Shown: positions 1 through 64,000 of the stretch, one piece after another
Layout of the letters: each line of letters opens with the position of its first letter
How positions within the stretch are numbered: the first letter of the stretch is position 1
From: Auanema rhodensis
Lineage: Eukaryota; Animalia; Nematoda
Assembly (NCBI GenBank): GCA_964057225.1
Contig: CAXKVF010000076.1
Location: 124,001-188,000, forward strand
Length of the DNA stretch: 64,000 nt
Direction: 5' to 3'
Position numbers and translations under genes: made by a program
The notes under the pieces: generated by a model
What the model was told of the DNA's origin: nothing
Seen by the model: only the letters and a program-made list of their open reading frames with translations
Database searches by the model: none

Positions 1-3000
1 GTCCATATTAGTCTAAAAACAAATTTTTATTGATATTGGTTCATGGTAACCATGACTTTGAAATTTACGTGAACTTTAATTTATGCTAATTAAATGTACA
101 CGTGATGTGCACTTGGTATGTAACTCGCTTCACGTGAAAGATAAAGAGATGCGGTTTTCAAAATTAGATTCCCCATGTCCATATTAGTCTAAAAACAAAT
201 TTTTATTGATATTGCTTCATGGTAACCATGACTTTGAAATTTACGTGAACTTTAATTTATGCTAATTAAATGTACACGTGATGTGCACTTGGTATGTAAC
301 TCGCTTCACGTGAATGATAAAGAGATGCGGTTTTCAAAATTAGATTCCCCATGTCCATATTAGTCTAAAAACAAATTTTTATTGATATTGCTTCATGGTA
401 ACCATGACTTTGAAATTTACGTGAACTTTAATTTATGCTAATTAAATGTACACGTGATGTGCACTTGGTATGTAACTCGCTCCACGTGAAAGATAAAGAG
501 ATGCGGTTTTCAAAATTAGATTCCCCATGTCCATATTAGTCTAAAAACAAATTTTTATTGATATTGGTGCATGGTAACCATGACTTTGAAATTTACGTGA
601 ACTTTAATTTATGCTAATTAAATGTACACGTGATGTGCACTTGGTATGTAACTCGCTTCACGTGAAAGATAAAGAGATGCGGTTTTCAAAATTAGATTCC
701 CCATGTCCATATTAGTCTAAAAACAAATTTTTATTGATATTTGTGCATGGTAACCATGACTTTGAAATTTACGTGAACTTTAATTTATGCTAATTAAATG
801 TACACGTGATGTGCACTTGGTATGTAACTCGCTTCACGTGAAAGATGAAGAGATGCGGTTTTCAAAATTAGATTCCCCATGTCCATATTAGTCTAAAAAC
901 AAATTTTTATTGATATTGGTTCATGGTAACCATGACTTTGAAATTTACGTGAACTTTAATTTATGCTAATTAAATATACACGTGATGTGCACTTGGTATG
1001 TAACTCGCTTCACGTGAAAGATAAAGAGATGCGGTTTTCAAAATTAGATTCCCCATGTCCATATTAGTCTAAAAACAAATTTTTATTGATATTGGTGCAT
1101 GGTAACCATGACTTTGAAATTTACGTGAACTTTAATTTATGCTAATTAAATGTACACGTGATGTGCACTTGGTATGTAACTCGCTTCACGTGAAAGATAA
1201 AGAGATGCGGTTTTTAAAATTAGATTCCCCATGTCCATATTAGTCTAAAAACAAATTTTTATTGATATTGGTTCATGGTAACCATGACTTTGAAATTTAC
1301 GTGAACTTTAATTTATGCTAATTAAATGTACACGTGATGTGCACTTGGTATGTAACTCGCTTCACGTGAAAGATAAAGAGATGCGGATTTCAAAATTAGA
1401 TTCCCCATGTCCATATTAGTCTAAAAACAAATTTTTATTGATATTGCTTCATGGTAACCATGACTTTGAAATTTACGTGAACTTTAATTTATGCTAATTA
1501 AATGTACACGTGATGTGCTCTTGGTATGTAACTCGCTTCACGTGAAAGATAAAGAAATGCGGTTTTCAAAATTAGATTCCCCATGTCCATATTAGTCTAA
1601 AAACAAATTTTTATTGATATTGGTTCATGGTAACCATGACTTTGAAATTTACGTGAACTTTAATTTATGCTAATTAAATGTACACGTGATGTGCACTTGG
1701 TATGTAACTCGCTTCACGTGAAAGATAAAGAGATGCGGTTTGCAAAATTAGATTCCCCATGTCCATATTAGTCTCAACACAAATTTTTATTGATATTGCT
1801 TCATGGTAACCATGACTTTGAAATTTACGTGAACTTTAATTTATGCTAATTAAATGTACACGTGATGTGCACTTGGTATGTAACTCGCTTCACGTGAAAG
1901 ATAAAGAGATGCGGTTTGCAAAATTAGATTCCCCATGTCCATATTAGTCTAAAAACAAATTTTTATTGATATTGCTTCATGGTAACCATGACTTTGAAAT
2001 TTACGTGAACTTTAATTTATGCTAATTAAATGTACACGTGATGTGCTCTTGGTATGTAACTCGCTTCACGTGAAAGATAAAGAAATGCGGTTTTCAAAAT
2101 TAGATTCCCCATGTCCATATTAGTCTAAAAACAAATTTTTATTGATATTGGTTCATGGTAACCATGACTTTGAAATTTACGTGAACTTTAATTTATGCTA
2201 ATTAAATGTACACGTGATGTGCACTTGGTATGTAACTCGCTTCACGTGAAAGATAAAGAGATGCGGTTTTCAAAATTAGATTCCCCATGTCCATATTAGT
2301 CTAAAAACAAATTTTTATTGATATTGCTTCATGGTAACCATGACTTTGAAATTTACGTGAACTTTAATTTATGCTAATTAAATGTACACGTGATGTGCAC
2401 TTGGTATGTAACTCGCTTCACGTGAATGATAAAGAGATGCGGTTTTCAAAATTAGATTCCCCATGTCCATATTAGTCTAAAAACAAATTTTTATTGATAT
2501 TGCTTCATGGTAACCATGACTTTGAAATTTACGTGAACTTTAATTTATGCTAATTAAATGTACACGTGATGTGCACTTGGTATGTAACTCGCTCCACGTG
2601 AAAGATAAAGAGATGCGGTTTCCAAAATTAGATTCCCCATGTCCATATTAGTCTAAAAACAAATTTTTATTGATATTGGTGCATGGTAACCATGACTTTG
2701 AAATTTACGTGAACTTTAATTTATGCTAATTAAATGTACACGTGATGTGCACTTGGTATGTAACTCGCTTCACGTGAAAGATAAAGAGATGCGGTTTTCA
2801 AAATTAGATTCCCCATGTCCATATTAGTCTAAAAACAAATTTTTATTGATATTTGTGCATGGTAACCATGACTTTGAAATTTACGTGAACTTTAATTTAT
2901 GCTAATTAAATGTACACGTGATGTGCACTTGGTATGTAACTCGCTTCACGTGAAAGATGAAGAGATGCGGTTTTCAAAATTAGATTCCCCATGTCCATAT

Positions 3001-6000
3001 TAGTCTAAAAACAAATTTTTATTGATATTGGTTCATGGTAACCATGACTTTGAAATTTACGTGAACTTTAATTTATGCTAATTAAATGTACACGTGATGT
3101 GCACTTGGTATGTAACTCGCTTCACGTGAAAGATAAAGAAATGCGGTTTTCAAAATTAGATTCCCCATGTCCATATTAGTCTAAAAACAAATTTTTATTG
3201 ATATTGGTTCATGGTAACCATGACTTTGAAATTTACGTGAACTTTAATTTATGCTAATTAAATGTACACGTGATGTGCACTTGGTATGTAACTCGCTTCA
3301 CGTGAAAGATAAAGAGATGCGGTTTTCAAAATTAGATTCCCCATGTCCATATTAGTCTAAAAACAAATTTTTATTGATATTGCTTCATGGTAACCATGAC
3401 TTTGAAATTTACGTGAACTTTAATTTATGCTAATTAAATGTACACGTGATGTGCACTTGGTATGTAACTCGCTTCACGTGAATGATAAAGAGATGCGGTT
3501 TTCAAAATTAGATTCCCCATGTCCATATTAGTCTAAAAACAAATTTTTATTGATATTGCTTCATGGTAACCATGACTTTGAAATTTACGTGAACTTTAAT
3601 TTATGCTAATTAAATGTACACGTGATGTGCACTTGGTATGTAACTCGCTTCACGTGAAAGATAAAGAGATGCGGTTTTCAAAATTAGATTCCCCATGTCC
3701 ATATTAGTCTAAAAACAAATTTTTATTGATATTGCTTCATGGTAACCATGACTTTGAAATTTACGTGAACTTTAATTTATGCTAATTAAATGTACACGTG
3801 ATGTGCACTTGGTATGTAACTCGCTTCACGTGAATGATAAAGAGATGCGGTTTTCAAAATTAGATTCCCCATGTCCATATTAGTCTAAAAACAAATTTTT
3901 ATTGATATTGCTTCATGGTAACCATGACTTTGAAATTTACGTGAACTTTAATTTATGCTAATTAAATGTACACGTGATGTGCACTTGGTATGTAACTCGC
4001 TCCACGTGAAAGATAAAGAGATGCGGTTTCCAAAATTAGATTCCCCATGTCCATATTAGTCTAAAAACAAATTTTTATTGATATTGGTGCATGGTAACCA
4101 TGACTTTGAAATTTACGTGAACTTTAATTTATGCTAATTAAATGTACACGTGATGTGCACTTGGTATGTAACTCGCTTCACGTGAAAGATAAAGAGATGC
4201 GGTTTTCAAAATTAGATTCCCCATGTCCATATTAGTCTAAAAACAAATTTTTATTGATATTTGTGCATGGTAACCATGACTTTGAAATTTACGTGAACTT
4301 TAATTTATGCTAATTAAATGTACACGTGATGTGCACTTGGTATGTAACTCGCTTCACGTGAAAGATGAAGAGATGCGGTTTTCAAAATTAGATTCCCCAT
4401 GTCCATATTAGTCTAAAAACAAATTTTTATTGATATTGGTTCATGGTAACCATGACTTTGAAATTTACGTGAACTTTAATTTATGCTAATTAAATATACA
4501 CGTGATGTGCACTTGGTATGTAACTCGCTTCACGTGAAAGATAAAGAGATGCGGTTTTCAAAATTAGATTCCCCATGTCCATATTAGTCTAAAAACAAAT
4601 TTTTATTGATATTGGTGCATGGTAACCATGACTTTGAAATTTACGTGAACTTTAATTTATGCTAATTAAATGTACACGTGATGTGCACTTGGTATGTAAC
4701 TCGCTTCACGTGAAAGATAAAGAGATGCGGTTTTTAAAATTAGATTCCCCATGTCCATATTAGTCTAAAAACAAATTTTTATTGATATTGGTTCATGGTA
4801 ACCATGACTTTGAAATTTACGTGAACTTTAATTTATGCTAATTAAATGTACACGTGATGTGCACTTGGTATGTAACTCGCTTCACGTGAAAGATAAAGAG
4901 ATGCGGATTTCAAAATTAGATTCCCCATGTCCATATTAGTCTAAAAACAAATTTTTATTGATATTGGTTCATGGTAACCATGACTTTGAAATTTACGTGA
5001 ACTTTAATTTATGCTAATTAAATGTACACGTGATGTGCACTTGGTATGTAACTCGCTTCACGTGAAAGATAAAGAGATGCGGTTTTCAAAATTAGATTCC
5101 CCATGTCCATATTAGTCTAAAAACAAATTTTTATTGATATTGGTTCATGGTAACCATGACTTTGAAATTTACGTGAACTTTAATTTATGCTAATTAAATG
5201 TACACGTGATGTGCACTTGGTATGTAACTCGCTTCACGTGAAAGATAAAGAGATGCGGTTTTCAAAATTAGATTCCCCATGTCCATATTAGTCTAAAAAC
5301 AAATTTTTATTGATATTGGTTCATGGTAACCATGACTTTGAATTTTACGTGAACTTTAATTTATGCTAATTAAATGTACACGTGATGTGCACTTGGTATG
5401 TAACTCGCTTCACGTGAAAGATAAAGAGATGCGGTTTCCAAAATTAGATTCCCCATGTCCATATTAGTCTAAAAACAAATTTTTATTGATATTGGTTCAT
5501 GGTAACCATGACTTTGAAATTTACGTGAACTTTAATTAATGCTAATTAAATGTACACGTGATGTGCACTTGGTATGTAACTCGCTTCACGTGAAAGATAA
5601 AGAGATGCGGTTTTCAAAATTAGATTCCCCATGTCCATATTAGTCTAAAAACAAATTTTTATTGATATTGCTTCATGGTAACCATGACTTTGAAATTTAC
5701 GTGAACTTTAATTTATGCTAATTAAATGTACACGTGATGTGCACTTGGTATGTAACTCGCTTCACGTGAAAGATAAAGAGATGCAGTTTTCAAAATTAGA
5801 TTCCCCATGTCCATATTAGTCTAAAAACAAATTTTTATTGATATTGCTTCATGGTAACCATGACTTTGAAATTTACGTGAACTTTAATTTATGCTAATTA
5901 AATGTACACGTGATGTGCACTTGGTATGTAACTCGCTTCACGTGAAAGATAAAGAGATGCGGTTTTCAAAATTAGATTCCCCATGTCCATATTAGTCTAA

Positions 6001-9000
6001 AAACAAATTTTTATTGATATTGCTTCATGGTAACCATGACTTTGAAATTTACGTGAACTTTAATTTATGCTAATTAAATGTACACGTGATGTGCACTTGG
6101 TATGTAACTCGCTTCACGTGAAAGATAAAGAGATGCGGTTTTTAAAATTAGATTCCTCATGTCCATATTAGTCTAAAAACAAATTTTTATTGATATTGGT
6201 GCATGGTAACCATGACTTTGAAATTTACGTGAACTTTAATTTATGCTAATTAAATGTACACGTGATGTGCACTTGGTATGTAACTCGCTTCACGTGAAAG
6301 ATAAAGAGATGCGGTTTTCAAAATTAGATTCCCCATGTCCATATTAGTCTAAAAACAAATTTTTATTGATATTGGTGAATGGTAACCATGACTTTGAAAT
6401 TTACGTGAACTTTAATTTATGCTAATTAAATGTACACGTGATGTGCACTTGGTATGTAACTCGCTTCACGTGAAAGATAAAGAGATGCAGTTTTCAAAAT
6501 CAGATTCCCCATGTCCATATTAGTCTAAAAACAAATTTTTATTGATATTGGTTCATGGTAACCATGACTTTGAAATTTACGTGAACTTTAATTTATGCTA
6601 ATTAAATGTACACGTGATGTGCACTTGGTATGTTACTCGCTTCACGTGAAAGATAAAGAGATGCGGTTTTCAAAATTAGATTCCCCATGTCCATATTAGT
6701 CTAAAAACAAATTTTTATTGATATTAGTTCATGGTAACCATGACTTTGAAATTTACGTGAACTTTAATTTATGCTAATTAAATGTACACGTGATGTGCAC
6801 TTGGTATGTAACTCGCTTCACGTGAAAGATAAAGAGATGCGGTTTTCAAAATTAGATTCCCCATGTCCATATTAGTCTAAAAACAAATTTTTATTGATAT
6901 TGGTTCATGGTAACCATGACTTTGAAATTTACGTGAACTTTAATTTATGCTAATTAAATGTACACGTGATGTGCACTTGGTATGTAACTCGCTTCACGTG
7001 AAAGAAAAAGAGATGCGGTTTTCAAAATTAGATTCCCCATGTCCATATTAGTCTAAAAACAAATTTTTATTGATATTGGTGCATGGTAACCATGACTTTG
7101 AAATTTACGTGAACTTTAATTTATGCTAATTAAATGTACACGTGATGTGCACTTGGTATGTAACTCGCTTCACGTGAAAGATGAAGAGATGCGGTTTTCA
7201 AAATTAGATTCCCCATGTCCATATTAGTCTAAAAACAAATTTTTATTGATATTGGTTCATGGTAACCATGACTTTGAAATTTACGTGAACTTTAATTTAT
7301 GCTAATTAAATGTACACGTGATGTGCACTTGGTATGTAACTCGCTTCACGTGAAAGATAAAGAGATGCGGTTTTCAAAATTAGATTCCCCATGTCCATAT
7401 TAGTCTAAAAACAAATTTTTATTGATATTGCTTCATGGTAACCATGACTTTGAAATTTACGTGAACTTTAATTTATGCTAATTAAATGTACACGTGATGT
7501 GCACTTGGTATGTAACTCGCTTCACGTGAAAGATAAAGAGATGCGGTTTTCAAAATTAGATTCCTCATGTCCATATTAGTCTAAAAACAAATTTTTATTG
7601 ATATTGGTGCATGGTAACCATGACTTTGAAATTTACGTGAACTTTAATTTATGCTAATTAAATGTACACGTGATGTGCACTTGGTATGTAACTCGCTTCA
7701 CGTGAAAGATAAAGAGATGCGGTTTTCAAAATTAGATTCCCCATGTCCATATTAGTCTAAAAACAAATTTTTATTGATATTGGTGCATGGTAACCATGAC
7801 TTTGAAATTTACGTGAACTTTAATTTATGCTAATTAAATGTACACGTGATGTGCACTTGGTATGTAACTCGCTTCACGTGAAAGATGAAGAGATGCGGTT
7901 TTCAAAATTAGATTCCCCATGTCCATATTAGTCTAAAAACAAATTTTTATTGATATTGGTTCATGGTAACCATGACTTTGAAATTTACGTGAACTTTAAT
8001 TTATGCTAATTAAATGTACACGTGATGTGCACTTGGTATGTAACTCGCTTCACGTGAAAGATAAAGAGATGCGGTTTTCAAAATTAGATTCCCCATGTCC
8101 ATATTAGTCTAAAAACAAATTTTTATTGATATTAGTTCATGGTAACCATGACTTTGAAATTTACGTGAACTTTAATTTATGCTAATTAAATGTACACGTG
8201 ATGTGCACTTGGTATGTAACTCGCTTCACGTGAAAGATAAAGAGATGCGGTTTTCAAAATTAGATTCCCCATGTCCATATTAGTCTAAAAACAAATTTTT
8301 ATTGATATTGGTTCATGGTAACCATGACTTTGAAATTTACGTGAACTTTAATTTATGCTAATTAAATGTACACGTGATGTGCACCTGGTATGTAACTCGC
8401 TTCACGTGAAAGATAAAGAGATGCGGTTTTCAAAATTAGATTCCCCATGTCCATATTAGTCTAAAAACAAATCTTTATTGATATTGCTTCATGGTAACCA
8501 TGACTTTGAAATTTACGTGAACTTTAATTTATGCTAATTAAATGTACACGTGATGTGCACTTGGTATGTAACTCGCTTCACGTGAAAGATAAAGAGATGC
8601 GGTTTTCAAAATTAGATTCCCCATGTCCATATTAGTCTAAAAACAAATTTTTATTGATATTGGTTCATGGTAACCATGACTTTGAAATTTACGTGAACTT
8701 TAATTTATGCTAATTAAATGTACACGTGATGTGCACTTGGTATGTAACTCGCTTCACGTGAAAGATAAAGAGATGCGGTTTTCAAAATTAGATTCCCCAT
8801 GTCCATATTAGTCTAAAAACAAATTTTTATTGATATTAGTTCATGGTAACCATGACTTTGAAATTTACGTGAACTTTAATTTATGCTAATTAAATGTACA
8901 CGTGATGTGCACTTGGTATGTAACTCGCTTCACGTGAAAGATAAAGAGATGCGGTTTTCAAAATTAGATTCCCCATGTCCATATTAGTCTAAAAACAAAT

Positions 9001-12000
9001 TTTTATTGATATTGGTTCATGGTAACCATGACTTTGAAATTTACGTGAACTTTAATTTATGCTAATTAAATGTACACGTGATGTGCACTTGGTATGTAAC
9101 TCGCTTCACGTGAAAGATAAAGAGATGCGGTTTTCAAAATTAGATTCCCCATGTCCATATTAGTCTAAAAACAAATTTTTATTGATATTAGTTCATGGTA
9201 ACCATGACTTTGAAATTTACGTGAACTTTAATTTATGCTAATTAAATGTACACGTGATGTGCACTTGGTATGTAACTCGCTTCACGTGAAAGATAAAGAG
9301 ATGCGGTTTTCAAAATTAGATTCCCCATGTCCATATTAGTCTAAAAACAAATTTTTATTGATATTGGTTCATGGTAACCATGACTTTGAAATTTACGTGA
9401 ACTTTAATTTATGCTAATTAAATGTACACGTGATGTGCACTTGGTATGTAACTCGCTTCACGTGAAAGATAAAGAGATGCGGTTTTCAAAATTAGATTCC
9501 CCATGTCCATATTAGTCTAAAAACAAATTTTTATTGATATTGCTTCATGGTAACCATGACTTTGAAATTTACGTGAACTTTAATTTATGCTAATTAAATG
9601 TACACGTGATGTGCACTTGGTATGTAACTCGCTTCACGTGAAAGATAAAGAGATGCGGTTTTCAAAATTAGATTCCCCATGTCCATATTAGTCTAAAAAC
9701 AAATTTTTATTGATATTGGTTCATGGTAACCATGACTTTGAAATTTACGTGAACTTTAATTTATGCTAATTAAATGTACACGTGATGTGCACTTGGTATG
9801 TAACTCGCTTCACGTGAAAGATAAAGAGATGCTGTTTTCAAAATTAGATTCCCCATGTCCGTATTAGTCTAAAAACAAATTTTTATTGATATTGCTTCAT
9901 GGTAACCATGACTTTGAAATTTACGTGAACTTTAATTTATGCTAATTAAATGTACACGTGATGTGCACTTGGTATGTAACTCGCTTCACGTGAAAGATAA
10001 AGAGATGCGGTTTTCAAAATTAGATTCCTCATGTCCATATTAGTCTAAAAACAAATTTTTATTGATATTGGTGCATGGTAACCATGACTTTGAAATTTAC
10101 GTGAACTTTAATTTATGCTAATTAAATGTACACGTGATGTGCACTTGGTATGTAACTCGCTTCACGTGAAAGATAAAGAGATGCGGTTTTCAAAATTAGA
10201 TTCCCCATGTCCATATTAGTCTAAAAACAAATTTTTATTGATATTGGTGAATGGTAACCATGACTTTGAAATTTACGTGAACTTTAATTTATGCTAATTA
10301 AATGTACACGTGATGTGCACTCGGTATGTAACTCGCTTCACGTGAAAGATGAAGAGATGCGGTTTTCAAAATTAGATTCCTCATGTCCATATTAGTCTAA
10401 AAACAAATTTTTATTGATATTGGTTCATGGTAACCATGACTTTGAAATTTACGTGAACTTTAATTTATGCTAATTAAATGTACACGTGATGTGCACTTGG
10501 TATGTAACTCGCTTCACGTGAAAGATAAAGAGATGCGGTTTTCAAAATTAGATTCCCCATGTCCATATTAGTCTAAAAACAAATTTTTATTGATATTGGT
10601 ACATGGTAACCATGACTTTGAAATTTACGTGAACTTTAATTTATGCTAATTAAATGTACACGTGATGTGCACTTGGTATGTAACTCGCTTCACGTGAAAG
10701 ATAAAGAGATTCGGTTTTGAAAATTAGATTCCCCATGTCCATATTAGTCTAAAAACAAATTTTTATTGATATTGGTTCATGGTAACCATGACTTTGAAAT
10801 TTACGTGAACTTTAATTTATGCTAATTAAATGTACACGTGATGTGCACTTGGTATGTAACTCGCTTCACGTGAAAGATGAAGAGATGCGGTTTTCAAAAT
10901 TAGATTCCCCATGTCCATATTAGTCTAAAAACAAATTTTTATTGATATTGGTTCATGGTAACCATGACTTTGAAATTTACGTGAACTTTAATTTATGCTA
11001 ATTAAATGTACACGTGATGTGCACTTGGTATGTAACTCGCTTCACGTGATAGATAAAGAGATGCGGTTTTCAAAATTAGATTCCCCATGTCCATATTAGT
11101 CTAAAAACAAATTTTTATTGATATTGGTTCATGGTAACCATGACTTTGAAATTTACGTGAACTTTAATTTATGCTAATTAAATGTACACGTGATGTGCAC
11201 TTGGTATGTAACTCGCTTCACGTGAAAGATAAAGAGATGCGGTTTTCAAAATTAGATTCCCCATGTCCATATTAGTCTAAAAACAAATTTTTATTGATAT
11301 TGGTGCATGGTAACCATGACTTTGAAATTTACGTGAACTTTAATTTATGCTAATTAAATGTACACGTGATGTGCACTTGGTATGTAACTCGCTTCACGTG
11401 AAAGATAAAGAGATGCGGTTTTCAAAATTAGATTCCCCATGTCCATATTAGTCTAAAAACAAATTTTTATTGATATTGGTTCATGGTAACCATGACTTTG
11501 AAATTTACGTGAACTTTAATTTATGCTAATTAAATGTACACGTGATGTGCACTTGGTATGTAACTCGCTTCACGTGAAAGATAAAGAGATGCGGTTTTCA
11601 AAATTAGATTCCCCATGTCCATATTAGTCTAAAAACAAATTTTTATTGATATTGCTTCATGGTAACCATGACTTTGAAATTTACGTGAACTTTAATTTAT
11701 GCTAATTAAATGTACACGTGATGTGCACTTGGTATGTAACTCGCTTCACGTGAAAGATAAAGAGATGCGGTTTTCAAAATTAGATTCCCCATGTCCATAT
11801 TAGTCTAAAAACAAATTTTTATTGATATTGGTTCATGGTAACCATGACTTTGAAATTTACGTGAACTTTAATTTATGCTAATTAAATGTACACGTGATGT
11901 GCACTTGGTATGTAACTCGCTTCACGTGAAAGATAAAGAGATGCTGTTTTCAAAATTAGATTCCCCATGTCCGTATTAGTCTAAAAACAAATTTTTATTG

Positions 12001-15000
12001 ATATTGCTTCATGGTAACCATGACTTTGAAATTTACGTGAACTTTAATTTATGCTAATTAAATGTACACGTGATGTGCACTTGGTATGTAACTCGCTTCA
12101 CGTGAAAGATAAAGAGATGCGGTTTTCAAAATTAGATTCCTCATGTCCATATTAGTCTAAAAACAAATTTTTATTGATATTGGTGCATGGTAACCATGAC
12201 TTTGAAATTTACGTGAACTTTAATTTATGCTAATTAAATGTACACGTGATGTGCACTTGGTATGTAACTCGCTTCACGTGAAAGATAAAGAGATGCGGTT
12301 TTCAAAATTAGATTCCCCATGTCCATATTAGTCTAAAAACAAATTTTTATTGATATTGGTGAATGGTAACCATGACTTTGAAATTTACGTGAACTTTAAT
12401 TTATGCTAATTAAATGTACACGTGATGTGCACTCGGTATGTAACTCGCTTCACGTGAAAGATGAAGAGATGCGGTTTTCAAAATTAGATTCCTCATGTCC
12501 ATATTAGTCTAAAAACAAATTTTTATTGATATTGGTTCATGGTAACCATGACTTTGAAATTTACGTGAACTTTAATTTATGCTAATTAAATGTACACGTG
12601 ATGTGCACTTGGTATGTAACTCGCTTCACGTGAAAGATAAAGAGATGCGGTTTTCAAAATTAGATTCCCCATGTCCATATTAGTCTAAAAACAAATTTTT
12701 ATTGATATTGGTACATGGTAACCATGACTTTGAAATTTACGTGAACTTTAATTTATGCTAATTAAATGTACACGTGATGTGCACTTGGTATGTAACTCGC
12801 TTCACGTGAAAGATAAAGAGATTCGGTTTTCAAAATTAGATTCCCCATGTCCATATTAGTCTAAAAACAAATTTTTATTGATATTGGTTCATGGTAACCA
12901 TGACTTTGAAATTTACGTGAACTTTAATTTATGCTAATTAAATGTACACGTGATGTGCACTTGGTATGTAACTCGCTTCACGTGAAAGATAAAGAGATGC
13001 GGTTTTCAAAATTAGATTCCCCATGTCCATATTAGTCTAAAAACAAATTTTTATTGATATTGGTTCATGGTAACCATGACTTTGAAATTTACGTGAACTT
13101 TAATTTATGCTAATTAAATGTACACGTGATGTGCACTTGGTATGTAACTCGCTTCACGTGATAGATAAAGAGATGCGGTTTTCAAAATTAGATTCCCCAT
13201 GTCCATATTAGTCTAAAAACAAATTTTTATTGATATTGGTTCATGGTAACCATGACTTTGAAATTTACGTGAACTTTAATTTATGCTAATTAAATGTACA
13301 CGTGATGTGCACTTGGTATGTAACTCGCTTCACGTGAAAGATAAAGAGATGCGGTTTTCAAAATTAGATTCCCCATGTCCATATTAGTCTAAAAACAAAT
13401 TTTTATTGATATTGGTGCATGGTAACCATGACTTTGAAATTTACGTGAACTTTAATTTATGCTAATTAAATGTACACGTGATGTGCACTTGGTATGTAAC
13501 TCGCTTCACGTGAAAGATAAAGAGATGCGGTTTTCAAAATTAGATTCCTCATGTCTATATTAGTCTAAAAACAAATTTTTATTGATATTGGTTCATGGTA
13601 ACCATGACTTTGAAATTTACGTGAACTTTAATTTATGCTAATTAAATGTACACGTGATGTGCACTTGGTATGTAACTCGCTTCACGTGAAAGATAAAGAG
13701 ATGCGGTTTTCAAAATTAGATTCCCCATGTCCATATTAGTCTAAAAACAAATTTTTATTGATATTGCTTCATGGTAACCATGACTTTGAAATTTACGTGA
13801 ACTTTAATTTATGCTAATTAAATGTACACGTGATGTGCACTTGGTATGTAACTCGCTTCACGTGAAAGATAAAGAGATGCGGTTTTCAAAATTAGATTCC
13901 CCATGTCCATATTAGTCTCAACACAAATTTTTATTGATATTGCTTCATGGTAACCATGACTTTGAAATTTACGTGAACTTTAATTTATGCTAATTAAATG
14001 TACACGTGATGTGCACTTGGTATGTAACTCGCTTCACGTGAAAGATAAAGAGATGCGGTTTGCAAAATTAGATTCCCCATGTCCATATTAGTCTAAAAAC
14101 AAATTTTTATTGATATTGCTTCATGGTAACCATGACTTTGAAATTTACGTGAACTTTAATTTATGCTAATTAAATGTACACGTGATGTGCTCTTGGTATG
14201 TAACTCGCTTCACGTGAAAGATAAAGAAATGCGGTTTTCAAAATTAGATTCCCCATGTCCATATTAGTCTAAAAACAAATTTTTATTGATATTGGTTCAT
14301 GGTAACCATGACTTTGAAATTTACGTGAACTTTAATTTATGCTAATTAAATGTACACGTGATGTGCACTTGGTATGTAACTCGCTTCACGTGAAAGATAA
14401 AGAGATGCGGTTTTCAAAATTAGATTCCCCATGTCCATATTAGTCTAAAAACAAATTTTTATTGATATTGGTTCATGGTAACCATGACTTTGAAATTTAC
14501 GTGAACTTTAATTTATGCTAATTAAATGTACACGTGATGTGCACTTGGTATGTAACTCGCTTCACGTGAAAGATAAAGAGATGCGGTTTTCAAAATTAGA
14601 TTCCCCATGTCCATATTAGTCTAAAAACAAATTTTTATTGATATTAGTTCATGGTAACCATGACTTTGAAATTTACGTGAACTTTAATTTATGCTAATTA
14701 AATGTACACGTGATGTGCACTTGGTATGTAACTCGCTTCACGTGAAAGATAAAGAGATGCGGTTTTCAAAATTAGATTCCCCATGTCCATATTAGTCTAA
14801 AAACAAATTTTTATTGATATTGGTTCATGGTAACCATGACTTTGAAATTTACGTGAACTTTAATTTATGCTAATTAAATGTACACGTGATGTGCACTTGG
14901 TATGTAACTCGCTTCACGTGAAAGATAAAGAGATGCGGTTTTCAAAATTAGATTCCCCATGTCCATATTAGTCTAAAAACAAATTTTTATTGATATTGCT

Positions 15001-18000
15001 TCATGGTAACCATGACTTTGAAATTTACGTGAACTTTAATTTATGCTAATTAAATGTACACGTGATGTGCACTTGGTATGTAACTCGCTTCACGTGAAAG
15101 ATAAAGAGATGCGGTTTTCAAAATTAGATTCCCCATGTCCATATTAGTCTAAAAACAAATTTTTATTGATATTGGTTCATGGTAACCATGACTTTGAAAT
15201 TTACGTGAACTTTAATTTATGCTAATTAAATGTACACGTGATGTGCACTTGGTATGTAACTCGCTTCACGTGAAAGATAAAGAGATGCTGTTTTCAAAAT
15301 TAGATTCCCCATGTCCGTATTAGTCTAAAAACAAATTTTTATTGATATTGCTTCATGGTAACCATGACTTTGAAATTTACGTGAACTTTAATTTATGCTA
15401 ATTAAATGTACACGTGATGTGCACTTGGTATGTAACTCGCTTCACGTGAAAGATAAAGAGATGCGGTTTTCAAAATTAGATTCCTCATGTCCATATTAGT
15501 CTAAAAACAAATTTTTATTGATATTGGTGCATGGTAACCATGACTTTGAAATTTACGTGAACTTTAATTTATGCTAATTAAATGTACACGTGATGTGCAC
15601 TTGGTATGTAACTCGCTTCACGTGAAAGATAAAGAGATGCGGTTTTCAAAATTAGATTCCCCATGTCCATATTAGTCTAAAAACAAATTTTTATTGATAT
15701 TGGTGAATGGTAACCATGACTTTGAAATTTACGTGAACTTTAATTTATGCTAATTAAATGTACACGTGATGTGCACTCGGTATGTAACTCGCTTCACGTG
15801 AAAGATGAAGAGATGCGGTTTTCAAAATTAGATTCCTCATGTCCATATTAGTCTAAAAACAAATTTTTATTGATATTGGTTCATGGTAACCATGACTTTG
15901 AAATTTACGTGAACTTTAATTTATGCTAATTAAATGTACACGTGATGTGCACTTGGTATGTAACTCGCTTCACGTGAAAGATAAAGAGATGCGGTTTTCA
16001 AAATTAGATTCCCCATGTCCATATTAGTCTAAAAACAAATTTTTATTGATATTGGTACATGGTAACCATGACTTTGAAATTTACGTGAACTTTAATTTAT
16101 GCTAATTAAATGTACACGTGATGTGCACTTGGTATGTAACTCGCTTCACGTGAAAGATAAAGAGATTCGGTTTTCAAAATTAGATTCCCCATGTCCATAT
16201 TAGTCTAAAAACAAATTTTTATTGATATTGGTTCATGGTAACCATGACTTTGAAATTTACGTGAACTTTAATTTATGCTAATTAAATGTACACGTGATGT
16301 GCACTTGGTATGTAACTCGCTTCACGTGAAAGATGAAGAGATGCGGTTTTCAAAATTAGATTCCCCATGTCCATATTAGTCTAAAAACAAATTTTTATTG
16401 ATATTGGTTCATGGTAACCATGACTTTGAAATTTACGTGAACTTTAATTTATGCTAATTAAATGTACACGTGATGTGCACTTGGTATGTAACTCGCTTCA
16501 CGTGATAGATAAAGAGATGCGGTTTTCAAAATTAGATTCCCCATGTCCATATTAGTCTAAAAACAAATTTTTATTGATATTGGTTCATGGTAACCATGAC
16601 TTTGAAATTTACGTGAACTTTAATTTATGCTAATTAAATGTACACGTGATGTGCACTTGGTATGTAACTCGCTTCACGTGAAAGATAAAGAGATGCGGTT
16701 TTCAAAATTAGATTCCCCATGTCCATATTAGTCTAAAAACAAATTTTTATTGATATTGGTGCATGGTAACCATGACTTTGAAATTTACGTGAACTTTAAT
16801 TTATGCTAATTAAATGTACACGTGATGTGCACTTGGTATGTAACTCGCTTCACGTGAAAGATAAAGAGATGCGGTTTTCAAAATTAGATTCCCCATGTCC
16901 ATATTAGTCTAAAAACAAATTTTTATTGATATTGGTTCATGGTAACCATGACTTTGAAATTTACGTGAACTTTAATTTATGCTAATTAAATGTACACGTG
17001 ATGTGCACTTGGTATGTAACTCGCTTCACGTGAAAGATAAAGAGATGCGGTTTTCAAAATTAGATTCCCCATGTCCATATTAGTCTAAAAACAAATTTTT
17101 ATTGATATTGCTTCATGGTAACCATGACTTTGAAATTTACGTGAACTTTAATTTATGCTAATTAAATGTACACGTGATGTGCACTTGGTATGTAACTCGC
17201 TTCACGTGAAAGATAAAGAGATGCGGTTTTCAAAATTAGATTCCCCATGTCCATATTAGTCTAAAAACAAATTTTTATTGATATTGGTTCATGGTAACCA
17301 TGACTTTGAAATTTACGTGAACTTTAATTTATGCTAATTAAATGTACACGTGATGTGCACTTGGTATGTAACTCGCTTCACGTGAAAGATAAAGAGATGC
17401 TGTTTTCAAAATTAGATTCCCCATGTCCGTATTAGTCTAAAAACAAATTTTTATTGATATTGCTTCATGGTAACCATGACTTTGAAATTTACGTGAACTT
17501 TAATTTATGCTAATTAAATGTACACGTGATGTGCACTTGGTATGTAACTCGCTTCACGTGAAAGATAAAGAGATGCGGTTTTCAAAATTAGATTCCTCAT
17601 GTCCATATTAGTCTAAAAACAAATTTTTATTGATATTGGTGCATGGTAACCATGACTTTGAAATTTACGTGAACTTTAATTTATGCTAATTAAATGTACA
17701 CGTGATGTGCACTTGGTATGTAACTCGCTTCACGTGAAAGATAAAGAGATGCGGTTTTCAAAATTAGATTCCCCATGTCCATATTAGTCTAAAAACAAAT
17801 TTTTATTGATATTGGTGAATGGTAACCATGACTTTGAAATTTACGTGAACTTTAATTTATGCTAATTAAATGTACACGTGATGTGCACTCGGTATGTAAC
17901 TCGCTTCACGTGAAAGATGAAGAGATGCGGTTTTCAAAATTAGATTCCTCATGTCCATATTAGTCTAAAAACAAATTTTTATTGATATTGGTTCATGGTA

Positions 18001-21000
18001 ACCATGACTTTGAAATTTACGTGAACTTTAATTTATGCTAATTAAATGTACACGTGATGTGCACTTGGTATGTAACTCGCTTCACGTGAAAGATAAAGAG
18101 ATGCGGTTTTCAAAATTAGATTCCCCATGTCCATATTAGTCTAAAAACAAATTTTTATTGATATTGGTACATGGTAACCATGACTTTGAAATTTACGTGA
18201 ACTTTAATTTATGCTAATTAAATGTACACGTGATGTGCACTTGGTATGTAACTCGCTTCACGTGAAAGATAAAGAGATTCGGTTTTCAAAATTAGATTCC
18301 CCATGTCCATATTAGTCTAAAAACAAATTTTTATTGATATTGGTTCATGGTAACCATGACTTTGAAATTTACGTGAACTTTAATTTATGCTAATTAAATG
18401 TACACGTGATGTGCACTTGGTATGTAACTCGCTTCACGTGAAAGATAAAGAGATGCGGTTTTCAAAATTAGATTCCCCATGTCCATATTAGTCTAAAAAC
18501 AAATTTTTATTGATATTGGTTCATGGTAACCATGACTTTGAAATTTACGTGAACTTTAATTTATGCTAATTAAATGTACACGTGATGTGCACTTGGTATG
18601 TAACTCGCTTCACGTGATAGATAAAGAGATGCGGTTTTCAAAATTAGATTCCCCATGTCCATATTAGTCTAAAAACAAATTTTTATTGATATTGGTTCAT
18701 GGTAACCATGACTTTGAAGTTTACGTGAACTTTAATTTATGCTAATTAAATGTACACGTGATGTGCACTTGGTATGTAACTCGCTTCACGTGAAAGATAA
18801 AGAGATGCGGTTTTCAAAATTAGATTCCCCATGTCCATATTAGTCTAAAAACAAATTTTTATTGATATTGGTGCATGGTAACCATGACTTTGAAATTTAC
18901 GTGAACTTTAATTTATGCTAATTAAATGTACACGTGATGTGCACTTGGTATGTAACTCGCTTCACGTGAAAGATAAAGAGATGCGGTTTTCAAAATTAGA
19001 TTCCTCATGTCTATATTAGTCTAAAAACAAATTTTTATTGATATTGGTTCATGGTAACCATGACTTTGAAATTTACGTGAACTTTAATTTATGCTAATTA
19101 AATGTACACGTGATGTGCACTTGGTATGTAACTCGCTTCACGTGAAAGATAAAGAGATGCGGTTTTCAAAATTAGATTCCCCATGTCCATATTAGTCTAA
19201 AAACAAATTTTTATTGATATTGCTTCATGGTAACCATGACTTTGAAATTTACGTGAACTTTAATTTATGCTAATTAAATGTACACGTGATGTGCACTTGG
19301 TATGTAACTCGCTTCACGTGAAAGATAAAGAGATGCGGTTTTCAAAATTAGATTCCCCATGTCCATATTAGTCTCAACACAAATTTTTATTGATATTGCT
19401 TCATGGTAACCATGACTTTGAAATTTACGTGAACTTTAATTTATGCTAATTAAATGTACACGTGATGTGCACTTGGTATGTAACTCGCTTCACGTGAAAG
19501 ATAAAGAGATGCGGTTTGCAAAATTAGATTCCCCATGTCCATATTAGTCTAAAAACAAATTTTTATTGATATTGCTTCATGGTAACCATGACTTTGAAAT
19601 TTACGTGAACTTTAATTTATGCTAATTAAATGTACACGTGATGTGCTCTTGGTATGTAACTCGCTTCACGTGAAAGATAAAGAAATGCGGTTTTCAAAAT
19701 TAGATTCCCCATGTCCATATTAGTCTAAAAACAAATTTTTATTGATATTGGTTCATGGTAACCATGACTTTGAAATTTACGTGAACTTTAATTTATGCTA
19801 ATTAAATGTACACGTGATGTGCACTTGGTATGTAACTCGCTTCACGTGAAAGATAAAGAGATGCGGTTTTCAAAATTAGATTCCCCATGTCCATATTAGT
19901 CTAAAAACAAATTTTTATTGATATTGGTTCATGGTAACCATGACTTTGAAATTTACGTGAACTTTAATTTATGCTAATTAAATGTACACGTGATGTGCAC
20001 TTGGTATGTAACTCGCTTCACGTGAAAGATAAAGAGATGCGGTTTTCAAAATTAGATTCCCCATGTCCATATTAGTCTAAAAACAAATTTTTATTGATAT
20101 TGGTTCATGGTAACCATGACTTTGAAATTTACGTGAACTTTAATTTATGCTAATTAAATGTACACGTGATGTGCACTTGGTATGTAACTCGCTTCACGTG
20201 ATAGATAAAGAGATGCGGTTTTCAAAATTAGATTCCCCATGTCCATATTAGTCTAAAAACAAATTTTTATTGATATTGGTTCATGGTAACCATGACTTTG
20301 AAATTTACGTGAACTTTAATTTATGCTAATTAAATGTACACGTGATGTGCACTTGGTATGTAACTCGCTTCACGTGAAAGATAAAGAGATGCGGTTTTCA
20401 AAATTAGATTCCCCATGTCCATATTAGTCTAAAAACAAATTTTTATTGATATTGGTGCATGGTAACCATGACTTTGAAATTTACGTGAACTTTAATTTAT
20501 GCTAATTAAATGTACACGTGATGTGCACTTGGTATGTAACTCGCTTCACGTGAAAGATAAAGAGATGCGGTTTTCAAAATTAGATTCCTCATGTCTATAT
20601 TAGTCTAAAAACAAATTTTTATTGATATTGGTTCATGGTAACCATGACTTTGAAATTTACGTGAACTTTAATTTATGCTAATTAAATGTACACGTGATGT
20701 GCACTTGGTATGTAACTCGCTTCACGTGAAAGATAAAGAGATGCGGTTTTCAAAATTAGATTCCCCATGTCCATATTAGTCTAAAAACAAATTTTTATTG
20801 ATATTGCTTCATGGTAACCATGACTTTGAAATTTACGTGAACTTTAATTTATGCTAATTAAATGTACACGTGATGTGCACTTGGTATGTAACTCGCTTCA
20901 CGTGAAAGATAAAGAGATGCGGTTTTCAAAATTAGATTCCCCATGTCCATATTAGTCTCAACACAAATTTTTATTGATATTGCTTCATGGTAACCATGAC

Positions 21001-24000
21001 TTTGAAATTTACGTGAACTTTAATTTATGCTAATTAAATGTACACGTGATGTGCACTTGGTATGTAACTCGCTTCACGTGAAAGATAAAGAGATGCGGTT
21101 TGCAAAATTAGATTCCCCATGTCCATATTAGTCTAAAAACAAATTTTTATTGATATTGCTTCATGGTAACCATGACTTTGAAATTTACGTGAACTTTAAT
21201 TTATGCTAATTAAATGTACACGTGATGTGCTCTTGGTATGTAACTCGCTTCACGTGAAAGATAAAGAAATGCGGTTTTCAAAATTAGATTCCCCATGTCC
21301 ATATTAGTCTAAAAACAAATTTTTATTGATATTGGTTCATGGTAACCATGACTTTGAAATTTACGTGAACTTTAATTTATGCTAATTAAATGTACACGTG
21401 ATGTGCACTTGGTATGTAACTCGCTTCACGTGAAAGATAAAGAGATGCGGTTTTCAAAATTAGATTCCCCATGTCCATATTAGTCTAAAAACAAATTTTT
21501 ATTGATATTGCTTCATGGTAACCATGACTTTGAAATTTACGTGAACTTTAATTTATGCTAATTAAATGTACACGTGATGTGCACTTGGTATGTAACTCGC
21601 TTCACGTGAATGATAAAGAGATGCGGTTTTCAAAATTAGATTCCCCATGTCCATATTAGTCTAAAAACAAATTTTTATTGATATTGCTTCATGGTAACCA
21701 TGACTTTGAAATTTACGTGAACTTTAATTTATGCTAATTAAATGTACACGTGATGTGCACTTGGTATGTAACTCGCTTCACGTGAAAGATAAAGAGATGC
21801 GGTTTTCAAAATTAGATTCCTCATGTCTATATTAGTCTAAAAACAAATTTTTATTGATATTGGTTCATGGTAACCATGACTTTGAAATTTACGTGAACTT
21901 TAATTAATGCTAATTAAATGTACACGTGATGTGCACTTGGTATGTAACTCGCTTCACGTGAAAGATAAAGAGATGCGGTTTTCAAAATTAGATTCCCCAT
22001 GTCCATATTAGTCTAAAAACAAATTTTTATTGATATTGCTTCATGGTAACCATGACTTTGAAATTTACGTGAACTTTAATTTATGCTAATTAAATGTACA
22101 CGTGATGTGCACTTGGTATGTAACTCGCTTCACGTGAAAGATAAAGAGATGCGGTTTTCAAAATTAGATTCCCCATGTCCATATTAGTCTCAACACAAAT
22201 TTTTATTGATATTGCTTCATGGTAACCATGACTTTGAAATTTACGTGAACTTTAATTTATGCTAATTAAATGTACACGTGATGTGCACTTGGTATGTAAC
22301 TCGCTTCACGTGAAAGATAAAGAGATGCGGTTTGCAAAATTAGATTCCCCATGTCCATATTAGTCTAAAAACAAATTTTTATTGATATTGCTTCATGGTA
22401 ACCATGACTTTGAAATTTACGTGAACTTTAATTAATGCTAATTAAATGTACACGTGATGTGCACTTGGTATGTAACTCGCTTCACGTGAAAGATAAAGAG
22501 ATGCGGTTTTCAAAATTAGATTCCCCATGTCCATATTAGTCTAAAAACAAATTTTTATTGATATTGCTTCATGGTAACCATGACTTTGAAATTTACGTGA
22601 ACTTTAATTTATGCTAATTAAATGTACACGTGATGTGCACTTGGTATGTAACTCGCTTCACGTGAATGATAAAGAGATGCGGTTTTCAAAATTAGATTCC
22701 CCATGTCCATATTAGTCTAAAAACAAATTTTTATTGATATTGCTTCATGGTAACCATGACTTTGAAATTTACGTGAACTTTAATTTATGCTAATTAAATG
22801 TACACGTGATGTGCACTTGGTATGTAACTCGCTTCACGTGAAAGATAAAGAGATGCGGTTTTCAAAATTAGATTCCTCATGTCTATATTAGTCTAAAAAC
22901 AAATTTTTATTGATATTGGTTCATGGTAACCATGACTTTGAAATTTACGTGAACTTTAATTAATGCTAATTAAATGTACACGTGATGTGCACTTGGTATG
23001 TAACTCGCTTCACGTGAAAGATAAAGAGATGCGGTTTTCAAAATTAGATTCCCCATGTCCATATTAGTCTAAAAACAAATTTTTATTGATATTGCTTCAT
23101 GGTAACCATGACTTTGAAATTTACGTGAACTTTAATTTATGCTAATTAAATGTACACGTGATGTGCACTTGGTATGTAACTCGCTTCACGTGAAAGATAA
23201 AGAGATGCGGTTTTCAAAATTAGATTCCCCATGTCCATATTAGTCTCAACACAAATTTTTATTGATATTGCTTCATGGTAACCATGACTTTGAAATTTAC
23301 GTGAACTTTAATTTATGCTAATTAAATGTACACGTGATGTGCACTTGGTATGTAACTCGCTTCACGTGAAAGATAAAGAGATGCGGTTTGCAAAATTAGA
23401 TTCCCCATGTCCATATTAGTCTAAAAACAAATTTTTATTGATATTGCTTCATGGTAACCATGACTTTGAAATTTACGTGAACTTTAATTTATGCTAATTA
23501 AATGTACACGTGATGTGCACTTGGTATGTAACTCGCTTCACGTGAAAGATAAAGAGATGCGGTTTTCAAAATTAGATTCCCCATGTCCATATTAGTCTAA
23601 AAACAAATTTTTATTGATATTGGTTCATGGTAACCATGACTTTGAATTTTATGTGAACTTTAATTTATGCTAATTAAATGTACACGTGATGTGCACTTGG
23701 TATGTAACTCGCTTCACGTGAAAGATAAAGAAATGCGGTTTTCAAAATTAGATTCCCCATGTCCATATTAGTCTAAAAACAAATTTTTATTGATATTGGT
23801 TCATGGTAACCATGACTTTGAAATTTACGTGAACTTTAATTTATGCTAATTAAATGTACACGTGATGTGCACTTGGTATGTAACTCGCTTCACGTGAAAG
23901 ATAAAGAGATGCGGTTTTCAAAATTAGATTCCCCATGTCCATATTAGTCTAAAAACAAATTTTTATTGATATTGCTTCATGGTAACCATGACTTTGAAAT

Positions 24001-27000
24001 TTCCGTGAACTTTAATTTATGCTAATTAAATGTACACGTGATGTGCACTTGGTATGTAACTCGCTTCACGTGAAAGATAAAGAGATGCGGTTTTCAAAAT
24101 TAGATTCCCCATGTCCATATTAGTCTAAAAACAAATTTTTATTGATATTGGTTCATGGTAACCATGACTTTGAAATTTACGTGAACTTTAATTTATGCTA
24201 ATTAAATGTACACGTGATGTGCACTTGGTATGTAACTCGCTTCACGTGAAAGATAAAGAGATGCGGTTTTCAAAATTAGATTCCTCATGTCTATATTAGT
24301 CTAAAAACAAATTTTTATTGATATTGGTTCATGGTAACCATGACTTTGAAATTTACGTGAACTTTAATTAATGCTAATTAAATGTACACGTGATGTGCAC
24401 TTGGTATGTAACTCGCTTCACGTGAAAGATAAAGAGATGCGGTTTTCAAAATTAGATTCCCCATGTCCATATTAGTCTAAAAACAAATTTTTATTGATAT
24501 TGCTTCATGGTAACCATGACTTTGAAATTTACGTGAACTTTAATTTATGCTAATTAAATGTACACGTGATGTGCTCTTGGTATGTAACTCGCTTCACGTG
24601 AAAGATAAAGAAATGCGGTTTTCAAAATTAGATTCCCCATGTCCATATTAGTCTAAAAACAAATTTTTATTGATATTGGTTCATGGTAACCATGACTTTG
24701 AAATTTACGTGAACTTTAATTTATGCTAATTAAATGTACACGTGATGTGCACTTGGTATGTAACTCGCTTCACGTGAAAGATAAAGAGATGCGGTTTTCA
24801 AAATTAGATTCCCCATGTCCATATTAGTCTAAAAACAAATTTTTATTGATATTGGTTCATGGTAACCATGACTTTGAATTTTACGTGAACTTTAATTTAT
24901 GCTAATTAAATGTACACGTGATGTGCACTTGGTATGTAACTCGCTTCACGTGAAAGATAAAGAGATGCGGTTTCCAAAATTAGATTCCCCATGTCCATAT
25001 TAGTCTAAAAACAAATTTTTATTGATATTGGTTCATGGTAACCATGACTTTGAAATTTACGTGAACTTTAATTAATGCTAATTAAATGTACACGTGATGT
25101 GCACTTGGTATGTAACTCGCTTCACGTGAAAGATAAAGAGATGCGGTTTTCAAAATTAGATTCCCCATGTCCATATTAGTCTAAAAACAAATTTTTATTG
25201 ATATTGCTTCATGGTAACCATGACTTTGAAATTTACGTGAACTTTAATTTATGCTAATTAAATGTACACGTGATGTGCACTTGGTATGTAACTCGCTTCA
25301 CGTGAAAGATAAAGAGATGCGGTTTTCAAAATTAGATTCCCCATGTCCATATTAGTCTAAAAACAAATTTTTATTGATATTGGTTCATGGTAACCATGAC
25401 TTTGAATTTTATGTGAACTTTAATTTATGCTAATTAAATGTACACGTGATGTGCACTTGGTATGTAACTCGCTTCACGTGAAAGATAAAGAAATGCGGTT
25501 TTCAAAATTAGATTCCCCATGTCCATATTAGTCTAAAAACAAATTTTTATTGATATTGGTTCATGGTAACCATGACTTTGAAATTTACGTGAACTTTAAT
25601 TTATGCTAATTAAATGTACACGTGATGTGCACTTGGTATGTAACTCGCTTCACGTGAAAGATAAAGAGATGCGGTTTTCAAAATTAGATTCCCCATGTCC
25701 ATATTAGTCTAAAAACAAATTTTTATTGATATTGCTTCATGGTAACCATGACTTTGAAATTTACGTGAACTTTAATTTATGCTAATTAAATGTACACGTG
25801 ATGTGCACTTGGTATGTAACTCGCTTCACGTGAAAGATAAAGAGATGCGGTTTTCAAAATTAGATTCCTCATGTCTATATTAGTCTAAAAACAAATTTTT
25901 ATTGATATTGGTTCATGGTAACCATGACTTTGAAATTTACGTGAACTTTAATTAATGCTAATTAAATGTACACGTGATGTGCACTTGGTATGTAACTCGC
26001 TTCACGTGAAAGATAAAGAGATGCGGTTTTCAAAATTAGATTCCCCATGTCCATATTAGTCTAAAAACAAATTTTTATTGATATTGCTTCATGGTAACCA
26101 TGACTTTGAAATTTACGTGAACTTTAATTTATGCTAATTAAATGTACACGTGATGTGCACTTGGTATGTAACTCGCTTCACGTGAAAGATAAAGAGATGC
26201 GGTTTTCAAAATTAGATTCCCCATGTCCATATTAGTCTCAACACAAATTTTTATTGATATTGCTTCATGGTAACCATGACTTTGAAATTTACGTGAACTT
26301 TAATTTATGCTAATTAAATGTACACGTGATGTGCACTTGGTATGTAACTCGCTTCACGTGAAAGATAAAGAGATGCGGTTTGCAAAATTAGATTTCCCAT
26401 GTCCATATTAGTCTAAAAACAAATTTTTATTGATATTGCTTCATGGTAACCATGACTTTGAAATTTACGTGAACTTTAATTTATGCTAATTAAATGTACA
26501 CGTGATGTGCACTTGGTATGTAACTCGCTTCACGTGAAAGATAAAGAGATGCGGTTTTCAAAATTAGATTCCCCATGTCCATATTAGTCTAAAAACAAAT
26601 TTTTATTGATATTGCTTCATGGTAACCATGACTTTGAAATTTACGTGAACTTTAATTTATGCTAATTAAATGTACACGTGATGTGCACTTGGTATGTAAC
26701 TCGCTTCACGTGAAAGATAAAGAGATGCGGTTTTCAAAATTAGATTCCCCATGTCCATATTAGTCTAAAAACAAATTTTTATTGATATTGGTTCATGGTA
26801 ACCATGACTTTGAATTTTATGTGAACTTTAATTTATGCTAATTAAATGTACACGTGATGTGCACTTGGTATGTAACTCGCTTCACGTGAAAGATAAAGAA
26901 ATGCGGTTTTCAAAATTAGATTCTCCATGTCCATATTAGTCTAAAAACAAATTTTTATTGATATTGGTTCATGGTAACCATGACTTTGAAATTTACGTGA

Positions 27001-30000
27001 ACTTTAATTTATGCTAATTAAATGTACACGTGATGTGCACTTGGTATGTAACTCGCTTCACGTGAAAGATAAAGAGATGCGGTTTCCAAAATTAGATTCC
27101 CCATGTCCATATTAGTCTAAAAACAAATTTTTATTGATATTGCTTCATGGTAACCATGACTTTGAAATTTCCGTGAACTTTAATTTATGCTAATTAAATG
27201 TACACGTGATGTGCACTTGGTATGTAACTCGCTTCACGTGAAAGATAAAGAAATGCGGTTTTCAAAATTAGATTCCCCATGTCCATATTAGTCTAAAAAC
27301 AAATTTTTATTGATATTGGTTCATGGTAACCATGACTTTGAAATTTACGTGAACTTTAATTTATGCTAATTAAATGTACACGTGATGTGCACTTGGTTAG
27401 TAACTCGCTTCACGTGAAAGATAAAGAGATGCGGTTTTCAAAATTAGATTCCTCATGTCTATATTAGTCTAAAAACAAATTTTTATTGATATTGCTTCAT
27501 GGTAACCATGACTTTGAAATTTCCGTGAACTTTAATTAATGCTAATTAAATGTACACGTGATGTGCACTTGGTATGTAACTCGCTTCACGTGAAAGATAA
27601 AGAGATGCGGTTTTCAAAATTAGATTCCCCATGTCCATATTAGTCTAAAAACAAATTTTTATTGATATTGCTTCATGGTAACCATGACTTTGAAATTTCC
27701 GTGAACTTTAATTAATGCTAATTAAATGTACACGTGATGTGCACTTGGTATGTAACTCGCTTCACGTGAAAGATAAAGAGATGCGGTTTTCAAAATTAGA
27801 TTCCCCATGTCCATATTAGTCTAAAAACAAATTTTTATTGATATTGCTTCATGGTAACCATGACTTTGAAATTTACGTGAACTTTAATTTATGCTAATTA
27901 AATGTACACGTGATGTGCACTTGGTATGTAACTCGCTTCACGTGAAAGATAAAGAGATGCGGTTTTCAAAATTAGATTCCCCATGTCCATATTAGTCTCA
28001 ACACAAATTTTTATTGATATTGCTTCATGGTAACCATGACTTTGAAATTTACGTGAACTTTAATTTATGCTAATTAAATGTACACGTGATGTGCACTTGG
28101 TATGTTACTCGCTTCACGTGAAAGATAAAGAGATGCGGTTTTCAAAATTAGATTCCTCATGTCTATATTAGTCTAAAAACAAATTTTTATTGATATTGGT
28201 TCATGGTAACCATGACTTTGAAATTTACGTGAACTTTAATTAATGCTAATTAAATGTACACGTGATGTGCACTTGGTATGTAACTCGCTTCACGTGAAAG
28301 ATAAAGAGATGCGGTTTTCAAAATTAGATTCCCCATGTCCATATTAGTCTAAAAACAAATTTTTATTGATATTGCTTCATGGTAACCATGACTTTGAAAT
28401 TTACGTGAACTTTAATTTATGCTAATTAAATGTACACGTGATGTGCACTTGGTATGTAACTCGCTTCACGTGAAAGATAAAGAAATGCGGTTTTCAAAAT
28501 TAGATTCCCCATGTCCATATTAGTCTAAAAACAAATTTTTATTGATATTGGTTCATGGTAACCATGACTTTGAAATTTACGTGAACTTTAATTTATGCTA
28601 ATTAAATGTACACGTGATGTGCACTTGGTATGTAACTCGCTTCACGTGAAAGATAAAGAGATGCGGTTTTCAAAATTAGATTCCCCATGTCCATATTAGT
28701 CTAAAAACAAATTTTTATTGATATTGCTTCATGGTAACCATGACTTTGAAATTTCCGTGAACTTTAATTTATGCTAATTAAATGTACACGTGATGTGCAC
28801 TTGGTATGTAACTCGCTTCACGTGAAAGATAAAGAGATGCGGTTTTCAAAATTAGATTCCCCATGTCCATATTAGTCTAAAAACAAATTTTTATTGATAT
28901 TGGTTCATGGTAACCATGACTTTGAAATTTACGTGAACTTTAATTTATGCTAATTAAATGTACACGTGATGTGCACTTGGTATGTAACTCGCTTCACGTG
29001 AAAGATAAAGAGATGCGGTTTTCAAAATTAGATTCCTCATGTCTATATTAGTCTAAAAACAAATTTTTATTGATATTGGTTCATGGTAACCATGACTTTG
29101 AAATTTACGTGAACTTTAATTAATGCTAATTAAATGTACACGTGATGTGCACTTGGTATGTAACTCGCTTCACGTGAAAGATAAAGAGATGCGGTTTTCA
29201 AAATTAGATTCCCCATGTCCATATTAGTCTAAAAACAAATTTTTATTGATATTGCTTCATGGTAACCATGACTTTGAAATTTACGTGAACTTTAATTTAT
29301 GCTAATTAAATGTACACGTGATGTGCACTTGGTATGTAACTCGCTTCACGTGAAAGATAAAGAGATGCGGTTTTCAAAATTAGATTCCCCATGTCTATAT
29401 TAGTCTCAACACAAATTTTTATTGATATTGCTTCATGGTAACCATGACTTTGAAATTTACGTGAACTTTAATTTATGCTAATTAAATGTACACGTGATGT
29501 GCACTTGGTATGTAACTCGCTTCACGTGAAAGATAAAGAGATGCGGTTTGCAAAATTAGATTCCCCATGTCCATATTAGTCTAAAAACAAATTTTTATTG
29601 ATATTGCTTCATGGTAACCATGACTTTGAAATTTACGTGAACTTTAATTTATGCTAATTAAATGTACACGTGATGTGCTCTTGGTATGTAACTCGCTTCA
29701 CGTAAAAGATAAAGAAATGCGGTTTTCAAAATTAGATTCCCCATGTCCATATTAGTCTAAAAACAAATTTTTATTGATATTGGTTCATGGTAACCATGAC
29801 TTTGAAATTTACGTGAACTTTAATTTATGCTAATTAAATGTACACGTGATGTGCACTTGGTATGTAACTCGCTTCACGTGAAAGATAAAGAGATGCGGTT
29901 TTCAAAATTAGATTCCCCATGTCCATATTAGTCTAAAAACAAATTTTTATTGATATTGCTTCATGGTAACCATGACTTTGAAATTTACGTGAACTTTAAT

Positions 30001-33000
30001 TTATGCTAATTAAATGTACACGTGATGTGCACTTGGTATGTAACTCGCTTCACGTGAAAGATAAAGAGATGCGGTTTTCAAAATTAGATTCCCCATGTCC
30101 ATATTAGTCTAAAAACAAATTTTTATTGATATTGGTGCATGGTAACCATGACTTTGAAATTTACGTGAACTTTAATTTATGCTAATTAAATGTACACGTG
30201 ATGTGCACTTGGTATGTAACTCGCTTCACGTGAAAGATAAAGAGATGCGGTTTTCAAAATTAGATTCCCCATGTCCCTATTAGTCTAAAAACAAATTTTT
30301 ATTGATATTTGTGCATGGTAACCATGACTTTGAAATTTACGTGAACTTTAATTTATGCTAATTAAATGTACACGTGATGTGCACTTGGTATGTAACTCGC
30401 TTCACGTGAAAGATGAAGAGATGCGGTTTTCAAAATTAGATTCCTCATGTCCATATTAGTCTAAAAACAAATTTTTATTGATATTGGTTCATGGTAACCA
30501 TGACTTTGAAATTTACGTGAACTTTAATTTATGCTAATTAAATGTACACGTGATGTGCACTTGGTATGTAACTCGCTTCACGTGAAAGATAAAGAGATGC
30601 GGTTTTCAAAATTAGATTCCCCATGTCCATATTAGTCTAAAAACAAATTTTTATTGATATTGGTGCATGGTAACCATGACTTTGAAATTTACGTGAACTT
30701 TAATTTATGCTAATTAAATGTACACGTGATGTGCACTTGGTATGTAACTCGCTTCACGTGAAAGATAAAGAGATGCGGTTTTTAAAATTAGATTCCCCAT
30801 GTCCATATTAGTCTAAAAACAAATTTTTATTGATATTGGTTCATGGTAACCATGACTTTGAAATTTACGTGAACTTTAATTTATGCTAATTAAATGTACA
30901 CGTGATGTGCACTTGGTATGTAACTCGCTTCACGTGAAAGATAAAGAGATGCGGTTTTCAAAATTAGATTCCCCATGTCCATATTAGTCTAAAAACAAAT
31001 TTTTATTGATATTGGTTCATGGTAACCATGACTTTGAAATTTACGTGAACTTTAATTTATGCTAATTAAATGTACACGTGATGTGCACTTGGTATGTAAC
31101 TCGCTTCACGTGAAAGATAAAGAGATGCGGTTTTCAAAATTAGATTCCCCATGTCCATATTAGTCTAAAAACAAATTTTTATTGATATTGGTTCATGGTA
31201 ACCATGACTTTGAAATTTACGTGAACTTTAATTTATGCTAATTAAATGTACACGTGATGTGCACTTGGTATGTAACTCGCTTCACGTGAAAGATAAAGAG
31301 ATGCGGTTTTCAAAATTAGATTCCCCATGTCCATATTAGTCTAAAAACAAATTTTTATTGATATTGGTTCATGGTAACCATGACTTTGAATTTTACGTGA
31401 ACTTTAATTTATGCTAATTAAATGTACACGTGATGTGCACTTGGTATGTAACTCGCTTCACGTGAAAGATAAAGAGATGCGGTTTTCAAAATTAGATTCC
31501 CCATGTCCATATTAGTCTCAACACAAATTTTTATTGATATTGGTTCATGGTAACCATGACTTTGAAATTTACGTGAACTTTAATTTATGCTAATTAAATG
31601 TACACGTGATGTGCACTTGGTATGTAACTCGCTTCACGTGAAAGATAAAGAGATGCGGTTTTCAAAATTAGATTCCCCATGTCCATATTAGTCTAAAAAC
31701 AAATTTTTATTGATATTGCTTCATGGTAACCATGACTTTGAAATTTACGTGAACTTTAATTTATGCTAATTAAATGTACACGTGATGTGCACTTGGTATG
31801 TAACTCGCTTCACGTGAAAGATAAAGATATGCGGTTTTCAAAATTAGATTCCCCATGTCCATATTAGTCTAAAAACAAATTTTTATTGATATTGGTTCAT
31901 GGTAACCATGACTTTGAATTTTATGTGAACTTTAATTTATGCTAATTAAATGTACACGTGATGTGCACTTGGTATGTAACTCGCTTCACGTGAAAGATAA
32001 AGAAATGCGGTTTTCAAAATTAGATTCCCCATGTCCATATTAGTCTAAAAACAAATTTTTATTGATATTGGTTCATGGTAACCATGACTTTGAAATTTAC
32101 GTGAACTTTAATTTATGCTAATTAAATGTACACGTGATGTGCACTTGGTATGTAACTCGCTTCACGTGAAAGATAAAGAGATGTGGTTTTCAAAATTAGA
32201 TTCCCCATGTCCATATTAGTCTAAAAACAAATTTTTATTGATATTGCTTCATGGTAACCATGACTTTGAAATTTCCGTGAACTTTAATTTATGCTAATTA
32301 AATGTACACGTGATGTGCACTTGGTATGTAACTTGCTTCACGTGAAAGATAAAGAGATGCGGTTTTCAAAATTAGATTCCCCATGTCCATATTAGTCTAA
32401 AAACAAATTTTTATTGATATTGGTTCATGGTAACCATGACTTTGAAATTTACGTGAACTTTAATTTATGCTAATTAAATGTACACGTGATGTGCACTTGG
32501 TATGTAACTCGCTTCACGTGATAGATAAAGAGATGCGGTTTTCAAAATTAGATTCCCCATGTCCATATTAGTCTAAAAACAAATTTTTATTGATATTGCT
32601 TCATGGTAACCATGACTTTGAAATTTACGTGAACTTTAATTTATGCTAATTAAATGTACACGTGATGTGCACTTGGTATGTAACTCGCTTCACGTGAAAG
32701 ATAAAGAGATGCGGTTTTCAAAATTAGATTCCCCATGTCCATATTAATCTAAAAACAAATTTGTATTGATATTGGTTCATGGTAACCATGACTTTGAAAT
32801 TTACGTGAACTTTAATTAATGCTAATTAAATGTACGCGTGATGTGCACTTGGTATGTAACTCGCTTCACGTGAAAGATAAAAAGATGCGGTTTTCAAAAT
32901 TAGATTCCCCATGTCCATATTAGTCTAAAAACAAATTTTTATTGATATTGCTTCATGGTAACCATGACTTTGAAATTTACGTGAACTTTAATTAATGCTA

Positions 33001-36000
33001 ATTAAATGTACACGTGATGTGCACTTGGTATGTAACTCGCTTCACGTGAAAGATAAAGAGATGCGGTTTTCAAAATTAGATTCCCCATGTCCATATTAGT
33101 CTAAAAACAAATTTTTATTGATATTGCTTCATGGTAACCATGACTTTGAAATTTACGTGAACTTTAATTTATGCTAATTAAATGTACACGTGATGTGCAC
33201 TTGGTATGTAACTCGCTTCACGTGAAAGATAAAGAGATGCGGTTTTCAAAATTAGATTCCCCATGTCCATATTAGTCTAAAAACAAATTTTTATTGATAT
33301 TGGTTCATGGTAACCATGACTTTGAAATTTACGTGAACTTTAATTAATGCTAATTAAATGTACGCGTGATGTGCACTTGGTGTGTAACTCGCTTCACGTG
33401 AAAGATAAAGAGATGCGGTTTTCAAAATTAGATTCCCCATGTCCATATTAGTCTAAAAACAAATTTTTATTGATATTGCTTCATGGTAACCATGACTTTG
33501 AAATTTACGTGAACTTTAATTTATGCTAATTAAATGTACACGTGATGTGCACTTGGTATGTAACTCGCTTCACGTGAAAGATAAAGAGATGCGGTTTTTA
33601 AAATTAGATTCCCCATGTCCATATTAGTCTAAAAACGAATTTTTATTGATATTGGTTCATGGTAACCATGACTTTGAAATTTACGTGAACTTTAATTTAT
33701 GCTAATTAAATGTACACGTGATGTGCACTTGGTATGTAACTCGCTTCACGTGAAAGATAAAGAGATGCGGTTTTCAAAATTAGATTCCCCATGTCCATAT
33801 TAGTCTAAAAACAAATTTTTATTGATATTGCTTCATGGTAACCATGACTTTGAAATTTACGTGAACTTTAATTTATGCTAATTAAATGTACACGTGATGT
33901 GCACTTGGTATGTAACTCGCTTCACGTGAAAGATAAAGAGATGCGGTTTTCAAAATTAGATTCCCCATGTCCATATTAGTCTAAAAACAAATTTTTATTG
34001 ATATTGCTTCATGGTAACCATGACTTTGAAATTTACGTGAACTTTAATTTATGCTAATTAAATGTACACGTGATGTGCACTTGGTATGTAACTCGCTTCA
34101 CGTGAAAGATAAAGAGATGCGGTTTACAAAATTAGATTCCCCATGTCCATATTAGTCTAAAAACAAATTTTTATTGATATTGGTGCATGGTAACCATGAC
34201 TTTGAAATTTACGTGAACTTTAATTTATGCTAATTAAATGTACACGTGATGTGCACTTGGTATGTAACTCGCTTCACGTGAAAGATGAAGAGATGCGGTT
34301 TTCAAAATTAGATTCCCCATGTCCATATTAGTCTAAAAACAAATTTTTATACATATTGGTTCATGGTAACCATGACTTTGAAATTTACGTGAACTTTAAT
34401 TTATGCTAATTAAATGTACACGTGATGTGCACTTGGTATGTAACTCGCTTCACGTGAAAGATAAAAAGATGCGGTTTTCAAAATTAGATTGCCCATGTCC
34501 ATATTAGTCTAAAAACAAATTGTTATTGATATTGGTTCATGGTAACCATGACTTTGAAATTTACGTGAACTTTAATTTATGCTAATTAAATGTACACGTG
34601 ATGTGCACTTGGTATGTAACTCGCTTCACGTGAAAGATAAAGAGATGCGGTTTTTAAAATTAGATTCCCCATGTCCATATTAGTCTAAAAACAAATTTTT
34701 ATTGATATTGGTTCATGGTAACCATGACTTTGAAATTTACGTGAACTTTAATTTATGCTAATTAAATGTACACGTGATGTGCTCTTGGTATGTAACTCGC
34801 TTCACGTGAAAGATAAAGAGATGCGGTTTTCAAAATTAGATTCCCCATGTCCATATTAGTCTAAAAACAAATTTTTATTGATATTGCTTCATGGTAACCA
34901 TGACTTTGAAATTTACGTGAACTTTAATTTATGCTAATTAAATGTACACGTGATGTGCACTTGGTATGTAACTCGCTTCACGTGAAAGATAAAGAGATGC
35001 GGTTTTCAAAATTAGATTCCCCATGTCCATATTAGTCTAAAAACAAATTTTTATTGATATTGCTTCATGGTAACCATGACTTTGAAATTTACGTGAACTT
35101 TAATTTATGCTAATTAAATGTACACGTGATGTGCACTTGGTATGTAACTCGCTTCACGTGAAAGATAAAGAGATGCGGTTTTCAAAATTAGATTCCCCAT
35201 GTCCATATTAGTCTAAAAACAAATTTTTATTGATATTGGTGCATGGTAACCATGACTTTGAAATTTACGTGAACTTTAATTTATGCTAATTAAATGTACA
35301 CGTGATGTGCACTTGGTATGTAACTCGCTTCACGTGAAAGATGAAGAGATGCGGTTTTCAAAATTAGATTCCCCATGTCCATATTAGTCTAAAAACAAAT
35401 TTTTATACATATTGGTTCATGGTAACCATGACTTTGAAATTTACGTGAACTTTAATTTATGCTAATTAAATGTACACGTGATGTGCACTTGGTATGTAAC
35501 TCGCTTCACGTGAAAGATAAAAAGATGCGGTTTTCAAAATTAGATTGCCCATGTCCATATTAGTCTAAAAACAAATTGTTATTGATATTGGTTCATGGTA
35601 ACCATGACTTTGAAATTTACGTGAACTTTAATTTATGCTAATTAAATGTACACGTGATGTGCACTTGGTATGTAACTCGCTTCACGTGAAAGATGAAGAG
35701 ATGCGGGTTTCAAAATTAGATTCCCCATGTCCATATTAGTCTAAAAACAAATTTTTATTGATATTGGTTCATGGTAACCATGACTTTGAAATTTACGTGA
35801 ACTTTAATTTATGCTAATTAAATGTACACGTGATGTGCACTTGGTATGTAACTCGCTTCACGTGAAAGATAAAGAGATGCGGTTTTCAAAATTAGATTGC
35901 CCATGTCCATATTAGTCTAAAAACAAATTGTTATTGATATTGGTTCATGGTAACCATGACTTTGAAATTTACGTGAACTTTAATTTATGCTAATTAAATG

Positions 36001-39000
36001 TACACGTGATGTGCACTTGGTATGTAACTCGCTTCACGTGAAAGATGAAGAGATGCGGTTTTCAAAATTAGATTCCCCATGTCCATATTAGTCTAAAAAC
36101 AAATTTTTATTGATATTGGTGCATGGTAACCATGACTTTGAAATTTACGTGAACTTTAATTTATGCTAATTAAATGTACACGTGATGTGCACTTGGTATG
36201 TAACTCGCTTCACGTGAAAGATAAAGAGATGCGGTTTTCAAAATTAGATTGCCCATGTCCATATTAGTCTAAAAACAAATTGTTATTGATATTGGTTCAT
36301 GGTAACCATGACTTTGAAATTTACGTGAACTTTAATTTATGCTAATTAAATGTACACGTGATGTGCACTTGGTATGTAACTCGCTTCACGTGAAAGATAA
36401 AGAGATACGGTTTTCAAAATTAGATTCCCCATGTCCATATTAGTCTAAAAACAAATTTTTATTGATATTGGTGCATGGTAACCATGACTTTGAAATTTAC
36501 GTGAACTTTAATTTATACTAATTAAATGTACACGTGATGTGCACTTGGTATGTAACTCGCTTCACGTGAAAGATAAAGAGATGCGGTTTTCAAAATTAGA
36601 TTCCCCATGTCCATATTAGTCTAAAAACGAATTTTTATTGATATTGGTGCATGGTAACCACGACTTTGAAATTTACGTGAACTTTAATTTATGCTAATTA
36701 AATGTACACGTGATGTGCACTTGGTATGTAACTCGCTTCACGTGAAAGATAAAGAGATGCGGTTTTCAAAATTAGATTCCCCATGTCCATATTAGTCTAA
36801 AAACAAATTTTTATTGATATTGGTTCATGGTAACCATGGCTTTGAAATTTACGTGAACTTTAATTTATGCTAATTAAATGTACACGTGATGTGCACTTGG
36901 TATGTAACTCGCTTCACGTGAAAGATAAAGAGATGCGGTTTTCAAAATTAGATTCCCCATGTCCATATTAGTCTAAAAACAAATTTTTATTGATATTGGT
37001 GCATGGTAACCATGACTTTGAAATTTACGTGAACTTTAATTTATGCTAATTAAATGTACACGTGATGTGCACTTGGTATGTAACTCGCTTCACGTGAAAG
37101 ATGAAGAGATGCGATTTTCAAAATTAGATTCCCCATGTCCATATTAGTCTAAAAACAAATTTTTATTGATATTGGTTCATGGTAACCATGACTTTGAAAT
37201 TTACGTGAACTTTAATTTATGCTAATTAAATGTACACGTGATGTGCACTTGGTATGTAACTCGCTTCACGTGAAAGATAAAGAGATGCGGTTTTCAAAAT
37301 TAGATTCCCCATGTCCATATTAGTCTAAAAACAAATTTTTATTGATATTGGTGCATGGTAACCGTGACTTTGAAATTTACGTGAACTTTAATTTATGCTA
37401 ATTAAATGTACACGTGATGTGCACTTGGTATGTAACTCGCTTCACGTGAAAGATAAAGAGATGCGGTTTTCAAAATTAGATTCCCCATGTCCATATTAGT
37501 CTAAAAACAAATTTTTATTGATATTGGTGCATGGTAACCATGACTTTGAAATTTACGTGAACTTTAATTTATGCTAATTAAATGTACACGTGATGTGCAT
37601 TTGGTATGTAACTCGCTTCACGTGAAAGATAAAGAGATGCGGTTTTCAAAATTAGATTCCCCATGTCCATATTAGTCTAAAAACAAATTTTTATTGATAT
37701 TGGTTCATGGTAACCATGACTTTGAAATTTACGTGAACTTTAATTTATGCTAATTGAATGTACACGTGATGTGCACTTGGTATGTAACTCGCTTCACGTG
37801 AAAGATGAAGAGATGCGGTTTTCAAAATTAGATTCCCCATTTCCATATTAGTCTAAAAACAAATTTTTATTGATATTGCTTCATGGTAACCATGACTTTG
37901 AAATTTACGTGAACTTTAATTTATGCTAATTGAATGTACACGTGATGTGCACTTGGTATGTAACTCGCTTCACGTGAAAGATAAAGAGATGCGGTTTTCA
38001 AAATTAGATTCCCCATGTCCATATTAGTCTAAAAACAAATTTTTATTGATATTGGTGCATGGTAACCATGACTTTGAAATTTACGTGAACTTTAATTTAT
38101 GCTAATTAAATGTACACGTGATGTGCACTTGGTATGTAACTCGCTTCACGTGAAAGATGAAGAGATGCGATTTTCAAAATTAGATTCCCCATGTCCATAT
38201 TAGTCTAAAAACAAATTTTTATTGATATTGGTTCATGGTAACCATGACTTTGAAATTTACGTGAACTTTAATTTATGCTAATTAAATGTACACGTGATGT
38301 GCACTTGGTATGTAACTCGCTTCACGTGAAAGATAAAGAGATGCGGTTTTCAAAATTAGATTCCCCATGTCCATATTAGTCTAAAAACAAATTTTTATTG
38401 ATATTGGTGCATGGTAACCATGACTTTGAAATTTACGTGAACTTTAATTTATGCTAATTAAATGTACACTTGATGTGCACTTGGTATGTAACTCGCTTCA
38501 CGTGAAAGATAAAGAGATGCGGTTTTCAAAATTAGATTCCCCATGTCCATATTAGTCTAAAAACAAATTTTTATTGATATTGGTGCATGGTAACCGTGAC
38601 TTTGAAATTTACGTGAACTTTAATTTATGCTAATTAAATGTACACGTGATGTGCACTTGGTATGTAACTCGCTTCACGTGAAAGATAAAGAGATGCGGTT
38701 TTCAAAATTAGATTCCCCATGTCCATATTAGTCTAAAAACAAATTTTTATTGATATTGGTGCATGGTAACCATGACTTTGAAATTTACGTGAACTTTAAT
38801 TTATGCTAATTAAATGTACACGTGATGTGCATTTGGTATGTAACTCGCTTCACGTGAAAGATAAAGAGATGCGGTTTTCAAAATTAGATTCCCCATGTCC
38901 ATATTAGTCTAAAAACAAATTTTTATTGATATTGGTTCATGGTAACCATGACTTTGAAATTTACGTGAACTTTAATTTATGCTAATTGAATGTACACGTG

Positions 39001-42000
39001 ATGTGCACTTGGTATGTAACTCGCTTCACGTGAAAGATGAAGAGATGCGGTTTTCAAAATTAGATTCCCCATTTCCATATTAGTCTAAAAACAAATTTTT
39101 ATTGATATTGCTTCATGGTAACCATGACTTTGAAATTTACGTGAACTTTAATTTATGCTAATTGAATGTACACGTGATGTGCACTTGGTATGTAACTCGC
39201 TTCACGTGAAAGATAAAGAGATGCGGTTTTCAAAATTAGATTCCCCATGTCCATATTAGTCTAAAAACAAATTTTTATTGATATTGGTGCATGGTAACCA
39301 TGACTTTGAAATTTACGTGAACTTTAATTTATGCTAATTAAATGTACACGTGATGTGCACTTGGTATGTAACTCGCTTCACGTGAAAGATGAAGAGATGC
39401 GATTTTCAAAATTAGATTCCCCATGTCCATATTAGTCTAAAAACAAATTTTTATTGATATTGGTTCATGGTAACCATGACTTTGAAATTTACGTGAACTT
39501 TAATTTATGCTAATTAAATGTACACGTGATGTGCACTTGGTATGTAACTCGCTTCACGTGAAAGATAAAGAGATGCGGTTTTCAAAATTAGATTCCCCAT
39601 GTCCATATTAGTCTAAAAACAAATTTTTATTGATATTGGTGCATGGTAACCATGACTTTGAAATTTACGTGAACTTTAATTTATGCTAATTAAATGTACA
39701 CTTGATGTGCACTTGGTATGTAACTCGCTTCACGTGAAAGATAAAGAGATGCGGTTTTCAAAATTAGATTCCCCATGTCCATATTAGTCTAAAAACAAAT
39801 TTTTATTGATATTGGTGCATGGTAACCGTGACTTTGAAATTTACGTGAACTTTAATTTATGCTAATTAAATGTACACGTGATGTGCACTTGGTATGTAAC
39901 TCGCTTCACGTGAAAGATAAAGAGATGCGGTTTTCAAAATTAGATTCCCCATGTCCATATTAGTCTAAAAACAAATTTTTATTGATATTGGTTCATGGTA
40001 ACCATGACTTTGAAATTTACGTGAACTTTAATTTATGCTAATTGAATGTACACGTGATGTGCACTTGGTATGTAACTCGCTTCACGTGAAAGATGAAGAG
40101 ATGCGGTTTTCAAAATTAGATTCCCCATTTCCATATTAGTCTAAAAACAAATTTTTATTGATATTGCTTCATGGTAACCATGACTTTGAAATTTACGTGA
40201 ACTTTAATTTATGCTAATTGAATGTACACGTGATGTGCACTTGGTATGTAACTCGCTTCACGTGAAAGATAAAGAGATGCGGTTTTCAAAATTAGATTCC
40301 CCATGTCCATATTAGTCTAAAAACAAATTTTTATTGATATTGGTGCATGGTAACCATGACTTTGAAATTTACGTGAACTTTAATTTATGCTAATTAAATG
40401 TACACGTGATGTGCACTTGGTATGTAACTCGCTTCACGTGAAAGATGAAGAGATGCGATTTTCAAAATTAGATTCCCCATGTCCATATTAGTCTAAAAAC
40501 AAATTTTTATTGATATTGGTTCATGGTAACCATGACTTTGAAATTTACGTGAACTTTAATTTATGCTAATTGAATGTACACGTGATGTGCACTTGGTATG
40601 TAACTCGCTTCACGTGAAAGATAAAGAGATGCGGTTTTCAAAATTAGATTCCCCATGTCCATATTAGTCTAAAAACAAATTTTTATTGATATTGGTTCAT
40701 GGTAACCATGACTTTGAAATTTACGTGAACTTTAATTTATGCTAATTGAATGTACACGTGATGTGCACTTGGTATGTAACTCGCTTCACGTGAAAGATGA
40801 AGAGATGCGGTTTTCAAAATTAGATTCCCCATTTCCATATTAGTCTAAAAACAAATTTTTATTGATATTGCTTCATGGTAACCATGACTTTGAAATTTAC
40901 GTGAACTTTAATTTATGCTAATTGAATGTACACGTGATGTGCACTTGGTATGTAACTCGCTTCACGTGAAAGATAAAGAGATGCGGTTTTCAAAATTAGA
41001 TTCCCCATGTCCATATTAGTCTAAAAACAAATTTTTATTGATATTGGTGCATGGTAACCATGACTTTGAAATTTACGTGAACTTTAATTTATGCTAATTA
41101 AATGTACACGTGATGTGCACTTGGTATGTAACTCGCTTCACGTGAAAGATGAAGAGATGCGATTTTCAAAATTAGATTCCCCATGTCCATATTAGTCTAA
41201 AAACAAATTTTTATTGATATTGGTTCATGGTAACCATGACTTTGAAATTTACGTGAACTTTAATTTATGCTAATTAAATGTACACGTGATGTGCACTTGG
41301 TATGTAACTCGCTTCACGTGAAAGATAAAGAGATGCGGTTTTCAAAATTAGATTCCCCATGTCCATATTAGTCTAAAAACAAATTTTTATTGATATTGGT
41401 GCATGGTAACCATGACTTTGAAATTTACGTGAACTTTAATTTATGCTAATTAAATGTACACTTGATGTGCACTTGGTATGTAACTCGCTTCACGTGAAAG
41501 ATAAAGAGATGCGGTTTTCAAAATTAGATTCCCCATGTCCATATTAGTCTAAAAACAAATTTTTATTGATATTGGTGCATGGTAACCATGACTTTGAAAT
41601 TTACGTGAACTTTAATTTATGCTAATTAAATGTACACGTGATGTGCATTTGGTATGTAACTCGCTTCACGTGAAAGATAAAGAGATGCGGTTTTCAAAAT
41701 TAGATTCCCCATGTCCATATTAGTCTAAAAACAAATTTTTATTGATATTGGTTCATGGTAACCATGACTTTGAAATTTACGTGAACTTTAATTTATGCTA
41801 ATTGAATGTACACGTGATGTGCACTTGGTATGTAACTCGCTTCACGTGAAAGATAAAGAGATGCGGTTTTCAAAATTAGATTCCCCATTTCCATATTAGT
41901 CTAAAAACAAATTTTTATTGATATTGCTTCATGGTAACCATGACTTTGAAATTTACGTGAACTTTAATTTATGCTAATTGAATGTACACGTGATGTGCAC

Positions 42001-44456
42001 TTGGTATGTAACTCGCTTCACGTGAAAGATAAAGAGATGCGGTTTTCAAAATTAGATTCCCCATGTCCATATTAGTCTAAAAACAAATTTTTATTGATAT
42101 TGGTGCATGGTAACCATGACTTTGAAATTTACGTGAACTTTAATTTATGCTAATTAAATGTACACGTGATGTGCACTTGGTATGTAACTCGCTTCACGTG
42201 AAAGATAAAGAGATGCGGTTTTCAAAATTAGATTCCCCATGTCCATATTAGTCTAAAAACAAATTTTTATTGATATTGGTTCATGGTAACCATGACTTTG
42301 AAATTTACGTGAACTTTAATTTATGCTAATTGAATGTACACGTGATGTGCACTTGGTATGTAACTCGCTTCACGTGAAAGATGAAGAGATGCGGTTTTCA
42401 AAATTAGATTCCCCATGTCCATATTAGTCTAAAAACAAATTTTTATACATATTGGTTCATGGTAACCATGACTTTGAAATTTACGTGAACTTTAATTTAT
42501 GCTAATTAAATGTACACGTGATGTGCACTTGGTATGTAACTCGCTTCACGTGAAAGATAAAAAGATGCGGTTTTCAAAATTAGATTGCCCATGTCCATAT
42601 TAGTCTAAAAACAAATTGTTATTGATATTGGTTCATGGTAACCATGACTTTGAAATTTACGTGAACTTTAATTTATGCTAATTAAATGTACACGTGATGT
42701 GCACTTGGTATGTAACTCGCTTCACGTGAAAGATAAAGAGATGCGGTTTTTAAAATTAGATTCCCCATGTCCATATTAGTCTAAAAACAAATTTTTATTG
42801 ATATTGGTTCATGGTAACCATGACTTTGAAATTTACGTGAACTTTAATTTATGCTAATTAAATGTACACGTGATGTGCACTTGGTATGTAACTCGCTTCA
42901 CGTGAAAGATAAAGAGATGCGGTTTTCAAAATTAGATTCCCCATGTCCATATTAGTCTAAAAACAAATTTTTATTGATATTGCTTCATGGTAACCATGAC
43001 TTTGAAATTTACGTGAACTTTAATTTATGCTAATTAAATGTACACGTGATGTGCACTTGGTATGTAACTCGCTTCACGTGAAAGATAAAGAGATGCGGTT
43101 TTCAAAATTAGATTCCCCATGTCCATATTAGTCTAAAAACAAATTTTTATTGATATTGCTTCATGGTAACCATGACTTTGAAATTTACGTGAACTTTAAT
43201 TTATGCTAATTAAATGTACACGTGATGTGCACTTGGTATGTAACTCGCTTCACGTGAAAGATAAAGAGATGCGGTTTTCAAAATTAGATTCCCCATGTCC
43301 ATATTAGTCTAAAAACAAATTTTTATTGATATTGGTGCATGGTAACCATGACTTTGAAATTTACGTGAACTTTAATTTATGCTAATTAAATGTACACGTG
43401 ATGTGCACTTGGTATGTAACTCGCTTCACGTGAAAGATGAAGAGATGCGGTTTTCAAAATTAGATTCCCCATGTCCATATTAGTCTAAAAACAAATTTTT
43501 ATACATATTGGTTCATGGTAACCATGACTTTGAAATTTACGTGAACTTTAATTTATGCTAATTAAATGTACACGTGATGTGCACTTGGTATGTAACTCGC
43601 TTCACGTGAAAGATAAAAAGATGCGGTTTTCAAAATTAGATTGCCCATGTCCATATTAGTCTAAAAACAAATTGTTATTGATATTGGTTCATGGTAACCA
43701 TGACTTTGAAATTTACGTGAACTTTAATTTATGCTAATTAAATGTACACGTGATGTGCACTTGGTATGTAACTCGCTTCACGTGAAAGATGAAGAGATGC
43801 GGTTTTCAAAATTAGATTCCCCATGTCCATATTAGTCTAAAAACAAATTTTTATTGATATTGGTTCATGGTAACCATGACTTTGAAATTTACGTGAACTT
43901 TAATTTATGCTAATTAAATGTACACGTGATGTGCACTTGGTATGTAACTCGCTTCACGTGAAAGATAAAGAGATGCGGTTTTCAAAATTAGATTGCCCAT
44001 GTCCATATTAGTCTAAAAACAAATTGTTATTGATATTGGTTCATGGTAACCATGACTTTGAAATTTACGTGAACTTTAATTTATGCTAATTAAATGTACA
44101 CGTGATGTGCACTTGGTATGTAACTCGCTTCACGTGAAAGATGAAGAGATGCGGTTTTCAAAATTAGATTCCCCATGTCCATATTAGTCTAAAAACAAAT
44201 TTTTATTGATATTGGTGCATGGTAACCATGACTTTGAAATTTACGTGAACTTTAATTTATGCTAATTAAATGTACACGTGATGTGCACTTGGTATGTAAC
44301 TCGCTTCACGTGAAAGATAAAGAGATGCGGTTTTCAAAATTAGATTGCCCATGTCCATATTAGTCTAAAAACAAATTGTTATTGATATTGGTTCATGGTA
44401 ACCATGACTTTGAAATTTACGTGAACTTTAATTTATGCTAATTAAATGTACACGTG
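1..44456. repeat. 176-bp tandem satellite DNA array, left arm (~252 head-to-tail monomers, continues beyond the window start)
   Basis: The monomer GTCCATATTAGTCTAAAAACAAATTTTTATTGATATTGGTTCATGGTAACCATGAC...GATTCCCCAT recurs at 1, 177, 353 and onward with a constant 176-bp period. Copies differ only by scattered substitutions. Confidence 0.99.
44451..44456. other. Left copy of 6-bp target-site duplication CACGTG
   Basis: The satellite normally reads ...AATGTA-CACGTG-ATGTGCAC.... Here AATGTA-CACGTG is followed directly by the element end AGTAGAGAG. Confidence 0.97.
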
Positions 44457-45520
44457 AGTAGAGAGCCATGCCGAATTTACTAACCACGCCCCCAAACAGT
44501 TGCTAAAAACATACTTTTGAGGGCGTCAGCTGCTAAAATCATACTTTTGGGGGCGTCAGCTGTCAAAATCATATTTTCGGCGTCAGCTGTCAAAAATATA
44601 CTTTTCCTCCCGAGGCAGGCTCTCGAGCCTGCGCATGAATCAAAATGCATGATTTTTTTTTTTAAAATTATTTTTTAATGTATTATTTTAAATGAATTTT
44701 TATTATTTATATATTTGTTAATTGTATTTGTAAATATTTTTAAACTTATTTCTTTTTAAATGAATTTTTATTATTAATATATGTTTTAAATATTATTATT
44801 TAATTATTTCTTTTTAAATGTATTTTATATATTTTTAAAATATTATTAAAATTATCTCCTTTTAAATGTATTTTTAATATTTATACATTTGAATAAACTT
44901 TTTAATATATATTGCTTTTGTTTTAATTTATAAAATTTGAATAAAATATATAAAAGCTAATTAATATGTTCACCGTACCTTTTATGGGTTAATCAATGGA
45001 ACTCATATCGAAGGTTAATTCGATAAGAAGTAATAAATATTTAAACTAAATTTAATGAAACACATATCGAAGGTTAATTCGATAAGATATATTTTATATA
45101 TTTATTTTTTAATTTTATTTGTTTACATTGTTTATAGATTGTGTTTATTATAGTTTATAATTATTAATTTAACTTTTAAAAAGTTTGTTGTTTATCTAGG
45201 CGAACCATTTTGTTCACCGTACCTATTATGGGTAAATCAATGGAACACATATCGAAAGTTAATTCGATAAGAACGATATGGAATACAAAAGTTAATGGAA
45301 CACATATCGAAGGTTAATTCGATAAGAACGATATGAAATACAAAAGTTAATGGAACACATATCGAAGGTTAATTCGATAAGATCGTTAAAACAGGTGCAC
45401 TGACCCACACATGTACCACATGGCAAAAGTTTTGTTCATAAAAATATGATAAATAGCTGTACAGCACAAGTACCCATAACGCTAACGAATACTTACTATG
45501 CCAAGGGGTCATGGGTATAT
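44457..45520 (+). repeat. Left terminal inverted repeat (near-perfect core 44457-44762, imperfect extension to ~45520)
   Basis: 44457-44762 matches the reverse complement of 60885-61189 apart from one indel in an A-run. Similarity resumes at ~44965-45087 and ~45381-45520 against ~60425-60683. Confidence 0.93.
44510..44606. repeat. Subterminal ~30-bp tandem repeats (CATACTTTT..GGCGTCAGCTG..AAAAT, about 3.5 copies), mirrored at ~61040-61136
   Basis: Read directly. GGCGTCAGCTG occurs three times in each TIR. Confidence 0.85.
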
Positions 45521-45791
45521 AGTTTTTAGTATCAAAAATGTTAATGGAACACATATCGAATATCAATTCGATAAGATTGGTGAAACAGATACGTTGACCT
45601 ACAATGAACCAAATGGCAAAGCACTTGTTCATTAAAGTATAACAAATAGCTGTATAGCATATGCATCAAGATTTCTAATATTCTCAAATTACTTGGAAAG
45701 AAGAGTATATAGAAAAAGTTTTAGTGTGTATATTACTAATATTCTAATACCCTAACTCAAAGAACACATATCGATGATTAATTCGATAAGA
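44995..45791. repeat. Cluster of seven ~34-bp palindromic repeats AATGGAACACATATCGAAGGTTAATTCGATAAGA
   Basis: Copies start at about 44995, 45054, 45239, 45294, 45349, 45543 and 45759. The core TATCGAA-N6-TTCGATA is a dyad. Two inverted copies lie in the right TIR (~60559-60651). Confidence 0.9.
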
Positions 45792-45951
45792 TTGTTGAAA
45801 CAGTTGCGCTGACCACAACAATACATGCGTATTTATTAACAGCGGATTGGCAACTGCCACTGTTGACAGCTGTAATATGATACAATGTTGAGTGTTGGCA
45901 ACATTGTTACGTGACAATAAAACAACTGACTGTTCTTGCAATGAAGTGTAA

Positions 45952-45957
45952 TATAAA
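45952..45957 (+). promoter_or_regulatory. Putative TATA box of the pPolB gene
   Basis: TATAAA lies about 70 bp upstream of the proposed ATG at 46023. Confidence 0.35.
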
Positions 45958-46022
45958 TGTGTAAAATGAAATATGGATAACTACCTCTCAGAGTTTGCAT
46001 AATTTTATTCTAACAAGATACA

Positions 46023-47302
46023 ATGGCTGCTAACAGGTTGTGTTTTTTCCTATCTTTTTTTTTTTTTAATTAAAATATTTATTTTCAGTTATAAGCGTGT
46101 ATGTGAAGAGTTGGGGTTCGATTATGAGGAAATTTATCAACTCAGGTAATTTAACAATATTTTTAAAATATACATCTTTGTTTTTTTTTTAGTAAGCGCA
46201 TAAAACTTACCGAGAGTGGTGGTGTTGAGCTGTGTGACCCCGCAATAACCACTTCCAATAGTGGTCCCTCGTCATCAAGGGTTATTGAAGTTATCACCTT
46301 GGATGACAGCGATAATGAGTAAGCTATCGTATAATGAAAAAGCATGAAATTTTTTTTTTTCAGAGAATGGAATCCCGAGATGCCATCAACTAGTGGAGAA
46401 CAATTAGGAGGCGGTTCATCCTTCAACGATATTTGTCAAATAAAGGTACGAGCTTTTAACTTTTTTTTTTTTTTCATGTTACAATTCTTTTCACTCTATA
46501 TCTTTTATTTGATTACATATCTTGAGCAATTTTGAATTCTGCCATCTATTTTTAAACAAATCATCATACATTTGGTGGCTTTTTGAAAAATAAAATAAAA
46601 TCTTATCCCAAATCCATGCCATAATATCATTTATTAAATTTTTATTCATTAAAATACACTTAAATTTAAATATTTTGATGCTCAAAAACTGACACATTTA
46701 AATATTTTGTATTTTTCAAATCATTTCACTCCATCTCTTTCATTTAATTTCATATTTTAAACAATTTTAAATTTTTACCACTACTTTATAATTTTTATTT
46801 ATTAAACTTTTTAATCATTAAATTACACTTAAATTTAAATATTTTGATGCGCAAAAACAGAAACATTTAAATATTTTGTTTTTTTTCTAAACCATTTCAC
46901 TCCATCTATTTTAAACAATTTTATATTTCTACCACTATTTCATAATTTCATTTTTTAAATTTTTAATCATTAAAAAAAAAACATTTAAATTTCAATATTG
47001 TGATGCTCAAAAACTGAAACATGAAATTGATTTATATTTTCTAAGCCATTTCACTTCATCTCTTTTATTTAATCACATATCTTGAACAAATTTAAATTTC
47101 TATCACTTTTTCATAATTTCGTTTATTAAATTTTTAATCACTAAAAAACATTTAAATTTCAATATTGTGATGCTCAAAAACTGAAACATTTAAATATTTT
47201 GTATTTTCTAAACCATTTCACTTCATCTCTTTTATTTATATATATTTTAAACAATTTTATAATTCTACTATTATTTAATTTTTATTTATTAAATTTTTAA
47301 AC

Positions 47303-47333
<31 letters not shown>

Positions 47334-50300
47334 TGATGCTCAAAAACTGAAACATTTAAATATTTTGTATTTTTCTAATCGTTTTGAAACAAACTAAACA
47401 TATATTTGAAAACATTTCAATTAAATAAAAAAAAATAACGACTATAACAAACAAAGAGACATAATAATTTTAAGCAAAAGATGAAACAATTCATATATAT
47501 TCTTAAAACTATTTTTATTTAAACTTTTAAAAATAAAAATAAAAAAAGCATGTAAACTGTTATAAATGTTGTTTATTATAGTGGTCACACCGGCGCATAA
47601 AACGCACCGGTCGTTTTACCAACGTGGTCGTTCGATCGCTCACGTTCCCACACTTGGAAAATGTTGATGAACCAATGCATGTTATCATGCCGCGGTTATT
47701 CAACGAATTCCTTGATCGTTGTCTTGCTGAAAGCGGTGTGCCTGATAAGCAAAAAGCCTTATTTTGTTTATCAATTGAGCACCCTTCCTTTGAAAAGGGC
47801 TCCATATTTATGGACTTTCGTAGAAGGGAGCATCTGGATGGCGTAGCCATTATGAATGCCATCAGCAAGGTGCAGCAATCAAAACGAGAGGCTGTGATCA
47901 GCCAGGCAATGAATATTGAGATGTATGTGTTTGATGAAAGGCCAGCGCAGCCAAGCCTGATGCCTGGTGAAGGTAGAGTCGGGTTTTATTTTGACCCCGA
48001 ACTCAAAATACCTGGAACCATTGCCAACACTGACTCACATTGTCTGGCTAGATCAGCAGTTGTGGGAATGTGGAAAGCTGACGAGCTGGCCACTGAAGAT
48101 GGCGATGAGAAGCGAAGGCTGCAAAACCTTCGTCGCAATTACATCTTATTGCCAAATCAGCCACACCATATCAATTTATTAAATAGGTGTGGTATTTCTG
48201 TAGATTTACCAAATTATAATTTAATTCATTTAAACATTATTGCCAGCTGTAATACAAACTATAAGTTTGTAGTATATGCTAGACCGCCTGGACAGCGTAT
48301 GTACACTATCCAGAAAATATTTAATGAAGCGGCTAGCAAATTGGTAACACTAGGTTACCGAAATAATCACTATGATTGTATTACAGCTGGTAGTCGTTCG
48401 AAAATTTTTGATGGTATTATATGTCAACACTGTAAGTTATCTTACAATACAGTGTTGCATAGATGTAAAGCCAAATGTAAAAAATGCCACACCTATAATT
48501 GTAATGCGATGGGGAATGTGGTTGAGAGTAGCGTGAGGTGTGATAGTTGTAGAGTTTTGTTTAAAACTCAACAATGCTTCGATAGGCATTTGCGAAAAGC
48601 CTGCCGAAAATTCAAGGTATTTTGTGAAAATTTAAAGTTGTACATAACAAGCTTAAATTCAGACATATGTGGCGTGTGATCACTATCACATGGTCCGTGC
48701 TGATAGACCGCACAATTGCAATGAAAAATTCTGCAAAAAGTGCGGTCAGACAAAGCCTGAAGAGCACTCTTGTTGTTGGGTTCCACCTAACGACAAGAAG
48801 AAGGCTCAGCTAAAAAAGAAGCAAGAAAAGTTCAAGGTTTGTATTTAACATCTTTACAAGTGTAATGCTTACTTGTTTAAGATTATATTTTATGACTTTG
48901 AAACAGTTGTGTTAAAAAACGGCACAAATGTTCATGAATATGCAGATGAACAATGGCCCAATATGGTTGTGTATAACAAATTTTGTGAAAGTTGTATAGA
49001 TGCCAATTCCTGTGAGAAATGCACAACCAAGGAGGGCCATTTTGGGTACCAACAAGGTGATAGTGAATGGTCTGTAACAGATCGTTTCCTTGATTGGTTA
49101 CTCAACTTTTCTGAGAATGATAATGCAATTTTGATTGCGCACAACGGGTCGCGCTTTGACATACATTTCTTGGTGTCTAGGCTGATAAACCGTGGAATAT
49201 ATCCTGACCCCATTTTAAATGGGACCAAGATTATTAGCATGGTTGTCAAGCCATTAAGAGGTCAAAACATTAACCATTTATGTTTTAAAGATAGTTATTT
49301 ACTAGTGCCTTTACCCTTATCAGCGTTACCCAAGGCATTTGGTGTACCTGATATGAGTAAAGGACAATTCCCATACCTCTTTAACCACCCAATAAATTAT
49401 GGCAAAGTGCTACCATCCTTGCCACCAAAGCATTACTATTGTACTGCTAGAATGAAAGCAGAAGACCTAGCTTCATTCAATATTTGGTATGAGGAGCGTA
49501 ATCAAAGTGTGTTTGATTTTGATGAGGAGCTTCTGGAATATTGTAGGACAGATGTCCGTATTTTAACCAACTGTATGAAAGTGTACATGAAGTTGGCAAC
49601 CGCCACCACTGGCTGGAATCCTGTCATACAATGTATGACATTTGCCAGTTTCTCTTTATTCCAGGCAAGTTTTTTAAAATACAAGCATTTTCAAAACTAG
49701 TATATTACAGTTGAAAATGAACCACATTAAAGAGAACCAAGTGGGTATTCTGCCTGAGACTGGTTATTATGCCGGCCAGAAGCAGAGTATAATTGCCATA
49801 AAATACATTAAATGGCTAGAACACGGATTAGGCCGCCCATTAATGCATAAGCTTAATGGTGGTGAATTTGTTGTGCGAGTAGATGGCCAACGCTATCTAC
49901 TTGATGCTTATGACAGTGTGGCTAATCACGGCTATGAGGTGAGTAATTTGTAATAAATGTAAAAAATGATAAAATTTTGTAGTTTAATGGCTGTATTTAT
50001 CATGGTTGCCCCCAGTGCACCAACAAGACTGCTATTGCACCAGGCAGAAATGGTGAAACAATGGAAGAGGTAAGCAATACTTTTTTAATCATTTTAAGCT
50101 GAAACATTTAGGTTTATGAAAAAACCATGAAAAGGCTTGAGGCTATTCAAAGCCAGGGCATTAGTGTAACCACTGTGTGGGAACACGAAATTACTGCTCA
50201 AATGTCATCAAATGAGCAAATGGCAAATTTTATGAAGGACACTGAGGTTGTAACTCGATTGGCACCTCGAGATGCCTTCACCGGCGGCCGAACTCAAACA

Positions 50301-51811
50301 TATAAGCTTCTGGCCCAAGCTTCGGATAGATACTCACTAGAGTATGTGGACTTTTGTTCACTTTATCCATATGTAACGGCATTTGATGCCTATTACCCTG
50401 TGGGTAATCCTAAAGTGATTACTGAGGGCTTTGAGAGTTTTGAGGCATGCTGCCCATACAAGGGCCTTGTGAAATGTGACGTGCTTGCACCCACAAATTT
50501 GATGTATCCTGTATTAGGAACACGCATAGGCGGTAAATTAATTTTTACAAACTGCCGCACATGTGCAAACAGAGGCAAAAATGTAACATGCCCGCACCAA
50601 GATGATGAAGACGCTCGAAAGCTGCATCTGACTGTAACGCATGTAGAGCTCGAATGTGCCATACAGCGTGGCTACAAAGTGCTTCATGTTTATGAGGTTT
50701 GGCACTGGGATGAATGGCAGCAAGGCGGCCTATTCAAGGATTTTGTACAAAAGTACATAAAAATTAAGCAAGAGGCATCGGGCTGGCCTAAGCCAAATAT
50801 GACAGAGGCTGAAAAGGTATGTGTCATGAAAAGTATGGCATTAAATAGAATTTTACAGCTAAAATATCTCCAAGAGCACGAGGAGAACACTGGTGTTGCT
50901 CTGGATAGCAACAAAATTGAAAAGAATGCGGCCATGCGTAGCATTGCCAAACTACAGCTGAATAGGTATGTAAACTTTTAAAAATAAAAATTTACAAATT
51001 TGTTTATAGTGTATGGGGTAAAATGGGTCAAAGACCGGATAAAGCCCAAACCAAGATTATTGGTGTTGAGGATCCTGAAATTGGTAGGATCATAACTGAT
51101 CCTGCAAGGGAACTCACGGGCTTCAAAATTGTGGACGATGTGGCGTACTGTACAACAGTGCCAGAAGACTCACACCTGGCACCAGCGCCGTTTACAAATG
51201 TAGCCATAGCGGCTTATACAACCGCTCATGCAAGGCTACTATTGTATAAGGCAATGGAAAAAATTGGAAAGAACTTGGTGTATACAGGTAATTTTATACT
51301 TTGTATACAATTTAAACGTACATCATTTAGACACCGATTCTCTAATTTATTTAAAATGCCTCGATCAGCCTGATCCAATTGAGGATATGAAGGGTGAATG
51401 GTTAGGTAAACTAACCTCAGAAATACCCGATGGTTGGTCAATGACCAAATTTGTTTCACCAGCTGCAAAAGTTTATAGTTATGAGCTAGTAAATGCAGCT
51501 GGTCAGGTCAAGTATATCACCAAGGCAAAGGGAGTGGTAAGTATAAAAATATATTATTGAGAAACTTTTTAAAATTACAGACGCTGGACCACACGGCAGC
51601 CACCGTGGTAAACTATCAAAGTATGGAGCGATTGGTTCGAGGACTCGTGATGGATGGAGAAAAATTGGTTTTAAAAACCAAAACAACGTTATTAAAGAGG
51701 CAGCTTGGTGCCATATCCACAATGGACATGACAAAGAGTACCAAGGTCGTAATGGATAAACTTTGTTATCTAGACGATTTTAGTACTTTACCCTATGGTT
51801 ATTGTGAATAA
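46023..51811 (+). CDS. polB: Protein-primed family B DNA polymerase precursor (N-terminal/terminal-protein region, OTU-like protease, Zn fingers, 3'-5' exonuclease, Vsr-like insert, polymerase); 14 exons, ~1370 aa
   Basis: Exons: 46023-46036, 46089-46145, 46193-46318, 46364-46445, 47582-48616, 48663-48836, 48882-49664, 49711-49938, 49983-50069, 50112-50816, 50859-50965, 51010-51287, 51331-51536, 51581-51811 (4113 nt, phases consistent, no internal stop). Motifs: ExoI YDFET, ExoII HNGSRFD, ExoIII YCRTDV, motif A DFCSLYP, motif B KLQLNSVWGK (across intron 11), motif C YTDTDS (across intron 12), KAKGV and C-terminal LPYGY. Exons 1-4 are less certain than exons 5-14. Confidence 0.92.
46500..47380. 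repeat. Degenerate AT-rich ~167-bp tandem repeat (about 5 units) plus a 28-nt poly(A), inside pPolB intron 4 (46446-47581)
   Basis: The anchor TGATGC(T/G)CAAAAAC(T/A)GA(A/C)ACAT occurs at 46676, 46845, 47001, 47168 and 47334 (spacings 169, 156, 167, 166). The A-run spans 47306-47333. Confidence 0.85.
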
Positions 51812-51899
51812 TTTTTAATATATTTGAATTTATAAATTTTATTATCGCGTGTATATTTGTATATGGTTGTATTTATAGATTTTTATGTATAGTTGTATT

Positions 51900-51942
51900 A
51901 ATAAATTTTATTCTTCTCATCAAATGTTTTAAAGAGTTTATT
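51900..51942. terminator. Back-to-back polyadenylation signals between convergent pPolB and major capsid genes
   Basis: AATAAA at 51900-51905 on the + strand; TTTATT at 51907-51912 and 51937-51942, which read AATAAA on the - strand. Confidence 0.5.
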
Positions 51943-51949
51943 ACATACA

Positions 51950-53176
51950 TTACAAACTGGTATCAATATATGGAGCACGATTGTTGTCAATTGAAAGAAT
52001 AGAGTCATATTCTGCATAAACAATAGCATATAAACCCTCTTGCGGCGTTTGTTGACCAAATTCCAATTTCAGGGCCACATTACCTTGTCGTATAACATCA
52101 AATAACTCGGACGAGTGTACAGTCGGTGAAATATCAAATACAAAAAATGTGAAGCCGGTTTTATACATTGCTGGTGTAATACCATTGGATGAATCTGTAC
52201 GACCAAGACCCAAACCCTCCAACATGTCAATATATGCTGTGGCATAGGAAGAACGCCATTCTAAATTATAAGGGCGGGTAGGTATTACCCGATTGTTGAG
52301 CGTCAAGTATATATTTTTCAATTCAAACGGTTTAAAGTTGAATGGCGAATGTTTAAAAGTACCATTATAGGCGTGTGCGCCGACAAGACCTACTACAACA
52401 CGTTTCGGTGTATGCGACGTGAATAATATGTTATTGGGTGAATCCAAACGGCCTCCTTCTATGAAATAAGAGCGCATTTTCACTGACGTCATGGGGTAGT
52501 GTATTCGTTCCTTTACAAGTTTATCTTCTATAGCCATAGCTAATCCAGCGTTTAGATCAAACTCTTGAATAAGCAAGTGCACATCGTTGATATCTATTTT
52601 CAGGTTTGGAAACTCCTCCTTCATTGCAGCATCCTTGCTTTCATTATTCCATCCAAGTGTGTCAATTAAGAAATTATCACGGTTTGGATATGCAGTTAGC
52701 TCCATTTTTGAATAGTTTACAAACAGTCGTTCCTGATTGAATTTGACGCCTGATATGGCAAGTTTGCTCTCTTTAACATCGTTGCTATACATTAGAATAT
52801 TCTCAATATATGTTTTGTAGGCATGATTTACGGTAGAGTCATACACGCTAACATCACCAATTTTTAAATGATACGAGTGTATCAAACTGGCTGCAAATTG
52901 TTGGCATGGTGCAAAAACAAGGTTGTCTGGTACTGGATCACCGTTTGTGGTTACAATTTTGAATTTTACATTCAACCAACACCTTCTCAGATTAAGAAAT
53001 GATTTGGAATTTTGGGCTATAACAAATTCCCATGGTCCTTGAGGAAGAAAAGTATTTTTTAAAGGAACTTGTACAGTACGAGTGGATTCAACACCTAATG
53101 CCGACGCCGGTATGTCACTATAATTAATATTAGGTAAAAGTGCTTGTGCTGATTTTGAATCTATCAATTTAGCCAT
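51950..53176 (-). CDS. Double jelly-roll major capsid protein (Polinton PY type), 408 aa
   Basis: Recognisable Polinton MCP blocks: GPWEFVI, PKRVVVGLV..AYNG.FKHSPFNFKPF, GFTFFVFDISP, GNVALKLEF, IVYAEYDSILSID. Confidence 0.9.
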   Translation of the reverse strand: MAKLIDSKSAQALLPNINYSDIPASALGVESTRTVQVPLKNTFLPQGPWEFVIAQNSKSFLNLRRCWLNVKFKIVTTNGDPVPDNLVFAPCQQFAASLIHSYHLKIGDVSVYDSTVNHAYKTYIENILMYSNDVKESKLAISGVKFNQERLFVNYSKMELTAYPNRDNFLIDTLGWNNESKDAAMKEEFPNLKIDINDVHLLIQEFDLNAGLAMAIEDKLVKERIHYPMTSVKMRSYFIEGGRLDSPNNILFTSHTPKRVVVGLVGAHAYNGTFKHSPFNFKPFELKNIYLTLNNRVIPTRPYNLEWRSSYATAYIDMLEGLGLGRTDSSNGITPAMYKTGFTFFVFDISPTVHSSELFDVIRQGNVALKLEFGQQTPQEGLYAIVYAEYDSILSIDNNRAPYIDTSL

Positions 53177-53629
53177 TTAAATACGATACGACCGCTCACG
53201 AGTTATGCACAGACGCTTATGAGGTTTTGTGGTTTTGCGTCGTCGCCGCTTGCCCAAACCGGTAAGATCTCGTATAGCCTGCCGGCCGGCTGTTTTAAGA
53301 GTTTGCTTGATATTATCGCCCTTGAGCACCCCATCAACAATTTCATTGCTAGTTTTTAGCAACTGGCCGCCAAGAGGTGAATTTACAACTGGACTATTGC
53401 TTACAGCACTGGATAATGCATTCCTTCCAGCATTGATGAGATTTTGGGCTATAGGTGATTGAATAATGCGTGGTAAAAACGATGCCAATGTTGCCAGTAT
53501 ACCACCCAGGCCATGACCTCTCTGCATACCACGTTGAAACATCATTCCACTAAATGGCGCCCCACCCATTTGTTGATTCAAAAGTGTTGTCCATTGAATT
53601 GAGTTCAAGTCTAGAAGGAGGTGTGGCAT
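53177..53629 (-). CDS. Gly-rich virion core/membrane-lytic (adenovirus pVI-like) precursor, ~150 aa from ATG 53629
   Basis: QRGHG is followed by an amphipathic helix LGGILATLASFLPRII, and the C-terminus is basic (LTGLGKRRRRK). The gene abuts the MCP gene. The functional label is an inference. Confidence 0.7.
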   Translation of the reverse strand: MPHLLLDLNSIQWTTLLNQQMGGAPFSGMMFQRGMQRGHGLGGILATLASFLPRIIQSPIAQNLINAGRNALSSAVSNSPVVNSPLGGQLLKTSNEIVDGVLKGDNIKQTLKTAGRQAIRDLTGLGKRRRRKTTKPHKRLCITRERSYRI

Positions 53630-53679
53630 ATTGAACCGCACGTGCGCAATACAAAAGTTACACTAGATCATTTTACTAA

Positions 53680-54135
53680 ATGTATTCGTCTGAAATAGCG
53701 TCACTATTGCGATCTGTCCGCATCACTCGAAAACTATTCCTCGGTGTATTTAGCGCGGATACTCTACCCAAAACACGTCGAAAGAACTTTGCACTTGTTG
53801 TAAATACTGACACACACGATAAACCGGGCACACATTGGCAAGTCATCTTTGTACGTAATGATCAAGCCTACTTTTTCTGTAGCTTGGGTTATAAAATGAA
53901 CAAGTACATTCGTCATTATCTGGCCAAATATAAAAATGTAAAAGTTAATACTTGCAAACCACAACGCATAATTGAATACACTTGTGGTGGTTATGCAATA
54001 TTTGTAATACTAATGTTGTCAGCTGGTAATACATTTGAAAGCATTTGTTCATTTTTTAAACTATTACAAAACGATGATGTCTTTATTAAAGCGTTTATGC
54101 ATAAAGTATTCGACTATAAATTATCTAGCATATGA
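53680..54135 (+). CDS. Adenain-like (clan CE) cysteine maturation protease, 151 aa
   Basis: VNTD...PGTHW (catalytic His) and PQ.....TCGGY (oxyanion Gln, catalytic Cys), with the N-terminal FLGVFSADTLP block typical of Polinton proteases. Confidence 0.9.
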   Translation: MYSSEIASLLRSVRITRKLFLGVFSADTLPKTRRKNFALVVNTDTHDKPGTHWQVIFVRNDQAYFFCSLGYKMNKYIRHYLAKYKNVKVNTCKPQRIIEYTCGGYAIFVILMLSAGNTFESICSFFKLLQNDDVFIKAFMHKVFDYKLSSI

Positions 54136-54393
54136 TCAACCTCGCCATTAAAACGTCACCTGCTACATTAGGTGGTCAGTTATGAATATTCCCTGTCACT
54201 GTGAATTATGTATAAGATACACGTTGGAACAATCTGTGCCAACACCCCTGTACAAAAAGATTTTGAAACGTATTTCAGTGCCATTCATTAAAGGAATATC
54301 TCTGGGACTAGGCTTTTGTACAACACTAGTCATTATTCCACTCATTATATAAAAGTGAGTTGACTGTGTGTGGTTGTTTTTTATTTTCCTCTA

Positions 54394-54858
54394 ATGGAAC
54401 TTTTATGTAACAAGTATTGTGTTACGTGCAAGGAAATATTTTCATCAGCCAAGCATTTTAGTGATCACGTATTAAAAAGACATGACGGGATTCAACCCGT
54501 ATGTAACAGTTATATCAGCAATGCTGACTTTATTCAAAAATATGGACATTTGGATGGTGTTCGTAGACGTTTGTGCCCTTATTGTAGTGAAACTTTTGGA
54601 ACAAGATTCAATTGTCAGCGTCATATTCGGCGTCTTCATAATAGTAATGGAACGAATGGTAAAGATGGTGATGGAAATGATACCAGCGAACCCTCTGAAA
54701 AAACTGAGGAGTTTGTACAGTCAACCGAACCAAAACGATGCCGCTGCAATAGTAACCGAGAATATTCACAACACGAGCCGCGCATCGAACAAAACGGCGC
54801 TGAACTACCTTTTAAACCTTCGAAAATCGTAATGTGGTCTTGTATAACTGTTGAATAA
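54394..54858 (+). CDS. C2H2 zinc-finger protein (two fingers), ~154 aa
   Basis: CVTC-x12-HVLKRH and CPYC-x12-HIRRLH. TATATAAAAG lies at 54346-54355 upstream of ATG 54394, and AATAAA overlaps the stop. Confidence 0.8.
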   Translation: MELLCNKYCVTCKEIFSSAKHFSDHVLKRHDGIQPVCNSYISNADFIQKYGHLDGVRRRLCPYCSETFGTRFNCQRHIRRLHNSNGTNGKDGDGNDTSEPSEKTEEFVQSTEPKRCRCNSNREYSQHEPRIEQNGAELPFKPSKIVMWSCITVE

Positions 54859-54863
54859 AACAT

Positions 54864-55721
54864 TTATTTCACATTTTTAACATGTAATGTAACAACTGTA
54901 GAACCATAATTAAATTGCATAGGGCGGCCAAATTCATCTAAAATTTCAATACGTATAGTATCGAGTGTTTGCTTAGTGATTGGTACATAACGAATAGGAT
55001 TAAATGTTTTGGCAATCATTTTACCAAATTCGGTGGGAGGTGGTACAGGTAAACATGCAAGTAAATTAGCTTTCACATTACCGAGAATGGAATATTCTAC
55101 AATATCACAATATATATACATTGTATTAATGTTATTTGAAAAATCAATGGGGCGCCTGGCTATTAACGTGTCGTTGATAATTTTATTCTCAAAGCCAAGA
55201 AAATATGCGAGAGCATCACCGAGTGTTGCATTCAATAATAGCCGCTTACTTGTTACAAACTCTATGCGTTGTAGTGTTTTGTTAAATCGAAACGTGGCGT
55301 CTGCCAGCATTTCCTTGACAAGTTTAGCCTCAGCTTGTCGATTATTATACCACTTTTTCACATCTTCATCTTTATCTATCAAACCCTTTATACGTGCTTC
55401 TTCCTCAGCTCCAAGAGGTTTAGTGCTGCTAGCAATAAATTGTTCTTTTCCAGCATTGATTCCGCGTATTATTTCATCACCATTTGCATAGTTACCTTTG
55501 GGCAAGTGCAGAATAAACTTTCTGTTGGAAAAACGTAGTGTATAAGAAAGATTTTCTTGTACATTTAATATCGAACACGGAAAAATTATGTCTGTCAGCC
55601 CAATGCAATATCTGTTATTGCGTAGCCTTAATGTTTCAGGTAACCTGGTAAGAAACACTGATGAGGTATTACTTTTTTCAGAGTCAACTGATGACGGCAA
55701 AGTAATGTAAAAGTCATCCAT
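54864..55721 (-). CDS. Minor capsid protein/penton (Polinton PX type), 285 aa
   Basis: Starts MDDFYITLPSS..N....F.TRLP and contains IGLTDI, YIYCDIVEYSILGN...LL, and IRIEILDEFGRPMQF....VVTLH. Confidence 0.9.
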   Translation of the reverse strand: MDDFYITLPSSVDSEKSNTSSVFLTRLPETLRLRNNRYCIGLTDIIFPCSILNVQENLSYTLRFSNRKFILHLPKGNYANGDEIIRGINAGKEQFIASSTKPLGAEEEARIKGLIDKDEDVKKWYNNRQAEAKLVKEMLADATFRFNKTLQRIEFVTSKRLLLNATLGDALAYFLGFENKIINDTLIARRPIDFSNNINTMYIYCDIVEYSILGNVKANLLACLPVPPPTEFGKMIAKTFNPIRYVPITKQTLDTIRIEILDEFGRPMQFNYGSTVVTLHVKNVK

Positions 55722-55800
55722 CAGAGACCACCACCTGATGCGTGCACACTAGTATAAATGAAATCATTTGCATTATAGGTACATTTACGAGTGGTTGATT

Positions 55801-56448
55801 ATGGTTTTCAGCTTCAAACTACCCAGTCAGACAACTGTAATAGGGGCAACGCAATGTGGTAAAACTACCCTTATAAAACGTATATGTGAAAATACTGAAA
55901 AGTTTTTCAACGTCCCCATTGATAGAATATTCTGGTTCAGTCAATGTGGTACATCGTCAGGTGTTCCATTAAATGATGAGCGTTTAATAGTTATTCAAGG
56001 ACCACCTGATCCGGATATAATAAAAGAGCAAAAGGGAGTAAACACCATACTAGTGCTGGATGATTTGATGAATTTTTTCTCATCGAATAAAGCGGCTAAA
56101 GAATTACTCAACAACATTTTTACAGTGTGGGCACATCACTGGAATTTGGCAGTGTTTAATCTTGTGCAAGCTGCATTTCAGCTAGACAGGACCAGTCGAA
56201 TTAATAGTACATATATAATACTGATGAAAAGTCATTCGGATATATTACAAATACGTAATTGTCTGCAACAATTATTTGGCCCCCGCTTTAAAAATGCTCT
56301 AGAAGCATATGATGATGCAATGTCTACACCCTATAGTCATTTACTGATTGACAACCATCCTTTAACAAATGAGAAACAGCGTATACTATCAGATATAACA
56401 GCGGAGCACCCTATTGTTTATGTAGCCAGAAATATATTCAGTGTTTAA
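55801..56448 (+). CDS. A32/FtsK-like genome-packaging ATPase, ~215 aa
   Basis: Walker A GATQCGKTT, Walker B LVLDDLM, HH.NL.VF.LVQ, R.NSTYIIL and PYSHLLID. Confidence 0.92.
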   Translation: MVFSFKLPSQTTVIGATQCGKTTLIKRICENTEKFFNVPIDRIFWFSQCGTSSGVPLNDERLIVIQGPPDPDIIKEQKGVNTILVLDDLMNFFSSNKAAKELLNNIFTVWAHHWNLAVFNLVQAAFQLDRTSRINSTYIILMKSHSDILQIRNCLQQLFGPRFKNALEAYDDAMSTPYSHLLIDNHPLTNEKQRILSDITAEHPIVYVARNIFSV

Positions 56449-56460
56449 TGTGCATGTTCA

Positions 56461-56769
56461 ATGAGTGGTCGTATTTTGTCAAATTACAACTTTTTATCTT
56501 CTTGTGCCAAAACCCCTTGTTCTGTTTCCTCATTTTCTTTTTCACAAATTGAAATTATTGTTGAAATTGTATTTAATATTGTGAAAAATAATAATTTTCT
56601 CTTAACTAACAAGGAATATAAAACCCTTTTGCCCATATCCTCATTATTACGTCAAATAGCTTTGATACGCACACCCGAAAAGGCTAAAACTTTATTGGCA
56701 ACGATTTCACACAAACAATTGAAAACAATAGTTTCATGCGGAATTGCTTATTTTGGTTTTAAAAGATGA
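56461..56769 (+). CDS. Small hypothetical Polinton protein, 102 aa
   Basis: Tightly packed between the ATPase and the next ORF (ATGA overlap). The IVEIVFNIVK..LT..E block resembles the small conserved Polinton ORF found near ATPase and integrase genes. Confidence 0.7.
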   Translation: MSGRILSNYNFLSSCAKTPCSVSSFSFSQIEIIVEIVFNIVKNNNFLLTNKEYKTLLPISSLLRQIALIRTPEKAKTLLATISHKQLKTIVSCGIAYFGFKR

Positions 56770-57503
56770 AACTCAATCATAAATATCGTCTAATCCCTGT
56801 TGATGATGAAACGCTGAATATAGACAAGTTTGATGCTGAATTGAAGCTCTTACGAGAGAATAAATCTATACCCGATTATAAAAAGGCTGAACTATACGAA
56901 GACTTGATTACCCGTCTCAAAAACTATAGAGAAAGCATAGATGCGCCTATATCAGTACAAGTGGAAAATGCTGATCCACCATTATTGCCAGAATACAAGC
57001 TGCCACGAAAGTATAACGATCTGTGGGAAAGATTTCCAGAGGTGCGTACAAACAAAAATAACCAACTTGTGATTAATAATGAGCCCGTACCAAACACAAA
57101 TATTACAAAAATTTTGGATTTTGTACTGGATAAAACAAAGACGGAACCCAATGGATTCTCAGTATTAGCCAAATTCTTAGCCAGTAATGGGGTCTCTAGC
57201 CCTAACAAGAAGGCAAAAAATGTAGAGCCTGCCGTCAGTAACAAGGATTCAGTTGATCCCGTGCCTACATCCACATCGGCTGTCACAGACTTGGATGCTA
57301 CTATTAATATATTACCTAGAACACCACGTCATCGTAAGGCTGTTATTCGATATTCACCCTCTCCGCGTCGTACATTCAAATCCAAAGCTATAAATAAAAA
57401 GGCAAAACCCGCTGACACTGGTGAATCATATTACACACCTCAGGCGGGAGAAACACAGAATGGCAAAGGCCGTAAACGATTCTACATTAGATTATGGAAG
57501 TAA
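56766..57503 (+). CDS. Hypothetical Polinton protein upstream of the integrase, 245 aa, with a basic Ser/Pro/Arg-rich C-terminus
   Basis: Long ORF overlapping both neighbours, with a KYRLIP start, an INNEPVPNTNITKIL..PNGF block and a QNGKG motif near the C-terminus. Confidence 0.75.
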   Translation: MKLNHKYRLIPVDDETLNIDKFDAELKLLRENKSIPDYKKAELYEDLITRLKNYRESIDAPISVQVENADPPLLPEYKLPRKYNDLWERFPEVRTNKNNQLVINNEPVPNTNITKILDFVLDKTKTEPNGFSVLAKFLASNGVSSPNKKAKNVEPAVSNKDSVDPVPTSTSAVTDLDATINILPRTPRHRKAVIRYSPSPRRTFKSKAINKKAKPADTGESYYTPQAGETQNGKGRKRFYIRLWK

Positions 57504-58527
57504 TGTTTTGGAGAACATTTATTATAATATTAAGCATCCAGCTTCTTATACGTCTGCCAAAAATCTATTATTGGAAGCGCGAAAGCATGGCATCGCAAAA
57601 GCACAAGTTGAAAGTTTTTTGCAAGACTCTGAAACTTTTACACGTCATAAACCAACCAGACTGCATATGCAGACTAAAAAGACTAGAGGCTGTGGTCGAT
57701 TCCTAACAATGCAAGCAGATTTGGTTGATATGCAAAAATATAAAAAATCAAATGACGGCTATGCTTACATGTTGACCATGATTGATGTTTATACACGCAT
57801 GTTATATGTTAGGCCTTTGAAAACTAAAGGTGGTTTAGAGGTTGCTACTGCATTTGAAAATGTATTCAAGGATTTTATACCAATCCAACTAATAACGGAT
57901 AACGGTGCAGAGTTTTATAATAGTCATTGTGAAAAACTATTCAAAAAATTTGCCATACTGCATGGATCAACAAGTTCACCACAAAAGGCGGCAATGGTGG
58001 AGCGAGCAAATAGAACTTTAAAAACGCGCATGATGAAATATCTCTATTACAAGAATAATCATCGATGGATAGATATACTAGATGACTTGGTCGAAGGAAT
58101 AAACAAATCTTATAATCGGTCGATTAAAATGCGCCCCGTAGATGTTACAGCAAATATATTCGTTGAAGAATATGCACCAGCTGTTCGCAACCGATTCAAA
58201 ATTGGTGATAATGTTCGCATAAGCAAGAACAGGCGTACTTTTGAAAAAAGTTACGAGTCTGGATATACAATGGAACTATTCACAATTGATGAGATTGTAG
58301 CCGGGAACCCAACCGTGTATAAACTTGTAGATTATAATGGTGAACGTATAAAGGGAATATTCTATGAGCCTGAACTTGTGTTGGCTACTAATAAAAGCAA
58401 CCAGTACTATATTGAGAAAGTTTTGAAAGAGCGTACACGAAATGGTAAACGCCAAGTATTTGTAAAATGGAGTGGCTATCCCGACAACTTTAATGAATGG
58501 ATAGATGCAGAAAATTTAAATGTATAA
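57460..58527 (+). CDS. int: Retroviral-like (RVE) DDE integrase with C-terminal chromodomain, ~355 aa
   Basis: QADLVDM (D), ITDNGAEF (D), AMVERANRTLK (E), YN...RSIKMRP.DV, and chromodomain YYIEKVL...FVKWSGYPDNFNEWI. Confidence 0.95.
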   Translation: MAKAVNDSTLDYGSNVLENIYYNIKHPASYTSAKNLLLEARKHGIAKAQVESFLQDSETFTRHKPTRLHMQTKKTRGCGRFLTMQADLVDMQKYKKSNDGYAYMLTMIDVYTRMLYVRPLKTKGGLEVATAFENVFKDFIPIQLITDNGAEFYNSHCEKLFKKFAILHGSTSSPQKAAMVERANRTLKTRMMKYLYYKNNHRWIDILDDLVEGINKSYNRSIKMRPVDVTANIFVEEYAPAVRNRFKIGDNVRISKNRRTFEKSYESGYTMELFTIDEIVAGNPTVYKLVDYNGERIKGIFYEPELVLATNKSNQYYIEKVLKERTRNGKRQVFVKWSGYPDNFNEWIDAENLNV

Positions 58528-58825
58528 TTTTTCACTGTTGTTGTAAACAATTGTATTAATAATAAATGATTTATTTGATCAATCGTTCATATTGTAACAA
58601 TAAAAAACCAGCAAAACATAAAAGCCAAGACAATGATATAACCTATAATTATAAACTGATTAATATTTAAATTTTCAATGCTTACCAGTTGGTTTGAGAG
58701 TCGGCTGTTGATGGATAATTTCAAACTTCAAGAGCTGGAAAAAAAAAATGTTACGGCTAAGAAAATTTAAATATAACATAACAAAATCAACCAACTATCC
58801 ATTAAACAGTTTGTGCTTGTTGTAG

Positions 58826-59419
58826 TCAAAACGATGGATCAAAACGGATAAGCATATTCAAGTTGAGCGCCTGTTGACTTAATTTAAAGTAGAACACATT
58901 CTGCTTATAACCAAAAGACTTGACAGTTGACTCATCAGTATAAATGGCAATGTAACCCATATTATTCAACAATTGTTTTGATGACATGCTAGAATAGGAA
59001 CGCATCTGTAAAAGAAAAAATAATAATTAGAATTAATAATTTTATAATCTCACATTGATTGTTGAATTTTCAGGTTTATAATGACGGAAAACTTTTAAAA
59101 GCCCTAAGGCATCATTCCTCGCTCTACACTTGACACAGAGGCTGAAACAGTGGTACTCGTCTACGACTTGCAATGTATCCCTACAAGTTTTGCAGAGACA
59201 TATTGGTCTCATAACTACAGGCTGTTGTGGAGAGCTATCCTTTGAGATTTGTACCTGCTTTTTTGGTGTGTCTAAACAAAAAATAATTAATAACAAAAAT
59301 AAAACCTTACCAAAGAATGTGGCAGCAAAGTTGGGTCCTGGTGTGGGTGGTCTTGGAACATCCGGTTCCGGTGTCGAAGGTACAATATTCTCTACATCAA
59401 CAAGAGCGGAACGCTTCAT
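58826..59419 (-). CDS. Spliced accessory gene: Pro-rich N-terminus plus Cys/His Zn-binding region, ~168 aa
   Basis: Proposed exons 59419-59311, 59271-59054 and 59005-58826, with GT-AG introns of 39 and 48 nt. Contains CLCKTC-x10-HCFSLCVKC. TATAAAAG lies at ~59705-59712 on the - strand. Confidence 0.55.
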
Positions 59420-59519
59420 GTTTGTAGCCCAATTGGAGGCTTTTCCTAAACAACAACGAACTTTTACGTCTAGGGTCCAAGTAGAGTAGAGGATAGTCCT
59501 AGCAGCAGTCTGTTGACGT

Positions 59520-59670
59520 TGGATCAGATCGTCGGCTTGTTGGCAGAGGTGGATCGGCGAGAAGACTTGGTGGCGGAGCTGGATCGGAGAGTAGACTTGT
59601 TGACAGAGCTGGATCGTAGAGTCGACTTGTTGACAGAGCTGGATCGTAGAGTCGACTTGTTGGCGGAGCT
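59520..59670. repeat. GC-rich 30-bp tandem repeat, 5 copies (TGGATCGTAGAGTCGACTTGTTGACAGAGC)
   Basis: TGGATC recurs at about 59520, 59550, 59580, 59610 and 59640. Confidence 0.92.
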
Positions 59671-60424
59671 GAAATACAAATTTCGGTCTAAAAAATTTTG
59701 CCACCTTTTATACAAACTTTGTTGTAAAGCTCTACCCACTCCGCCTCTTTCACAAAACAGTTGACTGCTGTATGCGGCTTTTCTATTTGTTATATATTAC
59801 AACAAATATATGCATTTATACATTAATTAGCAGTTTGTTGCGCAAACAGCTGCCAAATGCGCTAAAATACACCGATTGCGCCAACAGTTGCCGGATTAAC
59901 AACCTGTAAACTATCCGCTTATTAATTACTTGTTACATCATTCGATTTCGTAAATACAAATATTTAACAATAATTCAACTCATTTGTGACAAGTCCCTAT
60001 ACAATAACAACTGTCATCCAAAATTGTGGAAGATTACAATAGGATCGTTTAATATTGTATTCATATTCTTATTATAACAGCTGTGGTACACTCTTACTTT
60101 TATAGTTTAGGAAACACTAATTCAAAATGTTGGATCCTACTGAGGAAACGCAGGATTGTTGCGAAAAACAGACTTGTACACATCCGATTACAAGTACAAC
60201 ATTTCCAGACACTTTGTAAAAAAGAAACTCTTACAAAATGTTAACACATGTTCTAATTTTAAATGAAAATTTATTGTTCAATAAATATATTACGAAACAT
60301 TTATTCTATTCTTGAACATAGTTATGAAATACATTAGCTATCAGAACATTTATAAACTATTAGGGCTACAACAACAATTACTTTAAAGTAACATTTTTGA
60401 TGTTAAAAAGTTTGAAAATATTCG

Positions 60425-61189
60425 TATATACTCATGACCCCTTGGCATAGTAAGTATTCTTTAGCGTTATGGGTACATGTGGTGTACAGCTATTTATCAT
60501 ATTTTTATGAACACGACTTTTGCCATGTGGTACATGTGTAGTGCACCTGTTTTAACGATCTTATCGAATTAACCTTCGATATGTGTTTCATTAAATTTAG
60601 TTTAAATATTTATTACTTCTTATCGAATTAACCTTCGATATGAGTTCCATTGATTAACCCATAAGAGGTACGGTGAACATATTGATTACCTTTTAAATTT
60701 ATTTAAATAATTAAAAACAATATATATGAGAAATAATTTATTCAGTTTTAAAGATACAATTAAAAAATATATAAATATTAAAATACATTTAAAAAGAAAT
60801 ATTATTAAAAATATATTTAAAAAGAAACAATTAAATAATAATATTTCCAAATACAATTTAAAATATATATAAATATTAAAAATACATTTAAAAAGAAATA
60901 AGTTTAAAAATATTTACAAATACAATTAACAAATATATAAATAATAAAAATTCATTTAAAATAATACATTAAAAAATAATTTAAAAAAAAAAATCATGCA
61001 TTTTGATTCATGCGCAGGCTCGAGAGCCTGCCTCGGGAGGAAAAGTATATTTTTGACAGCTGACGCCGAAAATATGATTTTGACAGCTGACGCCCCCAAA
61101 AGTATGATTTTAGCAGCTGACGCCCTCAAAAGTATGTTTTTAGCAACTGTTTGGGGGCGTGGTTAGTAAATTCGGCATGGCTCTCTACT
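60425..61189 (-). repeat. Right terminal inverted repeat (near-perfect core 60885-61189)
   Basis: Reverse complement of the left end, lacking the ~290-bp block found at left 45088-45380. Confidence 0.93.
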
Positions 61190-61195
61190 CACGTG
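61190..61195. other. Right copy of 6-bp target-site duplication CACGTG
   Basis: ...CTCTCTACT-CACGTG-ATGTGCACTTGG resumes the satellite in exact register. Confidence 0.97.
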
Positions 61196-64000
61196 ATGTG
61201 CACTTGGTATGTAACTCGCTTCACGTGAAAGATAAAGAGATGCGGTTTTCAAAATTAGATTCCCCATGTCCATATTAGTCTAAAAACAAATTTTTATTGA
61301 TATTGGTGCATGGTAACCATGACTTTGAAATTTACGTGAACTTTAATTTATGCTAATTAAATGTACACGTGATGTGTACTTGGTATGTAACTCGCTTCAC
61401 GTGAAAGATAAAGAGATGCGGTTTTCAAAATTAGATTCCCCATGTCCATATTAGTCTAAAAACAAATTTTTATTGATATTGGTGCATGGTAACCATGACT
61501 TTGAATTTTACGTGAACTTTAATTTATGCTAATTAAATGTACACGTGATGTGCACTTGGTATGTAACTCGCTTCACGTGAAAGATAAAGAGATGCGGTTT
61601 TCAAAATTAGATTCCCCATGTCCATATTAGTCTAAAAACAAATTTGTATTGATATTGGTTCATGGTAACCATGACTTTGAAATTTACGTGAACTTTAATT
61701 TATGCTAATTAAATGTACACGTGATGTGCACTTGGTATGTAACTCGCTTCACGTGAAAGATAAAGAGATGCGGTTTTCAAAATTAGATTCCCCATGTCCA
61801 TATTAGTCTAAAAACAAATTTTTATTGATATTGGTGCATGGTAACCATGACTTTGAAATTTACGTGAACTTTAATTTATGCTAATTAAATGTACACGTGA
61901 TGTGCACTTGGTATGTAACTCGCTTCACGTGAAAGATAAAGAGATGCGGTTTTCAAAATTAGATTCCCCATGTCCATATTAGTCTAAAAACAAATTTGTA
62001 TTGATATTGGTTCATGGTAACCATGACTTTGAAATTTACGTGAACTTTAATTTATGCTAATTAAATGTACACGTGATGTGCACTTGGTATGTAACTCGCT
62101 TCACGTGAAAGATAAAGAGATGCGGTTTTCAAAATTAGATTCCCCATGTCCATATTAGTCTAAAAACAAATTTTTATTGATATTGGTGCATGGTAACCAT
62201 GACTTTGAAATTTACGTGAACTTTAATTTATGCTAATTAAATGTACACGTGATGTGTACTTGGTATGTAACTCGCTTCACGTGAAAGATAAAGAGATGCG
62301 GTTTTCAAAATTAGATTTCCCATGTCCATATTAGTCTAAAAACAAATTTTTATTGATATTGGTTCATGGTAACCATGACTTTGAAATTTACGTGAACTTT
62401 AATTTATGCTAATTAAATGTACACGTGATGTGCACTTGGTATGTAACTCGCTTCACGTGAAAGATAAAGAGATGCGGTTTTCAAAATTAGATTCCCCATG
62501 TCCATATTAGTCTAAAAACAAATTTTTATTGATATTGGTGCATGGTAACCATGACTTTGAAATTTACGTGAACTTTAATTTATGCTAATTAAATGTACAC
62601 GTGATGTGCACTTGATATGTAACTCGCTTCACGTGAAAGATAAAGAGATGCGGTTTTCAAAATTAGATTCCCCATGTCCATATTAGTCTAAAAACAAATT
62701 TTTATTGATATTGGTTCATGGTAACCATGACTTTGAAATTTACGTGAACTTTAATTTATGCTAATTAAATGTACACGTGATGTTCACTTGGTATTTAACT
62801 CGCTTCACGTAAAAGATAAAGAGATGCGGTTTCCAAAATTAGATTCCCCATGTCCATATTAGTCTAAAAACAAATTTTTATTGATATTGGTGCATGGTAA
62901 CCATGACTTTGAATTTTACGTGAACTTTAATTTATGCTAATTAAATGTACACGTGATGTGCACTTGGTATGTAACTCGCTTCAAGTGAAAGATAAAGAGA
63001 TGCGGTTTTCAAAATTAGATTCCCCATGTCCATATTAGTCTAAAAACAAATTTTTATTGATATTGGTGCATGGTAACCATGACTTTGAAATTTACGTGAA
63101 CTTTAATTTATGCTAATTAAATGTACACGTGATGTGCACTTGGTATGTAACTCGCTTCACGTGAAAGATAAAGAGATGCGGTTTTCAAAATTAGATTCCC
63201 CATGTCCATATTAGTCTAAAAACAAATTTTTATTGATATTGCTTCATGGTAACCATGACTTTGAAATTTACGTGAACTTTAATTTATGCTAATTAAATGT
63301 ACACGTGATGTGCACTTGGTATGTAACTCGCTTCACGTGAAAGATAAAGAGATGCGGTTTTCAAAATTAGATTCCCCATGTCCATATTAGTCTAAAAACA
63401 AATTTGTATTGATATTGGTTCATGGTAACCATGACTTTGAAATTTACGTGAACTTTAATTTATGCTAATTAAATGTACACGTGATGTGCACTTGGTATGT
63501 AACTCGCTTCACGTGAAAGATAAAGAGATGCGGTTTTCAAAATTAGATTCCCCATGTCCATATTAGTCTAAAAACAAATTTTTATTGATATTGGTGCATG
63601 GTAACCATGACTTTGAAATTTACGTGAACTTTAATTTATGCTAATTAAATGTACACGTGATGTGTACTTGGTATGTAACTCGCTTCACGTGAAAGATAAA
63701 GAGATGCGGTTTTCAAAATTAGATTCCCCATGTCCATATTAGTCTAAAAACAAATTTTTATTGATATTGGTTCATGGTAACCATGACTTTGAAATTTACG
63801 TGAACTTTAATTTATGCTAATTAAATGTACACGTGATGTGCACTTGGTATGTAACTCGCTTCACGTGAAAGATAAAGAGATGCGGTTTTCAAAATTAGAT
63901 TCCCCATGTCCATATTAGTCTAAAAACAAATTTTTATTGATATTGGTGCATGGTAACCATGACTTTGAAATTTACGTGAACTTTAATTTATGCTAATTAA
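61190..64000. repeat. 176-bp satellite array, right arm (~16 monomers, continues beyond the window end)
   Basis: Same monomer and orientation as the left arm. Confidence 0.99.

What the first reader, a model, noticed from the sequence alone, without database searches (positions are those of the whole stretch)
44451..61195. Intact Maverick/Polinton virus inserted in a homogeneous 176-bp satellite: a possible satellite-targeting polintovirus
Seen: a full-length element with open reading frames, near-identical outer TIRs and a clean CACGTG TSD, sitting at least 44 kb inside a pure satellite array. Known: Polintons make 6-bp TSDs, and some chromodomain-integrase LTR retrotransposons (chromoviruses) target heterochromatin or centromeres. 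Inference: this lineage may use satellite or centromere-like chromatin as its niche, where short-read assemblies would miss it. One insertion cannot prove targeting.
Basis: partly seen in the sequence, partly recalled or inferred. Interest (0 to 1): 0.85.

Follow-up and report, generated by a model that had tools for sequence, protein, structure and literature searches.

The report
Decayed Maverick in germline-only nematode satellite
A partly broken virus-like Maverick transposon is cleanly inserted in a nematode satellite repeat that is discarded from body cells, but most of that germline genome is such repeats, so one insertion there does not show targeting.

Summary
A 16,733-bp element (44457-61189) with roughly 0.8-1.1-kb TIRs (outer 150 nt identical) and a 6-bp CACGTG duplication interrupts a 176-bp satellite without shifting its phase. 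It is a nematode-type Maverick/Polinton: protein-primed polymerase, double-jelly-roll capsid, penton, probable protease and ATPase, and a DDE integrase with an HP1-like chromodomain.

It is not intact. The polymerase needs at least 9-10 frame-disrupting lesions to read as one gene. The capsid gene has one in-frame 36-codon deletion. No fusogen-sized ORF exists.

The satellite is not centromere-like. A published 28-nt FISH probe for repeat AT-1 of Auanema rhodense matches 264 of 267 monomers. AT-1 is an autosome-end repeat kept only in the germline and eliminated from somatic cells. About 61% of that germline genome is eliminated, mostly as tandem repeats, so a random, unselected insertion would often land there.

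The chromodomain keeps all three aromatic-cage residues, and eliminated DNA carries H3K9me3, so tethering is plausible. However, chromodomains are common in this integrase family.

Targeting stays untested. I did not fetch other copies, because fetching DNA of an animal virus-like element is barred. Verdict: a new member of a known kind in an interesting compartment.

The parts
1..44450 (.). 176-bp satellite, left flank (AT-1-type repeat)
   Evidence: TRF gives 252.6 copies at 98% matches. All monomers are 176 bp. The published AT-1 FISH probe matches once per monomer.
44451..44456 (.). Left copy of the target-site duplication CACGTG
44457..61189 (+). Maverick/Polinton element, 16,733 bp, termini AG...CT
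44457..45521 (+). Left TIR. The outer 150 nt are identical to the right end; the inner part is about 90% identical with indels.
44497..44613 (+). Three to four 27-30-nt sub-repeats inside the outer TIR, mirrored in the right TIR
   Evidence: families D7, D8; I9, I10
44988..45818 (+). Seven copies of a ~34-nt motif with an internal imperfect palindrome. Two copies lie in the right TIR at 60553-60651.
   Evidence: D2; I11-I23
46625..47384 (+). AT-rich (15-19% GC) internal tandem repeat, ~155-170-nt unit, non-coding
47624..51811 (+). Protein-primed DNA polymerase B gene, broken by in-frame stops and frameshifts. At least 9-10 lesions over the span and at least 6 within the profile-supported core.
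   Evidence: Pfam PF03175 hits on two separate pieces (E 7e-22 and 7e-17). PHROG DNA-polymerase hit on a third piece in another frame. No frame is open across the span. Lower-bound count. GC is even, with no intron-like gaps.
51950..53176 (-). Major capsid protein (double jelly roll), open frame of 408 aa, with one in-frame internal deletion of 36 codons relative to all relatives
   Evidence: Relatives are 440-463 aa. AF2 pLDDT 91.5. Foldseek: PBCV-1 Vp54, Sputnik and mavirus MCPs at E ~1e-12. BFVD top hit is a bracovirus-borne protein, then NCLDV and adomavirus capsids.
53177..53641 (-). ORF of 154 aa, Gly/Ala-rich with a basic C-terminus, function unknown
   Evidence: no family hit
53680..54135 (+). 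Probable adenain-like cysteine protease, 151 aa
   Evidence: Pfam Peptidase_C5 at E 1.3e-3, below the curated cutoff. His and Gln-x5-Cys motifs are visible in the translation. No PDB sequence hit.
54370..54858 (+). ORF of 162 aa with C2H2-type zinc-finger matches
54864..55721 (-). Minor capsid (penton) protein, 285 aa, ends conserved, variable internal linker
   Evidence: Relatives are 237-332 aa, the best from Auanema sp. JU1783. AF2 pLDDT 86. Foldseek top hit is the mavirus penton at E 1e-9, followed by adenovirus penton base.
55768..56448 (+). Probable packaging ATPase, 226-aa ORF with Walker A and B motifs
   Evidence: Only weak P-loop Pfam hits. Motifs are visible in the translation. No PDB sequence hit.
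56461..57503 (+). Two uncharacterised ORFs (102 and 245 aa) between the ATPase and the integrase
57421..58527 (+). Integrase ORF (likely start at Met14, 57460). The rve core is at 57712-57963. The ORF is full length relative to its relatives.
   Evidence: Pfam rve E 3e-9. 109 relatives. D160 and E194 are invariant and D100 is at least 90% conserved; the ORF ends where relatives end.
58396..58524 (+). C-terminal chromodomain of the integrase. Aromatic cage residues are Y329, W350 and Y353. There is no C-terminal helix, as in all relatives.
   Evidence: Pfam Chromo E 3e-8. PDB hits are Rhino, HP1 and CBX3 at E 3e-8 to 5e-7, with the cage positions aligned. See also A1.
59042..59704 (-). ORF of 220 aa between the integrase and the right TIR, in a local GC rise (0.41-0.46 around 59200-59799). 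It has short peptide repeats and one hydrophobic segment. Possible cargo.
   Evidence: A cargo region next to the integrase is described for nematode Mavericks.
60425..61189 (-). Right TIR
61190..61195 (.). Right copy of the target-site duplication CACGTG
61196..64000 (.). 176-bp satellite, right flank, in phase with the left flank

Best explanation
This is one copy of a nematode-type Maverick/Polinton. A DDE (retroviral-type) integrase of its family inserted it, making a 6-bp staggered cut at a CACGTG in one monomer of the 176-bp AT-1 satellite of Auanema rhodense or a very close relative. AT-1 forms multi-megabase blocks at autosome ends. These blocks exist only in the germline and are eliminated from somatic cells from the 12-cell stage. 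The copy is no longer autonomous: its polymerase gene is broken many times and its capsid gene has an in-frame deletion, while the integrase, penton, protease-like and ATPase-like ORFs remain open. Its location is most simply explained in two steps. First, the target is very large, since most of the germline genome is such repeats. Second, an insertion in gene-free DNA that is absent from the soma costs the host nothing, so it persists. Tethering of the integrase chromodomain to methylated histones on this chromatin may add a bias. That step is inferred, not shown. Shown: element identity, boundaries, duplication, gene content, breaks and satellite identity. Inferred: the mode of integration and the reason for the location.
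For: Boundaries, duplication and phase. TIRs. Polymerase profile hits on separate pieces. Lesion lower bound of 9-10, against about 50 for shuffled sequence. Capsid fold and deletion. Penton fold. Integrase with conserved catalytic columns and a chromodomain. The best named relatives are nematode proteins (Auanema sp. JU1783, C. remanei). The AT-1 probe gives 264 matches against 0 expected. From the preprint 10.64898/2026.08.27.747507: about 61% of the 180-Mb germline genome is eliminated, mostly as tandem repeats of 167-504-nt units. Autosome ends are almost entirely two repeats. Half of the few eliminated genes carry TE domains, and 39% are overlapped by TE annotations against about 0.9% of retained genes. 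The 267 monomers show no indels, which argues that the assembly's frameshifts are real.
Against: Some features would fit an active bias. The chromodomain keeps the complete Y/W/Y cage, and eliminated DNA is H3K9me3-positive in embryos. The duplicated hexamer is a perfect palindrome, and only 6 of 176 monomer positions are palindromic. Lesions are very unevenly spread: all frame-disrupting ones are in the polymerase (P about 1e-3 if uniform). Simple neutral decay after insertion does not predict that. The AT-1 share of the genome could not be read, because the table is an image. Host identity rests on a 28-nt probe match and on protein relatives.
Confidence: 0.7

Rival explanations
1. Active chromatin targeting. 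The integrase chromodomain binds methylated histone H3 on the silent, elimination-destined satellite chromatin and steers integration there, as group I chromodomains are reported to do for chromoviruses. The repeat blocks are then a preferred niche for the family.
For: The chromodomain is closest to Rhino, HP1 and CBX3, with all three cage residues aligned. Group I chromodomains with the YWY cage are described as recognising H3K9me (PMC3605345). A role in site choice was suggested for adintovirus integrases (PMC8502044). Eliminated DNA carries H3K9me3 and lagging DNA carries H3K27me3.
Against: There is only one insertion. The base rate for landing in tandem repeats is already about one half or more. 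The chromodomain occurs in 46 of 109 relatives, including Caenorhabditis ones, so it is not specific to a satellite-dwelling lineage. The domain lacks the C-terminal helix of canonical chromodomains. Histone marks were shown in embryos, not at the time and place of integration.
Confidence: 0.2
2. Sequence-directed insertion. The integrase prefers the palindromic hexamer CACGTG or its context, and the satellite offers two such sites per monomer, hence hundreds of thousands of targets.
For: The duplication is a perfect palindrome. Only 6 of 176 positions in the monomer are palindromic hexamers and 2 are CACGTG. Weakly palindromic target preferences are established knowledge for retroviral-type integrases.
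Against: This is a post hoc observation on a single site (nominal P about 0.03). No target preference is reported in the Maverick papers read here.
Confidence: 0.1
3. Assembly chimera: the element was wrongly joined into a satellite contig.
For: Satellite arrays are hard to assemble. No reads are available here.
Against: Both junctions fall at the same monomer position. The 6-bp duplication is exact and the satellite phase continues exactly across the element. A misjoin would not create this.
Confidence: 0.02
4. Centromere niche: the satellite is centromeric, and the element exploits centromeric chromatin as plant CRM elements do.
Against: The satellite matches AT-1, a terminal autosomal repeat lost from somatic cells. 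Most nematodes have holocentric chromosomes (PMC9071541).
Confidence: 0.03

Closest known systems
Nematode Mavericks/Polintons (Jeong et al. 2023, PMC10748475; Widen et al. preprint 10.1101/2022.07.12.499685)
   Same: The size lies within the 13-25 kb range. It has long TIRs, a short duplication, and the gene set pPolB, PRO, ATPase, MCP, mCP and INT plus uncharacterised ORFs. There is a possible cargo region beside the integrase. The closest named protein relatives are from Auanema and Caenorhabditis.
   Different: There is no fusogen-sized ORF. The polymerase is fragmented and the MCP has an internal deletion. The protein relatives returned are only 45-75% identical. Residence in a germline-restricted satellite is not discussed in either paper: a text search found no mention of satellite, chromodomain or heterochromatin.
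Adintoviruses (Starrett et al. 2021, PMC8502044)
   Same: They are animal elements with pPolB, a retrovirus-like integrase with a predicted chromodomain, and double-jelly-roll capsid genes.
   Different: Adintoviruses are proposed as exogenous viruses. This copy is integrated and cannot be autonomous as it stands. Membership was not tested by phylogeny here.
Tlr elements of Tetrahymena (Maverick-related, in germline-limited eliminated DNA; PMC6411011)
   Same: They are Maverick-type elements lying in DNA that is present in the germline genome and removed from the somatic genome.
   Different: The host is a ciliate, elimination is RNA-guided excision of internal sequences, and the elements are not embedded in a satellite. 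The parallel is one of compartment, not of descent.
Chromoviruses (Ty3/gypsy LTR retrotransposons with a chromodomain integrase)
   Same: They have a C-terminal chromodomain on a DDE integrase. The group I type has the Y/W/Y cage.
   Different: Chromoviruses are RNA-copied LTR elements with 4-5-bp duplications, so the element class is unrelated. Here the chromodomain ends before the usual C-terminal helix.

Membership tests
Maverick/Polinton | Protein-primed family B DNA polymerase | tested here: met
   Pfam PF03175 at E 7e-22 and 7e-17, plus a PHROG DNA-polymerase hit. The gene is present but broken.
Maverick/Polinton | Retrovirus-like DDE integrase | tested here: met
   Pfam rve above the cutoff. 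Catalytic columns are conserved in 13 sequences.
Maverick/Polinton | Double-jelly-roll major capsid protein | tested here: met
   AF2 pLDDT 91.5. Foldseek hits to PBCV-1, Sputnik and mavirus MCPs at E ~1e-12 with TM ~0.6.
Maverick/Polinton | Penton (minor capsid) protein | tested here: met
   Foldseek top hit is the mavirus penton at E 1e-9, followed by adenovirus penton base.
Maverick/Polinton | FtsK/HerA-type packaging ATPase | tested here: inconclusive
   Walker A and B motifs are visible and there are weak P-loop Pfam hits below the cutoff. No PDB sequence hit.
Maverick/Polinton | Adenain-like cysteine protease | tested here: inconclusive
   Peptidase_C5 at E 1.3e-3, 18.9 bits against a cutoff of 21.3. 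His and Gln-x5-Cys are present.
Maverick/Polinton | Long terminal inverted repeats, short (about 6-bp) target-site duplication, AG termini | tested here: met
   Literature values.
Major nematode Polinton family | Fusogen gene among the conserved genes | tested here: not met
   The fusogen is listed among the conserved proteins of C. briggsae Polintons. Here no ORF exceeds 408 aa and no glycoprotein family hit was found. Decayed remnants cannot be excluded.
Chromodomain-guided integrases (group I type) | C-terminal chromodomain with the three aromatic cage residues | tested here: met
   Pfam Chromo E 3e-8. Y329, W350 and Y353 align with the HP1 cage positions.
Chromodomain-guided integrases (group I type) | Binding of methylated histone H3 by the domain | not testable with these tools
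   No binding data are available. The domain lacks the C-terminal helix.
Chromodomain-guided integrases (group I type) | Copies enriched in heterochromatin beyond its share of the genome | not tested
   This needs the DNA of other copies. Fetching it is barred for an animal virus-like element, so it is listed under referred steps.
AT-1 tandem repeat of Auanema rhodense | Match to the published AT-1 FISH probe; unit size within the reported range | tested here: met
   264 matches at one mismatch or fewer, one per monomer, with 0 expected. The 176-nt unit lies within the 167-504 nt range.
Centromeric satellite | Satellite marks the centromere | tested here: not met
   Identified as a terminal, somatically eliminated repeat. 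Most nematodes are holocentric. No centromeric-histone data were examined.

The most novel reading that the evidence does not exclude
Nematode Mavericks whose integrase carries an HP1-like chromodomain preferentially colonise the H3K9me3/H3K27me3-marked satellite blocks that are kept only in the germline and eliminated from the soma. Programmed DNA elimination would then give virus-like elements of an animal a germline-only refuge with no somatic cost. This would parallel the Tlr elements in the germline-limited DNA of Tetrahymena.
Probability: 0.18. Interest if true: 0.7.

Novelty: new member of a known kind. Interest (0 to 1): 0.38.

Why it matters
The finding changes from 'a virus that targets centromere-like satellite' to 'a decaying Maverick copy in DNA that only the germline keeps'. 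This shows that eliminated satellite blocks in Auanema hold large virus-like elements, not only the reverse transcriptases, polymerases and helitrons mentioned in the preprint. It also shows that, in a genome mostly made of such repeats, one insertion says little about targeting. The question is now directly answerable by a census in the published germline assembly: do chromodomain-bearing Mavericks exceed the base rate in eliminated DNA? A positive answer would link programmed DNA elimination to the persistence of virus-like elements in animals.

Tried and rejected
- PDB sequence searches with the capsid profile, the ATPase and the protease gave nothing useful. The capsid and penton were only recognised by predicted fold.
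- Pfam on ten small ORFs in the AT-rich and sub-terminal regions gave no hits. PHROGs gave only weak hits.
- Rfam and tRNA scans of the element and junctions found nothing.
- A literature search for a 176-bp nematode satellite found nothing relevant. The satellite was identified instead through a FISH probe printed in a preprint on Auanema DNA elimination.
- Gao et al. 2008 (PMC2259100) is not held. The chromodomain groups are cited from PMC3605345 instead.
- Higher-order structure in the satellite: none found.
- Introns in the polymerase: rejected as the main explanation. GC is even through the span and nematode Maverick core genes are described as intronless. No intron predictor or polymerase relative was available, so this remains a caveat.
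The polymerase lesion count is therefore a lower bound from reading frames alone.

Full report
**Observation**

The window is a 176-bp tandem repeat from 1 to 44456 and from 61190 to 64000, with 98% matches. All 252 monomers on the left and 15 on the right are exactly 176 bp. Mean pairwise identity is 98.3%, there is no higher-order period, and the two flanks do not differ.

The array is interrupted by 16,733 bp (44457-61189). CACGTG stands at 44451-44456 and again at 61190-61195. After one copy the satellite resumes in exact phase. This is therefore a real insertion with a 6-bp target-site duplication and not a misjoin.

The element begins AG and ends CT. Its outer 150 nt are identical at the two ends, and there are 3 mismatches in 219 nt. 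Inverted similarity with indels runs on to about 45521 on the left and 60425 on the right.

**What the element is**

- **Polymerase.** Pfam finds the organellar/viral family B DNA polymerase on two separate pieces of the + strand (E 7e-22 and 7e-17). PHROGs finds a DNA polymerase on a third piece in another frame.
- **Major capsid protein.** The 408-aa ORF on the minus strand has a large family of about 440-aa relatives: 7,225 cluster representatives at E up to 0.001. Its model (pLDDT 91.5) matches double-jelly-roll capsid proteins of PBCV-1, Sputnik, mavirus and iridoviruses at E about 1e-12. In the viral library the best match is a protein carried by a Cotesia bracovirus, followed by giant-virus, adomavirus and adintovirus capsid proteins.
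- **Penton.** The 285-aa ORF (pLDDT 86) matches the mavirus penton (E 1e-9) and adenovirus penton base.
- **Protease.** A 151-aa ORF has a sub-threshold adenovirus-protease hit. It shows His and Gln-x5-Cys motifs.
- **ATPase.** A 226-aa ORF has Walker A and B motifs.
- **Integrase.** The 368-aa ORF has an rve core and a C-terminal chromodomain.
- **Host lineage.** The best named relatives of the integrase, capsid and penton come from Auanema sp. JU1783 and Caenorhabditis remanei.

The gene set, size, TIRs and duplication fit nematode Mavericks/Polintons as described by Jeong et al. (PMC10748475) and Widen et al. (10.1101/2022.07.12.499685).

**State of the genes**

The element is not intact.

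- **Polymerase.** No frame is open across the span. A count-only calculation gives at least 9-10 frame-disrupting lesions (in-frame stops and frameshifts) over the whole span. At least 6 fall within the part supported by profiles. Shuffled sequence of the same composition needs about 50, so this is a decayed gene and not random DNA. GC is even through the span, with no intron-like gaps. The literature describes the core genes of nematode Mavericks as intronless. Undetected introns remain a caveat, because I had neither an intron predictor nor a polymerase relative.
- **Capsid gene.** The frame is open, but it lacks 36 well-occupied alignment columns that all 8 close relatives have. That is one in-frame deletion.
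- **Fusogen.** It is listed among the conserved proteins of C. briggsae Polintons. Here no ORF exceeds 408 aa and no glycoprotein family hit was found.
- **Open genes.** The integrase and penton end where their relatives end. The protease-like and ATPase-like ORFs are open.
- **Assembly quality.** The satellite shows no length errors in 267 monomers, so the frameshifts are unlikely to be assembly noise.

**An unexplained feature**

All frame-disrupting lesions lie in the polymerase. About 1,430 codons of the other five genes have none. If lesions fell evenly, the chance of this is about 1e-3. Possible readings are:

- a polymerase-defective lineage that depends on other copies while its integrase and capsid genes stay under selection;
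- a polymerase already decayed at the time of insertion;
- introns that I could not detect.

Other copies would settle this.

**The integrase chromodomain**

The last 50 residues match Rhino, HP1 and CBX3 chromodomains (E 3e-8 to 5e-7). Y329, W350 and Y353 align with the three HP1 cage residues. These are the Y/W/Y residues that define group I chromodomains and recognise methylated H3K9 in HP1 (PMC3605345).

The domain stops before the usual C-terminal helix, as in all relatives aligned.

By my count from the table, 46 of 109 integrase relatives carry a precomputed chromodomain hit. A chromodomain was already noted for adintovirus integrases (PMC8502044). The feature is therefore family-wide and not a mark of a satellite-dwelling lineage.

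**What the satellite is**

A preprint on Auanema rhodense (10.64898/2026.08.27.747507) prints a 28-nt FISH probe for repeat AT-1. In the window this probe matches 264 times at one mismatch or fewer, once per monomer, against 0 expected. The probe covers the very CACGTG at which the element sits.

According to the preprint:

- AT-1 is one of two repeats that make up the multi-megabase blocks at both ends of all autosomes.
- These blocks are germline-restricted and are eliminated from somatic cells from the 12-cell stage.
- About 61% of the 180-Mb germline genome is eliminated, mostly tandem repeats with units of 167-504 nt.
- Elimination bodies are typically H3K9me3-positive, and lagging DNA before elimination is H3K27me3-rich.
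- Half of the 360 eliminated genes carry transposon domains.
- Mavericks are not mentioned.

Most nematodes are holocentric (PMC9071541). The host is therefore A. rhodense or a very close relative, and the satellite is not centromere-like.

**Why the element is there**

Most of the germline genome is tandem repeat, so a random insertion has roughly an even or better chance of landing in it. An insertion in gene-free DNA that is absent from the soma should also persist. One insertion therefore carries almost no weight for targeting.

Three observations favour some bias:

- the complete aromatic cage of the chromodomain;
- the histone marks on eliminated DNA;
- the palindromic duplication, given that 6 of 176 monomer positions are palindromic hexamers and 2 are CACGTG.

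I rate base rate plus retention as the main explanation, chromodomain tethering as a live rival, and sequence preference as a weaker one. The chimera and centromere readings are close to excluded.

**Comparison with what is known**

The element is a new member of the nematode Maverick group. It works like other Mavericks and adintovirus-type elements, except that this copy has lost its polymerase. Its compartment recalls the Maverick-related Tlr elements in the germline-limited DNA of Tetrahymena (PMC6411011). Its integrase recalls chromoviruses only in the chromodomain.

The closest named relatives are nematode proteins, so I treated the element as a virus-like element of an animal. I fetched no DNA of other copies or relatives by look-up, pattern or accession. 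The census that would test targeting was therefore not done. Relatives' proteins came only from the protein searches.

- In my thinking I also noted roughly where the capsid deletion lies.

Noticed in passing
window 47624-58527: Frame-disrupting lesions are confined to the polymerase (at least 9-10). About 1,430 codons of the integrase, ATPase, penton, protease and capsid genes have none. This is roughly a 1e-3 event if lesions fell evenly.
   Followed up: partly
window 44497-44613 and mirrored at 61033-61149: The outer TIR holds three to four 27-30-nt sub-repeats sharing a GC-rich core followed by an A/T-rich stretch. They may be protein-binding sites at the element ends.
   Followed up: no
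window 44988-45818 and 60553-60651: A ~34-nt motif with an internal imperfect palindrome occurs seven times in the left sub-terminal region but only twice on the right. This accounts for the unequal TIR lengths.
   Followed up: no
window 46600-47500: [quoted passage not shown] It has no coding signal.
   Followed up: no
window 59042-59704 (-): A 220-aa ORF lies in a local GC rise between the integrase and the right TIR. It has short tandem peptide repeats, one hydrophobic segment and a Cys-rich tail. Its position fits the cargo region described for nematode Mavericks.
   Followed up: partly
window 54370-54858 (+) and 47624-48679 (+): A C2H2 zinc-finger ORF sits between the protease and the penton. 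A Cys/His-rich tail ends the first ORF of the polymerase span.
   Followed up: no
window 1-44456: The satellite has 85 distinct monomer sequences among 267 and only 3 columns where the commonest base is below 90%. It has no indels at all and no higher-order repeat.
   Followed up: yes
capsid model: The best match in the viral structure library is an uncharacterised protein of a Cotesia bracovirus (E 5e-25). This is presumably a Maverick-derived capsid gene carried in a wasp bracovirus.
   Followed up: no

Follow-up and report, generated by a model that had tools for sequence, protein, structure and literature searches.

The window (the whole stretch of 64,000 nucleotides that was analysed) holds a complete Maverick/Polinton whose pPolB gene is divided by 13 introns and is open in frame. 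It is likely that the spliceosome yields a chain of 1,370 residues from this gene, and that replication of the element depends on host splicing. The gaps in the gene are real spliceosomal introns; joints in contigs of sister copies are found at introns 11 and 13 only. Such dependence had been proposed in a preliminary description of this DNA and is supported here as likely.

The exons and introns are listed in Table 1. The exons sum to 4,113 nt, namely 1,370 codons and a stop, with zero in-frame stops, and encode a terminal protein, a vOTU, a Cys/His-rich region, an exonuclease, a Vsr-like insert and a polymerase, in this order. All 13 introns were found at the lengths given in the preliminary description, and all bear splice ends. 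The ends of intron 7 should be noted, since they are GC-AG, which went unmentioned there; the other 12 are GT-AG. G is found at donor position −1 in 12 of the 13 introns, and T at acceptor position −5 in all. The introns are of the U2 type, judging from the GT/GC-AG ends, the donor and acceptor consensus and the restoration of the frame on removal. The GC content is 0.42 in the exons versus 0.21 in the 12 short introns. Retention leads to a stop within the intron in ten of the 13 cases and to a frame shift for introns 5 and 12, and read-through is possible for intron 10 (42 nt) alone.

The 93-residue leader encoded by exons 1–4 carries a QLGGG motif; reads do not cover it, and its homology is not reliable, conservation per column averaging 0.11. 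Translation might instead begin at an in-frame ATG at 46380, within exon 4. The size of intron 4 is raised by an internal tandem repeat of 154–167 bp and an A28 run, and no 10-bp A/T (PATC-like) periodicity was found in this intron.

Table 1 Features of the element and of its pPolB gene in the window
Feature	Position	Strand	Remarks
Complete Maverick/Polinton	44457..61189		16.7 kb; AGTAGA...TCTACT ends; within 176-bp satellite array
Target-site duplication	left 44451..44456, right 61190-61195		6 bp, CACGTG
Left terminal inverted repeat	44457..45521
Right terminal inverted repeat	60425..61189
pPolB gene	46023..51811	+	14 exons, 1,370 codons
Exons 1-4	46023-46036, 46089-46145, 46193-46318, 46364-46445	+	sequence evidence only
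Intron 1	46037-46088	+	52 nt, GT-AG, phase 2
Intron 2	46146-46192	+	47 nt, GT-AG, phase 2
Intron 3	46319-46363	+	45 nt, GT-AG, phase 2
Intron 4	46446-47581	+	1,136 nt, GT-AG, phase 0
Exon 5	47582..48616	+	terminal-protein domain (residues 12-120), vOTU (136-273), then Cys/His-rich stretch
Intron 5	48617-48662	+	46 nt, GT-AG, phase 0
Intron 6	48837-48881	+	45 nt, GT-AG, phase 0; Exo I motif three codons downstream
Exon 7	48882..49664	+	exonuclease region; Pfam DNA_pol_B_2 (PF03175) E 2e-21
Intron 7	49665-49710	+	46 nt, GC-AG, phase 0
Intron 8	49939-49982	+	44 nt, GT-AG, phase 0; within Vsr-like E-F-x-G-C-x-x-H-G motif
Intron 9	50070-50111	+	42 nt, GT-AG, phase 0
Exon 10	50112..50816	+	polymerase motif A region; Pfam DNA_pol_B_2 (PF03175) E 3e-16
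Intron 10	50817-50858	+	42 nt, GT-AG, phase 0
Intron 11	50966-51009	+	44 nt, GT-AG, phase 2; splits motif B Ser codon
Intron 12	51288-51330	+	43 nt, GT-AG, phase 1; splits first Asp codon of motif C
Intron 13	51537-51580	+	44 nt, GT-AG, phase 0
Putative major capsid protein	51950..53176	-	single ORF, 408 aa
ORF adjoining capsid gene	53177..53629	-	single ORF, 150 aa
Adenovirus-like cysteine protease	53680..54135	+	single ORF; Pfam Peptidase_C5 E 0.0013, below curated cut-off
C2H2 zinc-finger ORF	54394..54858	+	154 aa
Putative minor capsid protein	54864..55721	-	single ORF, 285 aa
P-loop (packaging-type) ATPase	55801..56448	+	single ORF, 215 aa
Two overlapping single ORFs	56461..57503	+	102 and 245 aa
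Retroviral-type integrase, C-terminal chromodomain	57460..58527	+	single ORF, 355 aa; rve E 3.4e-9, Chromo E 2.9e-8
Cargo gene with introns	58560..59760	-	Pro-rich repeats, Cys-rich part
Cargo-gene introns skipped in X2 contig	59272-59310, 59142-59184, 59006-59053	-

The fold predicted for exon 5 (pLDDT 80) consists of a terminal protein and an OTU, an architecture given for pPolB in PMC11071308. The OTU part gives a structure match with Z 10.2 (rmsd 3.5, 129 aligned), and the terminal-protein domain resembles the little finger of the Y family (Z 6.6). A profile of pPolB homologs matches phi29 polymerase (E 4e-8), and the catalytic motifs are all present. The Vsr-like motif spans exons 8–9 and is also found in 65 of 90 long homologs, the match of the homolog profile to Vsr structures being weak (E 0.08–0.11).

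The alignment of homologs at the proposed introns, suggested earlier as a check, bears the gene model out. All of the 44 full-length homologs are uninterrupted across junctions 5–13, with a median of 0–1 residue at the intron sites, and the largest insertion at these junctions is ten residues, at junction 6 of one homolog. The other proposed check, junctions in transcripts, gave a divided result. Introns 11 and 13 are exactly skipped at GT..AG in two contigs of run X1, which derive from sister copies 94% and 87.5% identical (depth 2.4–3.6, one run); the RNA nature of this run is a software guess, with intron-free DNA copies as another possible source. Contrarily, a sister-copy contig of run X2 crosses intron 9 unspliced, where the donor carries T>A at position +2 and the intron is a net 8 nt shorter. 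The fit of an X2 contig ends where exon 9 starts (intron 8). The contig covering exon 10 has 29 differences, and 18 of the 21 listed fall at third codon positions. In total, two of the 13 junctions are called as joints, the remaining ones being uncovered or hinted at, and contigs matching the pPolB of exactly this copy were not seen among the run contigs. In an 800-nt contig of X2, which comes from the same study as X1, three cargo-gene introns are skipped at >99% identity (3 differences over the 625 nt shown); thus, the runs hold spliced RNA from the element family.

Mavericks/Polintons are recognized by TIRs of 100–1,500 bp with AG-type ends, a 5–8-bp target duplication and a size of 13–25 kb, and the element agrees with this description in its TIRs, ends, duplication and size. 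It encodes a family B polymerase of the protein-primed kind, which bears exonuclease and polymerase motifs as well as N-terminal terminal-protein and vOTU domains; further genes encode a retroviral-type integrase, a packaging ATPase and an adenovirus-like protease. The TIR arms are 99% identical in the outer 225 nt and about 90% identical in the inner AT-rich part, and 250 satellite units resemble the site without the insertion at three or fewer mismatches. The TIR identity and the clean flanks suggest a recent insertion.

Mavericks/Polintons carry double and single jelly-roll capsid proteins, and we take the 408-aa and 285-aa ORFs to be the putative major and minor capsid proteins, respectively, from size and synteny; a Pfam search of the two gave no match, and the former belongs to a conserved protein family. 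The 150-aa ORF is presumably of the small amphipathic virion-protein type. The ATPase ORF gives P-loop family matches below the curated cut-offs in the expected genomic setting, and the 102-aa and 245-aa ORFs gave no family match. The major capsid gene has an in-frame gap near 52744, where about 36 residues present in seven of seven aligned relatives are missing. Because of this gap, the copy may not be fully autonomous.

The nearest named relatives are nematode proteins. The element is like nematode Mavericks in its TIRs, 6-bp duplication, pPolB, integrase, ATPase, protease and putative capsid genes and in the intron-containing cargo gene adjoining a TIR. However, nematode Mavericks are described with intronless core genes and introns in the cargo only (PMC10748475; bioRxiv 10.1101/2022.07.12.499685), and the present element differs from them in the 13 introns of pPolB and in having no fusogen-sized ORF. 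PMC8097293 and the 2022 preprint use the intronless core for description, and it does not serve to define the taxon; it is found in the nine other ORFs here and not in pPolB. The end motif type, the 6-bp duplication and the core gene set are also those of vertebrate Mavericks (PMC8097293). The insert between the exonuclease and polymerase parts, with its E-F-x-G-C-x-x-H-G motif, appears similar to the endonuclease-like insert described for the pPolB2 with a VSR domain in Trissonchulus latispiculum and molluscs (PMC10748475). Those pPolB2 were chosen as uninterrupted ORFs and are said to be restricted to one marine nematode, and a Caenorhabditis brenneri protein (P0020) also carries the motif. 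In a tree of 104 rows, support near the query is weak (0.80, then 0.29).

Spliced pPolB genes had been stated to be known in some hosts, but the literature search found only introner insertions in dinoflagellates (PMC12166617). These polinton-like elements likewise contain spliceosomal-type introns within integrated elements; there, transposons that generate introns have supplied the introns as copies of themselves, mostly in noncoding sequence, and element integrity is unclear (PMC12166617). In contrast, the 12 short introns here have no common sequence and lie in one open gene in an animal host. Adenovirus belongs to the same supergroup and is nuclear; there, host splicing joins short leader exons to the E2B polymerase frame, and the polymerase body is one exon, whereas the conserved body of the present gene is interrupted by nine introns.

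The host spliceosome would remove the 13 introns to give a single terminal protein-vOTU-exonuclease-Vsr-like-polymerase chain, and replication of the element would thereby need nuclear transcription and splicing by what is probably a nematode host. No sequence is common to the 12 short introns (best pairwise score 24 versus a shuffled mean of 23.3, p 0.41). Because of this dissimilarity, the introns were probably gained one at a time, into an ancestrally intron-free gene. Compared with one another, the short introns do not look like introners, given no common sequence and boundary repeats not in excess (p 0.065). Gain appears to have been confined to the two genes transcribed on their own, namely pPolB and the cargo gene, and the packed capsid/ATPase/integrase block would have been spared.

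As for why the introns are retained, it could well be that splicing renders a 4-kb foreign frame expressible where the germline silences unspliced foreign transcripts, a reading that we tentatively prefer. Evasion of silencing by the pPolB introns is plausible from work in C. elegans, in which introns hinder nuclear RNAi and a helicase overcomes this barrier (PMC5554785). In one yeast, named in the same paper, unspliced introns trigger silencing.

Near-neutral accumulation, possible but rather less than probable, would mean that the introns came in while the element was long inherited vertically in a host rich in introns, and that they are harmless and do nothing for the element beyond requiring splicing. 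The introns are host-sized, eight of the 13 are in phase 0, 11 follow an exonic AG, and they are dissimilar to each other. The preliminary description correctly placed introns 11 and 12 in catalytic motifs, but the preference of introns 5–13 for conserved sites is not significant within this gene (p 0.09–0.21), as random gain would have it. However, pPolB has 3.2 introns per kb (13 in 4,113 nt), while the nine other single ORFs have none in 6,222 nt (p 6e-6, uniform placement). Passive gain then demands an extra assumption, such as packed, possibly polycistronic late transcripts of the neighbours, or a pPolB swapped from another lineage; exchange of pPolB between Polintons is documented (PMC10748475). 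A pile-up at motif B among relatives is also unexpected under random gain: of 37 truncated, short-tailed relatives, 17 end in a 12-residue window at motif B, where 1.8 are expected (p 2e-13). The residues at which they end are consistent with translation continuing into GT donors, in at least four different positions, and their mutual identity is 29–60%. These protein ends suggest that motif B is a repeated intron hotspot among relatives.

The same pile-up would fit a model in which the Vsr-like endonuclease in pPolB cuts the DNA of conserved polymerase motifs in rival or own copies. Repair would leave insertions, of which the spliceable ones alone survive and then protect the site, much like the introns of phage polymerase genes and the homing endonucleases found there. 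The wide occurrence of the Vsr-like motif among long homologs agrees with such gain, pPolB inserts of this kind have been named homing endonuclease domains (PMC11071308), and collaborative homing has been described (PMC11296320). Nevertheless, we consider it unlikely: of the 13 introns, 11 do not fall in motif B or C, and five of these 11 precede the exonuclease, and boundary repeats show no excess. Moreover, the truncated relatives are known from proteins, since four scans of viral contigs and one of metagenome contigs, queried with pPolB or capsid sequences, yielded no locus for pPolB; the activity and specificity of the nuclease are predicted, and G-rich conserved codons (AG|G, TG|G, GG|G) may simply suit insertion. 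More speculative still, and improbable, is that animal Polintons with a Vsr nuclease make up a large class with introns that has been overlooked, in which the own nuclease drives repeated gain at polymerase motifs, introns act as shields and the 13-intron pPolB is the extreme. If true, this would be the spliceosomal equivalent of the arms race fought in phage polymerase genes between introns and homing endonucleases.

A decayed pseudogene or assembly artefact, in which the gaps are disruptive insertions and the spliced model arises by coincidence, would suit the damaged capsid gene, the unspliced intron 9 of a sister contig and the mostly degraded state of Mavericks in vertebrate genomes (PMC8097293), but it is largely refuted and very improbable, since 13 of 13 gaps bear splice ends and preserve one stop-free frame, homologs are collinear with the spliced gene, two gaps are exactly skipped in contigs and every catalytic motif is retained.

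Among candidate DNA viruses of nematodes, Mavericks are the main ones, and they are proven to carry genes from one species to another. They have been described and searched for as intron-free, and the 13-intron pPolB departs from that. In a nematode survey, pPolB ORFs had to reach 900 aa, and fragmented ORFs were taken as pseudogenes (PMC10748475); the longest uninterrupted piece here is 365 aa, so that pipelines would likely reject the gene, as had been anticipated. Such length filters drop a possibly large active class and would bias copy numbers, host ranges and trees. Expression of the replication gene would be tied to nuclear transcription and to splicing by the host, and this constrains models of a helper-virus cytoplasmic life. 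De novo intron gain can also be studied cleanly in this gene, with an intron-free ancestral gene and neighbours in the same element as controls, and the possible hotspot at motif B makes it testable where and why new introns arise. At the site of intron 10, two relatives (54–55% identical) terminate in K-V.

The intron-rich pPolB gene is real, and the Maverick in which it resides is otherwise ordinary. All 13 introns proposed in the preliminary description are present in the sequence with their predicted lengths. Joined, the 14 exons give 4,113 nt that read as 1,370 codons and a terminal stop, uninterrupted by any other stop codon. The GC content is 42% in the exons, whereas it is 21% in the 12 short introns. 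Twelve introns have GT-AG ends, and intron 7 has GC-AG ends with an otherwise perfect donor. G occupies donor position −1 in 12 of the 13 introns, and T, a nematode trait, occupies acceptor position −5 in all 13. Intron 11 lies within the Ser codon of motif B and intron 12 within the first Asp codon of motif C, again as described previously. An intron filter built after the introns were known recovered 11 of the 13. In exons 5-14 it found 13 donors, where shuffled sequence gave a mean of 3.1, but it also picked 10 candidates from the antisense strand and is therefore a weak control; in the nine other ORFs of the element it marked 2 candidates, with the lowest scores. Intron 4 owes its length to an A28 run and to an AT-rich unit of 154-167 bp that is repeated about five times.

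The junctions were compared with homologous proteins. A search with exon 7 gave six longer proteins and that with exon 10 gave 4,021 matches, the best 150 of which were used (a pool of 156). The 44 homologs in this pool that reach 1,180 residues, with P0006 excluded as too distant, were aligned to the exons, an X marking each junction. Homologs running continuously through the introns had been named as the observation that would speak against them; instead, the median at the sites of introns 5-13 is 0-1 residue, and the largest extra stretch, at junction 6 of a single homolog, amounts to 10 residues. This comparison covers introns 5-13, and the region of exons 1-4 is unconserved in the alignment (mean 0.11). 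A tree of the homologs left the origin of the pPolB unplaced. Three Steinernema isoform models were rejected as proof of introns, since conserved stretches are missing from them.

Three sequencing runs with the same species label (X1-X3), presumed to be RNA, were also inspected. In X1, two contigs come from sister copies, that is, diverged pPolB copies; one lacks precisely intron 11 and the other precisely intron 13, both joined at GT..AG. They differ from the gene at 8 sites over 136 nt (depth 3.6) and at 26 sites over 208 nt (depth 2.4), respectively. Two contigs cease to fit where exons 9 and 11 begin, which hints at introns 8 and 10. In X2, a contig runs unspliced over intron 9, has an altered donor, and is a net 8 nt shorter; it represents DNA, unspliced RNA, or a sister copy that has decayed. 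An 800-nt contig in X2, almost identical to the cargo gene of the element, skips three minus-strand introns; therefore, these runs hold spliced RNA of the element family. No contig in X1-X3 derives from the element's own pPolB copy, X3 gave no contig, and exons 1-7 have no contig cover in X1, X2, or X3, which is uninformative on expression. The pPolB protein is under selection. A contig covering exon 10 has 29 differences, 21 of them listed, and 18 of these 21 fall at third codon positions, as expected under purifying selection.

The predicted fold of the exon 5 product combines a terminal-protein domain with an OTU protease (pLDDT 80, OTU Z 10.2, little-finger Z 6.6), an architecture also described in part of PMC11071308. 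The terminal-protein fold begins at the first residues of exon 5, ahead of the first ATG in this exon, and an upstream exon is therefore needed. An ATG in exon 4 could be the upstream start without exons 1-3. Exon 4 also encodes a QLGGG motif, and 12 of 37 homologs have a similar one at about this position. A Vsr-like motif in exons 8-9 is common to 65 of 90 long homologs, though the profile match to Vsr is weak (E 0.08). P0020, a pPolB of Caenorhabditis brenneri, bears this motif; the available portion of PMC10748475 places VSR pPolBs in one marine nematode only. The pPolB is probably functional, and it likely depends on host splicing. Host RNA polymerase II would transcribe the gene in the nucleus, the spliceosome would take out the 13 introns, and the product would prime and copy the linear element in the manner supposed for other pPolBs.

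Within the element, introns are found only in pPolB and the cargo gene. The 4,113 nt of pPolB hold 13 introns, whereas the 6,222 nt of the nine other ORFs, which are single frames of about full length, hold none (p 6e-6, uniform placement). The sites of introns 11 and 12 rank among the 3% best conserved; a preference of introns for conserved sites was not significant in any of nine tests (p 0.09-0.57; p 0.09-0.21 for introns 5-13). The ends of relatives around motif B should be noted, since they are the lead most worth following. Among the best 150 of 4,021 relatives, 133 extend past exon 10, and 63 of these end early, 37 of which stop at most 10 residues after the last aligned residue. A 12-residue window at motif B holds the ends of 17 of these 37, where 1.8 would be expected (p 2e-13, or 1e-8 if the expectation is doubled). 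Their final residues (N-R in seven, N-S-stop in one, W-stop in four, W-V-S in one, and L-V-S-T in one) fit read-through into a GT donor. Eight match the position of intron 11, the remainder imply neighbouring positions, and these relatives are 29-60% identical to one another. Motif B is thus a possible intron hotspot in relatives, judging from the protein ends. Two proteins, P0042 and P0083, have ends compatible with an intron in motif C, in its first and its second Asp codon, respectively; the end of P0042 matches the position of intron 12. As to the DNA of relatives, no pPolB locus was confirmed in viral contigs and the pPolB query found none in metagenome contigs; the capsid query gave five metagenome contigs of 1.3-2.1 kb with 20-31% identity, which are too short and distant.

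An introner origin was rejected, as the introns have no common sequence. Boundary repeats, that is, target-site duplications, are not in excess at the intron ends (p 0.065); the single intron with 8 matches out of 10 is intron 7. The lack of shared sequence and of a repeat excess suggests that the introns were probably gained singly, not in an introner burst. Dinoflagellate polinton-like elements do carry introners (PMC12166617, in part). As to what keeps the introns, we place first, tentatively, the reading that they aid expression in a germline prone to silencing. Nuclear RNAi in C. elegans is hindered by introns, as stated in part of PMC5554785, and the location of the element in satellite DNA favors this reading; the absence of PATC-like 10-bp A/T periodicity in intron 4 counts against it. 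Near-neutral accumulation, with or without a swapped-in polymerase (section 9 of PMC10748475 documents that Polintons exchange pPolBs), is a possible explanation and ranks second. Nuclease-driven intron gain ranks third and is unlikely.

We found no description of spliceosomal introns in an animal Maverick pPolB in the literature searched; survey supplements and other sources may mention them. A 2022 preprint, in its available portion, calls nematode Maverick core genes intronless, and no introns were seen in intact vertebrate elements according to part of PMC8097293. The nematode survey PMC10748475 required ORFs of 900 residues, whereas the longest uninterrupted piece of pPolB here is 365 residues. 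The available portions of PMC12220804, PMC11296320, PMC8502044, 10.64898/2026.10.13.758929, PMC8504770, and PMC9356565 contain no spliced animal Maverick pPolB.

Positions of the Maverick and its features in the window
Feature	Position	Strand	Remarks
Maverick/Polinton	44457-61189		16.7 kb; AGTAGA ends
CACGTG palindrome	44451-44456, 61190-61195		duplicated
34-bp motif, left end	45007-45790		7 copies
34-bp motif, right end	60563-60640		2 copies
pPolB	46023-51811	+
ATG in exon 4	46380
Intron 4	46446-47581
Intron 7	49665-49710
Intron 9	50070-50111
Putative major capsid gene	51950-53176	-	shortened near 52744
C2H2 zinc-finger ORF	54394-54858	+	within core block
ORF abutments/overlaps	53176-53179, 54855-54866, 56766-56769, 57460-57503		stop directly followed by ATG; ATGA overlap
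Cargo gene	58560-59760	-	five 30-bp Pro/Ser-rich repeats, Cys-rich part; three introns skipped in X2 contig >99% identical

The inverted repeats of the element are 99% identical in the outer 225 nt and about 90% in the inner AT-rich part, and the duplicated palindrome marks a clean insertion in a 176-bp satellite. This satellite is very uniform (267 overlapping matches, 98-100% among the 30 listed). The element encodes an integrase with a chromodomain, an ATPase, an adenovirus-like protease, and a zinc-finger protein, together with two putative capsid proteins, major and minor, labelled from synteny. The chromodomain could steer the element to heterochromatin. Among the matches listed, the named relatives of the capsid and the polymerase are nematode proteins. 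Compared with all 7 of its 7 aligned relatives, the putative major capsid gene is about 36 residues short with the frame kept, suggesting that the major capsid of this copy is probably damaged. The abutting and overlapping core ORFs suggest that the intron-free block may be expressed in a coupled or operon-like manner. X2 contigs cover the zinc-finger ORF, and other contigs of the cargo gene show longer skips and a diverged paralog. The 34-bp motif has a spaced palindromic core, ATCGA...TTCGAT, and may be the site at which a replication or regulatory protein binds; its left-end copies reach to 250 bp before the pPolB start.
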